Assembly: GCA_000989305.1 (NCBI GenBank)
Contig: LBTB01000002.1
Coordinates: 40,411-104,410, forward strand
Source of the DNA: Candidatus Shapirobacteria bacterium GW2011_GWF2_37_20
GTDB lineage: Bacteria > Patescibacteriota > Microgenomatia > UBA12405
Length of the DNA stretch: 64,000 nt
Direction of reading: 5' to 3'
Under the pieces are notes generated by a model. That model was not told the DNA's origin and searched no databases. It worked only from the letters and a program-made list of their open reading frames with translations. The position numbers and the translations under genes are program-made. Below are positions 1 to 64,000 of this stretch, one piece after another (within the stretch, counting starts at the first letter, position 1; the number at the start of each line of letters is the position of its first letter).

Positions 1-216
1 CCTTCTCTTCGCGAAGTCTTAAACTCTTCGGCTCTGTATATTAATCCGGAAAAATCCAGCACTTTAATTTCAGCCTTTCAAAAAATGATCGATCAGAAGT
101 TTCGCCAAAAACTTATTGAAAAAAGTAAATTTCAAGCAAATAAATTCACCTGGGAAAACTCAGCTAAAAATTTAATTTTACTTTTTCACCAAAAATTTGG
201 GGCTAAAAATGTATAA
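1..216 (+). CDS. Glycosyltransferase family 4, C-terminal fragment (5' end outside window)
   Basis: Frame 1 reads PSLREVLNSSALYINPE...KFTWENSAK to TAA at 214-216, a typical GT4 C-terminus; not in ORF track. Confidence 0.75.
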   Translation, partial: PSLREVLNSSALYINPEKSSTLISAFQKMIDQKFRQKLIEKSKFQANKFTWENSAKNLILLFHQKFGAKNV

Positions 217-223
217 TTCATCT

Positions 224-817
224 ATGAATCAATATGTTGGCCAAAAAGTTACCCTAAGCAATATATTTCCCAAGATTATCAATCGCCTTAGAACTATCGG
301 TTTAGAGTTGGTATTACTCTTTCTTCGCTGTGTTGGATATATTCCCCTTCATACAGTTCGTAAAATAATCTATATACTTTTTGGTGTAAAAATGCCCTTT
401 GATTCCAATATTTATATGGGTGCCAATTTTTTTAACCCTTCTGGCATCACCATTGGTCACGATTCGTTAATCGGATCTAATTGTTTTCTTGATGGCCGCG
501 CCCCTCTGACCATAGGTAATCACACCAGTCTGGCCAGTGAAGTAATGATCTACAACGACGAACACAATCTTAACTCACCAAATTACGAAAATTCTTTTGG
601 TGCCGTTACCATCGATGATTATGTATTTATTGGTCCCCGGGCCATAATTCTTCCCGGAGTCTCAATCGGAAGGGGAGCGGTTGTTGCTGCCGGCGCAGTG
701 GTTACCAAAAATATTCCGGATTTTGAAATTTGGGGTGGAGTTCCCGCCAAAAAAATCTCTGATCGTCAAATCAAAGATCCTCAATATAAACTTGGTCGAC
801 CAATGCTTTTCCAATAA
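224..817 (+). CDS. Hexapeptide-repeat O-acetyltransferase (WbbJ/LacA-like)
   Basis: Left-handed beta-helix repeats (IGHDSLIG, VTIDDYVFIG, IGRGAVVAAGAVV, GGVPAK); start moved to ATG 224 behind TATAAT. Confidence 0.85.
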   Translation: MNQYVGQKVTLSNIFPKIINRLRTIGLELVLLFLRCVGYIPLHTVRKIIYILFGVKMPFDSNIYMGANFFNPSGITIGHDSLIGSNCFLDGRAPLTIGNHTSLASEVMIYNDEHNLNSPNYENSFGAVTIDDYVFIGPRAIILPGVSIGRGAVVAAGAVVTKNIPDFEIWGGVPAKKISDRQIKDPQYKLGRPMLFQ

Positions 818-1362
818 TGCTAAAAAAACTTCTACCAATTATTGTTGTTGTCGTTAATGCTGTATTTTTAACCTATCTCTTAATTCCTACCCCCACCCTT
901 AAGCCTCTTCCCAATAGTGTCAAATCCACTGAGCCGGGAGACACAGTCCAACTAAAAAATGTTTCCGCCTATTACACTAATCTTTCCCGGACGGAAATTA
1001 TGAATTTCTACAGATCATCCTACACCAATCCTCTTGTAATCCGTTTAAATTATCCACCCGAATTAAGTAAGATAATTTTCCGTGACACCATCCAAAGTTA
1101 TTATCTGGAAGAGTTATCCATTCCCTTTAAAGAATCTCTCTATATCAATGGTTTTGAATGGGAAAATGACGTCTTTACCAAACCCGAAAAAAGAATAAAG
1201 AATAAATTGCTTTTTGAAGGTATTGAGTATCGCGCCAAAATTACCCTAAAAACCATCCCCACCTCGATTCCCGTCCGCCTGCTTAGCTTTTTTGGTACTG
1301 AGATTGCATTAATTGGTGTAAGTTACCTCTACTTAAAATTTTTAAAAAACCGTGGTCGTTAA
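817..1362 (+). CDS. Hypothetical membrane protein with N- and C-terminal TM helices
   Basis: 181-aa ORF coupled to the upstream gene (TAATG); hydrophobic ends. Confidence 0.7.
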   Translation: MLKKLLPIIVVVVNAVFLTYLLIPTPTLKPLPNSVKSTEPGDTVQLKNVSAYYTNLSRTEIMNFYRSSYTNPLVIRLNYPPELSKIIFRDTIQSYYLEELSIPFKESLYINGFEWENDVFTKPEKRIKNKLLFEGIEYRAKITLKTIPTSIPVRLLSFFGTEIALIGVSYLYLKFLKNRGR

Positions 1363-2284
1363 GCCTCTTTTATCCATCATTATTGTTTCTTTTAATACCT
1401 GTCAAATCACTCTTGACTGCTTAAAATCTGTATTTAAAGATAAGGGCTTAGAATTTGATTTAAGTAAAACCACTCCAAGCGAAAAAATCCCCACCGAAAT
1501 AATTGTTGTCGACAATGATTCAAAAGACAATTCTGTAAAAGAGTTACAAAAAGTCAAAAACATAACCCTGATTGCCAATAAAGAAAATTCCGGTTTCGGT
1601 AAGGCCAATAATCAAGCTATAGAAATTTCCTCCGGCAATTACATTTTGTTGCTTAATTCCGACACCTTAGTTCTCCATTCAGCCATCAGTCAAAGTTTAA
1701 ACTGGCTTTCAGCCCATCCCGAAGCCCACATGTGTAGCGCCCAACTCCTAAACAAAGACCTCAGTATTCAGGCTAGTGGTGGTCATTTCCCCAACCTCCT
1801 CAATACGCTCGCTTGGTCATTTGGCTTAGATGATTTACCTTTCTTTAACTCCCTTGTTCCCGCCTTTCATCCCCACACTCCTCAGTTTTATACCCATGAA
1901 AAATTCTTTACTAAAGACCACCAACAAGATTGGGTTACCGGCGCCTTTATGTTAATCCGTCGCTCTATAGTCGACCAAACCAAAGGTTTTGATGAAAGTT
2001 ATTTTATGTACGGCGAGGAAGTTGAATGGGCCTACCGCATGCATCTTGCCTTACCTCAATCACAAACCTGGTACCTGGTTGGACCCCAAATTATTCATCT
2101 GGGCGGAGCCTCTGCCATCAAACGCTCTGACCCCATCATTCGGGAATATACCGGTGTTATCGCTTTCTTTCAACGACATCGTCCTCAATGGCAAACCGCA
2201 ATAGTTAAAAAAGCGTTAAAAATAAATGCCTGTCTCAGGAGCTTAATTATTCCTATCTACAAAGAAGTATGTTCAAAAATGTAA
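1352..2284 (+). CDS. Glycosyltransferase family 2 (WbbL-like)
   Basis: SIIIVSFN, VVDNDSKD, NSGFGKANN, LLNSD, FDESYFMYGEEVEW motifs. Confidence 0.9.
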   Translation: MVVKPLLSIIIVSFNTCQITLDCLKSVFKDKGLEFDLSKTTPSEKIPTEIIVVDNDSKDNSVKELQKVKNITLIANKENSGFGKANNQAIEISSGNYILLLNSDTLVLHSAISQSLNWLSAHPEAHMCSAQLLNKDLSIQASGGHFPNLLNTLAWSFGLDDLPFFNSLVPAFHPHTPQFYTHEKFFTKDHQQDWVTGAFMLIRRSIVDQTKGFDESYFMYGEEVEWAYRMHLALPQSQTWYLVGPQIIHLGGASAIKRSDPIIREYTGVIAFFQRHRPQWQTAIVKKALKINACLRSLIIPIYKEVCSKM

Positions 2285-3663
2285 ACATTTTTAGGATAAT
2301 TTTAGCCTCTTTGATTGTTTTTATCCCTCTCTATCCTAAATTCCCCCTCTTAAGCGTTAACGGTACTTACGTAGCCATCAGACTTGACGATATTATTATC
2401 GGCCTCTCTATTATTTTCTGGTTATTTCACCAACTAAAAAATCGCTTTCCCTTTTTTAAACAGAGAATCACCCCACTATTTATTGCCTATTTTATAGCCA
2501 TAGTCATCAGTACTCTCAATGCCATCTTAATTTACCAAACCACTTCTCCTTCAATTCTTATTCTCAACACTCTCCGCCGTTTTGAATACATTTCTTTATT
2601 TTTTATTACTCTTGAAGGTGTAAAAAATCTCAAAGATTTTCTTTATCCTTACCTTTTTTCTCTCTTGGCTCTTTTTGGAATTGCCATCTATGGTTATGGG
2701 CAAAAGTTTTTTCAATTTCCAGTCATCTCCACCATGAATGAAGAGTTTTCCAAAGGCCAACTTCTACAAATGAATGTTTGGACCAGAATTTCTTCAACCT
2801 TTGCCGGTCACTACGATTTAGCCGCTTATCTCAGTCTGGTTTTAATAATAATTGGGGCCGTAGCTGTCATCAGTAAAAAAGCCTGGTTAAAAATTCCTTC
2901 ATTTATTCTATTTTTAGTTGGATTTCATCTCCTAACCCTCACTGCTTCGCGGGTTTCTATTTTCTCTTTTTGGGGAGCTATTGTTCTTTGTTTTATCTTA
3001 TTACGCCGATATTTATGGGTAATTCCTGTTTCAGTCTTAGTTGTCTTTAGTATCGTCAATTCAAAAGACCTCAACCAGCGTCTTTTGGCCACCATCCCTT
3101 CCTTAAAATTCCAAATAGAAAAAAATAAACCAACCACTACTCCCGTCCCCAGTTTAGCTCCCACACCCACCTCAGCTGTTATTGCCGTTACCACTCCCAA
3201 AAAGCTTCTTTCTCCCACCCCTACTGTTTTTAGACATCCTCCTGAATATGAAGTAACCCCGGCTGACCTTGATGCCGGTGTTGCCAGATCCGGTGAAATC
3301 CGATTTAATGTTGAATGGCCCCGGGCCATGACTGCCTTCAAAAAAAATCCTCTCCTGGGCACTGGACCCGGCTCAATAACCTTAGCCACAGACAACGATT
3401 ACCTCCGCTCGCTAGGAGAAAGCGGTCTCTTTGGTTTTTTTACATTTATTGTTATATTTATTTACTTGTTTATAAGAACCATTCCTCTGATATTTAAAAG
3501 ACCCACAGACTTAAAATCACAATTATCCCTTATCTTTTTTTCGGTAATGCTTTGTATTTGGGCCAACGCCGTCTTCATCGATATCTTTGAAGCCTCAAAA
3601 GTTGCCTATACAATTTGGATAATTATGGCTCTTTATTATCAAAGTCTCCACCTAAAAAAATGA
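2269..3663 (+). CDS. O-antigen ligase/polymerase-like (Wzy_C) membrane protein with Pro/Thr-rich loop
   Basis: Multiple TM helices; RISSTF, LTASR, NPLLGTG, DNDYLRSLGESG motifs. Confidence 0.75.
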   Translation: MFKNVNIFRIILASLIVFIPLYPKFPLLSVNGTYVAIRLDDIIIGLSIIFWLFHQLKNRFPFFKQRITPLFIAYFIAIVISTLNAILIYQTTSPSILILNTLRRFEYISLFFITLEGVKNLKDFLYPYLFSLLALFGIAIYGYGQKFFQFPVISTMNEEFSKGQLLQMNVWTRISSTFAGHYDLAAYLSLVLIIIGAVAVISKKAWLKIPSFILFLVGFHLLTLTASRVSIFSFWGAIVLCFILLRRYLWVIPVSVLVVFSIVNSKDLNQRLLATIPSLKFQIEKNKPTTTPVPSLAPTPTSAVIAVTTPKKLLSPTPTVFRHPPEYEVTPADLDAGVARSGEIRFNVEWPRAMTAFKKNPLLGTGPGSITLATDNDYLRSLGESGLFGFFTFIVIFIYLFIRTIPLIFKRPTDLKSQLSLIFFSVMLCIWANAVFIDIFEASKVAYTIWIIMALYYQSLHLKK

Positions 3664-4874
3664 CCAAAAAAAGACGCATTCTCATGATCACCCCTTATAT
3701 CCCCAGATTGTCACAATCCGGCGGACAAAGATCATCCTTCTATTCTATAAAGTACCTGGCTCCCAAAAACGACATCACCCTGATTTGTTTCAGCCGCGAC
3801 GAGGAAGGGGTTGAAGATGTTCGTCAATACTGTCAAAAAGTAATTGTTGTCAAAAGGGGCAAAACCTGGGACATAAAAAAAGTTTTTGCCACTGCTTTTA
3901 GTCCTTATCCCTTTTTGGTGGTTAACTACATTTCCGATGATTTTCGCAAAACCATCCAGCAGGAAATTGATACTCATAAGTTTGATCTGATTCACTGCGA
4001 TTGTTTTTACCCCATGCCCAATATCCCCAAAACCAACATTCCGGTAGTTTTAGTGGACTTAACTATTGAATATGCCGTTTATCAGCACTACGTCGAAAGC
4101 CTTTCCGGTTGGCGAAAACTTCTTGCTCCTATTTTATGGGTTGATGTCCGTAAATTAAAATATTGGGAAACCCACTATTGGAAAAATACTCACACCGTCG
4201 TTGCCTTTGGCATCGAAGACCAAAAAATTATCTCTGAAATTACCGGTCGAAATGATATTCAATATTTCCAAAACGGAGTTGATCAAAAATATATCGACGC
4301 TCCCATTAAAACTAAAAAATCGAAACGTCCCTCTATCCTTTTTGGGGTTTCCAACATGAAATGGATGCAAAACAGAGAATCGGTTGAGTTGATTCTTCAA
4401 AATTACTGGCCTCAAATTAAAGCTCAAATTCCCGATTGCCAGCTCAACATCATTGGCCGTTTTGCTCCTGAGTTTTTTGGGAAATATGCCTCCAAAGATA
4501 TTATTGTGGCCGAAGCCGATGCTGACGGTCAGGCAAAAGATCCCCAATATTATTACCAACATTGTTGGTTACTTTTAGCCCCAATGGGCAGTGGGGGAGG
4601 CACCCGTAATAAATTCCTTGAAGGTATGACCTTTGGTCTTCCGGTAATTACCAATCCAGAAGGAGGTATGGGTAGTATAAAAATAAAGAACTATAAACAT
4701 GCCATCGTTTGCCCCGACAATGAAATCCTAAAAAACGTTATCAAAATATTGACCGATACTAAGTTTCGAGAAAACCTCGGAACCAACGCCCGCAAACTTA
4801 TAAAAGACAATTATTCTTTTGTTAAATGCGTCGAAGGTCTTAACCAAATTTATGAAAATATCACTAAAAAATAA
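3660..4874 (+). CDS. Glycosyltransferase family 4
   Basis: RILMITPYIP...SGG N-terminus; GGGTRNKFLEGMTFGLPVIT; start at ATGA overlap 3660. Confidence 0.85.
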   Translation: MTKKRRILMITPYIPRLSQSGGQRSSFYSIKYLAPKNDITLICFSRDEEGVEDVRQYCQKVIVVKRGKTWDIKKVFATAFSPYPFLVVNYISDDFRKTIQQEIDTHKFDLIHCDCFYPMPNIPKTNIPVVLVDLTIEYAVYQHYVESLSGWRKLLAPILWVDVRKLKYWETHYWKNTHTVVAFGIEDQKIISEITGRNDIQYFQNGVDQKYIDAPIKTKKSKRPSILFGVSNMKWMQNRESVELILQNYWPQIKAQIPDCQLNIIGRFAPEFFGKYASKDIIVAEADADGQAKDPQYYYQHCWLLLAPMGSGGGTRNKFLEGMTFGLPVITNPEGGMGSIKIKNYKHAIVCPDNEILKNVIKILTDTKFRENLGTNARKLIKDNYSFVKCVEGLNQIYENITKK

Positions 4875-5805
4875 CCCTATTCTTTCGGTTGTCATCTTAA
4901 ATTACAATGCCAAGGATTATTTAAAAAAATGTTTACAAAGCATAAACAAATCCATTTTATCTGGCTACTCAATTGAAATTATTATTGCCGACAACGCTTC
5001 CACCGATAATAGTATCGAGTTGGCCAAAACTGTCAAAAGCACTAATCCTCAAATAAATTTTATCTTCAGAAATAACTCCGGAAATATCGGTTTTGCCGCC
5101 GGCAACAATGAGGGTCTTACTGCCTCCAATCCTGCCTCAAAATACGTCTTATTTCTAAATCCCGACACCACCGTTGAAACTGACACCTTTCGTAAAATCA
5201 TCGATTTTTTCCAACATCACCCGGATGTAGACGCCGCCACCTGCAACTTAATCCTGGCCTTAACCGGAAAAACCCAACCGGAATCTCATCGGGGTTTTCC
5301 CACCCCCTGGAACGCCTTTTGTCATTTTTTCGGCTTTGGTCTTCCCAAACTCTTTCCTCACACCAAATTTTTTAATGGTTATTTCTTGGGCCATTTAGAT
5401 TACTCCAAAGTTCAAAAAATTGATGCCTGCGTTGGTGCCTTTATCATGATCAAAAGGGAAGTCGGTCAAAAAATTAACTGGTGGAATGAAAAATATTTTA
5501 TGTACGGTGAAGATTTAGATCTTTGTTGGCAGATAAAACAAAAAGGTTTCAACCTCTATTTCTATCCCGGCTGTAAAACCACCCATTATCAGGGGGTTTC
5601 TTCCGGTATCATTGCCCACTCACAAAAAATTTCCTCTGCTTCACGTATCACCAAAGCCAGATCCGCCCTGGCCACCACCAGTGCTATGCGGATTTTTTAT
5701 CAGGAAAATTTAATTAAAAATTATCCCCACTCTCTTCATTGGCTCGTTTGGCTGGGTATTGATATCTTGGAAAAATACCGCCTTTTTAAGGCTAAATATC
5801 TATGA
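4852..5805 (+). CDS. Glycosyltransferase family 2
   Basis: SVVILNYN, DNASTD, NIGFAAGNN, FLNPD, FMYGEDLDLC. Confidence 0.9.
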   Translation: MKISLKNNPILSVVILNYNAKDYLKKCLQSINKSILSGYSIEIIIADNASTDNSIELAKTVKSTNPQINFIFRNNSGNIGFAAGNNEGLTASNPASKYVLFLNPDTTVETDTFRKIIDFFQHHPDVDAATCNLILALTGKTQPESHRGFPTPWNAFCHFFGFGLPKLFPHTKFFNGYFLGHLDYSKVQKIDACVGAFIMIKREVGQKINWWNEKYFMYGEDLDLCWQIKQKGFNLYFYPGCKTTHYQGVSSGIIAHSQKISSASRITKARSALATTSAMRIFYQENLIKNYPHSLHWLVWLGIDILEKYRLFKAKYL

Positions 5806-6929
5806 ACAGTAACATTGTCATCGATGCTAGGCTTTACGGACCACAGCATACAGGTTTGGGCCGATACACTAAAAACCTTTTAGTTGCCTTAAAGGGTTTA
5901 CCCACCTTCAACCAATACCACTTCACCCTTCTGGTTTATCCAGAATTGTTGACAGAAATAAAAAAAGACTTAGGTAATAATTTCACTTATGTCCCCACCA
6001 ATATCCGACATTATAGTCTCAGAGAACAATTGTGTTTACCTTTTTTACTAAACAAGCTTCATCCTGATCTTGTCCATTTTACTCACCTGGATAAACCCAT
6101 CTTGTATTTCAAAACATCCCTGGTGACCGTTCACGACTTGATCCGACATTTTTCCAAGGGCCCAGAGACTTCAACTAAAAGTTCCTTGCTTTATTGGCCA
6201 AAATACTGGGGTTATTTGCTAATGACTCGGATTGTTCTCGCTACCAGTTACCTAATTGTCCCTAGTAATTTTTGGCGTGACTATATTTTAAATAAATATA
6301 ATTTTAATCCAAAAAAAATTATTACCACCTACGAAGCCGTCGACCCCAAATTCCTCCAAAAATCTTCTAAACCCCAAAGTCTAAAATCTAATCCCTCAAA
6401 TTACATTCTCTATACCGGTAACTTATACCCTCATAAAAATATCGACATAGTCCTAAAAGCTCTCACCAAATTACCCTCAATTAAACTAAAAATAATTTGT
6501 GCCCGTTCGGTTTTTACCAAAACAATTGAAAAGCAAGTTTCACACTATCGTCTTCAAAAACAAGTCGAGTTTTTAGGTTTTGTTCCCGATAGTAAATTTT
6601 CTCAAATTTATCGTCAAGCCCTTGCCTTGGTCCACCCCTCATTCTGGGAGGGTTTTAGCCTCACCGGCCTAGAAGCCATGTCTCTCAATTGTCCAGTAAT
6701 TGCCGCTAAATCTAGTTGTTTACCTGAAATTTATGGTAATTCCGCGCTCTTTTTTGACCCAAAAGATTCAACTACTCTGATTGATCAAATTCTTCTCCTC
6801 CAAAAATCAGACACCTTACGTCATAAGCTAATCAAATTGGGACACTTGCAAGTTGCCAAATATTCATGGACAAAAACCGCCAAAGGCACTCTTTCATTTT
6901 ATGAAAAAATAATTCATGAAAAATCCTAA
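5802..6929 (+). CDS. Glycosyltransferase family 4 (mannosyltransferase-like)
   Basis: IDAR...TGLGRY, VTVHDL, PHKN, PSFWEGFSLTGLEAM. Confidence 0.9.
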   Translation: MNSNIVIDARLYGPQHTGLGRYTKNLLVALKGLPTFNQYHFTLLVYPELLTEIKKDLGNNFTYVPTNIRHYSLREQLCLPFLLNKLHPDLVHFTHLDKPILYFKTSLVTVHDLIRHFSKGPETSTKSSLLYWPKYWGYLLMTRIVLATSYLIVPSNFWRDYILNKYNFNPKKIITTYEAVDPKFLQKSSKPQSLKSNPSNYILYTGNLYPHKNIDIVLKALTKLPSIKLKIICARSVFTKTIEKQVSHYRLQKQVEFLGFVPDSKFSQIYRQALALVHPSFWEGFSLTGLEAMSLNCPVIAAKSSCLPEIYGNSALFFDPKDSTTLIDQILLLQKSDTLRHKLIKLGHLQVAKYSWTKTAKGTLSFYEKIIHEKS

Positions 6930-7980
6930 AGTAGCTATCTACTACGACTGGCTCAATCAGTGGGGTGGTGCAGAAAGAGTTTTGTTGGATCTTTTAGAGA
7001 TATATCCAAAAGCAGACATTTATACTCTGACCTACAACCCACAAAAAACATCCTGGCTCCCCAAAGGCCATCAGATATTCTCATTAAACTTAAAAAACAA
7101 ACTTTTATCTACCCCATTTTATGCCTATAAGTTAGAACAGATTGATTTTTCCTCTTATGATTTAGTTATTTCCACCACCTCAACTGTTGGCCACTGTCTC
7201 TTGACTCCCCCTCAATGTCTTTATATCTGCTATTTCCACAACATCAATCGTTATTTGTACCAACATCCTCCCGCCTTATTAAAACCGATATTAAATCAAT
7301 ACCAAAAAATTGATAAAATTTTTGCCACACGTCCCGACCATCTCTTTTGCAACTCCCAAAACGTGGCCTCACGCATTCAACAACATTATCACCGGGACGC
7401 TACCGTTCTTTATCCAGGAATTGACACCCAAAAATTTATCCCCAACCCCAAGCCACCACAAAAATATTTTTTGATTGTTTCTCGTCTTGTGGCTCACAAA
7501 AAAATTGATTTAGTTATTAATACGTTTAAAAGACTGCCTTATCGCCTAAAAATCGTTGGTACCGGTCGTGACGAGGCTTACTTAAAGTGTCTTGCTAATA
7601 ATTACCATAATATCGAATTTTATAAATCAATTGACGACTCTCAATTAATAAATCTATATCAAAACTGTCAGGGTCTAATTTATCCCCAGGAAGAAGACTT
7701 TGGCTTAACTGCCCTCGAAGTTCAATCCTGCGGTCGCGGAGTTATCGCCTTTAATCGGGGTGGTGCCAAAGAGTCAGTAATAAGCGGAAAAACCGGCATA
7801 TTTTTTGACAGACAAAGCCCAGAATCCCTCAGCGATGCCATCGAAAAATATTTATCAAAACCACCCCTAAGTGAGGACTGTCGTCGTCAAGCCATCAAGT
7901 TTGACCGACATAATTTTATGCTAAACTTTACCAAACAAGTCGACTCCATATGGTCAAAAAGACAAACCATTACATCATAA
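6916..7980 (+). CDS. Glycosyltransferase family 4 (WbaZ-like mannosyltransferase)
   Basis: KVAIYYDWLNQWGGAERVL, VSRLVAHKK, EEDFGLTALE. Confidence 0.9.
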   Translation: MKNPKVAIYYDWLNQWGGAERVLLDLLEIYPKADIYTLTYNPQKTSWLPKGHQIFSLNLKNKLLSTPFYAYKLEQIDFSSYDLVISTTSTVGHCLLTPPQCLYICYFHNINRYLYQHPPALLKPILNQYQKIDKIFATRPDHLFCNSQNVASRIQQHYHRDATVLYPGIDTQKFIPNPKPPQKYFLIVSRLVAHKKIDLVINTFKRLPYRLKIVGTGRDEAYLKCLANNYHNIEFYKSIDDSQLINLYQNCQGLIYPQEEDFGLTALEVQSCGRGVIAFNRGGAKESVISGKTGIFFDRQSPESLSDAIEKYLSKPPLSEDCRRQAIKFDRHNFMLNFTKQVDSIWSKRQTITS

Positions 7981-9038
7981 TTCTTTGCGGAGGTACCGGA
8001 CCCCGACTCTGGCCACTATCCCGGGTTAACCATCCCAAACAGTTTTTAAAAATTTTTTCCGATAATTCTTTACTTAAAGAAACCTTGTTACGTGCCCAAA
8101 AAATTGTTCCCCCGGAAAATATCTTTATTGTTACCAACAGCAAGTATTCCTCTCTCATTAAGCACGACCTCAAGGGACTAATCAAAGTTCAGAATGTTCT
8201 TGCTGAACCACAAAGAAAAAATACTGCCATGGCCATTCTGTATGCTTCAGCTGTTATTAGTCGCCTTAATCCCCAAGCCACCATCACCAGCTTTCCTTCT
8301 GATCATTTTATTGGTCAACTTAGCAATTTCAAACACGACATTAATCAAGGCTTTCAACTAGCCCAAAACAACGAAATTGTTACCTTTGGCATTAAACCCA
8401 ACTCACCCAGTACCTCTTTTGGATACATTCAGGTAAATCCCAAAAACCACGTTCTTCAATTTATTGAGAAACCAAAAATTGATCTTGCCAAAGAATTAAT
8501 CCGGAAAAATTCATGGTATTGGAATAGCGGTATCTACACTTTCAAAATTGATACCCTCATTAAAGAGTTTAGACTCTATTCAAAAGAATACCTTCCTCTC
8601 TTTATCAAGCTCCAGGAAAATTATCAGCATCCCAAAATAGTTCAAAAAATTTACTCTCTCTCACCCTCACTCCCCATCGACATCGCCATTTCCGAAAAAT
8701 CAAAAGCGATGACACTAATTCCAGCCACCTTTTCCTGGAACGATGTTGGTGAATGGAAATCAATCTACCAGGAATTACCCAAAAACAAAAACCATAATTC
8801 CACCTTACCCAAAAATGTAAAATATCTTGAATTAAACTCTAAAAACTGCCTTATTTCTGCCGATACTAATAAACTAGTAGGTCTGGTTGATGTCAACAAT
8901 TTAGCCGTAATTGACACTCCCGACGCCTTACTCATCTGCAATATCGCCAATGATGGCAGTTTTCGGGTTCGTGAATTAGTTTCAAAAATTGTTCAAAACC
9001 CCTCCCTTAAACATTATTTTACCGGTAAGTATGACTAA
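7950..9038 (+). CDS. manC: Mannose-1-phosphate guanylyltransferase (no C-terminal cupin/PMI domain)
   Basis: ILCGGTGPRLWPLSR..PKQF, PSDH, FIEKP, WNSG, WNDVGEW. Confidence 0.92.
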   Translation: MVKKTNHYIIILCGGTGPRLWPLSRVNHPKQFLKIFSDNSLLKETLLRAQKIVPPENIFIVTNSKYSSLIKHDLKGLIKVQNVLAEPQRKNTAMAILYASAVISRLNPQATITSFPSDHFIGQLSNFKHDINQGFQLAQNNEIVTFGIKPNSPSTSFGYIQVNPKNHVLQFIEKPKIDLAKELIRKNSWYWNSGIYTFKIDTLIKEFRLYSKEYLPLFIKLQENYQHPKIVQKIYSLSPSLPIDIAISEKSKAMTLIPATFSWNDVGEWKSIYQELPKNKNHNSTLPKNVKYLELNSKNCLISADTNKLVGLVDVNNLAVIDTPDALLICNIANDGSFRVRELVSKIVQNPSLKHYFTGKYD

Positions 9039-9747
9039 AAGAGATTTGCCTTTTTACTCTCTGCGTGTTTTTCTTTTCGCTCCCGTTAAAAGAGCCATTG
9101 ATATTTTTGGTTCAATAATTCTTCTGATAATATTTTCTCCCTTGATGCTTGTAACCGCTGTTTTGGTTTACAAAACCTCCAAAACCGGTATTGTCTCCAA
9201 ATATCCTCAAAAGGGACATGCTGATAATCTGTTGGACAATATATTTTTTCATCAAAAAAGAGTTGGTCGAGGAAAAGAATTTGACATGTATAAATTTCAT
9301 TCCATGTATATCGCTGATAATGATAATTTTTTAAAATCAGAGTACCCAAAACTTTGGAAAAAATATAAAGCCAACGACTGGAAACTATCCGCCAATGAAG
9401 ACCCCCGGATTACCCCCATTGGTAAATTTATTCGGGCCACCTCTATTGATGAGATGCCTCAATTCATAAATGTCCTCAAGGGAGACATGAGCTTAGTTGG
9501 TCCCCGGGCATATCGTGACCAGGAGTTACACGAATACGCTCAAAAATATCCCCAGACAAAAAAATATATTGAAGTCATTAGGACTGCCAAACCCGGTATC
9601 ACCGGCCTTTGGCAAGTATCAGGTAGAAACGACCTACCCTTTGAGAAAAGGGCTAAGATGGATGCCGACTATATTGAAAACCGTTCTCTCCGTCAAGAAA
9701 TTGCCATCATCTTCAAAACCCCCATGGCCATGTTTTCTCATTGGTAA
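9031..9747 (+). CDS. Priming sugar-phosphate transferase (WbaP/WcaJ/CpsE family)
   Basis: KRAIDI, DPRITPIGKFIRATSIDEMPQFINVLKGDMSLVGPR, KPGITGLWQVSGR. Confidence 0.92.
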   Translation: MTKRDLPFYSLRVFLFAPVKRAIDIFGSIILLIIFSPLMLVTAVLVYKTSKTGIVSKYPQKGHADNLLDNIFFHQKRVGRGKEFDMYKFHSMYIADNDNFLKSEYPKLWKKYKANDWKLSANEDPRITPIGKFIRATSIDEMPQFINVLKGDMSLVGPRAYRDQELHEYAQKYPQTKKYIEVIRTAKPGITGLWQVSGRNDLPFEKRAKMDADYIENRSLRQEIAIIFKTPMAMFSHW

Positions 9748-9765
9748 TACATGTTAAAATTATCC

Positions 9766-11706
9766 ATGGATATCCCCTCTACCCTAGTAAAAAACAACCC
9801 CGTTCCGGTTAAAAAGAACCTACAGTTAAAACCAAATAAAAAACTTATTACCATACTATCGGTAATATTTGGAGTACTCATCTTAATAGCCATCTTTCTT
9901 TTTTTCTTTCTCTATCTTCCCGGAAAAGCCATTGTCAAAGAAATCGATACCACCAAAACCATTGCTCTTTCCTTACAACAATCAATCTCTGATAAGGATC
10001 TGGCTCAAAGTAAGATCAATTTATCCGCCATTAAACAACAACTAGCTGTAGTTGAAAGTAAATTCAAAAAACTTTCGTACTTAAAAATTGTTCCTTTCGC
10101 CAATAAATATTACCAAGACGGACAAAGTTTATTAAAGATTGGAAATGATGCTTTAGAAACCGGCGACATAGTTATTCAGGCTATTGAACCCTACCAGGAT
10201 TTCCTTGGTTTAAAAGGTGCCGCCACCAGTAGTGCCAAAACCACCGAAGACAGAATTTCATTTTTAACCGAATCAGTTGAAGGTTTATTGCCCCACTTCG
10301 ATTCCATCGATACCAAAGTAACAGAAATCGAAACTTTAATTAACCAAATTGATATTACCCGCTATCCTGAAAACTTTAGGGGTATAGCTCTCAGAACTGA
10401 TTTTAACCAGGCCAAGGAAGCCATCGGTCAGGCAAAAAAATTTATTAGTGACGGCAAACCAATTCTTGCCCAAACCTCATGGTTATTGGGCAAAGACAAA
10501 GCACGAAATTATTTAATTATATTTCAAAACGACGGCGAGCTTAGACCCAGTGGTGGTTTTTGGACTGCCTACACCACCATTAAAGTTGATAAAGGAAAAA
10601 TTATTCCCGGATCATCCAACAATATTTACGATTTAGATGACAAAATTTCCAGTACTACTCCCGCCCCACGACTCATCAAGTCCTACCATATTAACGTTCC
10701 CTATTTAAATCTCCGGGATAGCAATCTTTCTCCGGATTTTCCGACAGATGCTCAAATTTTTCTTGACGGTTACTACAAAGCCATGGGCAAAAGAACTCTC
10801 TTTGACGCCGTTATCGCCCTCGACACTAACGTTTTAGTTGATATCGTCAAGGTATTAGGAAAACTCGATACCACCGTGGGCACTTTTACCACCGACCCCG
10901 ATCCTCGCTGTAATGGTTGTCCAAAAATTATCTACGACCTTGAATGGATTGCTGGCCGACCCAGAAATTATATTGAATTAGACCGTAAAGGCTTTCTTGG
11001 GCCTCTGATGCACGCTCTTTTAGCCAACGCTATGGGTTCTGAAAAAACCAAAATGGCTCCTTTGGCTCAAGCCTTTTTCAACAATATTAACCAAAAGCAT
11101 ATTATGTTCTATTTTTCTGATCCGGAAGTTCAAAAAGCTGCTCAATCAGCAAACATCGCCGGACATATTGTTCAAACAGACAGCAACACTGATTATTTCC
11201 ATCTCAACGACGCTAATTTTGCCAGCGCTAAAAGTAATATCTTTATTACTCAAAAGATTAAACACGAAATTACCACTAAAGACGGTAATGTCGAACATAA
11301 GGTTTCTATCACTTACACCAACCCTGCTAAAGCCTCAAACTGTAACCTGGAAAAAGGTGATTTATGTTTAAACGCACCCACTTACAGAGATCTGTTTAGG
11401 TTCTACGTTCCTGTTGGTAGCCAACTAATTAAAATGACCGGTTCCGAGGTCGAACCAGTAGTTTATGAAGAACTAGGCAAACAGGTCTTTGAGGGTTTCT
11501 ACGGCAACAAATACCCCCTCTATGCCATGTCCAACACCAAAATCAGTATTCAATATCTCTCACCGGTAAAAGCCAGTAAAAATTACGTTCTCTATCTCCA
11601 AAAACAACCTGGTACCAAAGCAGTTGAATATGAAGTCGAGGTCAACGGAAGGGAAGTGGAAACATTTTCCTGGATTGCTGACAAGAGCCTCCGGCTCTCT
11701 CTCTGA
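9766..11706 (+). CDS. DUF4012-domain membrane-anchored protein
   Basis: N-terminal TM and coiled region; YLIIFQNDGELRPSGGF and LRDSNLSPDFP motifs; start ATG 9766 behind TAAAAT. Confidence 0.8.
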   Translation: MDIPSTLVKNNPVPVKKNLQLKPNKKLITILSVIFGVLILIAIFLFFFLYLPGKAIVKEIDTTKTIALSLQQSISDKDLAQSKINLSAIKQQLAVVESKFKKLSYLKIVPFANKYYQDGQSLLKIGNDALETGDIVIQAIEPYQDFLGLKGAATSSAKTTEDRISFLTESVEGLLPHFDSIDTKVTEIETLINQIDITRYPENFRGIALRTDFNQAKEAIGQAKKFISDGKPILAQTSWLLGKDKARNYLIIFQNDGELRPSGGFWTAYTTIKVDKGKIIPGSSNNIYDLDDKISSTTPAPRLIKSYHINVPYLNLRDSNLSPDFPTDAQIFLDGYYKAMGKRTLFDAVIALDTNVLVDIVKVLGKLDTTVGTFTTDPDPRCNGCPKIIYDLEWIAGRPRNYIELDRKGFLGPLMHALLANAMGSEKTKMAPLAQAFFNNINQKHIMFYFSDPEVQKAAQSANIAGHIVQTDSNTDYFHLNDANFASAKSNIFITQKIKHEITTKDGNVEHKVSITYTNPAKASNCNLEKGDLCLNAPTYRDLFRFYVPVGSQLIKMTGSEVEPVVYEELGKQVFEGFYGNKYPLYAMSNTKISIQYLSPVKASKNYVLYLQKQPGTKAVEYEVEVNGREVETFSWIADKSLRLSL

Positions 11707-12266
11707 TGCCAAAATTTATTACTACCACCGGCGTAGTTATCAACAAACAAAAACGGAAAGAAGGGGATTTGCTGACAACCATTTTTACCCCCAATTTGGG
11801 GAAAATAAATTGTATTGCCAAGGGAGCTCAATCTTTAAAGAGTCGACGTCTGGGTCACCTGGAAATTGGTACTTTAATCAAAGCCAGTTTATATGAAAAA
11901 AATTCATATTATTGGTTATCAGAAACAGAATCAATCTCCTCCTTTCTTCATACCTCATCTTCCTTAAGTCAAATTGCCTTGCTTTTTTATTTTTTAGAAA
12001 TAGTAAACACCCTTCTCCCTCTCGGACAAAAGGAACCCCAACTTTATCAAATAATTGTCAAAGCAATTGAAGCCATTAGTCTAAATCAGTTTTCACTATT
12101 TATTAAACAGGAAATTAGCTTTTTAGAAAAACTAGGCTATGGTATTCCCAAAGAAATCATTATTAGCTTTGAAAACAAAGACTATAAAAACACCCAACCA
12201 CTTATAAAAAGATTCTGTGAATCCATTATCGAAAAACAGCTCAAAAGCAGTACACTATTTCATTAA
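11706..12266 (+). CDS. recO: DNA repair protein RecO (short form, no Zn finger)
   Basis: TGVVI...EGDLLTTIFTPNLGKINCIAKGAQSLKSRR N-terminal OB fold. Confidence 0.85.
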   Translation: MPKFITTTGVVINKQKRKEGDLLTTIFTPNLGKINCIAKGAQSLKSRRLGHLEIGTLIKASLYEKNSYYWLSETESISSFLHTSSSLSQIALLFYFLEIVNTLLPLGQKEPQLYQIIVKAIEAISLNQFSLFIKQEISFLEKLGYGIPKEIIISFENKDYKNTQPLIKRFCESIIEKQLKSSTLFH

Positions 12267-12283
12267 TCAGCTATAATACTTAC

Positions 12284-13600
12284 ATGAGTAATGACCAAAA
12301 TGATCAAGTTGCCAAAATCGTTTCTCTTTGTAAACGTCGGGGAATAATTTTTCAAAACAGTGAAATTTATGGCGGGATTCAAGGTTTCTATGACTACGGA
12401 CCTATCGGTTCATTAATAAAAAACAATTGGAAATCACTTTGGCTGAAAAACAACGTTCAGCAACGACCTGACATGGTTTTAATTGACGGTTCCATTATTA
12501 CCCACCCCAAAGTTTGGGAAGCCTCTGGTCACGTTAAAAACTTCGCCGACACCATGGTTGAATGCAAATCCTGCCACAAACGTTTCCGTCCCGACCTTTT
12601 AAAAGATTCTTCTAAATGTCCCGAATGTGGTGGAAAGTTTACAAAAGGTCGTAAATACAACATTCTTTTTGAAACTGACATTGGTGTTATCGAGGGTGAA
12701 AAGACGCACACCTACCTTCGAGGTGAAGCTTGTCAAACAATTTATCTTGACTTCCAAAACATTGTCAATTCAAGCCGAGTCAAAATTCCTTTTGGTGTCG
12801 CTCAAATTGGTAAAGCCTTTAGAAATGAAATCACCCCCAAAAACTTTCTTTACCGCACCCGTGAATTCGAACAATGGGACATTCAATTCTTTACTAAAGA
12901 AGCAGAAATGGATAAATGGTATGAATATTGGAAGACTGAAAGAATGGCTTGGTACCAATCACTTTTTAATCAAAAAGATTCACTCCAATTCCGCCAACAC
13001 AAAAAGGACGAATTGGCTTTTTATGCCAAAAAAGCTTTCGATATTGAATATCAAACACCCTGGGGTTGGGCAGAAATGGAAGGCATCCACTGGCGAGGGG
13101 ATTATGATCTTAAGCAACACTCTGAATTTAGTCACGAAGACCTTTCCTACAACGATCCTTTAACCCATGAAAAATATTTACCCCATATTGTTGAATGTTC
13201 TGGTGGTGTCGACCGCTCATTATTCTTCTTATTGCTCGACGCTTATCAGGAACAAAAACTGGATAATGGTGAAACCAGAACCTACTTAAAAATTAACCCC
13301 AAAGTCTCAGCTTATAAATTAGCAATTTTCCCACTAGCTTCCAATAAACCAGAACTTGTTACCGCCGCCAATAAACTCTTTACCCACCTGTCTTCGAAAT
13401 ATTCTGTTGATTTTGACGATAGTAGTAATATTGGTAAAAAATATCGTCGTCAGGACGAAATTGGAACCCCTTGGTGTGCTGTTGTGGATTACCAAACTCT
13501 GGAAGATAATACCGTCACCATCCGTGACCGCGACACCATGTCTCAGGTTAGAGTTAAAATTGATGAAATTGACACTTGGTTACAAAAAAAGTTAAACTAA
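12284..13600 (+). CDS. glyS: Glycine--tRNA ligase, alpha2 type
   Basis: SLCKRRG, EIYGG, WEASGH, AQIGKAFRNEITP, REFEQ, IGKKYRRQDEIGTP. Confidence 0.95.
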   Translation: MSNDQNDQVAKIVSLCKRRGIIFQNSEIYGGIQGFYDYGPIGSLIKNNWKSLWLKNNVQQRPDMVLIDGSIITHPKVWEASGHVKNFADTMVECKSCHKRFRPDLLKDSSKCPECGGKFTKGRKYNILFETDIGVIEGEKTHTYLRGEACQTIYLDFQNIVNSSRVKIPFGVAQIGKAFRNEITPKNFLYRTREFEQWDIQFFTKEAEMDKWYEYWKTERMAWYQSLFNQKDSLQFRQHKKDELAFYAKKAFDIEYQTPWGWAEMEGIHWRGDYDLKQHSEFSHEDLSYNDPLTHEKYLPHIVECSGGVDRSLFFLLLDAYQEQKLDNGETRTYLKINPKVSAYKLAIFPLASNKPELVTAANKLFTHLSSKYSVDFDDSSNIGKKYRRQDEIGTPWCAVVDYQTLEDNTVTIRDRDTMSQVRVKIDEIDTWLQKKLN

Positions 13601-13603
13601 AAT

Positions 13604-14212
13604 ATGAAAAAATATATCGGCCTCATTCTCATTTCCGCCTTATTCCTGTCAGCTTGTGGTAAAAAAACTACCACCAATATTGCTCCGTCTCCCACACCCA
13701 AACTAGTTGAACTCGCCCCCGAAGACCGACCTACCATCTCCCTGACCCCCAGAAGCGATGGTCACGAGCTAAGTCTAAAACTAGCCTCAATTTCAAACAA
13801 AATTTCTAAAATTGAGTATGAACTAACTTATTTGGCCGTCGACGGTAACCTTGAAATTGAAAAAGGTGCCAGTGGAATTATTGAATCAAAGGATTTTTCT
13901 TCCCAAAAAGCCGAAAGAAAAATACTCTTAGGTACCGAAAGTTGTACTAGCGGCTGTAAATACAAATACGACACCGGGATTACGGGTGGAAGCATAAATC
14001 TAATTTTTACCACCACAAATGGTCAAATCTCAACCTTTGACAGTCCCTTCATCCTCAAAACAGTCGCCGAGGTTAAAAAAGCGGGTAAACTTGTCTGGAC
14101 CGAAGAAGATTTTACTTACACTCCGACCAAATATACCGGCATCAGTTACTTCATCGCCCACAAAGACTTTAAGAATGGTGGCTACATGGTCACCAATAGT
14201 GGCGCTTTTTAA
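13604..14212 (+). CDS. Hypothetical lipoprotein
   Basis: Signal peptide with lipobox LSAC followed by PSPTP linker. Confidence 0.75.
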   Translation: MKKYIGLILISALFLSACGKKTTTNIAPSPTPKLVELAPEDRPTISLTPRSDGHELSLKLASISNKISKIEYELTYLAVDGNLEIEKGASGIIESKDFSSQKAERKILLGTESCTSGCKYKYDTGITGGSINLIFTTTNGQISTFDSPFILKTVAEVKKAGKLVWTEEDFTYTPTKYTGISYFIAHKDFKNGGYMVTNSGAF

Positions 14213-15078
14213 TGAATTACCACCAACCTGTCCTCCTAAACGAAGTTGTCAACCTTCTTGATCCACAAGTCGGACAAACATTTCTTGATGCCACCTTGGG
14301 TCACGGGGGTCACAGTATTGAATTATTAAAAAAAGGCGCTACTGTTTATGCCCTGGACACTGATTCTGAAAATCAAAAAATTGCCACAGACAGAATCGAG
14401 ACACTGAAATTATCAAAAAATTTTCACCCCCTAACAGGCAACTTTTCCAACACGCTTTCCCTCTGGAAAAAACACATCAAAAAACCTCTTGACGGTATTT
14501 TGCTTGACCTTGGCCTAAGTGTTAACCAACAGTCAGGGCAGGGGAGAGGATTTTCCTTTCACGATACTCTTTCTCTTGATATGCGGCTAAATCCTAAAAC
14601 CCAAAAACTAACTGCCGAAGAAATAATCAACACCTGGGACAAAGAACAACTTTACGAACTCTTTACCAAACTCGCCCAGGAAAAGTTGGCCAAACCCTTA
14701 ATTTTTGAAATTATTAGGGCCCGACAAATTCATCCGATAAAAAGCGGTAAAGAGCTTGGCAATATTATCGAAAATTATTATCAAAAAAAACACTATTCAA
14801 CCCGCCACAATCCTGCCACCAAAATATTCTTAGCTCTCCGCATTGCCGTCAATCACGAATTTGATAACTTAAAAAAAATCCTAGAATTAAGTTTAAAAAT
14901 CACTAAAACTGGTGGCGGGATCGCCGTCATTTCTTTTCATTCCGGAGAAGACCGCATCGTCAAACAATTTATAATAAAAAATAATCTTAGTTCACAAAAA
15001 ATTCTCCCAACCCATACTGAAGTTAAAAAAAACCCTCTTTCTCGCTCGGCTATTCTTAGATTTTACAAAAATAATTAA
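14212..15078 (+). CDS. rsmH: 16S rRNA m4C1402 methyltransferase
   Basis: HQPVLLNE, DATLGHGGHS, DLGLS, LDMR, ISFHSGEDRIVK, NPLSRSA. Confidence 0.95.
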   Translation: MNYHQPVLLNEVVNLLDPQVGQTFLDATLGHGGHSIELLKKGATVYALDTDSENQKIATDRIETLKLSKNFHPLTGNFSNTLSLWKKHIKKPLDGILLDLGLSVNQQSGQGRGFSFHDTLSLDMRLNPKTQKLTAEEIINTWDKEQLYELFTKLAQEKLAKPLIFEIIRARQIHPIKSGKELGNIIENYYQKKHYSTRHNPATKIFLALRIAVNHEFDNLKKILELSLKITKTGGGIAVISFHSGEDRIVKQFIIKNNLSSQKILPTHTEVKKNPLSRSAILRFYKNN

Positions 15079-15284
15079 TGTCAAACCGGATATTATTAGC
15101 AATTGCCCTGGGACTTCTTTTTTTTCAGTTATCATTTTCCGTTTATTATTCCGGAAAAATCGTTGAATACAATCAAAAATATTCTCAACTTGAAAAAATC
15201 TATGCCGAATTAAAAAATGAAAATCAAAACTTAGAAATAGAATTTGCCAATAAATTCGCCATCAATGGAAACAAATCGCCCTAA
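15078..15284 (+). CDS. ftsL: FtsL-like cell division protein
   Basis: 68 aa, one TM plus leucine heptad coiled coil, located between rsmH and the PBP. Confidence 0.6.
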   Translation: MSNRILLAIALGLLFFQLSFSVYYSGKIVEYNQKYSQLEKIYAELKNENQNLEIEFANKFAINGNKSP

Positions 15285-16836
15285 AATTATTCTGGTAACC
15301 ATCTATCTTTGCTTCATTTTTATTCTAGCCAAATTATTTTATTGGCAAATCATTAAGGGTCAGGAGTTACGCGACAGGGCAGTTTCTCAAATCTATAAAC
15401 TTGAAAAAATCCTTCCCCAACAAGGTCGTATTTTAAGCTCTGACGGCTATCCTCTTAGCCTTGATTATTCCTATTACGGTCTAGCCCTTTATAAACCAAA
15501 TTTTAAAAAAGAATTAACTGAAATAATTTCTGAGATAAACACCATTAAACCTCAATTTGCTACTGAAAATGCCAAAGCTTTGGACAAATTCAACAATCCT
15601 GCTCAAAAATGGATGGAATTTACCACCCAGTTTAATCGTGATGAAATGCTTAAATTGTCAAAAATTGCCGGCACCGATTTCACCTTAAAACAAAAACGAT
15701 ATTATCCAGAAAATGATTTAGCCTATCACCTAGTTTCTAATTTAGAAAAATATTATCGCCGCCAAATTTTTGGACAAATTGGTTTCACCCGTACTATTAT
15801 TGACGGCACTGGAGGCAATTTACTTACCCGAAAAAACTGGCAAAAAAGTGAAATCGACGGTCAGGATATTCACAGTTCTCTAAATCGACAAATCCAGCTA
15901 TTATCTGAAAATTCTCTCAAATATGGAGTCGAAAAATATCAAGCTGATTCTGCTTCTTTAATTATCATTAGACCGGAAAATGGAGAAATTATTGCCATGG
16001 CCAGTTTTGAAGCCAGCCCCTCAGCCCAATCCACAAAAATACCAAACATCGCCAACCTCTTTGAGCCAGGGTCAATCTTTAAACCGCTAATAGTGTCTGC
16101 CGCCCTCGACTCCAACAGTATCAATCAAAATTATATTTGCCCAAAATGTAATCAACCTAGAGTAATTGGTCAATACACTATTAATAACTGGAACGACGAA
16201 TTTCATCCGGATTCTACCCTTAAAGATATCATCAAAAACTCAGACAATATTGGTATGAGCTATATTATTTACGAACTGGGTCTTGATAAATTCTTAGACT
16301 ATTTTCATCGACTTAAACTTGATCAAAAAACCGGCGTTGAACTGACCGGAGAATCAATTTCGCCTCCCAAAAGCTATTGGTCAGACATCGATCTGGCCAC
16401 CGCTTCTTTTGGACAGGGTTTAGCTGTAAACCAACTTCAAATGATTCAAGCCTTCAACGCTATTGCCAATAATGGCCAATTGGTTAAGGTTCATTTCAAT
16501 CAACAAAACCAAATTGAATCAAGTCAGGTCTTTAGTCCCCAAAGCATTGCCATAATAAAAGACATTCTCCGGTACGCCGTCGACAATAGCCCTGTCGCCG
16601 CCTTAAAACCAAAAGAAATGGAAGTTTGTGCCAAAAGTGGCACAGCTCAGGTTGCCATTAAAGGCGAATACACCAACTCCGACACTATTGGCTCATATAT
16701 AGGCTTTTACCCCTGTATTAATCCCAAATTTACCATGATTGTCACTGTCAACAATCCCCGCTTGTCACAATGGGGTTCGTCCACCGCCGCCCCAATCTGG
16801 TTTGAATTAGCTCAAAATTTGGAGCCCTTGCTATAA
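15265..16836 (+). CDS. ftsI: Class B penicillin-binding protein (FtsI-like)
   Basis: TM anchor; SxxK (GSIFK), SxN (SDN), KSGTAQ; dcw position. Confidence 0.85.
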   Translation: METNRPKIILVTIYLCFIFILAKLFYWQIIKGQELRDRAVSQIYKLEKILPQQGRILSSDGYPLSLDYSYYGLALYKPNFKKELTEIISEINTIKPQFATENAKALDKFNNPAQKWMEFTTQFNRDEMLKLSKIAGTDFTLKQKRYYPENDLAYHLVSNLEKYYRRQIFGQIGFTRTIIDGTGGNLLTRKNWQKSEIDGQDIHSSLNRQIQLLSENSLKYGVEKYQADSASLIIIRPENGEIIAMASFEASPSAQSTKIPNIANLFEPGSIFKPLIVSAALDSNSINQNYICPKCNQPRVIGQYTINNWNDEFHPDSTLKDIIKNSDNIGMSYIIYELGLDKFLDYFHRLKLDQKTGVELTGESISPPKSYWSDIDLATASFGQGLAVNQLQMIQAFNAIANNGQLVKVHFNQQNQIESSQVFSPQSIAIIKDILRYAVDNSPVAALKPKEMEVCAKSGTAQVAIKGEYTNSDTIGSYIGFYPCINPKFTMIVTVNNPRLSQWGSSTAAPIWFELAQNLEPLL

Positions 16837-16851
16837 TTAAACATTCTATCT

Positions 16852-18105
16852 ATGATTCGCAAATTAAAAAATCTTTTATGGCACCTCCCACGAGGAATTT
16901 TTTGGAATCTATACTTTTCTTTCCCTAGTCGAAAATTAACCCTTATTGGCGTTACTGGTACGGACGGAAAAACAACCTGTTGTACTCTAATTCAAAAGCT
17001 TCTGGAAAATAGCGGTATCAAATGTGGCATTATCAGTACCATTAGTTCTCCCGGCCTACACACCACCAGTCCTGATCCAAAAATTCTTCAAAAAATATTT
17101 GACGATTACCAAAAACAAGGCTATACCCATGTCGTTTGCGAAGTTACCTCACACGCCCTGGACCAACATCGCTTCTGGGGTTGTCATTTTAAAAGTAGTT
17201 TAATTACCAATATTTCCCATGAGCATCTTGATTATCACAAAAATATAGACGCCTACATTGCCGCAAAGGCAAAATTATTTTCTCAATCCGATCTGGCCAT
17301 TCTCAATCGCGACGATCCTCATTATTTGGCCTTAAAAAAGCTGGTTAAAGTTCCCGTGACTACCTACGGCATTAAAAATAAATCTGATTTTACGGCCAAA
17401 AACATAAAAATTACTTCAGACTCTCTAAGTTTTAATATCAACCAACAAAAATTTGTCAGCGACAGTAACTATGAATATCAAATTTACAACATTCTTGCCT
17501 GTTACTCCATCTTTATTAAACTTAAACTCGACCCAAAAATATTTTCCGACACCATTACCAATTTCCCCGAAACTAAAGGACGACGCGAAATTATTGAAAA
17601 CAATCTTCACCTAAAAACCATCGTTGACTTTGCCCACACTCCAAACGCACTTTTTGTTACTCTCTCATCACTACGTCGGACCACTCAAGGAAAACTAATA
17701 GTTATCTTTGGTGCCACCGGTGGCCGGGATAAAACAAAAAGACCAATAATGGGAAAAAATGTCTCCCAATTGGCTGATGTTGCCATAATTACCGCCGACG
17801 ATACTAGAAATGAAAAAATCGAAGATATTAATCAGCAAATAATTTCCGGAATAGATCCTGGCAAATCTATTTTAGGCAACCCTTTAAATCCAGTTATTAC
17901 CAAAGCCCGCCGCTTTCATTATTTCAATGTTCCCAATCGACAAGATGCCTTTAACTTGGCCGTCAAAATCGCCAAAGCCGGTGATACCATCGTTGCTTGC
18001 GGAAAAGGTCACGAGACCTCTATTCTACACGAGAGCACTGAATATCCCTGGTCAGAAGCCGAAGCCTTTAGAACTGCTTTTCGCCTAAAAAACCAAAATG
18101 TATAA
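16852..18105 (+). CDS. murE: MurE-type Mur ligase (short N-terminus; DDTR specificity motif)
   Basis: GVTGTDGKTT, HTTSP, EVTSHALDQ, HEHLDYH, DFAHTP, GGRDKTKRPIMG, GKGHE. Confidence 0.9.
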   Translation: MIRKLKNLLWHLPRGIFWNLYFSFPSRKLTLIGVTGTDGKTTCCTLIQKLLENSGIKCGIISTISSPGLHTTSPDPKILQKIFDDYQKQGYTHVVCEVTSHALDQHRFWGCHFKSSLITNISHEHLDYHKNIDAYIAAKAKLFSQSDLAILNRDDPHYLALKKLVKVPVTTYGIKNKSDFTAKNIKITSDSLSFNINQQKFVSDSNYEYQIYNILACYSIFIKLKLDPKIFSDTITNFPETKGRREIIENNLHLKTIVDFAHTPNALFVTLSSLRRTTQGKLIVIFGATGGRDKTKRPIMGKNVSQLADVAIITADDTRNEKIEDINQQIISGIDPGKSILGNPLNPVITKARRFHYFNVPNRQDAFNLAVKIAKAGDTIVACGKGHETSILHESTEYPWSEAEAFRTAFRLKNQNV

Positions 18106-18697
18106 TCTAAAAAATAATTTGTCAATTGAAGAAAACTATTTGCAGGGTTATCTTCCCCAAAGAAATTCCCAAGACTCCTTTTATCAAGACGAAAACCATT
18201 CTTCTCGTTGTGATCTAAGCTTATTCCAATTATCTTCAGAGAACAGACGTATCATTAAAAAGACTGAAAATTTCACTTTTACCAAACTTCTTCTTTCAGA
18301 ATTTAACTACACCCCTCTTATTCAAAAACAAATTGTAGACTGGGTCAAAGAATTAGGATGGGATTTTCCAACCTCATCAATAAAAACCGTATTTACCAAT
18401 CATATTTTTAACTATCTATATATATGGTATGACCAAAACAAAGAAATTTGTGCCTACTCAATTTGTTATATTAATGAAAATTTTTCCCACATAGCCTATG
18501 TTTTTTATAATCCCAAATATACCCACAACGATTTGCCCATCCGACTTTCCCTGCAAGTAGTTACCGATAGTAACGACATGAAACTTAAATACTGTTATTT
18601 AGGCCGCTTTAACCCCAGTAATAAGCTTGGTTTTTATAAAAGAAACTTTCCGGGCTTCCAATATTTTACTCAGGGGACTTGGTTATCATATAATTAA
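18098..18697 (+). CDS. ATE/Bpt-like aminoacyl-tRNA-dependent transferase (GNAT fold)
   Basis: SRCDLSLFQLSSENRRIIKK, AYVFYNPKY, YCYLG, FYKRNF resemble the arginyl-tRNA-protein transferase C-terminal domain. Confidence 0.65.
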   Translation: MYNLKNNLSIEENYLQGYLPQRNSQDSFYQDENHSSRCDLSLFQLSSENRRIIKKTENFTFTKLLLSEFNYTPLIQKQIVDWVKELGWDFPTSSIKTVFTNHIFNYLYIWYDQNKEICAYSICYINENFSHIAYVFYNPKYTHNDLPIRLSLQVVTDSNDMKLKYCYLGRFNPSNKLGFYKRNFPGFQYFTQGTWLSYN

Positions 18698-18702
18698 CAA
18701 AT

Positions 18703-19992
18703 ATGCATATTTACCTTGTTGGAATTGCCGGTTCAATGACCGCCCCCTTGGCCATTGCCCTTCAAAAACAAGGCCACAAGGTCACCGGATCAGACCAAGA
18801 AAAAACCTTTCCTCCCTACCGGCAACAGCTAAAAAAAGCCAATATTTTAATTAATCAGACACCAATAAATTCTGAGATTGATTTGGCCATTATCGGCTCA
18901 TCATATTTATTCTTTAAAAAAACCAGAGAAGATTTCGAAGCCGTCAAAGCCCAAAAGATCCCCTACATTTCCGCCACTGAGTATCTTTCTAAAAACCTAA
19001 TCAAAGAAAATTCCATATTAGTTGCCGGCTCATATGGTAAAACAACCATTAGTGCCGCCCTTGCCCATCTTCTAAGCCAAGCCAAACTTAATCCTTCCTA
19101 CATGTTTGGTGGCCAAAGTCTTAATCGACTTGACTCCCTACACTTCTCCGACTCAACCTGGTCCGTCCTTGAAGCCGACGAATCAATCAACGGCCTCGAC
19201 ACCAAAGCAAAATTTCTTTATTATCCCGTTAAATATCTAATATTGACTAGTGCCCTCTGGGAACATAAAGAAAGCTATCGAAGCGATGCAAAAAACTTTG
19301 CCGCATTTTTAGAATTAGTAAAAAAAATACCCTCCGACGGTCTTCTGATATATAACCAGAACGATACTTCCATTTTGCCACTTCTTCCCCATGTCAAATG
19401 CCAAAAAATTGCTTACCAAAAAACTTCATTAAGCACTTCCTTAATCGGCAAATACAACCAAGAAAATCTTGGTGCCGTTGAAACCTTAGCTCAAAATATA
19501 AATATCTCTCCCCAAATTATTAAAAAATCCCTTTCCTCTTTTAAGGGAGTTAAAAGGCGTTTAGAACTTTGCGCTCAAGCAGGGGGGATAATATTTATCG
19601 ATGATTTTGCCCAATCAGCCAATAGAATCAAGGCGGCCCTTGAAGTCATCAAAAATACTTATCCCAAATCTCATCTTAAAGTTTTTTATGAAGCTCACGC
19701 CTCTTTTATGCAATATCGTTCTGGTGTAAAACAGCTCTGCTCTGTTTTTAATCTAGCTGATGAAACCGTCATTTTCCAACTCAAATTTAATTCAAAAATC
19801 AGCACCAAAGACAGAATTGTGGCCAAAGATTTCTTAGAAATTATTCCCCAAAGCCTTTACCTGCCCCTGGCAAGTGATGTCATAAAACATTACCGCAAAA
19901 CCCTTAAAAAGGGTGATATTTTAATTCATTTTAGTTCTGGTGGAGTTGAAGGGCAAAAAACTTTTCGAAAAATTATTAATTTATACAAATAA
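18703..19992 (+). CDS. mpl: MurC/Mpl-family ligase, closest in pattern to the murein peptide recycling ligase Mpl
   Basis: GHKVTGSDQEKTFPP, AGSYGKTT, EADE..KAKFLYY, FKGVKRRLE, DDFA; the GSD..xPP and KF.hY patterns are Mpl-like. Confidence 0.65.
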   Translation: MHIYLVGIAGSMTAPLAIALQKQGHKVTGSDQEKTFPPYRQQLKKANILINQTPINSEIDLAIIGSSYLFFKKTREDFEAVKAQKIPYISATEYLSKNLIKENSILVAGSYGKTTISAALAHLLSQAKLNPSYMFGGQSLNRLDSLHFSDSTWSVLEADESINGLDTKAKFLYYPVKYLILTSALWEHKESYRSDAKNFAAFLELVKKIPSDGLLIYNQNDTSILPLLPHVKCQKIAYQKTSLSTSLIGKYNQENLGAVETLAQNINISPQIIKKSLSSFKGVKRRLELCAQAGGIIFIDDFAQSANRIKAALEVIKNTYPKSHLKVFYEAHASFMQYRSGVKQLCSVFNLADETVIFQLKFNSKISTKDRIVAKDFLEIIPQSLYLPLASDVIKHYRKTLKKGDILIHFSSGGVEGQKTFRKIINLYK

Positions 19993-19998
19993 GAAATA

Positions 19999-21327
19999 AT
20001 GTCACGATACATAATCAACGGCGGTCAAAGCCTGAGCGGTGAAGTTTCTATCCGTGGTGCTAAAAATGCCGGCTATAAACAAATTATCGCCTCACTTCTC
20101 TCAGATAAGCCCAGTCACATCAACAACATTCCTCAAATTTCCGACGTTAAAATTACTCAAAGTATTGCCGAAAGTTTAGGCTCTCAAATAACCAGAACCG
20201 GTGAACACAGTTTAACTATTCATACTCCAAAATTTACCTCTTCAACAGTACCTCACGGTACCGGAGAAAAATCCCGAACCTCCTTTATTTTTGCCGCCCC
20301 GCTTTTAAGTCGAACTGGAATGGCCACCATTCCCACTCCTGGTGGAGACAAGCTCGGTGCCCGACCCTTGGATAGGCTTTTCGACTGCTTTTCCACCATG
20401 GGTATCAACACCGAACTCAAAGACGATCTAATGATTTTTAAAACCGATGGCATAAAAGCTACCCATTATGTTTTTAACAAACCCAGCCATACTGTCACTG
20501 AAGTTGTTGTTATGACCGCCGCCTTAGCCACCGGACAAAGTATTTTTGAAAATACTGCTCTTGAACCAGAAATTGACGATTTAATTTCCATGCTCAATTC
20601 TATGGGGGCCAAAATTCAGCGTTCTTCTCAAAATCCAAAAACTATCATCGTTGACGGAGTTCCTTCATTGTCTGGCACCAGCCATCAGGTAATTTCTGAT
20701 AGAAACGAAGCCATCACTTTTGCCTGTGCCGCATTGGCCACAAAAGGCTCTGTTAATATTCTCAGAACAGATCCCAAAATTATCAAAACCTTTTTAGATA
20801 CTGTTGAAAAAATGGGTGCCCAAATTGATAGGGGTAGTGATGAAGTTGCCGTCTCTTGGGTTAAACAATTAAAAGCGGTTGATATCGAAACCGGTCCCGA
20901 ACCAGGTTTTATGACCGACTGGCAGGCAATCTTTTCAGTTCTCTTAACTCAAGCCATCGGTGTTAGTAGTATCATCGAAAAAGTTTATCCTTCACGCTTT
21001 CAACACCTTCAATACCTGGAAAAAATGGGGGTTAAAACAGTATTGTTTAATCCTAAAATAGCCGACCCTTCCGCTTATTATGAATTTAACCCCGATACTG
21101 ATAAGCCCGAATATCTTCACGGCGTCAGAATATACGGACCAGTTAAGCTAAAACCTTCTCAATTTAGTATTAGTGATCTTAGGGCTGGTGCCTGTATAAC
21201 TTTGGCCGCCCTTACCGCTGAAGGTGAAAGTATTATCGATAATGTTGAATTTATTGAAAGAGGTTATGAAAAATTAGCCGAACGACTTTGCTCTTTGGGT
21301 GCTAATATAAAATATATCAAAACATGA
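19999..21327 (+). CDS. murA: UDP-N-acetylglucosamine 1-carboxyvinyltransferase
   Basis: GAKNA, PGGDKLGARP, EPEIDDL, PGFMTDWQ, DLRAGA, IERGYE. Confidence 0.95.
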   Translation: MSRYIINGGQSLSGEVSIRGAKNAGYKQIIASLLSDKPSHINNIPQISDVKITQSIAESLGSQITRTGEHSLTIHTPKFTSSTVPHGTGEKSRTSFIFAAPLLSRTGMATIPTPGGDKLGARPLDRLFDCFSTMGINTELKDDLMIFKTDGIKATHYVFNKPSHTVTEVVVMTAALATGQSIFENTALEPEIDDLISMLNSMGAKIQRSSQNPKTIIVDGVPSLSGTSHQVISDRNEAITFACAALATKGSVNILRTDPKIIKTFLDTVEKMGAQIDRGSDEVAVSWVKQLKAVDIETGPEPGFMTDWQAIFSVLLTQAIGVSSIIEKVYPSRFQHLQYLEKMGVKTVLFNPKIADPSAYYEFNPDTDKPEYLHGVRIYGPVKLKPSQFSISDLRAGACITLAALTAEGESIIDNVEFIERGYEKLAERLCSLGANIKYIKT

Positions 21328-22358
21328 TTCACTTATATCTTGGCCTTCTATTATTCTCCTTTCTGGCTACCAGCATTTTAGTCGTACCCTACATTAATCT
21401 TCTTTACCGACTTAAATTTCAGCGTCAAAAACAGTCCACCCTTGATTTTCAAAATCAAAAGACCCCCATCTTTGACAAATTCCACTCATTAAAAAGTGGT
21501 ACACCCGTTGGCGGTGGACTTCTTATCATTGTCACTGTTGTCATTCTTTTTGCTTTCCTGTTTCCCATGTTAAAAATGTCCCGTCTCTTTATTTCCAGTA
21601 ACTACCACCTAATCAATGAGTTGATCGTTATCTTTTTTACCTTCATAAGTTTCGGTCTTCTTGGTCTATATGACGACATTCTAAAGTTTTTTAACTTTAA
21701 AAAGTCCGGATTTTTTGGCCTAAGAATGAAATACAAATTAATTCTTCAGTTACTCTTGGCCACCGTCATTTCCAGCCTAATCTATTTTCAGCTGGGAATC
21801 AATTTTATCTATCTTCCTTTTGTAGGTGCTGTCAGTCTTGGATTATTCTTTATTCCAATTTCCACCACAATCATTGTTGCTTTTGCCAACTTTTTTAATA
21901 TCACCGATGGTTTAGACGGCTTGGCCTGTGGCACTTTGATGATTTCTCTTTTCGCTTTCTGGATTCTAGCTGGCACCTCCCTTGATACCCCCATCTCCCT
22001 CTTTTTATCCCTCTGGATCGGTTCTCTTATTGCCTTTCTTTACTTTAATGTCTACCCGGCTCGTATCTGGCTGGGAGACGTTGGTTCATTATCTTTTGGG
22101 GCCACCTTTGCTGTCATCGCTCTGCTTCTAGGAAAGGTTGTTCCTCTTTTTATTGTCGGGGCTCCTTTTATTATCGAAGGTATGACCAGTGCCATTCAAA
22201 TCTTTAGTAAAATCTATCTTCACAAAAAAATATTTCCCGCCGCTCCAATCCACCTCACTCTTCAAAAAAATGGCTGGGAAGAACCCAAAATTGTTTTTAG
22301 AGCTTGGCTAGCTGCTATTATTTTAGCTATTTTTGGACTATGGCTGGGACTAAATTAA
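21324..22358 (+). CDS. mraY: Phospho-N-acetylmuramoyl-pentapeptide transferase
   Basis: KSGTPVGGG, GLYDD, NITDGLDGLA, PARIWLGDVGS, APIH, WEEPKIV. Confidence 0.95.
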   Translation: MIHLYLGLLLFSFLATSILVVPYINLLYRLKFQRQKQSTLDFQNQKTPIFDKFHSLKSGTPVGGGLLIIVTVVILFAFLFPMLKMSRLFISSNYHLINELIVIFFTFISFGLLGLYDDILKFFNFKKSGFFGLRMKYKLILQLLLATVISSLIYFQLGINFIYLPFVGAVSLGLFFIPISTTIIVAFANFFNITDGLDGLACGTLMISLFAFWILAGTSLDTPISLFLSLWIGSLIAFLYFNVYPARIWLGDVGSLSFGATFAVIALLLGKVVPLFIVGAPFIIEGMTSAIQIFSKIYLHKKIFPAAPIHLTLQKNGWEEPKIVFRAWLAAIILAIFGLWLGLN

Positions 22359-22879
22359 GTGAATTACGTCAGGAAATTTTAAAATATATTGGCATCCCGT
22401 ACCATACCAATATCCCTAAGGTAATTTCTACTGAAAATGTTTTACTTGGTAAGGGCAATGCCAGGGAGATTGCCCTAAAAACAATTGAATTAGCCAATAA
22501 AAATAACCTAAAAATTCTAAATTTAAGTCCCCAACAAATCTATAATTTTCAAAAAAAGAATAAAATTGGCATTGATTGCTCCGGTCTGGCCTGTCATCTT
22601 CTTAATTTTTACTTTAATACCAAACTAAATGTTCGGCGCACCTCCGCCGACATGCTTAGCTCCGCCCCCTTATCAAAACAAATTGACATTTCCGACACCC
22701 AAACCGCCGACCTAATCCGACAAAAAGATGGTCACCACCTTCTCTTTGTTATCGAAAAAATTGGTGACAAAGTTGTCTATGTTGATTCTTCACGAAAGGG
22801 CAGGGGAGTACGCTATGGCGAATTCGACATCACTGACAAAAACTTCAAACACAACGGAGTTTTCAGATTAAATAGATAG
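22340..22879 (+). CDS. NlpC/P60-like cysteine peptidase
   Basis: YIGIPY and GIDCSG nucleophile motif, then ADLI...GHH; no signal peptide; ATG 22340 overlaps the mraY end. Confidence 0.7.
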   Translation: MAGTKLSELRQEILKYIGIPYHTNIPKVISTENVLLGKGNAREIALKTIELANKNNLKILNLSPQQIYNFQKKNKIGIDCSGLACHLLNFYFNTKLNVRRTSADMLSSAPLSKQIDISDTQTADLIRQKDGHHLLFVIEKIGDKVVYVDSSRKGRGVRYGEFDITDKNFKHNGVFRLNR

Positions 22880-22881
22880 GT

Positions 22882-23190
22882 TTATTTCTTTTCCCAGCGA
22901 TCCTTGTCTCTTTTTTTGTATTTATCCATTATTCTGTCAAAATGTTTGTCCAAATCAATATTAAGTGAATTAGCCAAGCATGCCAGAGTGTAGATGATGT
23001 CTGCCATTTCATCACCCAATTCCTGGGTTTCTTCAGATGGCTTTTTCTTTTTTGAACCAAAAAGATGATTTAACTCTCTTGCCGTCTCACCAACTTCTTC
23101 AACTAATCGAGCTAAAATCTCTAAAGGTTTAAAATAACCAACCTTGTACTGAGAAATCCATTCATCAACTTCTTTTTGAATCCTTTTCAT
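22882..23190 (-). CDS. MazG-like nucleotide pyrophosphohydrolase (YpjD-like)
   Basis: ARLVEEVGETARELNH and ELGDEMAD acidic motifs; KRDKDRW C-terminus. Confidence 0.88.
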   Translation of the reverse strand: MKRIQKEVDEWISQYKVGYFKPLEILARLVEEVGETARELNHLFGSKKKKPSEETQELGDEMADIIYTLACLANSLNIDLDKHFDRIMDKYKKRDKDRWEKK

Positions 23191-23354
23191 TATTTTTCCT
23201 CAATCAACTCCCGGTACCGAAGAGGGGTGGTTGAGATAATTTCCACTTCAGTTCCACATTCCTGACATTCTAAAATATCTCCAAGCATTGGGCTTTCACC
23301 TTTAATTTCCGCCTGGCAATCAGGGCAAAGAACTTTATTATTAGTATCTGGCAT
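23190..23354 (-). CDS. LysW-like small zinc-ribbon carrier protein (54 aa; not in ORF track)
   Basis: Hand translation MPDTNNKVLCPDCQAEIKGESPMLGDILECQECGTEVEIISTTPLRYRELIEEK; two CxxC pairs with LysW spacing; TAATG coupling to the MazG-like gene. Confidence 0.8.
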   Translation of the reverse strand: MPDTNNKVLCPDCQAEIKGESPMLGDILECQECGTEVEIISTTPLRYRELIEEK

Positions 23355-23388
23355 ATAATTTAGCTAAAATATAACTAATCACTATTAT

Positions 23389-24186
23389 ATGACACCACTA
23401 AGTAAAATCGATAATCTATATTTTAAACGTGAAGATTTAAATCCCACCGGCTCCGCCAAAGACAGAGCTCTACCCTTCCAGATTCAAAACTTACTAAATA
23501 ACGGCTTTAAATCCGCCGTTATTTCTTCAACCGGCAATGCCGCCATTTCCGCCACCTATTATTGTCAAAAAGAAAATATTCCCCTAACCATTTTTGTTTC
23601 TCCAAAAATCAATATCAACAAATTATCCCTTATAAAAGGCAATATCATCAAGTCTCTCAAACCAATCAGCGATGCCATCAAGTTTTCTAAAGCCAACCAT
23701 GCCTATCTTTTACGACAATCAACTGACCCCTCAGCTCAAGTAGGCTATGCTGAAATAGCCAAAGAAATATTAATTCAATTACCACAAATTACCAGCCTTT
23801 TTATTCCCGTTGGTAGTGGTACTACCTTACTGGGGATTGCCAAAGTCTTACCCAACAACGTTAAAATCTTTGCCGCCCAACCAGCCAGTAATCCAACTAT
23901 CTCTAGTGTTTTTGATCAGGATTACACACCAGAAACTCAAACCATTACCGATGCTCTTAGCGTAAAATATTTACCTCTTAAAACCGAAGTGATAAATGCA
24001 ATTAAATCACGCTATTCTTTTGGTATTGTTGTCAAAAATACTGACGCTATCAAATATTTAGATTTTGTTAAACAATTTGAAACCTCACCAGAGTCAGCCC
24101 TGACTCTAGCCGCCTACCATCAAATAAAAAATAAACCCGAAGTGGGGGATTATCCTGTTATTCTTTTAACCGGCACAAAACGCTAA
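23389..24186 (+). CDS. Fold-type II PLP-dependent enzyme (threonine synthase/cysteine synthase-like, minimal)
   Basis: KREDLNPTGSAKDR (PLP lysine), SSTGNAAIS, PVGSGTT, LLTG. Confidence 0.85.
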   Translation: MTPLSKIDNLYFKREDLNPTGSAKDRALPFQIQNLLNNGFKSAVISSTGNAAISATYYCQKENIPLTIFVSPKININKLSLIKGNIIKSLKPISDAIKFSKANHAYLLRQSTDPSAQVGYAEIAKEILIQLPQITSLFIPVGSGTTLLGIAKVLPNNVKIFAAQPASNPTISSVFDQDYTPETQTITDALSVKYLPLKTEVINAIKSRYSFGIVVKNTDAIKYLDFVKQFETSPESALTLAAYHQIKNKPEVGDYPVILLTGTKR

Positions 24187-25277
24187 TGGGCAATCTAGAG
24201 ACTTTATTAAAAAATTCCGGCTACAACTTTTTCTTTTTAGTTGTCGATAAATTCTTAGACATTAGTTTACCCCAACTTCCAAATTTTCAATCTCTGTCTC
24301 AAAAAAATCTGAAAATCAAAAATAGTGGTTTTCTTTTATCGCAGGGAAACATTCAAAATACAATTAAATCTGCCCCAAATCCGGCCATCATTCCTTTTAA
24401 GCCCTCAGCAAAAATTGAAAAAATATGTCAAAAAAATTCCTGGACCTTAGTTGCCAATCCCGCCAAAATTAATCGACTTTTAGAGAACAAAATCAAATTT
24501 TTTGAAACCTGTAACATAAATGGATTACCCATAGTTCCTGGAATTGTTGCCGAATTTAATCAAAATTCTTTTCAAAAAGCCCAAGAAAAATTTGGCAACT
24601 CTTTAGTTGTTCAAACCCATTTTGGTTGGGCAGGAAATAGTACCCATTACTTTGATAATTACGAAACAGCAAAAGCCGTTATCCCTAAAAACACTCTTGC
24701 CAAATTCTCTCCCTATTTAAAAGGATATTCCCTTCTTAATAATTGCTGTCTCACCCGCCATGGACTACTTCAAAGCCCTCCCGCCCTTCAGTACACCGGA
24801 CTACCCAACCTAACCCAAAACCCCTTTGCCACCGTTGGCCGTCAGTGGCCATCATTTGCTCCACTCGAAATCCAGGAACAGATTTACCAAATTACTGAAA
24901 ATTTTTCAAACAAAATACTTAAGCCCCTGAATTATCGTGGTTTTTTTGGTTTAGATTTTATTGTCTCTGACAATAAGGTCTACCTTCTTGAATGCAACCC
25001 GAGACTTACCGCTTCCTTCGCCTTTTATACTCAAATCGAAGTAAACAACAACCTCACCCCACTCTTTTATTACCACTTAGCTGAATTTATTAATCAAGAT
25101 TATTCAATTGATTTAAAGTTAGAACAACAACGCTTTCACCATCAAAATATTATCGGCTCTGAGATAACTCAAAGAAACAGCGACGGCCTCATCGTTAAAA
25201 AATATCACGATTTTAAGGTCTTCTCTACAAAAACAGATCCTGTCATTATTAACCAGGAAATTTTGTCAAAACTTTAG
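24186..25277 (+). CDS. ATP-grasp ligase of unknown specificity
   Basis: LENKIKF, VVQTHFGWAGNST, YRGFFGLDF, LLECNPR; coupled to the PLP gene (TAATG). Confidence 0.8.
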   Translation: MGNLETLLKNSGYNFFFLVVDKFLDISLPQLPNFQSLSQKNLKIKNSGFLLSQGNIQNTIKSAPNPAIIPFKPSAKIEKICQKNSWTLVANPAKINRLLENKIKFFETCNINGLPIVPGIVAEFNQNSFQKAQEKFGNSLVVQTHFGWAGNSTHYFDNYETAKAVIPKNTLAKFSPYLKGYSLLNNCCLTRHGLLQSPPALQYTGLPNLTQNPFATVGRQWPSFAPLEIQEQIYQITENFSNKILKPLNYRGFFGLDFIVSDNKVYLLECNPRLTASFAFYTQIEVNNNLTPLFYYHLAEFINQDYSIDLKLEQQRFHHQNIIGSEITQRNSDGLIVKKYHDFKVFSTKTDPVIINQEILSKL

Positions 25278-25279
25278 AA

Positions 25280-26410
25280 ATGAAAATTTCCCCCCTGCTT
25301 ACTTACTCCACCCTTCTCTCTTTTATCGGTTTGTTATTTATTTCTTCCTCCTCCCTTTTTGAAGCCGAAAAAACTATTGGCGACCCATATTTTTTCCTTA
25401 AAAAACAAATGCTTTGGCTTGTTGTTGGTTTAATTAGCCTCTTTATTACCTCTAAAATTAAACTAGATACTTTTGTCAACAATTCTTTTCGCCTCTATTT
25501 ATTCTCTGCTATTTTATTACTCCTGGTATTAATTCCTGGTATCGGTGCACAAGTTCTTGGCGCCAGACGTCAAATTGATTTAGGCTTTTTTAATTTTCAG
25601 CCCTCTGAACTATTTAAGTTTGCCTCAGTAATTTTCTTTTCCTTTCTTTTTTCTTTAAAGGAAAAAAGAAATTTAAAAAACTTAACCCTATATCTCGGAC
25701 CACCTTTAATTTTAATCATTCTTGAGCCAAACCTCAGTACTACTGTCATGATTGCCGCTATTGTCATTTCTATCTACTATCTTTCCGGTGCTGAAATTAT
25801 AAGCCTTTTCTCGGCCGGTTTTGTCATCACCCTTCTAAGTTTCTTATTAATTCTAGTCTCACCCTATCGTCTGGCCCGCGTTAAAACTCTTCTCAACCAG
25901 CAAAGTAATCAAGACCTGAGTTACCACAGCGAACAAATAGTACTTTCCTTAGCCTCTGGCGGGTGGTCAGGTAAAGGCTTTGCCAATTCCGACCATAAAT
26001 ATCAATTTATCCCTAAAATAAGCACCGATTCGATCCTTGCTATTGTTGGTGAAGAAACTGGCTTTGTCGGCTTAACTTTAATTAGCTATCTATTTTTACT
26101 TTTAATTTCCCGATTAATTCATATCTCTCAAGTGGCCACCGATACTTATGAAAAACTTCTCGTCAGTGGTATTGCCTGTTGGATAGCCTATCAAGGTTTA
26201 ATTAATTTTGCCGCCATTGTTGCCTTAATCCCGCTGACCGGAATTCCTTTTCCCTTCATTGCCTATGGAGGCTCCTCCCTAATCACCCTATTTTGCGCCT
26301 TGGGACTAGCTATAAATATAGAAAATAAATATTCTAAATTGCTATACTCAAAGGATGACCGAAACCAGAAAGATAATCATCACCGGCACTCATATCACCC
26401 CCGCCATTGA
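25280..26410 (+). CDS. ftsW: SEDS peptidoglycan polymerase FtsW
   Basis: GARR, FQPSELFK, EPNLST, PYRLAR, GEETGF, PLTGIPFPFIAYGGSS; upstream of murG. Confidence 0.9.
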   Translation: MKISPLLTYSTLLSFIGLLFISSSSLFEAEKTIGDPYFFLKKQMLWLVVGLISLFITSKIKLDTFVNNSFRLYLFSAILLLLVLIPGIGAQVLGARRQIDLGFFNFQPSELFKFASVIFFSFLFSLKEKRNLKNLTLYLGPPLILIILEPNLSTTVMIAAIVISIYYLSGAEIISLFSAGFVITLLSFLLILVSPYRLARVKTLLNQQSNQDLSYHSEQIVLSLASGGWSGKGFANSDHKYQFIPKISTDSILAIVGEETGFVGLTLISYLFLLLISRLIHISQVATDTYEKLLVSGIACWIAYQGLINFAAIVALIPLTGIPFPFIAYGGSSLITLFCALGLAINIENKYSKLLYSKDDRNQKDNHHRHSYHPRH

Positions 26411-27434
26411 GTTGATCCACCAACTTCAAAGTGACCGCGATATCAACTGGGAAATATTCTACATAGGCAGACGTTTCAACTCCAGTGTCCAGAGAGAAGC
26501 TTCGATAGAATCAAAAATAATTCCTCAAAATAACGTAAAATTTTACGGCATCTTGTGTGGCAAATACGACCGTCGTTGGCTACCAAACACCATTTCTGGT
26601 CTGCCTCAAATGTTATCGGGCTTCAAAAGCGCCCACCAAATCCTCAAAAAAATAAAACCTCATTTAGTCGTCTCTTTTGGCGGATATGTTTCAGTTCCGG
26701 TTATTATTTCTGCCTGGCTCCAAAATCTTCCCTCAATTACTCACGAGCAAACCCACACTCTAAGTCTGTCAACCAAAATCAACGCTTTGTTTTGTCGTCA
26801 CATCGCCCTATCCTTCCCCGTTACCAAATCATCCGACAAATATCTGGTTACCGGCAATCTTTTGAGACGGGAAATTTTTAATTTTCATTCCCAATATTTT
26901 GAAAAGCAAAAATTTGACCTAAAAAAGTTTCCTCTGATTTATCTTACCGCCGGCAATCAGGGTTCACATCGTCTAAATTTAGTCTTAAAAAAATTATTAC
27001 CTTCTCTTTGCAAGAGATTTACCATTATTCACCAAAGCGGATCAAAAGATTTTAATAGATATAAAAAACTCTCTTTAAAATTTCCTAATTATTTGGTCAA
27101 AAACTATATTGATTCCGTCGACATTGGTTGGATTTTTCATCATTCAAAACTAATCGTCAGTCGCGCCGGCGCCAACACCACCCAAGAAATTGCCGTTTTG
27201 GGTCTTAATTCCGTCATCATCCCCCTCTTAATAAGCCAACAAAATGAACAATTTAAAAACGCTCTTTGGTTACAAGAAAAACTACCTAAAAATACCATAA
27301 TCATTAAAGAATCGGAACTTACGGCAAAATCACTTGGAGACTCTATCAACATTCTTGCTTCAAAAAAGAAAGCACCCTCTTCTGTTTTACCCTCTCCAAA
27401 TCTTAAACTATTAAAACTAATCAAAAAGCTCTAA
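26355..27434 (+). CDS. murG: Lipid II GlcNAc transferase
   Basis: TGTHITPA, SFGGYVSVP, HEQ, TGN, GNQGS, SRAGANT, EQFKNA. Confidence 0.92.
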   Translation: MTETRKIIITGTHITPAIELIHQLQSDRDINWEIFYIGRRFNSSVQREASIESKIIPQNNVKFYGILCGKYDRRWLPNTISGLPQMLSGFKSAHQILKKIKPHLVVSFGGYVSVPVIISAWLQNLPSITHEQTHTLSLSTKINALFCRHIALSFPVTKSSDKYLVTGNLLRREIFNFHSQYFEKQKFDLKKFPLIYLTAGNQGSHRLNLVLKKLLPSLCKRFTIIHQSGSKDFNRYKKLSLKFPNYLVKNYIDSVDIGWIFHHSKLIVSRAGANTTQEIAVLGLNSVIIPLLISQQNEQFKNALWLQEKLPKNTIIIKESELTAKSLGDSINILASKKKAPSSVLPSPNLKLLKLIKKL

Positions 27435-27443
27435 AATTAAAAC

Positions 27444-28697
27444 ATGCAACATTTTAAAACCATTAATTGTCTTGACATCGGCACTTCGAAAATAACCTCC
27501 ATTATCGGTCAGTATCCTGAAAACGAAACCAAGATAAATGTCGTTGGTGTTGCCTCTGTTCCGGCAGTCGGTTTTAAAAAAGGTCAAATAATCAATCTGG
27601 AACAAGCCAGCAAAACTATTACCGAATGTATCGAATCTTCCGAAAGAATGGCTGGTTTTCAAATTAATCACGCCTTTATTTCCCTCACCGCTCCCCACTT
27701 TGAATCATTTAATTCCAAGGGTGTAACTGCTATTTCCGGAGCTAGCGGAGAAATATCAAGTGTAGATATTGATCGGGCCATTGAGGCCGCCAAGGCAATC
27801 TCACTGCCAGCTAATAAAGAAATTGTTCATGTAATTCCCCGTCTTTTTACCGTTGATGGTCAGGAAGGCGTCATCGACCCCATTGGAATGAGTGGTGTTC
27901 GACTAGAGGTTGAAACTCATTTAATTTTAGCCTCAACCCCGGCTTTAAAGAATCTCAACAAGTGCCTCGAAGAAATTGGTATAAAGGTCGATGCTCTTGC
28001 CTATTCCGGTTTAACTTCCGCCAAAGCTTGTTTAAGCGAAACAGAAACAGAACTTGGAGTAGCCCTTGTCGATATTGGAGGTAGCAACACCACCATTACC
28101 ATTTTCCAGGAGTCCTCACCAGTCTTTTCCGGAGTAATTCCTCTTGGTGCCAACAACATTACCAACGATTTGGCCATAGGTCTTAGACTCCCGCTCCAAG
28201 AATCAGAAAAAATTAAAATCAAACTGAAAGCTTATGCCGACAAGAAAGGCTTTGAAGACGAAATTGAATTAACTCATCTTGGCATCCTAAGTGAGGACAA
28301 GAAAAAAATCTCATTTTCCACCACTGTTAACGGCATTATCAAAGCCAGACTTGAAGAAATTTTTGGATTTATCTTTGACCAAATAGAAGACAATGGTTTT
28401 AAAAATTCTATTCCCGCCGGAATTGTTCTAACCGGTGGCGGCTCTCAAACAATTTTGGCTAAAGAAGTCTGCGCTGATGTTATCCCTTTGCCAGTCAGAA
28501 TAGCCGATCCTCCACGTCTCGGAGGCTTGGTTGACGATATAACCAACCCCGCCTTTTCCAGCACCATCGGTACTATTTTATATTTTCAAACTCATAAAAT
28601 TAATCCAAAAAACAACTCTTCAAACAAAAAAATGAAGGTTTCTTTTGATGGAATATTCGGTCGTCTTAAAGGTTTTATCGAACCTCTTTTACCTTAA
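27444..28697 (+). CDS. ftsA: Cell division protein FtsA
   Basis: LDIGTSKI, DPIGMSGVRLEV, VDIGG, ITNDLAIGL, GIVLTGGG. Confidence 0.95.
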   Translation: MQHFKTINCLDIGTSKITSIIGQYPENETKINVVGVASVPAVGFKKGQIINLEQASKTITECIESSERMAGFQINHAFISLTAPHFESFNSKGVTAISGASGEISSVDIDRAIEAAKAISLPANKEIVHVIPRLFTVDGQEGVIDPIGMSGVRLEVETHLILASTPALKNLNKCLEEIGIKVDALAYSGLTSAKACLSETETELGVALVDIGGSNTTITIFQESSPVFSGVIPLGANNITNDLAIGLRLPLQESEKIKIKLKAYADKKGFEDEIELTHLGILSEDKKKISFSTTVNGIIKARLEEIFGFIFDQIEDNGFKNSIPAGIVLTGGGSQTILAKEVCADVIPLPVRIADPPRLGGLVDDITNPAFSSTIGTILYFQTHKINPKNNSSNKKMKVSFDGIFGRLKGFIEPLLP

Positions 28698-28698
28698 C

Positions 28699-29847
28699 AT
28701 GGGCTTAATTAAAACACTTACAGGTCAATTCGCAAAAATAAAAGTCATTGGTGTCGGTGGCGGCGGTAACAATGCCGTAAACTCCATGATTTCTCAAGAA
28801 GAAATCAAGGGTGTTGATTTTATTGCTGTCAATACTGATTCTCAGGTTCTTTTAAACTCCCTGGCTCCGATCAAAATTCAAATTGGAGAAAAAATTACCA
28901 AGGGTCTTGGGGCCGGTGGTGACCCAAATGTTGGCCAACAAGCAGCTGAAGAATCCCGGGAACGAATTAAGGAAGTGCTTGAAGGTACTGACATGCTTTT
29001 TATCACCGGCGGTATGGGTGGTGGTACTTGTACTGGTGCCGCTCCCATCATTGCTGAAATTGCCAAAAAAGAACTAAATATCCTGACAATTGCCGTCGTC
29101 ACCAAACCCTTCTTGTTCGAAGGAACCCGGCGCATGAGCAAAGCCGAGGAAGGCTTGTCCCGTCTTCGACAAAATGTCGACACCCTGATTGTAATCCCAA
29201 ACCAGCGGGTTATGGAGGTAGTTAACTCTCAGGCTACTCTGCTTGAAGCCTTCAAAATTGCTGATTCTGTTTTAACCAAAGGTACCAAAGCCATTGCCGA
29301 TTTAATCACCACTTCCGGCCTGATCAACCTTGATTTTGCTGATATCAAATCTGTCATGAGCAATGCCGGTTCTGCCCTCATGGGAGTCGGGGAAGCTGAA
29401 GGAAAAAATAAGGCCCAAGACGCCGTTGAAACTGCCATTGATTCTCCGCTCGTTGAAGTTAATATTGACGGGGCCAGGGGAGTCCTTATCAATATCACCG
29501 GAGGTCCCGACATTACTATGGCCGAAATTGAAGAATCTGCCAAAACTATCACCTCTCACGTTGCTCCCGACGCTAATGTAATTTTTGGAGCTTCGATTGA
29601 CCCGGAACTCAAAGATAAAGTTAAAATCACCATCATTGCTACCGGTTTCGATCCAAGTAAAAATCTAACCCATTCTTCCTACAAAAAACCAGTTACCATG
29701 CAAAAACCCTTAATCGATGACGATTCTGAACCTCAAAAAGAACTTGATCCTAAACTTCAAAATTTGATGGCCGATCAGGAAATTCCTGCCGGAGTTGAAA
29801 TCGAAGACGAATTCGACATCCCTGCCTTTTTACGAAAAAATAGTTAA
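28699..29847 (+). CDS. ftsZ: Cell division protein FtsZ
   Basis: GVGGGGNNAV, GMGGGTCTG tubulin signature, DIPAFLRK tail; start ATG 28699. Confidence 0.97.
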   Translation: MGLIKTLTGQFAKIKVIGVGGGGNNAVNSMISQEEIKGVDFIAVNTDSQVLLNSLAPIKIQIGEKITKGLGAGGDPNVGQQAAEESRERIKEVLEGTDMLFITGGMGGGTCTGAAPIIAEIAKKELNILTIAVVTKPFLFEGTRRMSKAEEGLSRLRQNVDTLIVIPNQRVMEVVNSQATLLEAFKIADSVLTKGTKAIADLITTSGLINLDFADIKSVMSNAGSALMGVGEAEGKNKAQDAVETAIDSPLVEVNIDGARGVLINITGGPDITMAEIEESAKTITSHVAPDANVIFGASIDPELKDKVKITIIATGFDPSKNLTHSSYKKPVTMQKPLIDDDSEPQKELDPKLQNLMADQEIPAGVEIEDEFDIPAFLRKNS

Positions 29848-29855
29848 AATACACT

Positions 29856-32627
29856 ATGCCGTATTTTAAAGAACTTCCCAATACCCCAGACTTTCCTCAG
29901 CTGGAAAAAGATATTCTCACCTGGTGGCAGGATAACAATCTTGTCCAAAAATATCTTCACAAAAATGATGATTCAAAAGAAATCTTTTCTTTTATTGACG
30001 GACCTATCACCGCCAACGCCCCCATGGGAGTTCACCATGCTCGGGGAAGGACTTTAAAAGACGTCTTTCAAAGATTTAAAAACGCTCAAGGCTTTTCCCA
30101 AAGGTTTCAAAATGGTTTTGATTGTCAGGGACTTTGGGTCGAAGTTGAAGTCGAAAAAGAAAATGGTTTTAATTCTAAAAAAGATATTCAAAATTTTGGT
30201 TTAAAAAACTTTACTAAAGCTTGCCTGGCTCGGGTTGACAAATTCAGTAAAATTCAAACCGAACAATCAATTCGTCTAGGAATGTTTATGGATTGGGAAA
30301 ACTCATATTACACCAATTCCCAGACCAATAATCTCTATATCTGGCACTTTCTAAAAACTGTTTGGCAAAAAGGTTGGCTTGTTCAAAGAAAAAGTGCCAC
30401 TACTTGGTGTCCCCGCTGTGAAACCGGCCTCTCTCAACATGAGCAAGCCGATGGATATCAAATGGATACCGACACTTCTGTTTTTCTAAAATTCAAATTA
30501 AGCGACAGGAAAAATGAATATTTTCTTGCTTGGACTACAACGCCCTGGACTCTCGCCGCCAATGTTTTATTGGCTATTAATACTAAATTTGAATATGTCA
30601 AAGCCAAATATGAAAATCAAATTTTGTATTTAGCCAAAGAATCTGCCGACAGACTGGGCATAACTGATTACAAGAACATAGACCCTAAAACTTTACTAAA
30701 TCTTAAATACGAATCATTGTTTGATATTCCCGCCCAAAAGGGGATTAAGCACTATATTACTCAATGGGACCAGGTCAATCCTTCCGAAGGTACTGGAGTT
30801 GTCCATATCGCCCCCGGCTGTGGTCAGGAAGATTTTGAATTAGGTAAAAAACTAAATTCCGATATGTTATCGCCCTTAACCGAAAATGGTCACTTTATTG
30901 AAAACTATGGTTTTCTAACCGGAAAATATGCCCACGGAGTCAATGATGAAGTTATTAAATACTTAGAATCCAATAACTCTTTATTTAAAACTGAAGCCGT
31001 CACTCATCGCTACCCCCATTGCTGGCGCTGTAAAACAAAGTGTCTCTTCCGTTTGGAAAATTCCTGGTATATTAATTCCGATGAAATTCGCCCTCTCCTA
31101 AAGGAAGCTGCAAAAAAAGTTGACTGGCATCCAAAATATACCGCTCGCCGGATGCAAAATTGGCTTGATTCTATGGAAGATTGGATGATTAGTCGCAAAC
31201 GTTTCTACGGCCTCGCCCTTCCTTTTTATCAATGTAGTTGTGGTGAATTAACTGTCATTGGTTCTAAAGAAGAACTAAAGGAAAAAGCTATTAATCCTAA
31301 ATTAATCGACAAACTACCTTCATTTCATCGACCCTGGATTGATGAAATAGAAATAAAATGCCCAAAATGCGGCAAAAATGTCAAACGTATTCCTGACGTC
31401 GGCGACGTTTGGCTTGATGCTGGAGTTGTTCCTTTTTCAACCCTAAAATACCTCGATGATAAAACCTATTGGCAAAAGTGGTTCCCCGCCCAAATGGTTC
31501 TGGAAATGACCGAACAAATACGTTTATGGTTTTATTCCATGCTTTACTTTAGTGTTACTTTTGAGGGTACCGCGCCTTACAAAAGTGTTGTTACTTACTC
31601 CGAAGTTCGTGATCAAAAAGGAGAGCGCATGAGCAAGACCAAGAAAAATGGCATTCCCTTTGACGAAGCTGTTGATAAAATGGGGGCCGACCCCATGCGT
31701 TGGCTTTATTGCCAACAAAAAGCTCACGCCAGTGTTAACTTTGGCTACAATATCGCCGACCAGGTAAAGCGTGATTTCCTTTTAATTCTTTGGAATTCCT
31801 ATCGTTTTTTCACCCAACACGCCAATCTTGAAAACTGGCAACCTCCAAAAAACTCAAGCCCAAGCGAGACCAAACATCCTATGGATAAATGGCTACTGTC
31901 ACGTCTGCACCACACCATCGAGCTCTCAACAAAAAACCTTGAAAAATATAACACCTCAAAAGTCACTGAAAGTATCGAAAAATTTGTCAACGATCTTTCC
32001 ACTTGGTACATTCGACGTTCCCGTGACCGAAATGATAATTTCGAACTATTGTCTCTTGTCTTTGACAACTTATTTAAACTAATGGCTCCCGTTACCCCTT
32101 TCTTAAGTGAAACTTTATATCAAAATCTAAATTCTCAAAAATCAGTACATTTGGAAAAATGGCCACTAAATGACAACTCCTTCATTGATGAAAAATTAGA
32201 AAAAGACATGGACCTCGTTAGAACACTTTGTCAACTAGCCCACGCCCAAAGACAAGTTGCCAATATTAAAATTCGTCAGCCATTATCAAATCTTGATCTT
32301 CACTGCCCCACAGAATTGAGCCCGGAACTTTTAGCTATTATTGGCGAAGAAGTAAACATCAAAACAGTTAAGATTACAAAAATCACTGACACTGTTAAAG
32401 TAATTTTGGAAACAACAATTACTCCCGAACTTGCCGCTGAAGGTGAATATCGAGATCTGATCAGAAACATCCAGGTTCTCAGAAAAAATCAGGGCTTACT
32501 CGTCCAAGATAGAATTAAAATACGCGCCCCCTCATGGCCCAAAGAATTCGAAAAACAAATTTTGGAAAAAACCCTTGCCGATTCTTTGGAAATAGGGGAC
32601 ATTCTCAGTCTTGAAAAAAGCTCATGA
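29856..32627 (+). CDS. ileS: Isoleucine--tRNA ligase, type 2
   Basis: DGPITAN..GVHH, WTTTPWTL, GTGVVHIAP, YPHCWRC, RMSKT; type-2 C-terminus. Confidence 0.93.
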   Translation: MPYFKELPNTPDFPQLEKDILTWWQDNNLVQKYLHKNDDSKEIFSFIDGPITANAPMGVHHARGRTLKDVFQRFKNAQGFSQRFQNGFDCQGLWVEVEVEKENGFNSKKDIQNFGLKNFTKACLARVDKFSKIQTEQSIRLGMFMDWENSYYTNSQTNNLYIWHFLKTVWQKGWLVQRKSATTWCPRCETGLSQHEQADGYQMDTDTSVFLKFKLSDRKNEYFLAWTTTPWTLAANVLLAINTKFEYVKAKYENQILYLAKESADRLGITDYKNIDPKTLLNLKYESLFDIPAQKGIKHYITQWDQVNPSEGTGVVHIAPGCGQEDFELGKKLNSDMLSPLTENGHFIENYGFLTGKYAHGVNDEVIKYLESNNSLFKTEAVTHRYPHCWRCKTKCLFRLENSWYINSDEIRPLLKEAAKKVDWHPKYTARRMQNWLDSMEDWMISRKRFYGLALPFYQCSCGELTVIGSKEELKEKAINPKLIDKLPSFHRPWIDEIEIKCPKCGKNVKRIPDVGDVWLDAGVVPFSTLKYLDDKTYWQKWFPAQMVLEMTEQIRLWFYSMLYFSVTFEGTAPYKSVVTYSEVRDQKGERMSKTKKNGIPFDEAVDKMGADPMRWLYCQQKAHASVNFGYNIADQVKRDFLLILWNSYRFFTQHANLENWQPPKNSSPSETKHPMDKWLLSRLHHTIELSTKNLEKYNTSKVTESIEKFVNDLSTWYIRRSRDRNDNFELLSLVFDNLFKLMAPVTPFLSETLYQNLNSQKSVHLEKWPLNDNSFIDEKLEKDMDLVRTLCQLAHAQRQVANIKIRQPLSNLDLHCPTELSPELLAIIGEEVNIKTVKITKITDTVKVILETTITPELAAEGEYRDLIRNIQVLRKNQGLLVQDRIKIRAPSWPKEFEKQILEKTLADSLEIGDILSLEKSS

Positions 32628-33622
32628 GAAAAAAAATTCCTATCGCTCTTATCATCAGTCTAATAGTCCTCTCCTCACTTAATTTGCTGATGATTAGTTC
32701 CTTAGCTCCGTCACTTTTTTGGAAACAATTATTAGCCTGGATTATCGGAATCGGCTTGTTTGTCTTCGGTATGCAGATTAACCCCAAACAAACTAAAGCT
32801 CAGGGGCCACTCCTCCTAATCATTTCTTGCATAATTCTATTACTACCCATACTGGCCGGAAATTTCACCCGTGGCTCCCGTCGTTGGCTCTACATCGGCC
32901 CAATGTCATTACAGCCAAGTGAAATTGTCAAAGGTCCTCTCATGCTTTTTTTATCAACTACCAGCCTTCCTCTTCTTCACCTTATCCCAGTGGGAATTAT
33001 CATGCTTCAGCCGGATTTAGGAAGTGCCATTACTGTCTTTATCCTGATTATTCCCATAATTCTTTATAGTAAAAAATTATTCAAGCTTAGTCTCATTGCT
33101 GGAGCTATCTTTCTTCTTATCTCTCCCTTAAGTTATAAGTATATTCTCAAAGATTATCAGCGTCAGAGAATTGAACACTTTTTAAACCCTGCCTCCGACC
33201 CGCTAGGTCAGGGATATAACTTAATTCAGTCTCAAATTGCCATTGGCTCCGGCGGTCTCTTTGGTAAAGGTTACCGTAAAGGCACCCAGGGACAATTACT
33301 CTTCTTGCCCGAAAAACATTCCGATTTTATTTTTGCTTCTACTACTGAAGAATTAGGTCTCTTTGCTGTTCTACTTATTATTACTTCCTATTTTTTAATC
33401 ATAAAAACCCTCCTTGTCAAAGCCTTTCAAACAACCAACAACTTACCTCTTTTTCTTTTTACTCTCGGCATTGCCATTGAAATTTGGGTCCAAGCCTTTA
33501 TCAATATCGGTATGAATTTAGGTCTACTGCCGGTTACCGGAATTCCTCTGCCTTTCATGTCAGTCGGCGGTTCTTCTATTATGGCCCTCCTCTTTTCTCT
33601 TGGTGTTATTTCCTCCGCCTAA
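32624..33622 (+). CDS. rodA: SEDS protein RodA
   Basis: RGSRRW, QPSE, QPDLGSA, DPLGQGYNLIQSQIAIGSGG, LPEKHSDFIF. Confidence 0.9.
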   Translation: MRKKIPIALIISLIVLSSLNLLMISSLAPSLFWKQLLAWIIGIGLFVFGMQINPKQTKAQGPLLLIISCIILLLPILAGNFTRGSRRWLYIGPMSLQPSEIVKGPLMLFLSTTSLPLLHLIPVGIIMLQPDLGSAITVFILIIPIILYSKKLFKLSLIAGAIFLLISPLSYKYILKDYQRQRIEHFLNPASDPLGQGYNLIQSQIAIGSGGLFGKGYRKGTQGQLLFLPEKHSDFIFASTTEELGLFAVLLIITSYFLIIKTLLVKAFQTTNNLPLFLFTLGIAIEIWVQAFINIGMNLGLLPVTGIPLPFMSVGGSSIMALLFSLGVISSA

Positions 33623-33651
33623 AAATTTATCCTATGATATAATCGAAAAGT

Positions 33652-33957
33652 ATGAAATATGCGGTAATTGCCATTTCTGGCACACAATACAAAGTTGAAG
33701 AAAATCAAACCATTACGGTCGACAAATTTGATCCCACCATTAAATCGACCGATCAAGTTCTTTTAACCGTCAATGACGACAAAATTACTGTCGGTACTCC
33801 TCTGGTTAAAGGTGCCTCCGTTGACTTTGAATCAGTCAGAGACTATCAGGGAGAAAAACTCCGTGTCTCGACTTTTAAAGCCAAATCCCGTTATCGAAAA
33901 ACCCGTGGTTTTAGGGCTCAATTAGCCGACATTAAAATTACCAAAATTAATCTCTAA
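33652..33957 (+). CDS. rplU: 50S ribosomal protein L21
   Basis: YAVIAISGTQYKV, VGTPLV, FKAKSRYRKTRGFR. Confidence 0.95.
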   Translation: MKYAVIAISGTQYKVEENQTITVDKFDPTIKSTDQVLLTVNDDKITVGTPLVKGASVDFESVRDYQGEKLRVSTFKAKSRYRKTRGFRAQLADIKITKINL

Positions 33958-33960
33958 ACA

Positions 33961-34395
33961 ATGGCACATACAAAATCCCAAGGAAAAACTAATCAAAAAT
34001 CAAATCGTCCCGGTCAAAGACGAGGCATCAAAAAATTTGGTGATCAAAAAATTTCTGTTGGCCAAATTATTGTCCGTCAAGTTGGCTCCAAAGTTCATGG
34101 GGGAGTTGGTACCAAAACTGGTAAAGATTTCACTGTTTATGCTATGCGTCCCGGTATAGTCAAGTTTTTCACAAAATTAGGCAAAAAATTCGTTTCTGTT
34201 GTTAAGGCTAATAAAAATGTTAAAAAAGCTGAGAAAAAAAGTGTTGAACATACTAGTAAAATTGTCAAAGCCAAATATGTCACTAAAAAAGCTGTTACCG
34301 AAAAAGTAGCCGTAAAAGCTATTAAGAAAACAGTCAAAAAACCCGTAAAGAAAACAGTCAAAAAAACTGCCTCCACCACTAAAGCTAAAAACTGA
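33961..34395 (+). CDS. rpmA: 50S ribosomal protein L27 with Lys-rich C-terminal extension
   Basis: MAHTKSQG, RRGIKKFG, GQIIVRQ, GKDFTVYA; follows rplU. Confidence 0.93.
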   Translation: MAHTKSQGKTNQKSNRPGQRRGIKKFGDQKISVGQIIVRQVGSKVHGGVGTKTGKDFTVYAMRPGIVKFFTKLGKKFVSVVKANKNVKKAEKKSVEHTSKIVKAKYVTKKAVTEKVAVKAIKKTVKKPVKKTVKKTASTTKAKN

Positions 34396-34445
34396 CACAT
34401 TTCATCACACTTTTTTCACGAGGGTTTTCATAGTAGACTCTTTAC

Positions 34446-35294
34446 ATGAAAGATGTCACTCAAATTCCAACCAACCAGCTTGAACCAAATCCCTTACAAC
34501 CCAGAGGCACCATCAACCCTGATTCGGTTGCCGAATTAGTCGAGTCTATCCGTGAACACGGCATCTTGGAGCCTTTGATTATCGCCCAAACTCCGGCCGG
34601 CTATCAAATTATTGCCGGTGAGCGTCGGTGGCGTGCCGCCCGTATCTTAAAATTACCCTACGTTCCAGCAATTATCAAAAAAACTACCCCCCAGCAAATG
34701 CTGGAAATGGCCATTGTTGAAAATGTTCAACGTAAAGATTTAAATCCAATTGAAAGAGCCAAAGCTTTTTTAAGACTTAAAGAAGAATTCGGTCTTGATA
34801 ATCACGGTATTGCCAAAAAAGTCAGCAAAAGTGTTCCTTATATTATTAATGTTCTAAAGCTTCTCAGTTTACCTGACGCCATCAAAGATGGGTTATTGTC
34901 TGGATTAATCTCCGAAGGTCATGCTAGAGCTCTCAGCGGCATTGCTGATACCCGTTTAATGATCGAGGCATACAAAATTATTCTCAAAGAAAAGGCCTCG
35001 GTTCGACGTGCCGAAGAAATCGCCAGACGCATGCGTCAAAAAATTGATGAAGGACTTATTCCCATCAACAAAGAAAATATACCCCAATTTTTAAAATCCC
35101 GTCTCGACAATATCAGTTCAGATCTTGAATCTATTTTTGACGATAAAACTACTAAGGTAAAAATTTCTCAAACCAATATTTACACTCGGGTTATTTTTCA
35201 ATTTCGGGGTCCAGTCGAGAAACGTTTTCAGCAACTTAGCGAATTATACAAAGAAGTCTGTAAAAAAGATTTACAACCTGATAGTCGGGATTAA
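34446..35294 (+). CDS. parB: ParB/Spo0J chromosome partitioning protein
   Basis: PNPLQPR, YQIIAGERRWRAA, AIVENVQRKDLNPIE, ISEGHARAL. Confidence 0.93.
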   Translation: MKDVTQIPTNQLEPNPLQPRGTINPDSVAELVESIREHGILEPLIIAQTPAGYQIIAGERRWRAARILKLPYVPAIIKKTTPQQMLEMAIVENVQRKDLNPIERAKAFLRLKEEFGLDNHGIAKKVSKSVPYIINVLKLLSLPDAIKDGLLSGLISEGHARALSGIADTRLMIEAYKIILKEKASVRRAEEIARRMRQKIDEGLIPINKENIPQFLKSRLDNISSDLESIFDDKTTKVKISQTNIYTRVIFQFRGPVEKRFQQLSELYKEVCKKDLQPDSRD

Positions 35295-35849
35295 ACCCAT
35301 TGCCGAAATTGGCCAGTACTTAAAGAATGCCTTGCCTAAAATTAATTCTTTATTAATTGGTCCAAATTCACGGCTATCACGGGAATGAGATCGATTATCT
35401 CCGAAAACTAAAAACTGACCTTCAGGTACCGATACTTCCAATCCTTCCTGACAAAATTCTCCTGGCAATGTCACATAGTCATCAGGCAAAAAGTTCTGCT
35501 CCAACAATTGACCATTCAAATATACCTTGTTGTTTTCCACCATTACTCTATCACCAGGTAAACCTATTATTCTCTTTATATACTCACATTCATCTTCAGC
35601 GCAGGCTTCAGTTGCCGGAGCCTTAAACACCACCACATCACCCCGCATCGGCTGTGAAAATTGATAGCTAAGCTTATCGGTCAATAAATACTCTCCGTCA
35701 GTAAAATTTGGTACCATTGAACTTCCCTTAACTTGATTGGGTTGAGCTACAAATAAATACAAGAGAACAAAGACTGACAGAGCCAAAACAATTGACTGAA
35801 CAAACTCTAAAATAAAATTTCCCAGTGAAAACGCCTTTCTAAATTTCAT
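35271..35849 (-). CDS. lepB: Signal peptidase I
   Basis: GSSMVPN, RGDVVVF, YIKRIIGLPGD, GDNRSHSRDSR. Confidence 0.95.
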   Translation of the reverse strand: MKFRKAFSLGNFILEFVQSIVLALSVFVLLYLFVAQPNQVKGSSMVPNFTDGEYLLTDKLSYQFSQPMRGDVVVFKAPATEACAEDECEYIKRIIGLPGDRVMVENNKVYLNGQLLEQNFLPDDYVTLPGEFCQEGLEVSVPEGQFLVFGDNRSHSRDSREFGPINKELILGKAFFKYWPISAMGLIPTIRL

Positions 35850-35913
35850 AATGTTTAAGTATATATTTCTCCCGCAACAACTACAATCCTTTGTTTTGGT
35901 ATAATTTCCCCAA

Positions 35914-35985
35914 GGCCGCTTGGCTCAGTGGTAGAGCATTCCATTCACATTGGAAAGGTCAAAGGTTCGATCCCTTTAGCGGCCA
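35914..35985 (+). tRNA. tRNA-Val(CAC)
   Basis: GGCCGCT...AGCGGCC-A acceptor; anticodon arm TTCCA-TTCACAT-TGGAA; GGTTCGATCC T arm; TATAAT upstream. Confidence 0.95.
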
Positions 35986-36028
35986 CTTATAAATTGACTA
36001 GTTACTATCCTCAGTCTAAAATTCAAAC

Positions 36029-37363
36029 ATGTATAAACTCAACCAATTTCTTGAATCCGTCAAATTAAATAATCCCGGCGAAACCGAATTTCTCCAGGCT
36101 GTTACTGAATTCGCCACTTCAGTCATTGATTTTGTCAACAAAAATCCCGCCTATGAACAGGCAAAAATCCTTGAAAGAATCGTTGAACCTGAAAGAAATA
36201 TTTCCTTTAGAGTCACTTGGACCAATGATAAAGGCGAGGTTCAAGTCAATCGCGGCTACCGCATCGAATTTAATTCTGCCATTGGTCCTTACAAGGGAGG
36301 TCTTCGTTTTCATCCGACCGTTAATTCCAGCATCTTAAAATTTTTAGGTTTTGAACAAATTTTCAAAAATTCTCTTACGGGTTTACCCATGGGTGGAGGA
36401 AAAGGTGGGTCCGATTTTGATCCACATGAAAAAACTGATTCTGAAGTTATGAAATTTTGTCAAGCATTCATGAGCGAACTTTATCGCCATATCGGACCAA
36501 ATACCGATGTTCCCGCCGGTGATATCGGCGTTGGTGGTCGAGAAATTGGATATCTTTTCGGTCAATACAAAAAACTAAAAAATGAATTTTCCGGTGTTCT
36601 AACCGGCAAGGGCTTTAATTGGGGTGGTTCTCTTATCCGTCCCGAGGCCACTGGTTTTGGTTTAGTCTATTTCGTCAACGAAATGTTAAAAAATCAAAAA
36701 GATTCTTTAAAAGGTAAAAATGTCTTAATCTCTGGATCCGGTAATGTTGCTCAGTTTGCCGCTCAAAAAGTTATTGAACTTGGCGGTAAATTATTAACCA
36801 TGTCCGATTCCGACGGCACTGTCTACGACAAGGATGGAATTACTCAAGAAAAACTTCAATTTATTATGGATCTAAAAAACAAACAACGCGGCCGTATTAA
36901 AGATTACGCCGACAAATACCACACCGAATATCTTGATGGCAAAAAACCTTGGTCCCTAAAAGCCGACATAGCTCTACCCTGCGCCACTCAAAACGAAATC
37001 GAATTAGAGGATGCTAAGGAATTAGTTTCCAGCGGTGTCATTTTGGTAGGGGAGGGAGCCAACATGCCTCTAAGCAACGATGCTATTGACTATCTTCATT
37101 CTGAAAAAGTTCTTCATTCTCCGGGGAAAGCCAGTAATGCTGGTGGAGTCGCAGTTTCAGGACTCGAAATGTCACAAAATTCTCTTCGTCTTCAATGGTC
37201 CAGAGATGAATTAGACGAAAGACTTCAAAACATCATGAAAGACATTCATCACAAGTGCGTTGAGTACGGCACCGAAAATGGCTATGTAAATTATGTCAAG
37301 GGTGCTAACATTGCCGGCTTCAAAAAAGTCGCCGATGCCATGCTCGACCAGGGAATAGTTTAA
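36029..37363 (+). CDS. gdhA: NADP-specific glutamate dehydrogenase
   Basis: GPYKGGLRFHP, MGGGKGGSDFDP, DVPAGDIGVG, GSGNVAQ, EGANMP. Confidence 0.96.
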   Translation: MYKLNQFLESVKLNNPGETEFLQAVTEFATSVIDFVNKNPAYEQAKILERIVEPERNISFRVTWTNDKGEVQVNRGYRIEFNSAIGPYKGGLRFHPTVNSSILKFLGFEQIFKNSLTGLPMGGGKGGSDFDPHEKTDSEVMKFCQAFMSELYRHIGPNTDVPAGDIGVGGREIGYLFGQYKKLKNEFSGVLTGKGFNWGGSLIRPEATGFGLVYFVNEMLKNQKDSLKGKNVLISGSGNVAQFAAQKVIELGGKLLTMSDSDGTVYDKDGITQEKLQFIMDLKNKQRGRIKDYADKYHTEYLDGKKPWSLKADIALPCATQNEIELEDAKELVSSGVILVGEGANMPLSNDAIDYLHSEKVLHSPGKASNAGGVAVSGLEMSQNSLRLQWSRDELDERLQNIMKDIHHKCVEYGTENGYVNYVKGANIAGFKKVADAMLDQGIV

Positions 37364-37364
37364 A

Positions 37365-39590
37365 TTATTTCCAAACTATTTTAAACAGTTTCGCGGCCAA
37401 ATAATTTCCACCATAGTTTAAAGAAGGACTCATTAAGTTCTCAGCTTGGTAAAAATTTATCGATGCCGAATAGTCTGGACTAAATTTATTTTTCTTTTCC
37501 GCCAATGCTTTTTGTAATTCCGCTAAATAATATAAGGTATTTTTCTCAAACAGAGCAATTTTTCTTTTATTCAAAATAATTTTTAAATTATCTAATATTT
37601 CTTCACTGTTTGTAAAGATATTTTCTTTTGATCTAAACAATATATAAGCCTCAACCGCTTCAGATATATTTTCTTTTCGTGCCGCTTTCAATGCCTTACT
37701 GGCCCCAATAATCTCAAAATCTCTTCTTAATATTTCCCAACTCTCACTAGTTTGATTATCCATTATTTTAATTATTTGTCCATCTTCGATTACACCTTCA
37801 TAATATTTCCACTCCCTATCGTCACCCGCCACCAAATGATATACACCCCCACCACCATTTCCCACAAGTTTTATGACACAATCTCCCAACAGATAATTCT
37901 CCATAATTACCCAACCATCAACATCACTTTTTTCCGTCCCACCACAGTTTACGGTCATATTTGCTGGTGATCCCAAATAAAATATAGCTTGTCTTTCAGA
38001 ATAACTACTCCCATTATTTACCGCCACTTCCAGTCCCATTTTTTGTAAAATCCAATTAGTTGATTCGTCAACCAAAGCTCGGTGACTCGAATCAAAATCT
38101 TCATTCTCAGCTTCTGAAATTATTGCACTTTTCCTTAAAACCGTTCCATCACCATCCCCGTATTCATGTAATTTTGGTTTTCCATCTTTCCAAATTCCCA
38201 AAAATTGATCGAATATGGAACTGTCTTTCAAATAAATCCATTCTTTTGTCTCTTCTCCAGTTCCACCTATTGTCGACAATTGACCAAAAAAAGAAGACAT
38301 TGTATTGTTCTTCTCCCGTAAAAACGGACTGGTGTTTATAGAAACTGTATTACCATTCTTTTTTAAAAATTCAAAGGTAGGCAATAAATCAAAAACAACT
38401 GGGGCGTAACTCCGTAAAGTTTGCACAATCGTATCATTGTTTTTCTTTTGTAGCTGCAATAAAACATTTAAAGCTACCGCAGCGATATCCGTACTATCAC
38501 TAATTTTTGCCCCATTCCAAGCTTCATACGCCTTAACTGATCCATAATGAGGGCTTCCCAAAGTAATTGTTTTATCAATCAATTCACCATGATCTTGAGA
38601 CCAAATCCGGGCCACCAAGCCTCCCAAACTGTGTCCTACTAAGTCCAGTTTTTGCCCTGTTTCCAAATCTAAACTATTTACATAATTATTGAAATCTCCC
38701 ACTATCTGATTTAGCGGCTTCCTCCAGTCATAATTCCACACATAAAAATCTTGGTCTTTTTCCATGCCATTATTTTCCAAGGCTCTGACTAACAAATCAT
38801 AATTCTTAACGAAAGGTGTCATCGTCCAGTGAAAATTTGCCGACGTATTCCCGGTTAACATTGCCTCCGGGTTCCAACTCGCCCCTAAACCGGGGAAAAT
38901 AATAACTTTATTTACCGGTACTGGTGTAACATCACCCGTATACAGGTTGACATAATCCATATTTAAGTCATTCCAGTCTGTTCTCCCTCCGCGTTGTGAA
39001 TTACCAATAAATATATTTTGAGGAATACATTGGTTATCATTGGTGATAAAAATTATTTGCGAATCAAGCGAAATAGTGTATTTTCCACCATTTTTTTCAA
39101 TCTTAAAAATATGCCAACCCCCAGTATCAGCCAAACGGATTCTTGATAAGGATATGTTACTGTAATCACATCTGCCATCAGATAACACCTCAACATTTCT
39201 GTACTGAAAAACAAGTCCCATGTCCAAGTCATTCCAAATAGAAAATTGATAATATGGATAATCATTATCCCCAGTATAACCAACACCCATACCATCACCC
39301 ATAAAACCAATCTGACCATAACTATAACGATATTCCAAAGTAACATGGTCAAAATCGCCAAACTTTGTAGCTTCAGAATTTGTAACAAAAGGAAAATTTA
39401 GCCCAGACGATGACAAACTCATTATCCCATCCATGAAAATTATTTCTCCACCATTGGCTTCATATTTCCAATTGCTATCTTCCTTTATATGAAAATCATC
39501 AGAAAATAACACGTAGGAATATGATTCTTTTGTAGAAAAAATAAAAATAAAAAATAAAACAAACAAAGATAATTGTATTTTTTTTAACAT
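37365..39590 (-). CDS. Secreted protein: lectin/ConA-like N-terminal domain plus LCAT/PGAP1-like alpha/beta hydrolase
   Basis: Signal peptide; IFPGLGASW, YDWR, GHSLGG nucleophile elbow, TLGSPHYGS, GDGTV. Confidence 0.75.
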   Translation of the reverse strand: MLKKIQLSLFVLFFIFIFSTKESYSYVLFSDDFHIKEDSNWKYEANGGEIIFMDGIMSLSSSGLNFPFVTNSEATKFGDFDHVTLEYRYSYGQIGFMGDGMGVGYTGDNDYPYYQFSIWNDLDMGLVFQYRNVEVLSDGRCDYSNISLSRIRLADTGGWHIFKIEKNGGKYTISLDSQIIFITNDNQCIPQNIFIGNSQRGGRTDWNDLNMDYVNLYTGDVTPVPVNKVIIFPGLGASWNPEAMLTGNTSANFHWTMTPFVKNYDLLVRALENNGMEKDQDFYVWNYDWRKPLNQIVGDFNNYVNSLDLETGQKLDLVGHSLGGLVARIWSQDHGELIDKTITLGSPHYGSVKAYEAWNGAKISDSTDIAAVALNVLLQLQKKNNDTIVQTLRSYAPVVFDLLPTFEFLKKNGNTVSINTSPFLREKNNTMSSFFGQLSTIGGTGEETKEWIYLKDSSIFDQFLGIWKDGKPKLHEYGDGDGTVLRKSAIISEAENEDFDSSHRALVDESTNWILQKMGLEVAVNNGSSYSERQAIFYLGSPANMTVNCGGTEKSDVDGWVIMENYLLGDCVIKLVGNGGGGVYHLVAGDDREWKYYEGVIEDGQIIKIMDNQTSESWEILRRDFEIIGASKALKAARKENISEAVEAYILFRSKENIFTNSEEILDNLKIILNKRKIALFEKNTLYYLAELQKALAEKKNKFSPDYSASINFYQAENLMSPSLNYGGNYLAAKLFKIVWK

Positions 39591-39764
39591 AAATTAATAA
39601 TAATACTTGTGAAAAAAATTGCAATATTTCATAATTTAAATCCGAGCATCAGGCTTAATATATTAAAAAAAGTAAGATTATATTTATTAAAAAAACTATA
39701 TTTATCAAAAATTGTATAATTAACTGGAATTACACCGTAGATTAAATATAAAAAATAATTCAAC

Positions 39765-40529
39765 ATGAACAACATCTCTCTTCTTCTCCTCACTAAAAAT
39801 GAACAAGATAACCTCAAAGGGTGGAGCGATTGGATACACCAATTAACAGCCATCAATGAAATTGTTGTAGTTGATGATGAATCAACCGACAGCACCGTAA
39901 AAATCTTAAAATCATTCTTCACCAAAGAGCTATCAATTAACATTTTCAAAAAAAAACTCGAAAACAACTTCTCTGATCAAAGAAATTTTGGGTTAAAAAA
40001 ATGTCAAAACGATTGGATCCTGTTTCTTGACGCCGATGAAGTTCCCACTGAAAAAACTATTAATTACCTCAATCACCTTTCCCTCAAAAACGGTGAAAAT
40101 TATTCTTTTAAAAGAAGCGTTGTTTATCTGGGCCACACCATCTCCCATGGTCAATGTCTCAACGATCTCCCTATAAAATTATTCAATAAGAATGAAGGTA
40201 AGTTTATTAACCCTGTCCATGAAATTTGGGAAAGTACCAGTACCACTATAGATACATACCAAACCATTCTTCACTACTCCATAAAATCACTTACAGCTTT
40301 TCTGCAAAAAATAAACTTCTATTCATCTCTTCGTGCCCAAGAACTTTTTAACCAAAAACACCATCCCCACCTCTGGGAAATAATTATTTACCCAAAACTA
40401 AAGTTTTTAGACTTATATTTTCTAAGACTCGGATTTCTTGACGGTACTGCCGGCATTATCCTCTCCCTATCTTTGTCCTTTAACAGCTTTTTAGTTCGGT
40501 CAAAACTATGGCACTTGTCACAAAAATAG
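39765..40529 (+). CDS. Glycosyltransferase family 2 (beta-1,4-glucosyltransferase-like)
   Basis: LTKNE, VVDDESTDST, FSDQRN, WILFLDADE, VHE, GFLDG. Confidence 0.88.
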   Translation: MNNISLLLLTKNEQDNLKGWSDWIHQLTAINEIVVVDDESTDSTVKILKSFFTKELSINIFKKKLENNFSDQRNFGLKKCQNDWILFLDADEVPTEKTINYLNHLSLKNGENYSFKRSVVYLGHTISHGQCLNDLPIKLFNKNEGKFINPVHEIWESTSTTIDTYQTILHYSIKSLTAFLQKINFYSSLRAQELFNQKHHPHLWEIIIYPKLKFLDLYFLRLGFLDGTAGIILSLSLSFNSFLVRSKLWHLSQK

Positions 40530-41575
40530 CCCTATATCTAACCATCATCCTTTTCTTTTTTGGTCAACTTTTTCGTCTTCAATTATTAAATATTTCTTTC
40601 CCAATTTTCGACATTGCTCTTTTATTTCTTGCCTTTTCAAATCTTCTTTCAAATAAATTTAATTTAAAAAATCTCCACTCCTGGGTAATATATTTTTCCC
40701 TATTTTCTCTATTAACCCTCGTTTTAAATTGGTTCCGTTTCCCCTTTTCCCTCTCTAGTTTCTTTTATTGGCTCCGCTTAGTTTCACTTCTTTCTCTGTT
40801 TCTTTTTCCCCTTAATATCGATCAAAAAACAGATAAATTTTTTCGTCTCATTCTATGGTCAGGACTTATATTTGGATTTATCCAATATATTTTCTGGCCG
40901 GATTTTACCTACTTTTCCACTCTCAACTGGGATCCTCATTTATACCGCCTTTTGGGAACTTTTTTCGATCCCACTTTTACCGGATTAATTTTTCTATTAT
41001 TTCTTATTAAAATATACTTTTCATCCCAGACAAAATTGTTTTTAATCCCTATCTATTTTGGTCTCGCCCTAACTTATAGCCGCTCGTCTCTCCTAGCATT
41101 TATGATTGTTTTTGCTTTTATCGCCATTATCAAAAAGAATCTAAAGATTTTTTTGATATCTTTGTTAATTTTCGTCTCGACCATTATTATTCTTCCGCGT
41201 ATGCCAGGAGAGGGGACTAAGCTGGAAAGGACTAGTTCTATAAAAGCAAAAATTGCCAATTATAAAAGTGGCCTAAAACTATTCTTCACCTCTCCGATTG
41301 TTGGAGTTGGTTACAACAACCTTTCCACCATCAGACCTGATAAAAACTCTCACGCTAATTCCGGTTTCGACGGCAGTCTATTAACCATCTGTGTCACTAC
41401 CGGCCTAATTGGTCTTTTTCTATTTTCTAAAATATTTATTCAAAATCTCGGTTCTACCTCACTTTATTGGCAATCAATACTTCTCACCGTGTTTATTCAT
41501 TCACTTTTTGCCAACTCTCTTCTCTATCCTTGGATCCTATTTTTTCTTGCTTTCGAGTTTAGATATCGTAAGTAA
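40508..41575 (+). CDS. O-antigen ligase-like (Wzy_C) membrane protein
   Basis: Multi-TM; RLLGTFFDP, LTYSRSS, PIVGVGYN, HSLFANSL. Confidence 0.75.
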   Translation: MALVTKIALYLTIILFFFGQLFRLQLLNISFPIFDIALLFLAFSNLLSNKFNLKNLHSWVIYFSLFSLLTLVLNWFRFPFSLSSFFYWLRLVSLLSLFLFPLNIDQKTDKFFRLILWSGLIFGFIQYIFWPDFTYFSTLNWDPHLYRLLGTFFDPTFTGLIFLLFLIKIYFSSQTKLFLIPIYFGLALTYSRSSLLAFMIVFAFIAIIKKNLKIFLISLLIFVSTIIILPRMPGEGTKLERTSSIKAKIANYKSGLKLFFTSPIVGVGYNNLSTIRPDKNSHANSGFDGSLLTICVTTGLIGLFLFSKIFIQNLGSTSLYWQSILLTVFIHSLFANSLLYPWILFFLAFEFRYRK

Positions 41576-42290
41576 TTTCAATTGTTTTCTTTGTCTCGTT
41601 GCCCGCATCACTTCGAATTATTATTTCCAAATTATTCTTTCCCGCATTCAACTGAACTTTAAGCTTAAACAACCCTTCATCATCTACCAGTGCCAATCGT
41701 CCGTTTATACTCACACTAACTCCTTTATCGCTTTTTCCTACAACATCAAAATCTGCGCTATCAACACTAATCTTATCCTCAGACGGGTTAATCATGTTTA
41801 AACTTGGCGGTTGGTTGTCATAAATAATTGTCACCGCCTTAGATAACTCACTGTTTCCCTCTTTTGGTGTCGATGCTAAAGCCGTAAATGTATTTCCACC
41901 GCTATCCAAAGTTATATCTGTAAAAACAAAACCGCCCTTGTCATCAACTATTTTCTTTCCCAAAGATACATCGTTTTTCAATAATTCCACTTCAACCTTC
42001 GGTTCTGCTACTCCAGAAATTGAAAATCGCGCACTGTTTGTCGCCTCAAAGCTTACAACTAACCTTGGTGGTAATGGAGGCAACACTTTTTCTTGATTAT
42101 CAGTTCTTGATAAGCTTTTTGCATTACCCAAAAGTACTGACAATTTTATCAAAAGAGGTAAACCAAAAATAAGAACGGCAGCAAAAATAAGCACCGTTAC
42201 CCCCCCTAAAACTATTGTCTTTTTAGTTATCTCCTCGTCCTCTTTTCTATTTAGTCTCGATCTTGGTTTTGTCTTAAAAAATTCTGACAT
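41559..42290 (-). CDS. Membrane-anchored protein with tandem Ig-like domains
   Basis: One TM, then beta-rich repeats (ISGVAEP, GGNTFTA, DNQPP, GKNNLEI, DAGNET). Confidence 0.7.
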   Translation of the reverse strand: MSEFFKTKPRSRLNRKEDEEITKKTIVLGGVTVLIFAAVLIFGLPLLIKLSVLLGNAKSLSRTDNQEKVLPPLPPRLVVSFEATNSARFSISGVAEPKVEVELLKNDVSLGKKIVDDKGGFVFTDITLDSGGNTFTALASTPKEGNSELSKAVTIIYDNQPPSLNMINPSEDKISVDSADFDVVGKSDKGVSVSINGRLALVDDEGLFKLKVQLNAGKNNLEIIIRSDAGNETKKTIEITYDI

Positions 42291-42324
42291 ATTATTAATA
42301 TATTTTACATCAATAAAAACTCAG

Positions 42325-42395
42325 AGCCCCTTGCCAGAATTGAACTGACATCTGTGGTTTACGATACCAAAGCTCTACCGTTGAGCTAAAGGGGC
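42325..42395 (-). tRNA. tRNA-Thr(CGT)
   Basis: GCCCCTT...AAGGGGC-T acceptor; anticodon loop ATCGTAA; T arm GTCAG-TTCAATT-CTGGC. Confidence 0.88.
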
Positions 42396-42404
42396 ACAGG
42401 TTTG

Positions 42405-42475
42405 AGCGGCTAGAGGGAATCGGACCCTCGACTAATCCTTGGGAAGGATTCATTTTACCACTAAACCATAGCCGC
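42405..42475 (-). tRNA. tRNA-Gly(CCC)
   Basis: GCGGCTA...TAGCCGC-T acceptor; AATCC-TTCCCAA-GGATT anticodon arm. Confidence 0.93.
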
Positions 42476-42481
42476 ACTGGC

Positions 42482-43057
42482 CTAAATTTTACCATAGATA
42501 CTCAGTGTCATTCCGATTTCCAGCTTGTCCGGGCTATTTAGTTTACTCCTATTATCTTGCCAAATTTTAGTCCATTGGTATCCGTCACCATACACTCTCT
42601 GGGCAATTTTCCACAAACTGTCACCCCAAACCACCACATACTCTGTTTTTTCATTGACAACTGTAGCGCTTCCTTCATTGTCAGCCTTGACTTCACTTTT
42701 TTCAATTATTGGTAAGACCAATTTTTGACCAACGTAAACCAGTCCAGGATTTTCCAAATTATTCAATTTGGCAATCTCAGTCCACTTATAGCCATCGTTG
42801 AATTCTCTGACAGCAATCTTCCACAAACTATCATCTTTTTGAACCGTGACTGTATTTTCACCATTTTTATCACCAATTTTAATTTCTTCTTCCACCTTTA
42901 AGTAATTACTTACTCCAGGTACACCAACATTTCCTTTTCGTTTTTCAATATAATTCACCAGAAAGCCAATCGCCGCCACTACCACCACCAAACCTAAAAA
43001 CATACTAACCACATCTTCTCTTGATTTAAAGAATCCTTTCTTTGTTTGTTTTGCCAT
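42482..43057 (-). CDS. Membrane-anchored protein with two LysM domains
   Basis: TM, then VQKDDSLWKIA...W..IAKLN and YVVVWGDSLWKIA...W..I; start ATG 43057. Confidence 0.9.
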   Translation of the reverse strand: MAKQTKKGFFKSREDVVSMFLGLVVVVAAIGFLVNYIEKRKGNVGVPGVSNYLKVEEEIKIGDKNGENTVTVQKDDSLWKIAVREFNDGYKWTEIAKLNNLENPGLVYVGQKLVLPIIEKSEVKADNEGSATVVNEKTEYVVVWGDSLWKIAQRVYGDGYQWTKIWQDNRSKLNSPDKLEIGMTLSIYGKI

Positions 43058-43107
43058 ATATCCAAACATAGCGAATTTAGGTCCTATAGTCAACTCCAAA
43101 GGGTCAA

Positions 43108-43404
43108 TTATCTCCGTATAATAATTTCATCACCAAGCTTTTGACTACTTAATTGCATTAACCTATTTAATTCTTTTACAAATAGTTCCGCCTTTTCTAA
43201 ATTTAACTTATATATTCTTTCTTTCCCCTTAACCCTGTCATTAACTAGTCCAGCTTTTCTTAAAACCGACAAATGATTCGATACTGTTGCCTGGCTTAAA
43301 TTTAATTTTTTAACAATTTCACTCACGTTTAATTCGCCAAATCCCAACCAATAAACTATTTTTCTCCGGTTTATTTCAGCCATCGCTTTATATATCTTAT
43401 CCAT
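43108..43404 (-). CDS. ArsR/SmtB family transcriptional regulator
   Basis: YKAMAEINRRKI, LSQATVSNHLSVLRKAGLV, GKERIY. Confidence 0.9.
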   Translation of the reverse strand: MDKIYKAMAEINRRKIVYWLGFGELNVSEIVKKLNLSQATVSNHLSVLRKAGLVNDRVKGKERIYKLNLEKAELFVKELNRLMQLSSQKLGDEIIIRR

Positions 43405-43492
43405 AATTGCATTATATCGACAACCATCAATATGTCAATAAATCATTATGTGGTTGAAAAAAATACGCTCAGGCGTCAAAATATACTTCAAT

Positions 43493-44104
43493 ATGAACAA
43501 CTACGATGATAAACAGGAAAAATCTTTAGTTTTAGTAAAACCAGATGGCGTTCAAAGGGCCCTAATCGGTGAAGCAATTAAACGATATGAACAATGTGGT
43601 CTAAAACTCGTTGCCATGAAAATGGTAATTCCCACCCGCGATCAAGCCCTTAAACACTATTCTGTTGATCCAGACTGGGCATTTAAAACCGGCACCAAAT
43701 CTATCGAATCGTGGAAGGCTAAGGGTTTAACTCCTCCAACAGAAGACCCAATTGAGCTGGCTGAGAATGTCAGGAAACAACTAGTTGATTTCCTAAGTAG
43801 TGGTCCAGTTGTAGCCATGGTTTGGCAGGGAATGAATGCCATTGGAGTTATTCGAAAAATTACTGGCGGCACCGAGCCTCTTACCTCCGTTCCCGGAACC
43901 ATTCGTGGAGACTATACTATTGATTCATATCGAGCCTCTGATACTGATAAGCGCGCCGTCCGCAACATTATTCACGCCTCCGGCTCAGTTGAAGAAGCTG
44001 ACAAGGAAATGGCTCTCTGGTTTAAACCAGAAGAAATCTTAAATTATCGCCTAATTGCTGAAGAAATCATCTACGACGCCAACCTCGACGGTATTTTGGA
44101 ATAA
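43493..44104 (+). CDS. ndk: Nucleoside diphosphate kinase (long form with insertion)
   Basis: LVKPDGVQRALIG, SGPVVAMVWQG, PGTIRGD, RNIIHAS. Confidence 0.95.
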   Translation: MNNYDDKQEKSLVLVKPDGVQRALIGEAIKRYEQCGLKLVAMKMVIPTRDQALKHYSVDPDWAFKTGTKSIESWKAKGLTPPTEDPIELAENVRKQLVDFLSSGPVVAMVWQGMNAIGVIRKITGGTEPLTSVPGTIRGDYTIDSYRASDTDKRAVRNIIHASGSVEEADKEMALWFKPEEILNYRLIAEEIIYDANLDGILE

Positions 44105-44129
44105 AAAAGGGATAGTGAGATAATTAGTT

Positions 44130-44741
44130 GTGAAAATTGTTTATATTATCGTTAGCCTTCTCTTGGTATTTCTTATCTATGATAATTTTTTCTCACAACA
44201 TTCAAGACAAACACCCAGCGTTACCATAAATTCTCCGACACCTACGCCAACTCAACCATCCAATAAAATAGTCGAACCTGTCGCAGAATTTAAAACAAGA
44301 ATTACTAAAAAATTCTACGGTACTTATATAACACCCCAAAATTCACCCATAAAACCTGAAAAGTTCACCGGCTTTCACACAGCAGTTGATGTTGAATATG
44401 AAGATATTAAGGGCGATGTTCCCGTATATTCTATTGACGACGGTCAGGTAATATATTCAGGCCAAGTTAACGGTTATGGCGGTTTTATTGCCATCCAGTA
44501 TCCTCAATATATTGGAATCTATGGACACTTACAGCCAAAAAGTCTTCTTCCCAATAAATCGGTTATCAAAAAAGGCAATGTTATTGGAATTCTGGGTCAA
44601 GCCTATTCTGCGGAAACTGATGGTGAGCGAAAACATCTTCATTTTGCCATTCTTAAAAGTGTAAAACTCGACTTTCGTGGATATGTTCAAACAGAATCCG
44701 AACTTTCTTTATGGATTGATCCTCTCACCTTATTTCCTTGA
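44130..44741 (+). CDS. M23 family metallopeptidase, membrane-anchored
   Basis: HTAVD (HxxxD), YGHL, HLHF (HxH); SPTPTPT linker. Confidence 0.88.
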   Translation: MKIVYIIVSLLLVFLIYDNFFSQHSRQTPSVTINSPTPTPTQPSNKIVEPVAEFKTRITKKFYGTYITPQNSPIKPEKFTGFHTAVDVEYEDIKGDVPVYSIDDGQVIYSGQVNGYGGFIAIQYPQYIGIYGHLQPKSLLPNKSVIKKGNVIGILGQAYSAETDGERKHLHFAILKSVKLDFRGYVQTESELSLWIDPLTLFP

Positions 44742-44768
44742 TCTAAAAAACAAGTGAGATAATACGGT

Positions 44769-45230
44769 GTGATCGAACAGGCGAAAATTCTTTGCACTAT
44801 TTTGGGAAGTTTCAAATTTAAAAAAGAAATCGATTTAGTTCGGGAAGAGCTTGAAGACAATAAGGTAACCGTTTTAGCACCAGAAAAAGGGTCAATATAT
44901 ATTCCACCCTCCAGAAGACATATCCTGATTCCGTCAAGTTTTAGACCCCTACCAAGCGAGAAAAACAAACCCATAAAACAAGTAGAAAATAATTTTTTGC
45001 GAAACATTGGCATATCAAATTTTACATACTTAGTAGATATTGATGGATATGTTGGCCCCGTGGTCAGCATGGAAATGGGATTTACCATTGCAAGAGAAAT
45101 TCCCCTATATGCCAAAGAAAAAATTAATATAAATTTAGATCCTAATCCGGAATGGAAAGAAAGAGTAGAAAAGATTCCGGTAATGACCCCAGCTGAAGCT
45201 TTAAAAGATTTTCAAGAAAAAAATCTATAA
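44769..45230 (+). CDS. Hypothetical protein, possibly nucleoside 2-deoxyribosyltransferase-like
   Basis: ILGSFKF, VLAP, DGYVGPVVSMEMGFTIA..IPLY pattern. Confidence 0.5.
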   Translation: MIEQAKILCTILGSFKFKKEIDLVREELEDNKVTVLAPEKGSIYIPPSRRHILIPSSFRPLPSEKNKPIKQVENNFLRNIGISNFTYLVDIDGYVGPVVSMEMGFTIAREIPLYAKEKININLDPNPEWKERVEKIPVMTPAEALKDFQEKNL

Positions 45231-45236
45231 ATCACT

Positions 45237-45282
45237 AAAAATCCCCCAAGAAGGGGGATTTTGCTTTGCGGACCATGTGGGA
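45237..45282. repeat. Imperfect direct-repeat copy of the tRNA-Asp 3' end plus its terminator (att-like)
   Basis: aaaaatccccc..gggggattttgctttgcggaccatgtggga versus 45837-45883 aaaaatccccc..gggggattttgcttgcggacccaatggga. Confidence 0.8.
45238..45262. terminator. Bidirectional intrinsic terminator
   Basis: AAAATCCCCC-AAGAA-GGGGGATTTT between convergent genes. Confidence 0.85.
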
Positions 45283-45287
45283 CGAGA

Positions 45288-45815
45288 TTAGAACTTATTT
45301 AAATACTTATTCAGAACAATTTTCAACTCCTCAATCTCATATTGTCCGGGGTTAAACCGAACTAATGGAAAATTATTACGTTTAAATAACTCTCCAACAA
45401 ACTTATCTCTATCTATTCTATCTTCTTCCTCGTGACTTGAATCATCTAACTCAATAGCAAAAACTGGAGATTGTGTACCTTTATTCACTATTAAAAAATC
45501 TACTGATTTTTGGTTTATTCTCCTCAACCAACCTAAATAATATTTATATGCGCTTTGACGTTCAATCCTAAAAATCTTATCCAAATTAACCTGGGGATAA
45601 ACATCATAATTTAATCCTAAAACAACTCTAAGATTTTCAAACAATAATCTTTCATGATTTGACATCACGGTTTCTCTTAATCTATACGGTAAATAATAAT
45701 TAGGATTACTTACATCTTTTTCGTCCAATTCTCCCTCTTTAACCTCAATATTTGATTTTGAACGTAACCATAAATACAAAATTCCTATCACTAAAATAAT
45801 TACTATAGATTGCAT
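45288..45815 (-). CDS. DUF2726-domain protein with N-terminal TM
   Basis: VYPQVNL, INQKSVDFLI, AIELDDSSH, RDKFV pattern. Confidence 0.85.
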   Translation of the reverse strand: MQSIVIILVIGILYLWLRSKSNIEVKEGELDEKDVSNPNYYLPYRLRETVMSNHERLLFENLRVVLGLNYDVYPQVNLDKIFRIERQSAYKYYLGWLRRINQKSVDFLIVNKGTQSPVFAIELDDSSHEEEDRIDRDKFVGELFKRNNFPLVRFNPGQYEIEELKIVLNKYLNKF

Positions 45816-45837
45816 AATTAAATATACACCCAATTAA

Positions 45838-45864
45838 AAAATCCCCCAAAGTATGGGGGATTTT
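45838..45864 (-). terminator. Intrinsic terminator of tRNA-Asp
   Basis: AAAATCCCCCA-AAGTA-TGGGGGATTTT hairpin; U-tract on the minus strand. Confidence 0.85.
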
Positions 45865-45869
45865 GCTTG

Positions 45870-45943
45870 CGGACCCAATGGGATTTGAACCCACGATCTT
45901 CCGCGTGACAGGCGGATGTGCTAGACCGCTGCACCATGGGTCC
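45870..45943 (-). tRNA. tRNA-Asp(GTC)
   Basis: GGACCCA...TGGGTCC-G acceptor; TCCGC-CTGTCAC-GCGGA anticodon arm; GGTTCAAATCC. Confidence 0.96.
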
Positions 45944-45988
45944 TAGAGCCTAAATACTATATCAAAATTACCACCTTTTATCTATTAT

Positions 45989-46573
45989 CTATTTTTCCCA
46001 ATTATTCAAAATCTTTTCTACCGCCTCAATTGAAAACAATTGATGAATATTTCGATTTTCCCAAACAATAGCTTCTTTGTATTCTTCATCCGAATAGGGG
46101 ACTAATCCTAACTTTTTCGTCAAATCATCAGGATCATTCTTTCCGGTCCCCGATTCAATTTCAAAAGTATAATAATCATCTGTATATTTTGACAACTTTA
46201 CCTCAAAGTCTTCAAAATCAAATTCCCAGCTCTCCCATTGATAAATCATTCCCTTGCCTAAACCCAACCTGACAAACATTTTTATTGTTTCCAGTATCTG
46301 TCCCTCTTCCAATTTTATATCCAGCTCCTCTCTTTCTTTATCATTAAAGTTCCCCATTTTAGCGCTAATTTTTTCTTTACTTCCTGATTTCTTTATTCTC
46401 AAATCAACCCCACTCACATTCTGCCAACTTCTGTCCACCTCATTAAATCCCGGCGAGATATCCACCGACAATCTCTTGTAACAATCCTTTAGACTGGCAT
46501 CTTTATTCATCAATGCCATCACTTCGTTAAACTTTTCTTTAGTTATTTTCCCTCTTATTTCTATTTCCGTCAT
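45989..46573 (-). CDS. CYTH-domain (triphosphate tunnel) protein
   Basis: N-terminal EIEIR (ExExK-like), DLRIK, REELDI, FEIE. Confidence 0.75.
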   Translation of the reverse strand: MTEIEIRGKITKEKFNEVMALMNKDASLKDCYKRLSVDISPGFNEVDRSWQNVSGVDLRIKKSGSKEKISAKMGNFNDKEREELDIKLEEGQILETIKMFVRLGLGKGMIYQWESWEFDFEDFEVKLSKYTDDYYTFEIESGTGKNDPDDLTKKLGLVPYSDEEYKEAIVWENRNIHQLFSIEAVEKILNNWEK

Positions 46574-46590
46574 ATATATTTTTTGACCAC

Positions 46591-46839
46591 TTAATCAATA
46601 ACTTCTTCATCACCATCACCAATTCCATCATCAAAAGTTACTTTTCGGGGTTTTAATATACAATTTTCACCGGTAATCTCACACCTATTGTCTCTTCCCA
46701 TTCTTCCACATAATTCCACCATTTCCACTCTTGCTCTTATTGTATTACCCGGCTTCCCCGTGTCAACACTGCCTATTCTCGTTAAAACATCGTTGCCCTG
46801 ACATACAATTGGTATTTCTACAAACATAATCTTTGTCAA
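46591..46839 (-). CDS. Small Cys-containing hypothetical protein
   Basis: Fills the gap between the CYTH gene and polX; 4 Cys; start uncertain. Confidence 0.5.
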   Translation of the reverse strand: MTKIMFVEIPIVCQGNDVLTRIGSVDTGKPGNTIRARVEMVELCGRMGRDNRCEITGENCILKPRKVTFDDGIGDGDEEVID

Positions 46840-46866
46840 TTTTAGCAGATGATTCTATAATTAATT

Positions 46867-47883
46867 ATGTCAAAAAACTTTAATAACTCTCAGGTTTTTG
46901 AATATTTGACAAATATCGCCACTGCCTACGAAATAAAAAACAAAGGTCGTTTTCGAATTGTAGCTTACGAAAACGCCGCCGACACCGCCCTCACCTATCC
47001 CGAAAATTTGTATGAACTCTGGCGAAAAAATCCAAACAGTCTCGATTCAATCCCCAACATCGGTCCTTCAATCCTAAAAAAAATTGATTATCTATTCCGC
47101 TATCAAAAACCTTACCCCAAACTTAAAATTATATTTAAAAATATTCATCCCGCCGTTTTTACCTTCACTAAAATTAACGGTATAGGTCCCCTAATTGCCC
47201 ACAAACTTACTCAAACTTTAAAGTTTTCAAAAAATCCCACCAAAGCCCTGGATCAACTAATTTCCTATTGCCAAAAAGGAAAAATAAAAAATATTCCCTC
47301 CTTTGGCGAGAAATCTGAGGAATCAATTTTAAACAACACTTTATCTTTTCTTGGCCGCCAGAGCCGTATGCCTTTAAAAAAGGCTCAAATATTGGCTGAT
47401 AAAATTATTCAGTATCTCCATCACCGTTTCCCAAATATTGAATTTATTCCCCTAGGTTCTCTTCGCCGCCAATCAGATAGCGTCGGCGACATTGACATTG
47501 CCGCCGCCGCTGTAAATTCTCAAGAAATTATCGACTACTTTCTTCAATATCCTGATATTATCCAGGTTATTGCCGAAGGTAAAAACAAAGCCAGTCTCCG
47601 GCTACTCCATGATATCCACGTCGATTTAATGATAAAACCACCTTCTTCCTTTGGCTCCCTACTTCAACACTTTACCGGTTCCCGTCAACACAACATTCTT
47701 CTTCGCCGTCACGCCCTAAAACTTGGCTATTCTGTATCAGAATACGGAATTAAAGACCTAAAAACCGGCATTATCCATCAATTCGACAATGAAAAAAAAT
47801 TTTATAACTTCCTTCATCTAAAATATATTCCGCCCAAAGACAGGCTGGGGGAACTTGAACTAGAAAAGTTTAAAATGCTATAA
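46867..47883 (+). CDS. polX: DNA polymerase X family protein lacking a PHP domain
   Basis: FRIVAYENAA, HhH motifs, GSLRR, GDID, VDL, LQHFTGSRQHN, SEYG. Confidence 0.9.
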   Translation: MSKNFNNSQVFEYLTNIATAYEIKNKGRFRIVAYENAADTALTYPENLYELWRKNPNSLDSIPNIGPSILKKIDYLFRYQKPYPKLKIIFKNIHPAVFTFTKINGIGPLIAHKLTQTLKFSKNPTKALDQLISYCQKGKIKNIPSFGEKSEESILNNTLSFLGRQSRMPLKKAQILADKIIQYLHHRFPNIEFIPLGSLRRQSDSVGDIDIAAAAVNSQEIIDYFLQYPDIIQVIAEGKNKASLRLLHDIHVDLMIKPPSSFGSLLQHFTGSRQHNILLRRHALKLGYSVSEYGIKDLKTGIIHQFDNEKKFYNFLHLKYIPPKDRLGELELEKFKML

Positions 47884-47890
47884 TTAATCC

Positions 47891-48472
47891 ATGATTATAC
47901 CTATCATTGTAATAGCCGCAATTGTTTTCTATTTAATTGCCTTTTTTAATGGCCTAAGAACTACTGAGGTCCAAATTGGTGCCGCCATTCAGGAGATCGG
48001 CAACCAACTAAAACGTCAAAGTCAACTCATCCCTAATCTTATTGAATCCGTAAAAGGTTACATGAAACACGAAAAAGGCATTTTTGAAGATTTAACTTCT
48101 GCCAGAAAAATGATTGACCAAGCCATTGCCTCACAGGATCCTAAATCTATTGACGCCGCTCAAGCCCTGTTAACTAAAACCATGGGCTCCATTAGAGTTA
48201 TCGCTGAATCAAATCCTCAAATTCAAGCTTCGAATTTAGTCGGCAATATGATGGAAGAACTTCGTGATACTGCCGATAAAATTATGTATGCCCGACGTAC
48301 CTTTATCGACCTCTCTGCTGATTTTAACGTCAAAATTAGCACTATTCCCGGAGTCTGGTTAGCCCCTCTTTTTGGTTTTAAGAAAAAATCCGGCTTAGAA
48401 ACTCCTCAAGATAGTCATATTACCTCTGTTTCTGAAGGCGAAACCAAAAATCCTGAAGTCAAGCTCAATTAA
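47891..48472 (+). CDS. lemA: LemA family protein
   Basis: QLKRQSQLIPNLIESVKGYMKHEK, AESNPQIQAS, DKIMYARR. Confidence 0.92.
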   Translation: MIIPIIVIAAIVFYLIAFFNGLRTTEVQIGAAIQEIGNQLKRQSQLIPNLIESVKGYMKHEKGIFEDLTSARKMIDQAIASQDPKSIDAAQALLTKTMGSIRVIAESNPQIQASNLVGNMMEELRDTADKIMYARRTFIDLSADFNVKISTIPGVWLAPLFGFKKKSGLETPQDSHITSVSEGETKNPEVKLN

Positions 48473-48486
48473 TTTTTTCTTTTTCT

Positions 48487-49371
48487 ATGTCTAATTTTTA
48501 TCAACAAGTTAACAGTAATCGCTGGCGCTCTGGATTTATCATTGCCCTGTTTGTTCTTTTTATCATTGGAGCCGGTTACGTTCTCAGCTATTCTTTTGAC
48601 AGTCAATATTTTTTACCCATTGCTATCGCTTATTCAGGCATTTCCGCCTTTGGAAGTTATTTTTTAGGGGACAAAATTGTTTTAGCCTTAAACAAGGCTG
48701 TTCCGGCCACCCGTAAAAAATATTTTGACTTCTATACTGTGACTGAAAACCTGAGCTTAGTAGCCAAAATCCCGGCTCCCAAAATATATGTCATTGAAAC
48801 CGAAGCTATGAATGCCTTTGCCACCGGCCGTAACCCCCAACACGCTGTTGTCTGCGCCACCACCGGTCTGTTAAACAAACTTAACCGAACCGAATTAGAA
48901 GGTGTCATCGCCCACGAACTTTCCCATATTAAAAATTATGACATTCTTCTTATGACTGTTGTTTCCGTTCTCATCGGCACCCTCTCAATCTTAATCAACC
49001 TAACCAGCCGAAGAATGTTTTTTGGAGGAGGGGATAACCGCGACCGAAATAATAGCTCTGGAATCTTTGCTGTCATTGGTATTGCCATGATTATTTTTGC
49101 CCCCCTAATCGCCCAATTAATTCAATTAGCTATTTCCCGCCGTCGTGAATATTTTGCCGATGCTTCAAGTGTTTCATTTACCCGTCAACCCTCTGGTCTT
49201 ATTAGTGCTTTACAAAAAATTAATGCTGACCCCACTCCTTTTGCCCAAGCATCAACCGCCACCGCATCACTATATATTTCCAATCCTTTCAAAGGCAAAA
49301 AATTTGCCTCCATGTTCTCAACCCACCCCCCTGTTGAAGACCGTATTCGTGCCCTGGAAACCATGATGTAA
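48487..49371 (+). CDS. htpX: Zinc metalloprotease HtpX (M48)
   Basis: NAFATGRNP, ELEGVIAHELSH, SRRREYFAD, FSTHPPVEDRI. Confidence 0.95.
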   Translation: MSNFYQQVNSNRWRSGFIIALFVLFIIGAGYVLSYSFDSQYFLPIAIAYSGISAFGSYFLGDKIVLALNKAVPATRKKYFDFYTVTENLSLVAKIPAPKIYVIETEAMNAFATGRNPQHAVVCATTGLLNKLNRTELEGVIAHELSHIKNYDILLMTVVSVLIGTLSILINLTSRRMFFGGGDNRDRNNSSGIFAVIGIAMIIFAPLIAQLIQLAISRRREYFADASSVSFTRQPSGLISALQKINADPTPFAQASTATASLYISNPFKGKKFASMFSTHPPVEDRIRALETMM

Positions 49372-49389
49372 TCTGATATACTCCAAATT

Positions 49390-49857
49390 GTGTACCAAAA
49401 AGAGCTCGAACCCAGAATTAAAAAAATTCTTCATGCCACCACCCTTGCTACAGTCACCAGCATTTTAGTCAGTATGGAAAACGTAAAACTTGTGGCGCCA
49501 ATACCTGGAAACGATTGGGAATTATGTAGCAATCTAACTCAAGAAGGTTTCAATCAAATCGTTGATGCTACCCGACTCGGTCTCACCCATCTTCTGAAAC
49601 AGGCCAGAATAAACTTGCCCTCATATATACAAATTAATGAAAATGTTATCGCCAACTCATTGGTTGAGGATGCCGGATTACCTCTGATTAGAAAGATTGA
49701 AAATCAGGAAATTGAAATTAAATTCGTCGGTCCTCAACCACTAATAAAACAACTTAATTCATATCTTGATCCTCAAAAATATCATGCCACGCAGATCAGA
49801 CGCATGGAACTTAACCCCATCGCACTCGTTTTTGAATCTCCAGATCACCTTAACTAG
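49390..49857 (+). CDS. Hypothetical protein
   Basis: 155-aa ORF with GTG start behind a TG-n-TATACT box; no recognised motif. Confidence 0.55.
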   Translation: MYQKELEPRIKKILHATTLATVTSILVSMENVKLVAPIPGNDWELCSNLTQEGFNQIVDATRLGLTHLLKQARINLPSYIQINENVIANSLVEDAGLPLIRKIENQEIEIKFVGPQPLIKQLNSYLDPQKYHATQIRRMELNPIALVFESPDHLN

Positions 49858-49962
49858 AAATACTTTACCAACAGTGTAATTACCGCATATTATTAGTACA
49901 ACTTGCTTTTGATTTACTTTATCTACATTGAAAAGTGATCATTAAAAATCAATAATTAAGTA

Positions 49963-52900
49963 ATGTCTTTTGTTCACCTTCATCTTCACACCGAATACTC
50001 ACTTCTGGACGGACTCTCCAAAATTAAAAAACTTGTTAATTTAATTAAAGAACAAGGAGGCAACGCCGTTGCCATAACCGATCATGGAAACATGTATGGC
50101 GCCATCGAATTTTATAAAGCCTGTCAAAAAGCAGACATAAAACCCATTATTGGCTGTGAAATTTATACCTGCATCGGACATCGTAGCGAAAAAACTTCTC
50201 AAAACCGCAAAAACAACCACCTAATTCTTCTGGTCAAAGACACTCAGGGTTATAAAAATTTAATGAAACTTGTCAGTATCGGCCATCAAGAAGGCTTTTA
50301 CTACAAACCCCGCATTGACTGGGAAAGTTTGGAAAAATACCACGAGGGTTTAATTTGCCTCAGTGGCTGCGCCGCCGGCGAAGTATCTCAATACCTCATC
50401 AACGGCGAATACAAGAAAGCTAAAGGTACCGCCAAAAAATACCAGGATCTTTTCGGAGAAGACTATTATTTGGAAATCCAACGCCATCCCGGACTTGAAG
50501 AGTTTGACAAAGCCAATGAGGGCCTTATTAAAATTAGCCGGGAATTAGGCATTCCTCTCGTTGCTACAAATGACAGTCATTATCTGAAAAAAGAAGACGC
50601 CTTTGCTCAAGACGTTCTGGTAATGATCAACACCCAGACCAATATCAACACTCCCAACCGTCTAAGTATGGCCAATACTCCCGATTTTTATGTTAAAAGT
50701 CCTCAGGAGATGGAAGAACAGTTTTCTGATTATCCTGAGTCTATAGAAAATACTCAAAAAATTGCCGATAAATGTAATCTTCATCTCGAGTTAGGAAAAT
50801 GGTATTTCCCAAAATTTAAACTTCCAGAAGGTAAAACAGCCGAAGAGGCTTTAACCGAAATGGTTTATAGAACCGCCAAAGAGTATTACGGCAAATTAAA
50901 TTCAGAAGTAAAAGAAAGACTTGAATATGAATTGGATCTAATTTGTACCAAAGGTTATGCCTCATATTTTTTGATCATGCACGACTTTATTGTTTGGTGT
51001 GAACAAAACGACACTCCCACCAACACTCGTGGAAGCGCTGGTGGTTCCCTGGTTTCTTTTGTTTTGGGTATTGTTACTGTAGATCCATTAACTTATGGCC
51101 TTCCTTTCGAACGTTTTTTAAACAAAGACCGCCCCTCTCCCCCTGATATCGACCTTGATATTGCCGATGATCAACGCCAACAAATGCTTTTTCACATCAT
51201 CGAACAATATGGCCACAAATCCTTTGCTCAAATTTGTACTTTTGGAAGAATGATGGCTCGGGGTGCAGTCCGCGATACCGCCAGAGCCCTCGGTTACGAG
51301 TATGCCACCGGCGACAGAATCAGCAAATTAATTCCCATGGGTTCACAAGGCTTCCCCATGAGTATCGATAAGGCTCTCGACACTACCCCCGAATTAAACC
51401 AACTTTATAAAACCGATGCTGATGCTAAAAAAATTATTGATACCGCCAAGCAAATTGAAGGTTGCGCCCGACATATTTCTGTTCATGCCTGTGCTATCGT
51501 GATTTCTCCTACCAGTATCAATGAATTTTCACCCACTCAAGTTGAAGCCGGAGGCGAAAAACCAATCACTCAATATGAAATGCACGCCTGTGAAGATGTT
51601 GGCTTAATAAAATTCGACATTCTCGGAATTAGGAATTTATCTTTCTTGCGCCAGGCCGTCATTAATGTCCGTAAAACCAAAAACATTGACATAAATCTTA
51701 GAAAATTACCCCTCGATAATCCAAAAACATTTGAAATGCTCTCCCGGGGCGACACCATGGGTGTATTTCAATTGGGCGGTGAGGGGATGACTAAATGGTT
51801 AAAAGAACTAAAACCAAATCGGGTTGAAGATTTAATGGCCATGGTAGCTCTTTATCGCCCTGGTCCCATGGCAATTATCCCTGAATATATTGCCCGAAAA
51901 AAAGATCCGAGTAAAATCGAATATTTTGATCCCAAAATGGAAAAGTTCTTGAAAAATTCTTACGGCCTTTTGGTTTATCAAGATGATTGTTTGTACACCG
52001 CTATCGAACTTGCCGGTTATAACTGGACCGAAGTTGACAAATTTAGAAAAGCCATTGGTAAAAAAATTCCCGAAGAAATGGCGGCTCAAAAAGAAAAATT
52101 TATCGACGGTTGCATTAAAAATGGCTATACCAAGAAAAAAGCTGAAGAAATTTTTAAACTAATTGAACCCTTCACCTCCTATGGTTTCAACAAAGCCCAC
52201 GCCGCTTCATATGGCATGTTGGCCTATCGAACCGCCTACATGAAAGCCAACTATCCCGTGGAATATATGTGCGCCCTCTTAACTGCCGAATCCGGAGATA
52301 TTGAAAAAATTAGCGCTGGTATCGAGGAATGCCGAAATTTAGGCATTATAGTCTCATCACCCGACATAAACACCTCCCACAAGGCTTTCGAATTTGAAAA
52401 AAATGAGACCTCACTTGGTGGTTTATCTATTCGGGTCGGTTTATCTGCTATCAAAAATGTCGGAGATATCGCCATTGATTTAATCATCAAAGAACGGGAC
52501 GAAAATGGACCTTTTAAATCTTTCAATGATTTCTGCCTTCGGGTTAATAGTCAAAAAGTAAATAAAAAAGTCATTGAAAGTCTGGTTAAAGTTGGCGCCT
52601 TTGATCAGTTTGGGGAAAGAAATGCCATATTAGCCGCCATCGACGAAATTAGAAACAAATGTAGCAAACAAAATGACAATAAAAACTCCGGACAATCCGG
52701 ACTTTTTGATACTTCTGACAACACCACTTTAATTCCACAGGACATTTTTCCCGAGGTTACTCCCATGCCTGAAAAAGAAAAATTAGCCCAGGAAAAAATG
52801 CTTTTAGGAATTTACGTTACTGAAAACCCAACCAGTAAAATTTTAGATCCGTTTCGCGAAGCAAGTCTGCCAAAAATTAACGAAATTTTAAACAAAAATG

Positions 52901-53364
52901 GCAACGAAACAGTAAAATTTGCCGCCGTTCTTCATAAATTTAAAGTAATCCACACTAAAAAAAATAATGCCGCCATGGCTTTTCTCACTTTCGATGATGG
53001 CACCGGCCAGATTGAAGGAGTTATCTTCCCCCAAGCCTTTGAAACCTATAAAAACATCATTGAAGAAAATAGGGGACTCTACATCGAAGGTAAAATCTCA
53101 ATTCGCGACGATAACAAATCTGTCCTAGTTGATTCTCTTTCTGAAACTCTTCCCAAAAATATTAAAAAATACGACTTTATTATCGATGTTCCCGCAGGCA
53201 CTACCCAAGCTCAATTAATGGAACTAAATCAACTCTTAAAAAATCACCAAAATGGCCACCGTGGCCTTATCATCCTACCCAACGGTAAACAAATAACCCT
53301 TTCTTATGGCGTAAATTACAACCCCTCTCTTCAAGAAAAAATTAGCCAAATATTAACTAAATAG
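49963..53364 (+). CDS. dnaE: DNA polymerase III alpha subunit
   Basis: FVHLHLHTEYSLLDG PHP domain, RGSAGGS, PDIDLD, GLIKFDILG, YGFNKAHA, C-terminal OB fold. Confidence 0.97.
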   Translation: MSFVHLHLHTEYSLLDGLSKIKKLVNLIKEQGGNAVAITDHGNMYGAIEFYKACQKADIKPIIGCEIYTCIGHRSEKTSQNRKNNHLILLVKDTQGYKNLMKLVSIGHQEGFYYKPRIDWESLEKYHEGLICLSGCAAGEVSQYLINGEYKKAKGTAKKYQDLFGEDYYLEIQRHPGLEEFDKANEGLIKISRELGIPLVATNDSHYLKKEDAFAQDVLVMINTQTNINTPNRLSMANTPDFYVKSPQEMEEQFSDYPESIENTQKIADKCNLHLELGKWYFPKFKLPEGKTAEEALTEMVYRTAKEYYGKLNSEVKERLEYELDLICTKGYASYFLIMHDFIVWCEQNDTPTNTRGSAGGSLVSFVLGIVTVDPLTYGLPFERFLNKDRPSPPDIDLDIADDQRQQMLFHIIEQYGHKSFAQICTFGRMMARGAVRDTARALGYEYATGDRISKLIPMGSQGFPMSIDKALDTTPELNQLYKTDADAKKIIDTAKQIEGCARHISVHACAIVISPTSINEFSPTQVEAGGEKPITQYEMHACEDVGLIKFDILGIRNLSFLRQAVINVRKTKNIDINLRKLPLDNPKTFEMLSRGDTMGVFQLGGEGMTKWLKELKPNRVEDLMAMVALYRPGPMAIIPEYIARKKDPSKIEYFDPKMEKFLKNSYGLLVYQDDCLYTAIELAGYNWTEVDKFRKAIGKKIPEEMAAQKEKFIDGCIKNGYTKKKAEEIFKLIEPFTSYGFNKAHAASYGMLAYRTAYMKANYPVEYMCALLTAESGDIEKISAGIEECRNLGIIVSSPDINTSHKAFEFEKNETSLGGLSIRVGLSAIKNVGDIAIDLIIKERDENGPFKSFNDFCLRVNSQKVNKKVIESLVKVGAFDQFGERNAILAAIDEIRNKCSKQNDNKNSGQSGLFDTSDNTTLIPQDIFPEVTPMPEKEKLAQEKMLLGIYVTENPTSKILDPFREASLPKINEILNKNGNETVKFAAVLHKFKVIHTKKNNAAMAFLTFDDGTGQIEGVIFPQAFETYKNIIEENRGLYIEGKISIRDDNKSVLVDSLSETLPKNIKKYDFIIDVPAGTTQAQLMELNQLLKNHQNGHRGLIILPNGKQITLSYGVNYNPSLQEKISQILTK

Positions 53365-53560
53365 GTCGTATATATTTTATTGATCTCTCGCAATTACGTG
53401 AGATAATCTCCCCACAATTGGAAAGACAAAACACTTTCCAATATTCTGTTGGATCAGGGTGTCCTCTTAAAATTATTTTATTTCTTACACCTATTCCAAC
53501 TTCACACCCCACACATACTTGTGGATTTGTAGAATATTTACAATATTTTTCTTCTGTCAT
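53357..53560 (-). CDS. Small Cys-rich hypothetical protein
   Basis: 67 aa with 6 Cys including CVGC and CLSNC. Confidence 0.5.
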   Translation of the reverse strand: MTEEKYCKYSTNPQVCVGCEVGIGVRNKIILRGHPDPTEYWKVFCLSNCGEIISRNCERSIKYIRPI

Positions 53561-53583
53561 ATTTTTAAAATATTAATTTTGGC

Positions 53584-53614
53584 AAAAAAAATCCCCAATG
53601 AAATTCATGAGAAC
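53584..53614 (-). terminator. Probable intrinsic terminator
   Basis: Minus strand GTTCTCATGAATTTCATTGGGGAT followed by a T-run. Confidence 0.55.
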
Positions 53615-53643
53615 TTAATTCAACTCAAATACTAAAATTTAGA

Positions 53644-53847
53644 CTAAAAGGTTTGAAAAAGGCCGCGAATTACACGTGCCTTTTCAACCCGTCTGGGTTT
53701 ATAGGGAGACAACCACGACGCGCACACTACTTTCTCCCTATTTGTCCCCGAGGAAGACACCGGATACTCACATTCGTGTAATTCTGTAGAGTTTTTTATT
53801 TTTTCACCTTCTCCTCTAACTATTATCCCATTAAATAATAATTCCAC
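53644..53847 (-). CDS. Small hypothetical protein
   Basis: GTG start preceded by GGAGGTGA Shine-Dalgarno (53855-53862). Confidence 0.55.
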   Translation of the reverse strand: MELLFNGIIVRGEGEKIKNSTELHECEYPVSSSGTNREKVVCASWLSPYKPRRVEKARVIRGLFQTF

Positions 53848-53882
53848 TATAATTTCACCTCCAATTATAAATATTTAAAAAC

Positions 53883-54215
53883 CTACGTTTTTTGTCCATT
53901 GTTTGTTTTTTTGCTTCTAGTATTCCTTCTTTCAATCGTCTTATTTAACCAAATATTTTCTTTTGTATTTTCCGGAAGAGAATCGACCCCCAAGTCCTTA
54001 CATTTTCGTTCATACATATATGCAGCTTCCTGAAAATCTTCATCAATGTCTCCAGACTTAACCTCATTAACTGCAGTACTTATTAAATTAAGTTGAATTC
54101 GACTTAATTCCTCTCTACTAATCAGACCCATATTAATTCTAGTTCTTATGACAAGTAGTTCCTCTCTACTGTAATATTTTTCTCTTCCCTCTCTTTCTAT
54201 CCCATTCACTACCAT
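53883..54215 (-). CDS. Hypothetical protein
   Basis: 110 aa; GGAGGT Shine-Dalgarno at 54221-54226. Confidence 0.6.
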   Translation of the reverse strand: MVVNGIEREGREKYYSREELLVIRTRINMGLISREELSRIQLNLISTAVNEVKSGDIDEDFQEAAYMYERKCKDLGVDSLPENTKENIWLNKTIERRNTRSKKTNNGQKT

Positions 54216-54230
54216 CTTCTACCTCCATCT

Positions 54231-54290
54231 AAAAAAAATCCCCTAAACAGGGAATTAAGTAAAGTTAAAAAAAAACCGCCCTCCGGCGGC
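54231..54290 (-). terminator. Two tandem intrinsic terminator-like hairpins
   Basis: Minus strand CCGCC-GGAG-GGCGG plus T-run, then AATTCCCT-GTTT-AGGGGATT plus T-run. Confidence 0.7.
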
Positions 54291-54449
54291 GTAGTATCAA
54301 ATTGTATGTATTTGATGTGACTCATGATATAAATTTTTTTATTTTACCCAAATATATCAAATTATTCCTCTAAATATACCTGTATGTTGATTCACGCCCC
54401 GGATTAATATAAAATACCAAAGTTTCTACTAAAAATTTATTAAAATAAA

Positions 54450-54761
54450 ATGGCTATCAAATTCATGCACCAAGATACAGAATTCCACATTGGGGATACT
54501 GTCAAAGTTAACTACAAAATCAAAGAAAAGGATAAAGAAAGACTTCAGGCTTTTGACGGAATCATTTTAGCCATCACCGGATTAGGGGCCAATAAAAACT
54601 TCTTAGTTGCCAAAAATGCTTCTGACGGCATCAGAGTTGAACGTATTTTCCCAATCAACTCACCTTGGATTGAATCTATTAAAAAGCTTCGCAGTCCTAA
54701 GCGTCTTCTTCATCGTGCTAAACTTTATTTCTTGCGCGAACCCCGCGCCAGATCAATTTAA
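54450..54761 (+). CDS. rplS: 50S ribosomal protein L19
   Basis: FHIGDTVKV..KIKE..KERLQAFDG, GIRVERIFPINSP, RAKLYFLR. Confidence 0.96.
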   Translation: MAIKFMHQDTEFHIGDTVKVNYKIKEKDKERLQAFDGIILAITGLGANKNFLVAKNASDGIRVERIFPINSPWIESIKKLRSPKRLLHRAKLYFLREPRARSI

Positions 54762-54767
54762 CTATCT

Positions 54768-54842
54768 GGGTCCTTAGCTCAGTGGTAGAGCAGTTGCCTT
54801 TTAAGCAATTGGTCGCGAGTCCGATCCTCGCAGGGCCCACCA
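54768..54842 (+). tRNA. tRNA-Lys(TTT), CCA encoded
   Basis: GGGTCCT...AGGGCCC-A-CCA; GTTGC-CTTTTAA-GCAAT anticodon arm. Confidence 0.95.
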
Positions 54843-54843
54843 A

Positions 54844-55452
54844 GTGAATCTCTACGGCCTAATCATCGGCATTTCAATCGCTATCGGCATTCAATATTTT
54901 TCCAAAAATAATCGCATTATCCCTAAAAACCGCGAGAGCATGTTCCTTTTTGGTTTACTGATTTCCGGGCTATTTGGAGCCAGAATCTATCATGTCATTG
55001 ATCAGTGGTCCTATTATCAAACTCACCCCTCTCTCATCTTTCAAACCTGGCATGGGGGATTAGCTATCTATGGTGCTCTAATTTTCACGACTCTTTTTAT
55101 TTTTATCTACTCTCTTATATCTAAAATCTCGTTTCTTTCAATCTTAGATTCCATCACTCCCATCTTGCCCTTATGCCAGGCCATCGGTAGAGTTGGTAAC
55201 TTTGTCAATAAAGAAATTCCCACTTGGTGGATTGAAGCCTCATTAAATTTACTTCTTTTCTTTCTCCTAAGAAAATCAAAAACACCTACCTCCCATTATT
55301 TAATTGGTTATGGAATTATTCGTTTTTTTGTTGAATTTCTGCGTAGCGATACCTGGCAAATCAGTAATTTTAAAATTGCCCAAATAATCAGTCTTCTTTG
55401 TATATTCTTGGGGCTACTTACTTTGCATCAGTCTCGTCGAATAAGGAATTAG
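54844..55452 (+). CDS. lgt: Prolipoprotein diacylglyceryl transferase (short form)
   Basis: YGL, GARIYHV, WHGGLAIYG, QAIGRVGNFVNKE, YGIIRFFVEFLR. Confidence 0.92.
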   Translation: MNLYGLIIGISIAIGIQYFSKNNRIIPKNRESMFLFGLLISGLFGARIYHVIDQWSYYQTHPSLIFQTWHGGLAIYGALIFTTLFIFIYSLISKISFLSILDSITPILPLCQAIGRVGNFVNKEIPTWWIEASLNLLLFFLLRKSKTPTSHYLIGYGIIRFFVEFLRSDTWQISNFKIAQIISLLCIFLGLLTLHQSRRIRN

Positions 55453-56505
55453 TCTTTCATAAACTCCGGATTTCTTTGCTTCCTCTACTGTAACTTTATT
55501 GCAAATATTTAGCATTTCCTGATTACTGGAACCCACACTTCTTAACTCTTCTTCTGAAGCCTCTAAGGGCATCTTTGGACCCCCCAAAAACGTTCCCGTC
55601 CAATTACAGCGAATACAAGCTTTGTTTAACTTATCTCCAAAAAACTTTCTGACAAAACTATGCAAATTGGCATCAACAACTTGATTTTCGTTCGCCGCCG
55701 GGTAAGGGGAGTAATATCGAAGCGGCTTAGTGCTTTCCAAAAGAGCACTGCAACATCCGCCCACAAAATTTACCTTCAATTTTTTACAGGCCAAACTAAT
55801 TACTCTCATTCCAAAAGCCGTTGCCATCGGCGCAATCGTTACTACTGTTTTTGGTTTACAACCTATTTTTACCAATTCTTCCAACATCTTTACATGTTGC
55901 ATTCCCGACGCTACCGGATCAGAGATATATAAAATTTCTAAATTATTTAAATTAAAACCTTCCAAATTTGGCTTAACTGACAATTGTGATTCCCTGGTAT
56001 ATATATTCTCACAATCTTTGTGACTCATGGCTACAATTGTTGATGGAATATTTTTCGTTTCATCCACCAAAAATAACGCTCTCTGCCAGTTGGTTAAATG
56101 ACCCTCCCTCGCAAAATATATTATTCCTGAGTTATCAGCCCTTGATCTGTTAATCAACTTTTTCATCTTAGGAGTATTTGCCAATTGATACATCGCCACC
56201 TCCATGTCCAATTGCGCCAAGGGCCCAAAATGATATCGCGGTAAAACAAATTTATTATCTTTATCAAAACCTCCAGCTCCGCTAATTATTTCTGCTTCCG
56301 GACTAGAAATCGTTACCACCCCCATTGTTTCCATGCAAGACAACTCGCTCTTTTCCCCCAAAACTGGCGAATACAATTTATGGTTTTTTACTTGAAACTT
56401 TCTTCTTATACCTTTTCCAACTATCTCACTTAATCTTTCTTTTTCGACTTGACTGGCAATCTTAAAAAAAATACTTGGTTTATCTCCAGGTTTTTTAATT
56501 GCCAT
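55414..56505 (-). CDS. Divergent uracil-phosphoribosyltransferase-like protein
   Basis: IIYFAREG resembles the ILRAG motif; LYISDPVASG resembles the PRPP loop DPMLATG. Confidence 0.5.
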   Translation of the reverse strand: MAIKKPGDKPSIFFKIASQVEKERLSEIVGKGIRRKFQVKNHKLYSPVLGEKSELSCMETMGVVTISSPEAEIISGAGGFDKDNKFVLPRYHFGPLAQLDMEVAMYQLANTPKMKKLINRSRADNSGIIYFAREGHLTNWQRALFLVDETKNIPSTIVAMSHKDCENIYTRESQLSVKPNLEGFNLNNLEILYISDPVASGMQHVKMLEELVKIGCKPKTVVTIAPMATAFGMRVISLACKKLKVNFVGGCCSALLESTKPLRYYSPYPAANENQVVDANLHSFVRKFFGDKLNKACIRCNWTGTFLGGPKMPLEASEEELRSVGSSNQEMLNICNKVTVEEAKKSGVYERLIPYSTRLMQSK

Positions 56506-56554
56506 CCTGGAATCTTATTTTAGCAGAAATTAATTTCCGAAACAATTTGTAAAG

Positions 56555-56628
56555 TGACTCCAGTGGGAGTCGAACCCACGATTGCCTGGATGAAAGCCAG
56601 GAGTCCTAGGCCACTAGACGATGGAGCC
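56555..56628 (-). tRNA. tRNA-Glu(TTC)
   Basis: GGCTCCA...TGGAGTC-A; CCTGG-CTTTCAT-CCAGG; GGTTCGACTCC. Confidence 0.96.
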
Positions 56629-56675
56629 GTTTTTAGCCTTATTGAAACAGTGAGTATTTTACCATAAACTACACC

Positions 56676-57299
56676 GTGATCTATATTTTCCACGGTAACC
56701 ATAATACCCAAAGTTATACCGCCTTCTCTGAATTGCTAAACAATTACGATAAACACGAAAAATTCCATCAAAATGGTAAAAATATTAATCCTGACTCTCT
56801 CGATAATTTCTTAAACACTCCCTCTCTTTTTTCTGAAACCAAAGTCGTAATTTTTGAAAATCTTTTCTCTCTTCTCAAATCTCCCTTCGATAAAATTATT
56901 AAGTTAATTAATTCCCATCCTGATTTTGATTACCTGTTCTGGCAGGACAAAAAGATCGAAGTTGCCAAACTCAAACTTTTACCTCAAGCTGACATTAAAA
57001 TTTTCACTCTTCCTGAATTACTTTTTTCTTGTCTTAATGCCATTAAGCCAAAAAATAAAGTAGATTTCTCCAAAAAATATCAGGAGCTAATGGCCACTTT
57101 TCCTTTAGAATTAGCCTTATTTTGGTTTAAAAACACTCTTCGTCGTCAGTTAACCACCTATTCCAAATTTTCAGAAGAAAATCTAAAAAAAGCCTACTTA
57201 AACTTGATTGAACTCGACAAAAAATCTAAAAGTGGCACCTTATACGAACCAAAAGATATGGCCATAGAGAGAATTATTCTCTCCCTCCTCGACGCCTAA
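56676..57299 (+). CDS. holA: DNA polymerase III delta subunit-like (shortened HolA)
   Basis: IYIFHG, PSLFSETKVVIFEN, LIELDKKSKSG C-terminal pattern. Confidence 0.7.
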   Translation: MIYIFHGNHNTQSYTAFSELLNNYDKHEKFHQNGKNINPDSLDNFLNTPSLFSETKVVIFENLFSLLKSPFDKIIKLINSHPDFDYLFWQDKKIEVAKLKLLPQADIKIFTLPELLFSCLNAIKPKNKVDFSKKYQELMATFPLELALFWFKNTLRRQLTTYSKFSEENLKKAYLNLIELDKKSKSGTLYEPKDMAIERIILSLLDA

Positions 57300-57323
57300 G
57301 TGTCGTTTCTGTTATTATTTTGT

Positions 57324-57725
57324 ATGACTGCCCAAATTGTCGACAAACCCTGGGGTCGTGAGATTATTCTTACCACTCCCGATCTGCCTTATGTTGCTAA
57401 AATTCTAGAAATAAAAGCCCAAAAACGTCTTTCTTTGCAATATCATGATCAAAAACTTGAAACATTAACTCTTTTTTCCGGCGAAGCCAATATTATCTGG
57501 GGAAAAGATAAAGATAATTTGGTCACCGAAAAAATGATTCCCAACAACGGCTACACCATTGCTCCGAATACAATTCATCGCTTTGAAGCTATAACTGATT
57601 GTCAAATCTTTGAAGCCTCAACTGGAGAAATTGGCACCACTTTCCGTCTAGAAGACGACGTTAATCGTCCTAACGAAACTGAAGAAATTAGAAATTCTCC
57701 CAATCGTGGCTGGACCCAAAAATGA
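57324..57725 (+). CDS. Cupin protein (type II mannose-6-phosphate isomerase C-terminal-like)
   Basis: VDKPWGRE, RLSLQYH..K.ET, IHRFEA, EAST, RLEDD. Confidence 0.8.
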   Translation: MTAQIVDKPWGREIILTTPDLPYVAKILEIKAQKRLSLQYHDQKLETLTLFSGEANIIWGKDKDNLVTEKMIPNNGYTIAPNTIHRFEAITDCQIFEASTGEIGTTFRLEDDVNRPNETEEIRNSPNRGWTQK

Positions 57726-59975
57726 TTAAAAAGCCCTCCTTATTATGGTTTAAAGACATTCATTTTGAAGATGTCAATATAGTCGGAGGAAAAGGCGCTA
57801 ATTTGGGGGAAATGTATAATATCGGCATTCCCGTCCCCAATGGTTTTTGTGTTACTGCCGAAGCCTATTTTAAATTCATCGAAGTCAATAAATTAAAGCC
57901 CAAAATCAAAGACATTCTTCAAAGCACCGATGTCGATCAACCCGAACAATTATCACAAGCTTCCTCAAAAATAAGAAAATTAATTAAATCTAGCCTTGGA
58001 AATCATGATGGCTTACAAAAAACTTTGCTCTTTTGGCGGACTCAAAGATGCTCCTGTCGCAGTTCGCACCTCCGCCACCGCCGAGGATAGCGCTGATGCC
58101 TCATTTGCCGGCCAAGGTGACACTTTTTTAAATGTTACCGGTGAAACTAATGTTGTTAACCAAGTCCGCGCTTGTTGGTCTTCACTCTTTACCTCACGTT
58201 CAATTTTCTATCAGGTCAAAAAACATTACGACCACTTTAAAATTGGGGTTGCTGTTCCGGTTCAAAAAATGGTCCAAAGTGAAGTCTCCGGAATCGTCTT
58301 TACCCTTAATCCAGTCACTAATAACAAAAACGAAATTGTAGTCGAAACTATCTGGGGACTTGGAGAATATATAGTTCAGGGAATTGTTACCCCCGACCAA
58401 CATCTCATTGATAAAAGTAACTGGGAAATAAAATATAAAAATTCCGTTCATCAAGATATCCAGTTAACCCGTTTCGCCGATAGTAATAAAGAATTAAAAG
58501 TTCCAAAATATAAGCAAAATAAAGCTAAAATCAGTGATACCATGGCAGTTAAAATCGCCAAATTATCCCAAAAGCTCCACAATCATTACGCCAAGGCTCA
58601 GGACATAGAATTCGCTATTGAAAAAGGTAAATTATATTTTGTTCAAACCCGACCTATTACTACCGTTGATGTCAGTCAAAAAAATATTAACGACCAAAAT
58701 AAAATTGACGTCAATTTACTTCCCATTCTTACCGGTGAACCAGCCAGTCCCGGTTCTGCCTCCGGAATTGCCGTCATTATTAAAGATCCAAAAGATATTA
58801 CCCGCGTTCAAAAAGGCCAAATCCTAATTACCCAGATGACCACTCCGGATTTTGTTCCTGCCATGAAAAAAGTCAACGGAATTATTACCGACAAAGGTGG
58901 TCAAACGTCTCATGCCGCCATTGTCAGTCGGGAACTTGGAGTTCCTTGTGTTGTCGGCACAACTACCGCTACCAAACTAATAAAAGAAGGGGACATTATT
59001 ACTATCGATGGTACCACTGGAAAAATTTACAGTGGCGACCACAGCTCCGGACTTATTGCCAAAAAGGTTGTCCATACCCTTCAAAAAACCGCTACCAAAC
59101 TCTATGTCAATTTAGGCGAACCAGACCTGGCCAAGGAAATCAGTAAAAGAAATGTTGATGGTATTGGTCTTCTCCGGGCTGAATTTATGATTGCCAATAT
59201 TGGCGTTCACCCAAAACGGATGATTCAGGAAGGTCGACAAAAAGAGTACGTAGAAAAATTAGCGCTAGGTATGGCTCAATTTTGCAAAAACTTCAACCCT
59301 CGACCTGTTATTTACCGAGCCACCGATTTTAAAACCAATGAATACCGCTATCTAAAATGGGGTAAACAGTACGAACCAGAAGAACCAAATCCACTCCTGG
59401 GTTTTCGTGGTGCAATTCGCTACATCAATTCTCCTGATGTCTTTCAAATGGAACTTGACGCCATTAAACTAATTCGCAATAAATATAATCTAAAAAATCT
59501 CTGGCTAATGATTCCCTTTTGTCGTTCACCTGAAGAGTTGTCAAAAGTTAAAAAAATTATCACTGATGCCGGCCTCTTACGTAGCCCCTCTTTTAAGCTT
59601 TTTATGATGGCTGAAATTCCCACCAACGTTATCATGATCGATAAATTTATCGATGTTGGTATTGATGGTATCTCGATTGGTAGCAACGACCTGACCATGC
59701 TTACTCTTGGCCTTGATCGCGACAATTCCGAAATTGCCAAAGACTTCAATGAGCTTGATCCTGCCGTCCTCTGGTCTCTAAAGAGATTAGTTACCAAAGC
59801 CAAAAAACGCAACATTATGGTTGGAATTTGTGGACAAGCTCCCAGTAACCATCCGGATTTAGTGCAAAAATTGGTGAAGTGGGGGATTTCCTCTATCTCC
59901 GTTTCACCCGACGCCATCGATCGCACCCGGGAAATCATCGCCTGGGCCGAAAATAAGAGATTTGAGAAAAAATAA
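57722..59975 (+). pseudogene. ppsA: Phosphoenolpyruvate synthase split by one frameshift near 57990 (real lesion or assembly error)
   Basis: Frame A: VGGKGANLGEM, VPNGF. Frame B: VAVRTSATAED, GGQTSHAAIVSRE, GLLRAEF, SIGSNDLT, ICGQAPS. Confidence 0.85.
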
Positions 59976-59977
59976 AT

Positions 59978-60415
59978 CTAGTTAGTCCTTCTTTGCACAA
60001 CTAAGCTTGGAATTTCACGGCCAGCAATTCGTTGAGCCTCAGCATTATCCATTAATGTTTTATTTACCAATACTACTGATCCGGAATATAAATCATAACG
60101 CGCCGCATCTGACTTTTTATCAATCTTTAGTTTTTCACCCTTACCTACCGGAATTATTTCATAAATACTCGGACGTCTTTCCTGCCAAATACCTATTGCT
60201 TTAGCACTTGGTGCACTACCAACAAAGCTAAGAATTTCTAAATACGGATCCTCGCTAAAAACAACAATTTTATTTTCTTCCAATGTCGAAACACTAACAC
60301 CTATTCCCTGTTTAAGTGGAATACTGATACTACCACTCTCCGCCAATCCTCGTCTAACTGAAAATCCACGATTATCTGTTCTAATAGTAGCCTGTTCTAC
60401 TGTAATTGTCTCCAT
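59978..60415 (-). CDS. Hypothetical protein
   Basis: 145-aa beta-rich ORF; TG-n-TATGTT box just upstream. Confidence 0.6.
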   Translation of the reverse strand: METITVEQATIRTDNRGFSVRRGLAESGSISIPLKQGIGVSVSTLEENKIVVFSEDPYLEILSFVGSAPSAKAIGIWQERRPSIYEIIPVGKGEKLKIDKKSDAARYDLYSGSVVLVNKTLMDNAEAQRIAGREIPSLVVQRRTN

Positions 60416-60450
60416 AAGTGAAACATATCACACTTTTAAAAAAATTCCAA

Positions 60451-60469
60451 TATCCCCTAGCAGGGGATA
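60451..60469. terminator. Hairpin, probable terminator
   Basis: TATCCCCT-AGC-AGGGGATA perfect inverted repeat between orphan genes. Confidence 0.6.
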
Positions 60470-60490
60470 AAAGATTTGAGATAAAACAAT

Positions 60491-60862
60491 TTATTTACGA
60501 GATATTCTTAACCCCACCGTCTGCTTATCCTTAAAAACACTCCCTCTGGTTATAACTTCAACATTTTTTCCAGTTATTGCAAAACATACATATAATTTTG
60601 GTCTCCCTTCTATGTTATCCTCAGTTGCAAAACCATCAACCAGAAATTTAACTCTTTTCCCTTTTTTATTTTTCTTACCTTCCAAAACAGTGGCTTCCCG
60701 GGTATCCAAGATACTGGCCAAGCCCGGTATAACAACCTCTAAATCTTTCTTCAATTCCTCCGCTGTAATAATCCTGTTGACAATGGTCATTGGCTCAGTC
60801 GAGGAAAAGGCTTCCTCTGATCCGTCTCGATTAATAATTATTTTTTCTATTTCAGTTGTCAT
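60491..60862 (-). CDS. Hypothetical protein
   Basis: 123-aa ORF in a tandem orphan cluster. Confidence 0.6.
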   Translation of the reverse strand: MTTEIEKIIINRDGSEEAFSSTEPMTIVNRIITAEELKKDLEVVIPGLASILDTREATVLEGKKNKKGKRVKFLVDGFATEDNIEGRPKLYVCFAITGKNVEVITRGSVFKDKQTVGLRISRK

Positions 60863-60885
60863 TAACGGATTTTAAAATATAATTT

Positions 60886-61203
60886 TTATTTAACAAACGT
60901 CATTCTCACCACTCTCCAACCATGATCTTTATTTGGCTTTTCACCTACCACAATTTGTTTTCCCAACGGAATGCTTATTAAACCTTCAACCGCCCTATAA
61001 GTCGAAACATTATCAATAAACTCCACCAATTTAACTCTATCATTGGCAATAATATAAGCCCCCTTATCGTCTTCTTCAGGATAACCCCACCTACTTTCTC
61101 TTACAAAAATGTCTTGACCTGCATTAAAAGTTTTTTCAAAATCCATAGGAATAAAAAACTTTTCAGCGTCAAGCACACCTTGTTCAACCCGCACTGGTGA
61201 CAT
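60886..61203 (-). CDS. Hypothetical protein
   Basis: 105-aa ORF; TG-n-TATAAT 6 nt upstream of ATG. Confidence 0.6.
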   Translation of the reverse strand: MSPVRVEQGVLDAEKFFIPMDFEKTFNAGQDIFVRESRWGYPEEDDKGAYIIANDRVKLVEFIDNVSTYRAVEGLISIPLGKQIVVGEKPNKDHGWRVVRMTFVK

Positions 61204-61222
61204 GTATGTATTATATCACACC

Positions 61223-61861
61223 TTAGGCAAAAACAACTACAACTTCACCTCGAATATCACCGTCCCAATCATTTTTTATTTCTTCAAACTTCTTTGTCAT
61301 CTCCCGGATTATTCTAATCTCCACCTTATCTCCATAAATCTCTTTCACTTCTTTCACTAATTTTTCAGTTCGAAGAGGGGATTCGTAAACCACTTTCGAC
61401 CCCTCAACCTCTTTGTATTTTTCCAAAATCTTTTTTCTCTCTCCGTCTTTCTTTGGTAAAAAACCCAAATATGAGAATCGTCCCATTGGTAATCCAGCCA
61501 AAACTAAAGCATTAATTGTTGCCGATGCTCCAGGAAGGGCTGTATATTTCAGACCCAACTCCTGACACTTTCGGACTAATAACCAGCCCGGATCAGACAA
61601 TAGGGGAGTTCCAGCATCAGTAACTAAACCCACTTCAAGTCCTTCTTTTAACATCTCCACTATTTGCGGTATTTTTTGTCTTTCTACTTCATCATAAAAA
61701 GATAACAGCTTTGGAGTATTGGCAATTTTAAGTTCTTTTAATAAAATTCCTGTTTTTCTAGTATCTTCACATAATAATACATCGATACTTTCAAACATAT
61801 CGATAGCCCTCAATGTAATATCTTTCATATTGCCAATTGGTGTTGCGATTATGTACAACAT
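61223..61861 (-). CDS. rsmI: 16S rRNA C1402 2'-O-methyltransferase
   Basis: LYIIATPIGNMKDITLRA, CEDTR, DAGTPLLSDPG, GFLP, YESP, REMTKKFEE. Confidence 0.95.
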   Translation of the reverse strand: MLYIIATPIGNMKDITLRAIDMFESIDVLLCEDTRKTGILLKELKIANTPKLLSFYDEVERQKIPQIVEMLKEGLEVGLVTDAGTPLLSDPGWLLVRKCQELGLKYTALPGASATINALVLAGLPMGRFSYLGFLPKKDGERKKILEKYKEVEGSKVVYESPLRTEKLVKEVKEIYGDKVEIRIIREMTKKFEEIKNDWDGDIRGEVVVVFA

Positions 61862-61865
61862 TTCT

Positions 61866-62483
61866 TTAATTAAATTGTCTAATCACTGCCACCACTTTTC
61901 CTCTAATTTCCACGTCAGTCACATACATCGGACTCATGGTGGAATTAGCTGGTTGCAAACGAATTCGATTGGCTTCCTGATAATATCTTTTCAAAGTTGC
62001 AAAACCATTTCGTAACACCGCCACCACAATATCACCATTATTAGCCATTTTTTGCTCTTTAATCACCACGTAATCTCCACTTAAGATTCCATCATCAATC
62101 ATCGAATCACCCTTGGCCTGCAATACAAACGATTTATCACCCGACTTAATCAAGGTCGAAGACACCATTAGGGTTGCGTTTGGATCAGTATATGGTTCAA
62201 TTGGTGCTCCACAAGCAATGAAACCTAAAACGGGTAATTCAGTTGTGTCTTCATTTCCTTTTTCTGTATTGTCCAACAATTCAATACCCCGTACTGCTCC
62301 ACGATAGCGCCTGACTAAACCTTTCTTTTCTAGGGCTGATAAGTGTTCATGCACAGTTGCAAGTGAAGATAATCCTAAATTTTGGGCAATTTCAGTTAAG
62401 GTCGGAGCATAACCATACCTGTCAATCGACTTAGCAATTAAATCAAGGATTTCTTTTTGTCTTTTGTATACAATGGCTGGCAT
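61866..62483 (-). CDS. lexA: SOS repressor LexA
   Basis: RQKEIL, GYAPTLTEI, TVHEHL wHTH; IACGAP cleavage region; GDSM Ser and ATLKR Lys; start probably ATG 62483. Confidence 0.95.
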   Translation of the reverse strand: MPAIVYKRQKEILDLIAKSIDRYGYAPTLTEIAQNLGLSSLATVHEHLSALEKKGLVRRYRGAVRGIELLDNTEKGNEDTTELPVLGFIACGAPIEPYTDPNATLMVSSTLIKSGDKSFVLQAKGDSMIDDGILSGDYVVIKEQKMANNGDIVVAVLRNGFATLKRYYQEANRIRLQPANSTMSPMYVTDVEIRGKVVAVIRQFN

Positions 62484-62490
62484 ATTTTTA

Positions 62491-62518
62491 ATCATACACG
62501 AACAATACCCGAAGTCAA
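62491..62518 (-). promoter_or_regulatory. lexA promoter with candidate direct-repeat operator
   Basis: Minus strand TTGACT-N16-TATGAT; TTCGG-N6-TTCGT lies at 62498-62513, between the boxes. Confidence 0.6.
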
Positions 62519-62544
62519 CCCTTTAATGGATGTTAATATTGAAT

Positions 62545-64000
62545 ATGTTCTTATGTTTATTCCTTATGTTTTTTTTCTTTAAAACACCTACCCTTGCTCT
62601 TTCTGACTTCACTATTAACGAAAACATTGAATATCTTCTCAACCTTTCCGGCCAAGCTACTGTCACCCACCAAATCGATATAACCAATAATTTTTCCCAA
62701 ATTTACCCCAAAGAATACCAAATTCAAATTCAGGGTTTACCTCTAAGCGATTTAAACGCCACGGACGATGGGGGAAATATTCTTACCAATTTCTTGTCCC
62801 AAAATGATTCTTCCCAGATCAAACTAAAATTTAACCAGCCAAAAGTTGGTAAAAATCAAACCACCACCTTTAAGCTGATATATCGTGTTCCAGAGCTAGC
62901 CAAGCATAAAGGAAAAACCTGGGAAATTTCTTTACCTCAATTAACTGACTCTGCCCTAAACAATACTCAAATTACCCTAAAAACTCCTTCTGATTTCGGC
63001 ACCCTCTCCTTCGCCTCCGTTCCAGTCAAATTTCAGGAAGGTCTTAATCAAAATACAGTCAGCCTTCAAAACAATTCACATTCCAAAATTCTAATAATCC
63101 TTGGCAATTATCAACTCTTTGATTTTAAGCTAAATTACTCCCTCAAAAACAACACCTCATCCACCATCACTTCCGAAATCGCCATCATTCCCGACACCTA
63201 TTCTCAGTCCGTCTATTATCAGTCAATATCTCCCTCCCCACTCGGTATTAGAGTTGATCCTGACGGTAATTGGTTAGCAAGCTACGAATTAAAAAGTGGA
63301 GAGGAACTAAATATTATTGCCGATGGTCAGGTTAAAACAGGCTTACATCTCCCAGTTGAAACCACAAACCTTGAAAAATACCTTTCCGATCAAACCTTCT
63401 GGCCAGTATCCGATCCTCAAATACAAGATATTTCCCGAAACCTAAACAGTTCCCGGGCTATTTATAATTATGTTGTCGACACTCTCAATTACAATTACGA
63501 CCGCTTAAATTCTTCGGGTCGCCTGGGAGCTCTTGCGGCTATCAATGACCCCAATAATTCGCTCTGTACTGAATTTACTGATCTTTTCGTCACCCTAGCC
63601 CGAGCTAAGAATATTCCCGCCCGAGAAATTGAAGGCTTTGCTTATTCCAATAATCCCAAAATTAAACCAATCAGTCTTCAAAACGATGTTCTTCATGCCT
63701 GGCCGGAATACTACGATTCCACCTCAAAAACCTGGAAAGCTGTCGATCCCACCTGGGAAAAAACAACCAACGGAATTGATTATTTTAGCGACCTTGACCT
63801 AAACCATATTACTTTCGTCACCCACGGACTCGACAGCCAAAACCCACTTCCGCCTGGTTCCTATAGAAATGAATTCAGTGAAAAATCAATTGCCATAAGT
63901 TTTGCCACCGAAGAAATAAAAACGGTTACCGCCCTTCCCTTAATTGCCTTTAAAAACGACCGTCTTCTACTCCAGAATTACACTCCGAATTCCCAAAAAA
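62545..64000 (+). CDS. Secreted transglutaminase-like protein (3' end outside window)
   Basis: Open frame 1 with signal peptide; CTEFTDLFVTLARAKNIPARE, HAWPEYYD, VDPTW (Cys-His-Asp triad); not in ORF track. Confidence 0.85.
   Translation, partial: MFLCLFLMFFFFKTPTLALSDFTINENIEYLLNLSGQATVTHQIDITNNFSQIYPKEYQIQIQGLPLSDLNATDDGGNILTNFLSQNDSSQIKLKFNQPKVGKNQTTTFKLIYRVPELAKHKGKTWEISLPQLTDSALNNTQITLKTPSDFGTLSFASVPVKFQEGLNQNTVSLQNNSHSKILIILGNYQLFDFKLNYSLKNNTSSTITSEIAIIPDTYSQSVYYQSISPSPLGIRVDPDGNWLASYELKSGEELNIIADGQVKTGLHLPVETTNLEKYLSDQTFWPVSDPQIQDISRNLNSSRAIYNYVVDTLNYNYDRLNSSGRLGALAAINDPNNSLCTEFTDLFVTLARAKNIPAREIEGFAYSNNPKIKPISLQNDVLHAWPEYYDSTSKTWKAVDPTWEKTTNGIDYFSDLDLNHITFVTHGLDSQNPLPPGSYRNEFSEKSIAISFATEEIKTVTALPLIAFKNDRLLLQNYTPNSQK

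What the first reader, a model, noticed from the sequence alone, without database searches (positions are those of the whole stretch)
14212..29847. Rewired dcw cluster: candidate peptidoglycan salvage and remodelling system
Seen: the order is rsmH-ftsL-PBP-murE-[ATE-like]-[Mpl-like]-murA-mraY-[NlpC/P60]-[mazG-like, lysW-like on minus]-[PLP enzyme]-[ATP-grasp]-ftsW-murG-ftsA-ftsZ, with most genes overlapping or a few nt apart. mraZ, canonical murC, murD, murF, murB, ddl and ftsQ are absent from the cluster. Known: canonical dcw clusters carry murF between murE and mraY, and murD between mraY and ftsW. Inference: the non-canonical genes sit in those slots and may build a non-standard stem peptide, partly from scavenged host fragments, using tRNA-dependent, ATP-grasp and PLP chemistry.
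Basis: partly seen in the sequence, partly recalled or inferred. Interest (0 to 1): 0.85.

Follow-up and report, generated by a model that had tools for sequence, protein, structure and literature searches.

The report
Carrier-protein route replacing MurC and MurD
This tiny uncultured bacterium and many relatives lack the textbook enzymes that add the first two amino acids of the cell-wall peptide and carry six tightly linked genes in their place, which likely build that alanine-glutamate unit on a small lysine-tailed carrier protein by an undescribed route.

Summary
The gene order is real (Ca. Shapirobacteria). murB, murF and ddl lie elsewhere in the genome; murC, murD, murI and pgeF were not found. 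Six inserted genes are conserved and mutually exclusive with canonical murD/murI: an ATE-like tRNA transferase, an Mpl-type ligase, NlpC/P60, a LysW-like carrier ending in Lys, a fold-II PLP enzyme and an ATP-grasp. mazG is incidental. Across Patescibacteria the carrier/PLP/ATP-grasp/NlpC cassette occurs in two forms: with ATE+Mpl (this window), or with normal MurC plus a variant MurD. That MurD keeps the D-Glu alpha-carboxylate residues and has lost the gamma-carboxylate loop. Gene fusions link all the enzymes, and a fold model docks the carrier tail in the ATP-grasp site. Best reading (inferred, untested): Glu is gamma-tethered to the carrier lysine, inverted to D, alanylated from tRNA, ligated to UDP-MurNAc and released, giving the normal MurE substrate. 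That the genes replace the MurC/MurD/MurI steps: about 0.85. This exact chemistry: about 0.5. Host-peptide salvage is a minor rival. I found no description in ten literature searches. The scan noted the same cluster before on other genomes (unchecked AI notes).

The parts
14212..16836 (+). rsmH, short ftsL-like gene and class B PBP: ordinary start of the dcw cluster
16852..18105 (+). MurE lacking the N-terminal domain; substrate motifs as in relatives that have canonical murD
18098..18697 (+). ATE/Bpt-like aminoacyl-tRNA transferase, in the slot where canonical relatives have pgeF; predicted to add Ala to an acidic acceptor
   Evidence: ATE_C; model pLDDT 95; best fold human ATE1, Z 16.2, rmsd 2.9 over 196 residues; HHalign to Bpt 98.6%; pgeF slot
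18703..19992 (+). Mpl-type UDP-MurNAc:peptide ligase in the murC slot
   Evidence: motifs; clade sister to E. coli Mpl; fused to ATE in L185 and to NlpC in L168 (86)
19999..22358 (+). murA and mraY
22340..22879 (+). NlpC/P60 cysteine hydrolase with no evident signal peptide (likely start at the conserved Met, 22340); predicted releasing enzyme
   Evidence: Cys92 in 51 of 51, His145 in 50 of 51 (numbering from the ORF at 22304); fused to ATP-grasp, Mpl-type ligase or variant MurD elsewhere
22882..23190 (-). MazG-like gene; lineage-specific insertion, not part of the system
   Evidence: seen in 1 of 80 related loci
23190..23354 (-). 54-aa LysW-like zinc-ribbon protein ending in Glu-Glu-Lys; predicted carrier
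   Evidence: ends in Lys in 73 of 73 (74) and 56 of 57 (122); tail 5 residues shorter than LysW; complex model
23389..24186 (+). Fold-II PLP enzyme derived from threonine synthase; predicted to invert the tethered amino acid
   Evidence: PLP Lys24 in 59 of 59 (93); closest structures are ThrC; fused to the ATP-grasp in P0096 and L170
24186..25277 (+). ATP-grasp ligase of the biotin-carboxylase/PurK/PGM1/BesA structural class; predicted carrier loader
   Evidence: E269, N271 and R273 conserved; complex with carrier 0.64 against 0.00 for the best control
25280..29847 (+). ftsW, murG, ftsA, ftsZ; no ftsQ-sized gene in this genome

Best explanation
[quoted passage not shown] Shown: position, conservation, mutual exclusion with canonical murD/murI, fusions and residue patterns. 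Inferred steps: (1) the ATP-grasp activates the gamma-carboxyl of L-Glu and joins it to the epsilon-amine of the carrier's terminal Lys; (2) the PLP enzyme inverts the free alpha-centre to D; (3) the ATE-like enzyme transfers Ala from Ala-tRNA to the free alpha-amine; (4) the Mpl-type ligase joins the Ala-D-Glu unit to UDP-MurNAc; (5) NlpC/P60 cuts the gamma-D-Glu-Lys isopeptide and frees the carrier (4 and 5 may run in the other order); MurE, MurF/Ddl, MraY and MurG then act as usual. In the second form, MurC and the variant MurD do steps 3 and 4.
For: Slot: canonical relatives read murE-(pgeF)-murC...mraY-(murI)-murD-ftsW; here ATE-Mpl and NlpC-carrier-PLP-grasp fill those places. Exclusion: among 201 class genomes, 0 of 34 with the strong ATP-grasp have murD over cut-off, against 141 of the other 167. 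In the family, ATE is in 73 of 81 and murD in 2 of 81; those two (genus g10) have lost ATE, Mpl, carrier, PLP and grasp from dcw. MurI over cut-off: 0 of 51 cassette genomes, 17 of 29 others. Two forms: of 58 loci with carrier or PLP, 35 have ATE+Mpl, 17 have variant MurD, none has both. Variant MurD keeps T321 and K348 (120 of 120) and has lost R425 (0 of 120) and S415 (at most 2 of 120); canonical relatives keep S415 and R425 in 21 of 21. T321/K348 bind the alpha- and S415/F422 the gamma-carboxylate (PMC9780078). Fusions ATE-Mpl, Mpl-NlpC, NlpC-MurD variant, grasp-NlpC and PLP-grasp. The terminal Lys is the only conserved tail residue (EEK, EGK, VQK and others). Complex model: score 0.64, best control 0.00, runs agree in at least 87% of contacts, partner pLDDT at least 77; carrier residues 49-53 touch grasp residues 44-49 and 144-149; the mark was reached by 116 of 157 solved and 2 of 215 mismatched pairs. 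ATE/Bpt enzymes need a free alpha-amine and an acidic group (PMC9351520); invariant R22 and Y29 match klAte1 R80 and Y87 by spacing and by fold range. Mpl accepts L-Ala-D-Glu, slowly (PMC3060825). MurE is unchanged.
Against: The PLP enzyme is closest to threonine synthase, not to a racemase; its Ser/Thr at the racemase-base position is shared with ThrC and is not diagnostic. Lys54 itself is not among the confident interface residues, and solved LysX/ArgX-LysW complexes may bias the model. NlpC stays in all 3 g10 genomes that lost the rest. 12 of 29 canonical-murD genomes also lack MurI, so MurI loss needs no replacement. This genome has no Alr and has a peptide-binding protein, so it probably imports D-amino acids anyway. 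Glu and Ala as substrates are inferred from the slot. G085 has ATE-Mpl and a grasp but no carrier or PLP gene in the stretches read. The tree has one Mpl reference and is the quick search. Kin are not independent.
Confidence: 0.5

Rival explanations
1. Same replacement and carrier, but the position-2 residue is not plain D-Glu: the PLP enzyme builds or alters it by beta/gamma-replacement or elimination, so the stem peptide is non-standard.
For: PLP enzyme descends from ThrC; the variant MurD has lost the gamma-carboxylate loop (91, 133); a six-gene route is costly if one racemase would do.
Against: MurE motifs are unchanged; alpha-carboxylate residues are kept; genus g10 swapped back to canonical murC/murD while keeping the same MurE; ThrC phosphate-binding positions are mostly lost (residue list recalled).
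Confidence: 0.22
2. Salvage: imported host stem peptides are trimmed by NlpC/P60 to L-Ala-D-Glu and ligated by the Mpl-type enzyme; the other genes edit or store fragments.
For: Mpl is a recycling ligase and takes the dipeptide; NlpC is fused to the ligase in L168; one peptide-binding protein in the genome; an Amidase_3 gene between murE and ATE in L025; no Alr here.
Against: Gives no role to ATE, carrier, PLP or ATP-grasp; ATE is fused to Mpl in L185; the second form uses canonical MurC with a single-residue ligase; no Amidase_3 in this genome; among all loci read, an amidase gene sat in the cluster only in L025; Mpl's Glu-Pro-Arg-Ser-Asn-Thr motif is not kept.
Confidence: 0.14
3. The carrier is loaded LysX/RimK-style at its C-terminal carboxyl, and the cassette supplies another building block (third residue, D-Ala or a cross-bridge).
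For: LysW homology; tail docks in the grasp site; ATE fold is shared with Fem transferases.
Against: An amine-blocked residue could not bind PLP or act as acceptor; no kinase or reductase in the cassette; Alr co-occurs with it in 7 of 23 ATE genomes and 6 of 11 variant-MurD genomes, against 57 of 201 overall; the exclusion is with murD/murI.
Confidence: 0.11
4. The inserted genes are unrelated passengers and these lineages simply lost murC/murD.
For: mazG shows that passengers do enter this interval; G009 has neither system.
Against: Conserved in several classes, fused to Mur ligases, and exclusive with murD.
Confidence: 0.03

Closest known systems
Canonical Mur pathway (MurC, MurD, MurI, PgeF) of the dcw cluster
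   Same: Same slots; MurA, B, E, F, Ddl, MraY and MurG are kept; likely the same product
   Different: No free-amino-acid ligation at positions 1 and 2, no MurI, no PgeF
LysW/ArgW amino-group carrier systems (LysW with LysX/ArgX, LysZ/Y/J, LysK)
   Same: Zinc-ribbon acidic carrier with a loader, a modifier and a hydrolase; works like it
   Different: Tail ends in Lys rather than EDWGE and is 5 residues shorter; loader is not RimK-class; no kinase, reductase or aminotransferase; predicted to tether the acyl rather than the amino end
MurD2/MurL route of Xanthomonas (PMC5808125, passages read)
   Same: [quoted passage not shown]
   Different: MurL epimerises the nucleotide-bound peptide with ATP; no carrier, PLP or tRNA
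Mpl murein peptide ligase (PMC3060825, passages read)
   Same: YPP motif, insertion after EADE, SxGG end; sister group in the tree
   Different: Sits in the murC slot of genomes without MurC; lacks EPRSNT; tied to a tRNA transferase
ATE1/Bpt N-degron transferases and Fem transferases
   Same: Fold and acceptor-pocket residues of ATE1/Bpt; tRNA-dependent wall chemistry as in Fem
   Different: No zinc cysteines; in a cell-wall operon; would start the stem rather than tag proteins or add cross-bridges

Membership tests
Canonical Mur pathway | MurD over family cut-off | tested here: not met
   2 of 81 in the family (17)
Canonical Mur pathway | MurC with the amino-acid-binding Tyr346 and Arg380 (H. 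influenzae numbering) | tested here: not met
   Tyr in 1 of 25 and Arg in 2 of 25 ATE-linked ligases, against 11 of 12 and 12 of 12 canonical relatives
Canonical Mur pathway | MurA, MurB, MurE, MurF-type ligase, Ddl, MraY, MurG present | tested here: met
   (MurF-type below the TIGR01143 cut-off, short CPR form)
LysW/ArgW carrier systems | Zinc-ribbon carrier fold | tested here: met
   PF21344 E 1e-10 (4); LysW structures E 2e-10 (126)
LysW/ArgW carrier systems | C-terminal Glu (EDWGE tail; motif recalled) | tested here: not met
   ends in Lys in 73 of 73 (74) and 56 of 57 (122)
LysW/ArgW carrier systems | RimK-class loader with LysZ/Y/J/K in the cluster | tested here: not met
   no LysX/RimK hit for the grasp; neighbours are PLP fold II and NlpC
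LysW/ArgW carrier systems | Covalent loading of the carrier | not testable with these tools
   complex model supports binding only
Mpl | Mpl-type N-terminal and middle-domain motifs; descent from Mpl | tested here: met
   (Y/F)PP in 25 of 25 against 1 of 12 MurC; clade with E. coli Mpl, SH-aLRT 98 (117)
Mpl | C-domain EPRSNT motif and score over the TIGR01081 cut-off | tested here: not met
   147 bits against 388.7 (5); motif absent
Threonine synthase | Phosphate-binding Thr88, Asn154, Arg160, Asn187 (list recalled) | tested here: not met
   aligned positions are Ala, Gln/Pro, variable and Ser (92, 93)
Fold-II Ser/Asp racemases | Racemase activity; hydroxyl base in the SSGN loop | tested here: inconclusive
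   Ser in 42 and Thr in 17 of 59 (93), but ThrC also has Thr there
ATE1/Bpt transferases | Fold and acidic-acceptor pocket Arg/Tyr | tested here: met
   residue match by spacing and range, not by a residue-level superposition
MurD2/MurL | MurL orthologue with an L-Glu-adding MurD | not tested
   MurL was not searched; no MurD of any kind in this genome

The most novel reading that the evidence does not exclude
Several classes of Patescibacteria start the peptidoglycan stem by a third route: glutamate is tethered through its gamma-carboxyl to the lysine of a repurposed LysW-fold carrier, inverted there by a PLP enzyme, alanylated from tRNA by an N-degron-type transferase and ligated as a unit by a former recycling enzyme. 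It would be the first acyl-carrier-based and tRNA-initiated peptidoglycan stem synthesis.
Probability: 0.5. Interest if true: 0.95.

Novelty: categorically new. Interest (0 to 1): 0.86.

Why it matters
MurC and MurD are treated as near-universal. A replacement spread over many Patescibacteria families would add a new route to a core pathway, a new class of carrier protein, a small-molecule role for bacterial ATE-like enzymes and a biosynthetic role for Mpl and NlpC/P60. It would also explain apparently incomplete wall pathways in these genomes, and bears on how much wall material these symbionts make rather than take from hosts. All six proteins look soluble and small, so the claim is testable in vitro and by complementation in laboratory E. 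coli.

Tried and rejected
mazG as a member: seen in 1 of 80 loci. PLP enzyme as an Alr substitute: Alr co-occurs with it. Ligase as an ordinary divergent MurC: my first reading from HMM scores, dropped after motifs and tree. Assembly gap as the cause of missing murD: 79 of 81 family genomes lack it, including single-contig G026. The genome's RimK-type genes on C5 as the carrier's loader: unlinked; not tested further. Sequence searches of the PDB gave nothing useful for ATE, the ATP-grasp or NlpC. Fold searches of the ATP-grasp gave the class only, with no close characterised enzyme. No relative in viral contigs. Plasmid searches gave only distant grasp relatives at 23-30% identity. The careful tree did not finish; the quick tree is quoted, and 14 near-identical family rows were left out. 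One weak ATE hit with stop codons (G090) was dropped from the count of 24. Distribution outside Patescibacteria was not tested: named hits were all CPR labels, but most hits are unnamed. Literature: no description in searches; only listings were seen for most hits, and only 10 of 479 were listed. Subscription papers and supplements were not seen.
Full report
Observation. The window is G000:C2:40411-104410 of an 810-kb, 96%-complete genome. Named records with the same cluster are mostly Ca. Shapirobacteria. murB, a short murF and ddl are on contig C4. The genome has three Mur ligases only: MurE, MurF and the ligase at 18703-19992. No canonical murD, Asp/Glu racemase, alr, pgeF, D-amino-acid transaminase family (118), mraZ or Amidase_3 (121) was found. 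So the gap is specific: the first two ligation steps and the D-Glu supply.

Conservation. In 80 loci chosen by the ATP-grasp, 67 of the 68 that span mraY..ftsW read NlpC, carrier (opposite strand), PLP enzyme, ATP-grasp, and 54 of the 56 that span murE..mraY read ATE then the Mpl-type ligase; mazG appears once. Other families of the class keep murB, murA, ddl and murF inside the same cluster. Canonical relatives read murE-(pgeF)-murC-murB-murA-murF-mraY-(murI)-murD-ftsW. ATE plus Mpl therefore replace pgeF plus murC, and the four-gene cassette replaces murD. pgeF was seen in 10 loci, always with canonical MurC and never with ATE.

Exclusion. In 201 class genomes, 23 have the ATE-like gene (a 24th hit with stop codons was dropped) and 34 have the ATP-grasp at E below 1e-50. 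None of the 34 has murD over cut-off; 141 of the other 167 do (unpublished G141 is one of the 141). In the family, ATE is in 73 of 81 genomes and murD in 2 of 81 (17). Those two belong to genus g10, whose dcw cluster has lost ATE, Mpl, carrier, PLP and grasp but kept NlpC. MurI passes its cut-off in 0 of 51 cassette genomes and 17 of 29 others. Four of the 51 were classed by score or neighbouring hits, not by reading the locus; G085 showed no carrier or PLP gene; G290, counted among the others, may carry a variant MurD. Alr is patchy and co-occurs with the cassette (7 of 23, 6 of 11, 57 of 201). Kin are not independent, so I give no test statistic.

Two forms. The ATP-grasp is in 44 of 330 further phylum genomes. 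I read 40 of those loci: 24 are cassette loci, 11 belong to a paralogous clade in a RimK-like operon, and 5 have another context. Over 58 loci with carrier or PLP gene, 35 have ATE+Mpl, 17 have a variant MurD, 2 have the Mpl-type ligase with no separate ATE (one is an ATE-Mpl fusion), 4 show neither or are cut, and none has both. Variant-MurD genomes whose dcw I read keep canonical MurC and pgeF. In other classes the variant can pass the TIGR01087 cut-off, but the hit is then the cassette gene or looks like it, and each such genome has only one hit over cut-off. Named variant-MurD hits are Ca. Gottesmanbacteria and other CPR labels.

Residues. Variant MurD keeps all catalytic residues and T321 and K348 in 120 of 120 homologues, but has lost R425 (0 of 120) and S415 (at most 2 of 120); 21 of 21 canonical relatives keep both. 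In E. coli MurD, T321/K348 bind the alpha- and S415/F422 the gamma-carboxylate of D-Glu (PMC9780078, passages). This is what a glutamate blocked at its gamma end would select. The window's ligase has Mpl's (Y/F)PP motif (25 of 25, against 1 of 12 MurC), an insertion after EADE and an SSGG-type end. It mostly lacks the MurC amino-acid residues Tyr346 and Arg380 (1 and 2 of 25; residue roles from PMC3060825, passages). Some members from other classes keep an Arg there. 27 such ligases form one clade (SH-aLRT 99) sister to E. coli Mpl in a quick tree with one Mpl reference. Mpl ligates L-Ala-D-Glu at 1.4 per minute against 260 for the tripeptide. MurE motifs do not differ between 30 ATE-form, 5 variant-form, 3 g10 and 10 canonical sequences.

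Carrier and loader. The 54-aa protein matches LysW up to LysW residue 48 and ends one residue later in Lys, five short of LysW. The Lys is kept in 73 of 73 (74) and 56 of 57 (the two sets overlap), while the residues before it vary (EEK, EGK, VQK, IQK). The ATP-grasp folds with pLDDT 94 (48) like PurK, biotin carboxylase, BesA and PGM1-type ligases (best Z 24.9, rmsd 3.9, 315 residues; LysX Z 17.1). A complex model scored 0.64 against 0.00 for the best of 3 controls, with runs agreeing in at least 87% of contacts and partner pLDDT at least 77; the mark was reached by 116 of 157 solved and 2 of 215 mismatched pairs. Carrier residues 49-53 touch the loop at 144-149; Lys54 is not named; solved LysX-LysW complexes may have helped.

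Other enzymes. The ATE-like protein folds (pLDDT 95) closest to human ATE1 (Z 16.2, rmsd 2.9, 196 residues) and aligns to bacterial Bpt at 98.6% (116). Ate1 and Bpt recognise a free alpha-amine and an acidic group through Arg80 and neighbouring tyrosines (PMC9351520, section 7 and passages); invariant R22 and Y29 fit by spacing and range. The PLP enzyme keeps its Lys in 59 of 59, is closest to threonine synthase, and lacks most ThrC phosphate-binding positions (list recalled). Fold-II racemases are among its PDB hits, but racemase activity is an inference. NlpC keeps Cys and His (93); that this family cuts gamma-D-Glu bonds is established knowledge, recalled.

Fusions. Grasp-NlpC in 4 and PLP-grasp in 1 of 8 long homologues scanned; ATE-Mpl in L185, Mpl-NlpC in L168, PLP-grasp in L170 (86); NlpC-variant MurD in 3 of 120 (133). 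These join all the enzymes in one pathway.

Mechanism. PLP, the tRNA transferase and MurD all need a free alpha-amine; the carrier offers a conserved Lys; the variant MurD has given up the gamma-carboxylate; NlpC/P60 suits a gamma-glutamyl bond. The simplest scheme is gamma-Glu on the carrier Lys, inversion, addition of Ala and UDP-MurNAc, then release. I put 0.85 on replacement of the MurC/MurD/MurI steps and 0.5 on this chemistry. Against it: nothing was assayed, NlpC persists in g10, 12 of 29 canonical genomes also lack MurI, and this genome has no Alr but has a peptide-binding protein, so import is possible.

Comparison and novelty. It works like a LysW system but fails the C-terminal Glu and partner tests. 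It reaches the same end as MurD2/MurL (PMC5808125, passages) by other means. Ten searches gave no description. A dcw study left CPR out (PMC8871954, passages), and a 2026 review only notes that wall genes are frequent (PMC13293708, passages). Subscription papers and supplements were not seen. The scan's earlier notes on other genomes describe the same cluster and a carrier-linked D-Glu idea. They are unchecked and are not support; my reading of the replacement was set down before I opened them, and my checkpoint with the carrier scheme came before look-ups.

Verdict. A real, conserved, apparently undescribed replacement for the start of stem-peptide synthesis; categorically new if the chemistry holds; interest 0.86.

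Noticed in passing
window 36029-37363: NADP glutamate dehydrogenase, a possible L-Glu source in an otherwise reduced genome.
   Followed up: no
G000:C5:43686-47002 (L003): Three tandem RimK-type ATP-grasp genes (TIGR02291-like plus two TIGR00768-like), unlinked to the carrier.
   Followed up: partly
L039-L043, L175, L176, L178, L180, L184, L188, L189, L194, L195, L202, L205: A paralogous clade of the same ATP-grasp sits in the TIGR02291 RimK-like operon, without carrier or PLP gene, in genomes with canonical murD.
   Followed up: partly
L206, L207 (Rhizobium plasmids): Distant grasp relatives lie in a PLP enzyme, 'biotin carboxylase', C45 peptidase, peptide ABC transporter cluster, once beside nifH; the same ligase-PLP-peptidase logic, apparently uncharacterised.
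   Followed up: no
L017, L018, L077 (genus g10): Cassette lost except NlpC. Two genomes regained murC/murD elsewhere; G009 has neither system, and its cluster also lacks PBP and ftsW.
   Followed up: partly
L006:11651-12022 and most family loci: A gene of about 125 aa between murG and ftsA, possibly a short ftsQ, has no Pfam hit and is missing from this genome.
   Followed up: partly
G000:C2:105527-106399: Single family-5 peptide-binding protein just outside the window.
   Followed up: no
window 1-64000: GC skew is negative in every 2-kb block of the strand that carries most genes; a paper on strand disparity in a Microgenomates genome appeared in a listing (PMC7143001; listing only).
   Followed up: no
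window 1352-11706: Surface polysaccharide cluster (glycosyltransferases, sugar-phosphate transferase, DUF4012) upstream of recO-glyS.
   Followed up: no
L086-L165: Many records titled 'uncultured Gammaproteobacteria', and one 'Methanoperedens', carry this cluster at 43-73% identity; the titles are probably wrong.
   Followed up: no

Follow-up and report, generated by a model that had tools for sequence, protein, structure and literature searches.

Why should a short protein resembling arginyl-tRNA transferases be encoded between two Mur ligase genes? In the window, a 64,000-nucleotide stretch of contig LBTB01000002.1 from Candidatus Shapirobacteria bacterium GW2011_GWF2_37_20, an ultra-small member of the Patescibacteria, the open reading frame at 18098..18697 (+ strand), whose product is referred to here as X, lies between the genes for MurE (16852..18105, + strand) and for an Mpl-like Mur ligase (18703..19992, + strand), in a dcw context that continues with murA and mraY (19999..22358, + strand). 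Peptidoglycan synthesis is taken to require MurD, and the tRNA-dependent wall enzymes known to us add branches, not backbone bonds. The comparative analysis reported here points to a route in which X and the downstream ligase probably take the place of both MurC and MurD.

X is a conserved ATE_C protein that lacks the N-terminal cysteine domain

The coordinates bear out the tight packing described in the initial annotation of this locus. The start ATG of X lies inside the last codons of murE, which gives an overlap of 8 nt, and the TAA stop (18695-18697) is separated by 5 nt (CAAAT) from the ATG of the next Mur ligase at 18703. The 199-aa product matched Pfam ATE_C (PF04377) over residues 93-188 with 28.4 bits, which is above the cut-off of 25 and substantiates the ATE_C-like motifs noted earlier. 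ATE_C was the only match of X in the Pfam scan (E≤0.1), in which neither ATE_N (PF04376) nor FemAB (PF02388) was found, and seven NCBIfam PRK01305 arginyltransferase models scored 20-30 bits against cut-offs of 170-358, none of which was passed. The cysteine cluster typical of full-length ATE/Bpt proteins had been described as missing, and it is indeed absent: the four cysteines of X (38, 118, 123 and 166) are isolated and form no CxxC, and since the stop-to-stop frame of X is only 202 aa long, no cysteine domain is concealed upstream. PF04376 was likewise absent from 34 of 34 non-Bpt relatives scanned and present in four Bpt-like rows, and a CxxC within the first 100 aa was seen in 3 of 84 diverse relatives, at unrelated positions.

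X is a genuine, conserved gene. Among 547 candidates, 530 relatives were recovered at E≤0.001; their automatic names say arginyltransferase, and the close relatives that carry organism names belong to Candidatus Shapirobacteria. A profile search with the X family returned 231 cluster representatives at E≤0.001, and among the best 150 of these the canonical ATE_N+ATE_C proteins appeared only near the bottom. In a FastTree phylogeny the X clade was separate from the four Bpt-like rows.

A few records connected with the family are worth mentioning. The Shapirobacteria gene order also occurs in many records labelled uncultured Gammaproteobacteria and in one labelled Methanoperedens; these records appear to be mislabelled or their contigs wrongly binned. 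A single record of 809 aa (P0169) combines PPDK_N and PEP-utiliser domains with an X homologue and is possibly an assembly chimera. By language-model features, a mostly viral cluster of ~197-aa proteins, 17% of them with ATE_C, resembles X (rank 3). Plasmids were searched for relatives of P0201, and none were found.

The predicted fold is closest to that of ATE1

Structure prediction and comparison had been proposed as a check on whether X has a GNAT fold at all. The AlphaFold model of X (pLDDT 95.2) has a predicted double-GNAT fold of the ATE1 type, and its best structural match was human ATE1 (Z 16.3, rmsd 2.9 Å, 196 of 199 residues aligned), which ranked above all acetyltransferases. The next matches were KlAte1 (Z 14.5), MprF (14.4), FemX (12.2-12.3) and the L/F-transferase (8.6), and Foldseek with the same model also placed ATE1 first. 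The placement comes from fold searches, as PDB sequence searches with X or a narrow profile returned nothing usable; the best PDB sequence match of the broad X profile was a GNAT acetyltransferase, 3d8p (E 6e-4).

Seven residues (G17, R37, R51, G169, Y180, K181 and W195) were invariant in all 84 diverse relatives of X. A two-step alignment via the Bpt-like protein P0254 pairs K181 with K419 of human ATE1 and R51 with K92, a mapping obtained by counting residues by hand with a one-residue offset assumed. According to the accessible text of PMC11283454, the K419A substitution impairs ATE1, and K92 sits on a tRNA-facing helix. X and the Bpt-like proteins have in common a conserved basic helix, SSENRRIxxK, and the motifs YxLG...YK...W. 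Other hallmarks of ATE1 are missing. Its GFRR motif (R56/R57) is not present in X, and G.RR was seen in 1 of 84 rows; R56/R57 have been proposed to bind acidic N-termini, a role that is doubted in the accessible text of PMC11283454. The Arg-pocket residue E387 of ATE1 aligns with a variable small residue in X (V154), and X is without the zinc cysteines described in the accessible part of PMC10115844. Taken from the sequence and the predicted model, X likely acts as an aminoacyl-tRNA transferase, yet it is not a member of the Bpt/ATE1 group.

The downstream ligase is the constant partner of X

Conservation of the neighborhood, another check proposed in the initial annotation, was examined in 115 loci, and X stays with an Mpl-like ligase in 110 of them. 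The X-type ligase was located ≤900 nt downstream of X in 80 of 80 close loci, 13 of 16 class loci and 17 of 19 loci from other classes. The corresponding counts for murE upstream of X were 79/80, 10/16 and 3/19, and the idea that X belongs to murE was rejected on the last of these figures. The constant partner of X is the downstream ligase rather than murE. Natural X-ligase fusions were found in two separate cases, P0121 (a 7-member cluster) and G569, and the distance correlation between X and the ligase was 0.81 over 31 loci, or 0.75 with mraY controlled for.

X stood apart from the ligase in 5 of 35 distant loci. Family f39 was considered as a counter-example and rejected: G041 and G087 carry the X-type ligase on other contigs, and G066 has X with no ligase assembled. 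A Bacteroidota-labelled branch of X exists outside mur operons. Of seven metagenome loci of a distant branch, two have X next to a dipeptide-epimerase-like gene of the enolase superfamily, two have it next to murE, and three have neither neighbor. The two loci with dipeptide-epimerase-like neighbors are L166:3730-6750 and L167:1854-3732, and one of them also has DUF1611; the pair of DUF1611 and an enolase-superfamily gene presumably recalls the D-glutamate catabolism of DgcN/DgcA.

Two observations concern the other Mur genes of this genome. MurE, which is over the TIGR01085 cut-off, has DDTR where E. coli has DNPR, as is common to the Shapirobacteria rows, and residue 3 may not be meso-DAP. 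The genes murF and ddl are outside the dcw cluster, on opposite strands (L081:7355-9450, G000:C4).

The partner ligase partly resembles Mpl in motifs and phylogeny

The name Mpl-like ligase, as first given, is borne out in part by the motifs and the tree but not by the family cut-offs. The ligase of this locus scored 195 bits with the murC model TIGR01082 (cut-off 335) and 147 bits with the mpl model TIGR01081 (cut-off 388.7). All 38 X-linked ligases formed one clade (SH-aLRT 99), apart from the MurC of Patescibacteria, and this clade, which was found here only with X, grouped with E. coli Mpl with support of 91 and 99 in two quick trees. The AU test against grouping the X-linked ligases with MurC gave p 0.039, on a quick tree and for a group named after an earlier tree had been seen. 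The Mpl-type motifs YPP and KF..Y were each present in 36 of 38 X-linked ligases versus 0 and 1 of 25 CPR MurC proteins, whereas the MurC motifs PH..S/TR and GAG were present in none of the 38 versus 19 and 23 of the 25. The AFFDKRSK loop and the AHH and PRSNT motifs of Mpl are altered in the X-linked ligases. The best PDB match of the ligase profile was Mpl (3hn7), and Foldseek gave a tie between MurC and Mpl.

In a panel of 80 genomes, 11 of 12 X-bearing and 0 of 68 X-lacking genomes scored at E<1e-140 with the ligase profile, which had been built from X-linked ligases, some of them from the panel genomes themselves. The best score among the 68 X-lacking genomes was 2.5e-116, compared to 4e-143 or better for the X-linked ligases.

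Another ligase (L139:6985-8388, genome G017) falls in the Mpl clade, scores over the cut-off for murC and has retained the H..TR motif, which the X-linked ligases have lost; its genome has MurD and MurL and is without X. Because this Mpl-clade ligase exists beside MurD and MurL, clade membership alone is no proof of peptide ligation, and the protein is possibly an intermediate between MurC and the X-linked ligases. The ligase at 18703..19992 is a predicted dipeptide:UDP-MurNAc ligase. Mpl itself is described in the accessible part of PMC3060825 as a recycling enzyme that accepts L-Ala-D-Glu weakly (Table 3), with the natural enzyme ~190-fold slower on L-Ala-D-Glu than on the tripeptide, at a higher substrate concentration.

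No murD was found in genomes that carry X

The genome under study, which is 96% complete, contains exactly three Mur-ligase middle domains, and these belong to MurE, MurF and the X-linked Mpl-like ligase; contig C4 carries ddl. In a class sample of 301 genomes, X was carried by 33; murD (TIGR01087, called at E≤1e-40) was present in none of these 33 but in 226 of the 268 X-lacking genomes, one of the 226 positives (G068) being flagged unpublished. Neither X nor a murD match at this threshold was found in 42 of the 301. A phylum sample of 401 genomes provided 19 further X-bearing genomes from other classes, none of which had murD over the cut-off (best E 2.7e-26). Taken together, none of the 52 X-bearing genomes (33 from the class and 19 from other classes), which represent 16 families, yielded murD. 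A phylum sample of 201 genomes, 11 of them with X, had murD in 159 of its 190 X-lacking members. Within family f4, murD occurs in 10 of 19 genomes, and the single X-bearing genome is without it. A family-level Fisher test gave p 3e-4 (f1-f30), with kin not independent; all samples consist of draft genomes whose relatives are not independent. Nine weak broad-profile matches (E 1.6e-5 to 9e-4) were excluded from the 52; eight of them proved to be FemAB proteins and one another GNAT protein without ATE_C, and seven of the nine sit in murD-bearing genomes.

MurE and MurF are retained, and MurE was over the cut-off in 5 of 5 tested genomes where it is unlinked to X. An Asp/Glu racemase turned up in 1 of 22 X-bearing genomes, compared with 11 of 24 that have a canonical murD. 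None of the 52 X-bearing genomes gave MurL, for which 28 X-lacking genomes yielded 10 strong matches. No known source of D-Glu was found in the X-bearing genomes, where there were weak enolase-superfamily matches only (3 of 5). MurL-like epimerase genes do occur in many murD-bearing Patescibacteria without MurI (e.g. L139:9185-12330), and a single 834-aa frame at G009:C11:15103-17592 has both MurL-like and MurD matches, an apparent fusion.

A carrier module lies downstream of the mur genes

A four-gene module occupies positions 22340-25277. It consists of an NlpC/P60-like protein in which Cys/His are conserved and no signal peptide is evident (22340..22879, + strand; the ORF opens at 22304 and the likely start is ATG 22340), an antisense LysW-like zinc-ribbon carrier of 54 aa that ends in EEK (23190..23354, - strand; PF21344 41.5 bits, cut-off 27), a fold-type II PLP enzyme (PALP) closest to threonine synthase or serine dehydratase (23389..24186, + strand), and a weakly PRK06524-like ATP-grasp ligase (24186..25277, + strand). 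The C-terminus of the carrier was Lys in 81 of 83 pattern hits, with the endings EEK or EGK. Directly downstream of the carrier there is a MazG-family gene (22882-23190, - strand), which did not cluster with ORFs of 80 related loci.

The carrier module accompanies either X or a divergent MurD. In family f37 the module shares an operon with MurC and the divergent MurD, without X, and the ATP-grasp gene was present in 6 of 6 tested; genome G352 has X and the ligase, and the whole module is absent. The module is therefore separable from X. The candidate explanation that the ATP-grasp ligase replaces MurD was rejected on these same cases, as f37 has the ATP-grasp ligase together with MurC and the divergent MurD, and G352 has X without it. 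Fusions of the ligase with NlpC were seen in G382 and G439, and of the ATP-grasp ligase with NlpC in G663. The module plausibly supplies stem position 2 to either route, and it possibly supplies D-Glu.

Discussion

MurD forms the bond between the amine of D-Glu and the carboxyl of stem residue 1, and MurE needs UDP-MurNAc-dipeptide. UDP-MurNAc-Ala has no free amine to which an aminoacyl-tRNA transferase could add Glu, so the one way for such an enzyme to form this bond would be to pass residue 1 to the Glu amine, and an amine acceptor of the Glu type is the kind that ATE1 and Bpt use. A dipeptide made off UDP-MurNAc would in turn need a peptide-accepting ligase, and a pair of X and such a candidate ligase is what is seen here. 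We consider it probable that the two proteins replace MurC and MurD in this manner. X would transfer stem residue 1 (probably L-Ala, the likely donor by convention) from aminoacyl-tRNA onto the alpha-amine of glutamate, either free or held on the LysW-like carrier, and the Mpl-like ligase would then attach the dipeptide to UDP-MurNAc. The use of tRNA, the donor residue, glutamate as the acceptor and the ligation of a dipeptide are what we infer. The basis is the predicted fold, and the conserved basic helix and YK lysine, the coupling and fusion with the ligase, the exclusion of murD, and the retention of MurE and MurF.

A more elaborate version that involves the carrier is offered tentatively. 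In a large group of Patescibacteria without MurC and MurD, Glu might be loaded on the C-terminal Lys of the LysW-like carrier, where the PLP enzyme would invert it to D-Glu and X would add residue 1 from aminoacyl-tRNA; the product would then be released by the NlpC/P60 protein and ligated to UDP-MurNAc by the Mpl-type ligase. The acceptor is likelier to be glutamate before its attachment to UDP-MurNAc, so the activity could escape an assay that offers no acceptor other than UDP-MurNAc-peptide or lipid II.

Of the other explanations, salvage is unlikely. These symbionts would import host wall peptides, which NlpC/P60 would trim to L-Ala-D-Glu and the ligase would recycle, with X doing some other tailoring. 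This would account at once for the absence of MurD, MurI and MurL, and it agrees with the recycling role given to Mpl in the accessible part of PMC3060825 and with the ligase-NlpC fusions. However, it leaves the coupling and fusion of X to the ligase unexplained; G352 keeps X and the ligase but without NlpC, NlpC sits with MurC and a MurD-like gene in family f37, and none of the 68 X-lacking genomes reached the scores of the X-linked ligases. It is also rather unlikely that X acts in the manner of Fem/MurM and adds a branch to the side chain of residue 3, on UDP-MurNAc-peptide or lipid II, with murD loss a separate, co-inherited event. The double-GNAT fold is shared with FemX, the X profile weakly matches FemAB proteins, and X is translationally coupled to murE in Shapirobacteria. 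Yet separate FemAB genes were present in 5 of 5 tested X-bearing genomes, this one included, the fold of X is nearer to ATE1 than to FemX, 16 of the 19 distant loci no longer have murE linked to X although the link to the ligase persists in this set, and no reason is given for the lack of overlap with murD in 52 genomes. The proposal of the initial annotation, that X aminoacylates a peptidoglycan precursor, is thus supported in its direction by the fold and by the absence of aat and clpS, but the analogy to cross-bridge enzymes is not the best reading.

Improbable, in our judgment, is a role for X that does not depend on tRNA, whether as an acyl-CoA GNAT enzyme (for example, one acylating glutamate before racemisation) or as a non-catalytic partner that alters the specificity of the ligase. 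Several relatives match Acetyltransf_1/6/7, 3d8p was the top PDB sequence match of the broad profile, and one distant locus is beside DUF1611 and an enolase-superfamily gene. Against this, the full-length structural match to ATE1 beats all acetyltransferases, the basic helix and the YxLG...YK...W motifs are those of Bpt-like proteins, and an acetyltransferase would not form the missing peptide bond. Very improbable is N-degron tagging like that by Bpt or ATE1 with an incidental dcw position, for all that ATE_C is over its cut-off, ATE1 is the closest fold and the automatic names say arginyltransferase. X has no Zn/Fe-S cysteines, no GFRR and no Arg-pocket Glu, and it is found fused to a Mur ligase. 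Linkage of its homologues to aat or clpS had been named as a sign against a wall function; in the X-bearing genomes, which were the ones searched, aat and clpS were each found in 0 of 52, with controls positive in 4 and 5 of 14.

If X and the ligase do replace MurC and MurD, then at least 16 sampled families of Patescibacteria would form the first stem peptide bond from charged tRNA without these two enzymes, and the apparent pathway hole in X-bearing genomes would be filled. The ATE/Bpt fold would gain a small-molecule role in primary metabolism, Mpl would become a biosynthetic enzyme rather than a recycling extra, and many automatic arginyltransferase labels would need correction. No literature that describes X, the murD gap or the carrier module was found in open sources, and an earlier mention in subscription papers or supplements is possible; the accessible part of PMC6744442 does not cover the X system.

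Comparison with known systems

X shares with ATE1 and Bpt the fold, the R..F..S...R helix, YxLG, the YK lysine and the terminal W, and it is predicted to share an aminoacyl-tRNA donor and an acceptor amine on an acidic residue. It differs from them in the absence of ATE_N, the CxxC cluster, GFRR and the Arg-pocket Glu, in scores far under the family cut-offs, and in its mur-operon context in genomes where aat and clpS were not found. FemABX and MurM are likewise double-GNAT aminoacyl transferases of peptidoglycan synthesis. In contrast to them, X is much shorter, has no FemAB Pfam match and coexists with FemAB genes; Fem proteins branch finished stems, and X is predicted to form the backbone bond between residues 1 and 2.

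The X-linked ligase has the YPP, KF..Y, DDFA, EP and S(S/N)GG motifs of Mpl and apparently its position in the tree, and the acceptance of preformed peptides by Mpl, including L-Ala-D-Glu, is predicted for it as well. Unlike Mpl, it appears to be the sole MurC/Mpl-type ligase of its genome, so it is predicted to be biosynthetic and not an extra enzyme for recycling. In the MurD2/MurL route L-Glu is ligated and then epimerised (MurL corresponds to model NF041275). That route is a known deviation at stem position 2, and MurL-like genes are present in other Patescibacteria, but it keeps a MurD-family ligase and MurC, and none of the 52 X-bearing genomes showed it. The tail of LysW is EDWGE, with a glutamate end. 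The module described here resembles the LysW/LysX systems in bringing together a zinc-ribbon carrier, an ATP-grasp ligase and a peptidase, and differs from them in that its carrier ends in Lys and the module is separable from X. A precedent for the chemistry proposed for X is DhpH-C, which makes L-Leu-L-Ala(P) from Leu-tRNA, that is, a dipeptide from aminoacyl-tRNA and a small amine acceptor; according to the accessible text of PMC12945691, DhpH-C/PacB is FemX-like rather than ATE-like and belongs to secondary metabolism, and it is likened to X here by description only.

What the first reader, a model, noticed from the sequence alone, without database searches (positions are those of the whole stretch)
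22882..25277. LysW-like carrier ending in EEK, with MazG-like, PLP and ATP-grasp partners
Seen: a 54-aa two-CxxC protein, missed by the ORF track, is coupled to a MazG-like gene. It is transcribed divergently, across only 34 nt, from a coupled PLP enzyme/ATP-grasp pair that ends 2 nt before ftsW. Known: LysW-type amino-group carriers end in EDWGE, and a LysX ATP-grasp ligase loads substrate on the terminal Glu. Here the tail is LIEEK, the ligase does not look like LysX/RimK, and no lysZ/Y/J/K genes are in the window. Inference: a variant carrier-protein pathway making an unusual amino acid or dipeptide, possibly for the cell wall.
Basis: partly seen in the sequence, partly recalled or inferred. 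Interest (0 to 1): 0.8.

Follow-up and report, generated by a model that had tools for sequence, protein, structure and literature searches.

The report
Lysine-tailed carrier for wall D-glutamate
A tiny LysW-like protein that ends in lysine travels with a vitamin-B6 enzyme, a ligase and usually a peptidase among the cell-wall genes of bacteria in which neither known D-glutamate-making enzyme (MurI, MurL) was found, so it likely carries glutamate while it is flipped to the D form, which would be an undescribed way to build the bacterial wall peptide.

Summary
The conserved residue is the terminal Lys, not Glu (29 of 29 PLP-linked copies in the phylum sample), and MazG is a passenger (1 of 57 related loci). 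The unit is LysW-K + fold-II PLP enzyme + ATP-grasp, usually with a NlpC/P60 protein, found in 34 of 301 phylum genomes (14 families). None of the 34 has MurI or MurL over cut-off; 13 have Alr. In one family murI swaps with the module at the same locus. Nineteen use MurC plus a dedicated MurD clade that keeps the D-selective Lys348 but lost the gamma-carboxylate loop (0 of 17 versus 28 of 29). Fifteen, including this genome, lack MurC and MurD and carry an Mpl-like ligase, 14 with an ATE/Bpt-like transferase. Best model (inferred, 0.55): L-Glu is gamma-linked to the carrier's Lys, epimerised, alanylated and released. A 72% GC metagenome contig carries the same operon with a PLP-ligase fusion. 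No paper on it turned up in five searches. This scan noted the module before on other genomes.

The parts
23190..23354 (-). LysW-like zinc-ribbon protein with C-terminal Lys (LysW-K), proposed carrier; net charge -7
23389..24186 (+). Fold-type II PLP enzyme, proposed epimerase; PLP Lys24, Thr48 at the serine-racemase Ser84 position
24186..25277 (+). ATP-grasp ligase related to the PRK06524 family, proposed to load Glu on the carrier
22304..22879 (+).
   Evidence: (weak, E 0.012)
18098..18697 (+). ATE/Bpt-like aminoacyl-tRNA transferase, proposed to add L-Ala where MurC and MurD are missing
18703..19992 (+). Mpl-like Mur ligase lacking the MurC motifs; the only MurC-family ligase found in this genome
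16852..18105 (+). MurE (context: the downstream acceptor step is kept)
22882..23190 (-). MazG-like pyrophosphohydrolase: passenger, not part of the module
   Evidence: 1 of 57 loci
21324..22358 (+). mraY (upstream flank)
25280..26410 (+). ftsW (downstream flank, 2 nt after the ligase)

Best explanation
The LysW-like protein ends in an invariant lysine, travels with a PLP enzyme, an ATP-grasp ligase and usually a NlpC/P60 peptidase, and likely serves as a recyclable carrier on which L-glutamate is converted to the D-glutamate of the peptidoglycan stem, in place of MurI or MurL. Shown: the gene set, its exclusion of MurI and MurL, the locus swap with murI, the two genome types and the residue patterns. 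Inferred, none tested: (1) the ATP-grasp links the gamma-carboxyl of L-Glu to the epsilon-amine of the terminal Lys, reversing the polarity of LysW; (2) the PLP enzyme epimerises the free alpha-carbon; (3) the alpha-amine is alanylated, in type B genomes by the dedicated MurD* using UDP-MurNAc-L-Ala, in type A genomes (this one) by the ATE-like enzyme from Ala-tRNA; (4) NlpC/P60 cuts the gamma-D-Glu-Lys bond; in type A the Mpl-like ligase joins L-Ala-D-Glu to UDP-MurNAc; MurE then continues as usual. I put the D-Glu-position role alone at about 0.8 and this full chemistry at about 0.55.
For: Terminal Lys in 29 of 29 LysW-like genes next to the PLP gene; the five EDWGE/Q-tailed copies have no PLP gene nearby; 21% of this genome's long ORFs end in Lys. 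MurI: PF01177 in 3 of 34 module genomes versus 126 of 267 others, the three being Asp-racemase/CuyB type; TIGR00067 over cut-off in 0 of 34. MurL: 0 strong of 34 versus 18 of 46 module-free, racemase-free, MurD-bearing genomes. Family f50: G142 has murI-murD where G051, G100 and G122 have nlpC-murD*-lysW-K-PLP-ligase, with flanks 35-84% identical but the two MurDs 30-34%. MurD* rows form one group (16 rows SH-aLRT 96 in a quick tree; 17 rows FastTree 0.976), keep Lys at the E. coli 348 position (MurL-linked ones have Arg, 9 of 9) and lack the Ser415/Phe422 loop, 0 of 17 versus 28 of 29; that loop binds the gamma-carboxylate (PMC9780078) and Lys versus Arg sets D versus L choice (PMC8788868). 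ATE-like gene in 14 of 15 genomes without MurC/MurD and 0 of 19 of the other type; ATE/Bpt acylate N-terminal Asp/Glu from aminoacyl-tRNA (PMC9351520). PLP model: top ten Foldseek rows are serine racemases and an Asp racemase; Ser or Thr at the Ser84 position in 150 of 150 representatives and Ser at the Asn154 position in 144, both favouring racemisation in PMC6424897. The ligase carries PF02655 and weakly hits the gamma-glutamyl-amine ligase MfnD; PRK06524 relatives lie among amine/amide metabolism genes in 4 of 6 plasmid loci read. A 72% GC contig holds nlpC-murD*-lysW-K and a PLP-ligase fusion in one direction. MurE kept in 10 of 10.
Against: No biochemistry. Ser or Thr before the GN motif also occurs in threonine and cysteine synthases (recalled), so it is not diagnostic; the best NCBIfam hit of the PLP enzyme is threonine synthase, far under cut-off, and Foldseek E-values of racemases, OASS, TS and TdcB lie within three orders of magnitude. 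22 of 46 module-free, racemase-free MurD genomes show none of MurI, MurL or a PF01063 enzyme, so these bacteria can apparently do without a recognisable D-Glu source, which weakens the replacement argument. Family f31 (6 module genomes) has no NlpC/P60 next to the module, none by profile in G020, and only short weak NlpC-like ORFs elsewhere in 3 of 5. G053 lacks MurC and MurD and no ATE-like gene was found. G072 has a divergent racemase-like ORF (88 bits, cut-off 147) and its module genes lie on four contigs. A PF01063 enzyme (Dat or IlvE, not told apart) is in 4 of 34, plus 2 fragments. A paralogous clade of the same ATP-grasp occurs without carrier or PLP gene. Genomes are related (14 families), the profiles were built largely from the same genomes, and absences are from MAGs. 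Within Shapirobacteria other genes also keep their last residue (ftsA Pro 43 of 43).
Confidence: 0.55

Rival explanations
1. Same role, different chemistry: the PLP enzyme racemises free glutamate and the carrier only captures or presents the D form, or the cargo is joined at the carrier's terminal alpha-carboxyl rather than the Lys side chain.
For: Fits all the profile data; fold-II Asp racemases act on free amino acids (PMC6424897).
Against: The PLP gene is the carrier gene's most constant neighbour, more so than the ligase. Joining through the amino group would block both PLP chemistry and alanylation (inference). MurD* lost only the gamma-side loop.
Confidence: 0.15
2. The module makes a non-standard residue for stem position 2 (for example D-aminoadipate, D-Asp or a beta-substituted product), and MurD* lost the loop to fit it.
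For: LysW's classical cargo is aminoadipate (names); fold-II enzymes often do beta/gamma replacement; loop loss is compatible with any altered side chain.
Against: MurE is kept in 10 of 10 and needs a side-chain carboxyl (established). No aminoadipate-pathway LysY/LysJ genes in 4 of 5 module genomes tested. ATE/Bpt prefer Asp/Glu acceptors.
Confidence: 0.12
3. Salvage: NlpC/P60 with the Mpl-like ligase or MurD* recycles host muropeptides and so spares MurI; the carrier, PLP enzyme and ligase make something else, such as a cross-bridge or the diamino acid.
For: Patescibacteria are host-dependent (established); Mpl and YkfC-type enzymes are recycling enzymes (recalled); Mpl-NlpC fusions occur in G088 and G152; 22 of 46 control genomes have no visible D-Glu source.
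Against: All five genes enter and leave with murI at one locus and form one operon on the high-GC contig; f31 lacks MurI and MurL without the NlpC gene; salvage of free D-Glu does not explain loss of the gamma-carboxylate loop.
Confidence: 0.12
4. The module supplies D-Ala or D-Ala-D-Ala.
For: This genome has no Alr; only 1 of 15 type A genomes has it; the PLP model resembles serine racemase.
Against: Alr matches in 13 of 34 module genomes (11 over cut-off) versus 20 of 46 others; this genome has a Ddl over cut-off.
Confidence: 0.03
5. An ordinary LysW amino-group carrier loaded on a Glu near its end, with MazG as partner.
For: LysW fold and acidic surface are kept.
Against: Glu is not fixed in the tail; no LysX over cut-off and no LysY/LysJ family in this genome; a true LysW-LysX set in the same phylum ends in EDWGQ and passes TIGR02144; MazG in 1 of 57 loci.
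Confidence: 0.02

Closest known systems
LysW/ArgW amino-group carrier proteins with LysX/ArgX (Thermus, Sulfolobus, Thermococcus; PDB 3wwl, 3vpb, 5k2m)
   Same: Small acidic two-CxxC zinc ribbon (PF21344 met), encoded with an ATP-grasp ligase; carrier logic.
   Different: Tail ends in Lys, not EDWGE (motif as seen; its chemistry recalled); ligase is PRK06524-like, not LysX/RimK; partners are a fold-II PLP enzyme, NlpC/P60 and Mur ligases; the cargo would be held by its carboxyl, not its amine.
MurD2/MurL route of Xanthomonas (PMC8788868)
   Same: Replaces MurI; comes with a dedicated MurD variant; epimerisation on a tethered Glu with ATP spent.
   Different: No MurL homologue; MurD* has the D-type Lys348 and lacks the gamma-carboxylate loop, whereas MurL-linked MurDs have Arg and keep the loop; a protein carrier and PLP are involved.
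Glutamate racemase MurI with canonical MurC/MurD
   Same: Same step and, in many Patescibacteria sampled, the same place beside murD.
   Different: MurI is one cofactor-free enzyme on free Glu (established); here three to six genes take its place.
Butirosin BtrI/BtrJ/BtrK (PMC11350588, passage)
   Same: Glu is tied to a carrier by its side-chain carboxyl and a PLP enzyme acts at the free alpha-carbon.
   Different: Thioester on an ACP and decarboxylation in secondary metabolism; here an inferred Lys isopeptide and epimerisation in primary wall synthesis.
Fold-II serine/aspartate racemases (PMC6424897)
   Same: Fold, PLP Lys, hydroxyl residue at the re-face position, Ser in the triple-serine loop.
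   Different: About 20-26% identity; conserved Arg at the His152 position; substrate untested.
Bpt/ATE1 aminoacyl-tRNA transferases and FemX (PMC9351520)
   Same: PF04377 domain and invariant Tyr-Lys pair; acceptor would be an alpha-amino Glu.
   Different: Under all arginyltransferase cut-offs; sits between Mur ligases; donor amino acid (Ala) is inferred only.

Membership tests
LysW amino-group carrier system | LysW-like zinc-ribbon domain | tested here: met
   PF21344 41.5 bits, cut-off 27
LysW amino-group carrier system | TIGR01206 lysW equivalog cut-off | tested here: not met
   43 bits against 53.2
LysW amino-group carrier system | C-terminal EDWGE with terminal Glu | tested here: not met
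   EEK 53, ETK 2, EQK 1 of 56; Lys in 29 of 29 in the phylum sample
LysW amino-group carrier system | LysX/ArgX ligase | tested here: not met
   adjacent ligase has no TIGR02144 hit; the genome's RimK pair scores 102-104 against 275.6, while controls from G047 pass
LysW amino-group carrier system | LysY and LysJ genes | tested here: not met
   PF01118 and PF00202 not found in G000, found in the G047 control
LysW amino-group carrier system | LysZ and LysK genes | not tested
   no genome-wide search was run
LysW amino-group carrier system | ATP-dependent covalent loading of the carrier | not testable with these tools
   needs intact-mass MS
MurD2/MurL route | MurL homologue | tested here: not met
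   0 strong matches in 34; one 32-bit fragment in G100
MurD2/MurL route | L-Glu-type MurD2 (Arg at E. coli 348) | tested here: not met
   Lys in 16 of 16 MurD* rows, Arg in 9 of 9 MurL-linked rows
Canonical MurD | TIGR01087 cut-off | tested here: met
   MurD* of most type B genomes pass; none found in the window's genome
Canonical MurD | Ser415/Phe422 gamma-carboxylate loop | tested here: not met
   0 of 17 MurD* versus 28 of 29 others by pattern
Threonine synthase | family cut-off and phosphate-binding Arg (Arg160 of Thermus TS, recalled) | tested here: not met
   88 bits against 358; the position I map to that Arg by eye is Ala/Ser/Gly in 150 of 150
Fold-II amino-acid racemase | PLP Lys plus hydroxyl re-face residue | tested here: met
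   Lys 150 of 150; Ser 142, Thr 8
Fold-II amino-acid racemase | racemase activity and substrate | not testable with these tools
   needs assay; the motif is shared with non-racemases
PRK06524 'biotin carboxylase'-labelled ATP-grasp | family cut-off | tested here: not met
   99.6 bits against 684; homologous over 434 columns, probability 99.95
MurC | TIGR01082 cut-off and DDY(A/G)HHP / QPH..RT motifs | tested here: not met
   0 of 15 type A genomes; motifs absent
Mpl | TIGR01081 cut-off | tested here: not met
   147 bits against 388.7 in the window; 168-262 in relatives

The most novel reading that the evidence does not exclude
A new class of carrier protein: the LysW fold with reversed polarity holds glutamate by its gamma-carboxyl on a C-terminal lysine, where it is epimerised by a PLP enzyme and built into the wall peptide, by a MurD that accepts only protein-bound D-Glu or, without MurC and MurD, by a tRNA-dependent alanyl transfer. 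It would be a protein-templated start of peptidoglycan synthesis in about a tenth of the Patescibacteria sampled and in some non-CPR lineages.
Probability: 0.5. Interest if true: 0.92.

Novelty: categorically new. Interest (0 to 1): 0.82.

Why it matters
D-glutamate and the MurC/MurD steps are textbook constants of peptidoglycan synthesis, with MurI, D-amino acid transaminase and MurD2/MurL as the described D-Glu routes. A carrier-protein route, and a tRNA-dependent start of the stem peptide, would explain how many Patescibacteria with 'incomplete' wall pathways build a wall. It would also add a carboxyl-carrying counterpart to amino-group carrier proteins. It is directly testable: five small soluble proteins and a standard D-Glu auxotroph.

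Tried and rejected
Complex prediction of the PLP enzyme with the carrier: no verdict (median 0.29, mark 0.32); not used as evidence, and the ligase-carrier pair was not folded. Foldseek of the ligase model found only general ATP-grasp folds (biotin carboxylase, PurK; TM about 0.6), no close solved relative. Promoter scan of the divergent gap: 2 sites against 2.2 expected. D-Ala supply rejected on Alr and Ddl. Ddl-replacement and LysX readings rejected. MazG as partner rejected. PF01063 gave no pattern. Charge complementarity: carrier -7, PLP and ligase +9 each, but neighbours such as MurG are more basic, so uninformative. An N-terminal insertion in MurD* is shared with its MurI-linked sister group, so it is not a carrier-specific mark. 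The careful IQ-TREE run did not finish; the quick tree was used. Rows dropped: 4 of 61 loci (three unrelated, one broken by an N run); G096's partial MurD and the high-GC MurD* were not in the trees; two false LysW hits and one duplicate locus were left out of the tail count. A plasmid search found only PRK06524 relatives; of six loci opened, one had no annotation and one had mostly hypothetical neighbours. Literature searches listed nothing on this module.
Full report
Observation. The four ORFs, their overlaps, the 34-nt divergent gap and the 2-nt gap to ftsW are as described. The window lies in an 810-kb, 96%-complete genome whose named relatives are mostly Candidatus Shapirobacteria. The small protein passes the LysW-like Pfam domain but not the lysW equivalog. 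The PLP enzyme passes only the general PALP family. The ligase's best NCBIfam hit is PRK06524, far below cut-off, and it is not RimK/LysX. The region sits inside the dcw cluster between mraY and ftsW.

What belongs to the unit. One search returned 61 loci; 57 were analysed (three unrelated and one N-broken were dropped). LysW-K was called in 56, the PLP gene in 56, a NlpC/P60 gene in 56, the ligase in 54, the ATE-like gene in 43 (many loci stop short of it), and MazG in 1. In another relative a peptide deformylase fills the MazG slot. Tails were EEK 53, ETK 2, EQK 1. In an even draw of 301 genomes of the phylum, LysW-like genes fell into classes. Five copies end in EDWGE/Q with no PLP gene nearby; in the one tested the two neighbouring ligases pass the LysX model. 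Twenty-nine lie next to the PLP gene and all 29 end in Lys, with the two preceding residues free to vary. Two end in acidic tails beside murD and murL, and one Lys-tailed copy is on a 3-kb contig. About 21% of 531 long ORFs of this genome end in Lys. Profile searches with the ligase and PLP alignments gave 34 module genomes in 14 families, counting two that are partial at contig ends and one (G072) whose genes are on four contigs. The profiles were built largely from these same genomes. A paralogous clade of the ligase occurs without carrier or PLP gene in a RloB/RimK-like context.

Which step it replaces. This genome has three Mur ligases (MurE, a MurF-like and an Mpl-like one), a Ddl, and no MurD, Asp/Glu racemase or Alr. 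PF01177 matched 3 of 34 module genomes and 126 of 267 others. The three are Asp-racemase/CuyB type. The 126 were not all classified (4 of 5 checked were MurI) and include one genome flagged unpublished (G154). TIGR00067 was over cut-off in 0 of 34; G072 has a divergent 88-bit ORF. MurL had no strong match in the 34 but matched 18 of 46 module-free, racemase-free genomes with MurD, mostly right beside murD. Alr matched 13 of 34 against 20 of 46 other genomes, so D-Ala supply is not the role. PF01063 showed no pattern. Against the argument: 22 of those 46 control genomes have none of MurI, MurL or PF01063, so a visible D-Glu source is not obligatory in this phylum. The most direct evidence is a swap within family f50. 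G142 reads mraY, two shared genes, murI, murD, ftsW, murG, murC. G051, G100 and G122 have nlpC, murD*, lysW-K, PLP and ligase in place of murI and murD. Flanking proteins are 35-84% identical, the two MurDs only 30-34%.

Two genome types. Type B (19 genomes, 8 families): MurC over cut-off in 16 and by motif in G025, MurD-type ligase in 18, ATE-like in 0. Type A (15 genomes, 6 families, including this one): no MurC over cut-off, no MurD, an Mpl-like ligase without the MurC motifs, ATE-like in 14 (not G053). The ATE-like family had no strong match in 46 other genomes (one weak partial). MurE was kept in 10 of 10 tested. NlpC/P60 adjoins the cluster in all 15 type A genomes (fused to the Mpl-like ligase in two) and in 8 type B; it lies elsewhere in 3, is not at the locus in the six f31 genomes, and is unknown in 2 fragmentary ones. 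Kin are not independent, so these counts reflect about 14 lineages.

Residue evidence. The module-linked MurDs form one group (16 rows, SH-aLRT 96, quick tree because the careful search did not finish; 17 rows, FastTree 0.976). With E. coli numbering read, they keep Lys348, while all 9 MurL-linked MurDs have Arg, matching the D/L switch described in PMC8788868 (parts 1 and 2 of 3 read). They have lost the Ser415-Phe422-Arg425 loop: 0 of 17 against 28 of 29 others by pattern (the one miss looks intact by eye). Ser415 and Phe422 bind the gamma-carboxylate of D-Glu (PMC9780078, passages). This is what one expects if the gamma-carboxyl is occupied. The PLP enzyme model (pLDDT 95) ranks serine racemases and an Asp racemase first, with cysteine and threonine synthases close behind. 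By the alignment, Thr48 matches Ser84 and Ser111 matches Asn154 of human serine racemase. Among 150 representatives the first position is Ser 142 or Thr 8 and the second Ser 144, with an Arg at 109 in 138. S84A abolishes racemisation, S84T keeps it at a tenth, and Ser at 154 favours it (PMC6424897, passages and section 18). The motif is compatible with a racemase but not diagnostic. The ligase model (pLDDT 94) has no close solved relative. It is homologous over its length to PRK06524, whose members sit with decarboxylase, C45 peptidase, amidase, gabT or agmatinase genes in 4 of 6 plasmid loci opened. It also weakly hits MfnD, which makes gamma-glutamyl-tyramine (PMC8141765, passages). Both point, weakly, to acylation of an alkylamine such as a Lys side chain.

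Beyond Patescibacteria. An 893-aa fusion of the PLP enzyme and the ligase, labelled Anaerolineae by NCBI, lies on a 72% GC contig after nlpC, murD* and a LysW-like gene ending in EEEEK, all on one strand. PLP homologues with the same motifs carry source labels such as Caldilineae, Ardenticatenales, Gemmatimonadetes, Poribacteria and Dormibacteria. These are MAG labels and their neighbourhoods were not seen.

Mechanism. Shown are the gene set, the exclusions, the swap and the residue patterns. Inferred are all chemical steps: gamma-glutamylation of the terminal Lys, epimerisation on the carrier, alanylation by MurD* (type B) or by the ATE-like enzyme from Ala-tRNA (type A), release by NlpC/P60, and ligation of L-Ala-D-Glu by the Mpl-like enzyme. 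ATE1 and Bpt acylate N-terminal Asp/Glu (PMC9351520, passages), and BtrI/J/K are a precedent for PLP chemistry on side-chain-tethered Glu (PMC11350588, passage). The specificities of YkfC-type peptidases and Mpl, the LysW/LysX chemistry and the threonine-synthase Arg are recalled, not read here. Open points: the release step in f31, the alanyl donor in G053, and the D-Ala source in type A.

Novelty. It works like a carrier pathway but fails the LysW, MurL/MurD2, MurC, Mpl and threonine-synthase membership tests. Five searches listed no paper on the module. For most hits I saw only the listing; the one LysW-Patescibacteria hit was irrelevant on reading its passages. The library lacks most subscription journals and I read no supplements, where an annotation of this cluster could be hidden. 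This scan noted the same module on other genomes with similar readings; my reading was written before I looked, and those notes are not independent support. Verdict: real, conserved and undescribed in the searched literature; interest 0.82; full mechanism 0.55.

Noticed in passing
L107:6863-9715 and L111:4092-7259 (G147, G214, family f86): LysW-like genes with acidic tails (ELEDEV, EKDDFF) converge on murD and murL, with no PLP gene nearby; unexplained.
   Followed up: partly
L140-L145, L147, L149-L151, L158: A paralogous clade of the same ATP-grasp sits with a RloB-like membrane protein, a RimK-related glutamate ligase and, in some loci, a QEGLA protein and a mannoside phosphorylase-like gene.
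   Followed up: partly
L176, L177, L196, L198 (plasmids): The PRK06524 'biotin carboxylase' lies with a large decarboxylase-like PLP gene, a C45 peptidase, an amidase or agmatinase; the label is probably wrong and an amine acylation cycle is possible.
   Followed up: partly
22 of 46 handles (for example G008, G032, G050, G062): Genomes with MurD but no MurI, MurL, PF01063 enzyme or module: D-Glu source unknown, a possible further route or uptake from the host.
   Followed up: partly
type A genomes; window genome C4 (L070:3355-5450): Only 1 of 15 type A genomes has Alr, yet this genome keeps Ddl next to a murF-like gene; D-Ala source unknown.
   Followed up: no
L105:8186-10273, L186:3880-5973, L029, L122:11153-12796: Fusions: Mpl-like ligase with NlpC/P60 (two genomes), a 626-aa PLP plus ATP-grasp frame (one Shapirobacteria locus, not checked for error), and ATP-grasp with a NUDIX domain.
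   Followed up: partly
window 16852-18105: MurE has DDTR where mDAP-type enzymes have DNPR (motif recalled); relatives have EDPR, EDPY or DDPF, suggesting Lys or Orn at position 3.
   Followed up: partly
window 23355-23388: The 34-nt gap leaves little room for two promoters; the promoter for the PLP-ligase-ftsW-murG-ftsA-ftsZ run probably lies inside the opposite gene. The scan found nothing above chance.
   Followed up: partly
L068:6804-11003 (own genome, contig C5): A membrane protein, a RimK-related glutamate ligase and two RimK paralogues in a row; unrelated to the carrier.
   Followed up: partly
L163:4935-6815, L170:4917-6770: About 620-aa proteins; the one tested joins a threonine synthase-like domain to a LeuA-like C-terminal domain and lies beside an Asp-racemase-type gene.
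   Followed up: no
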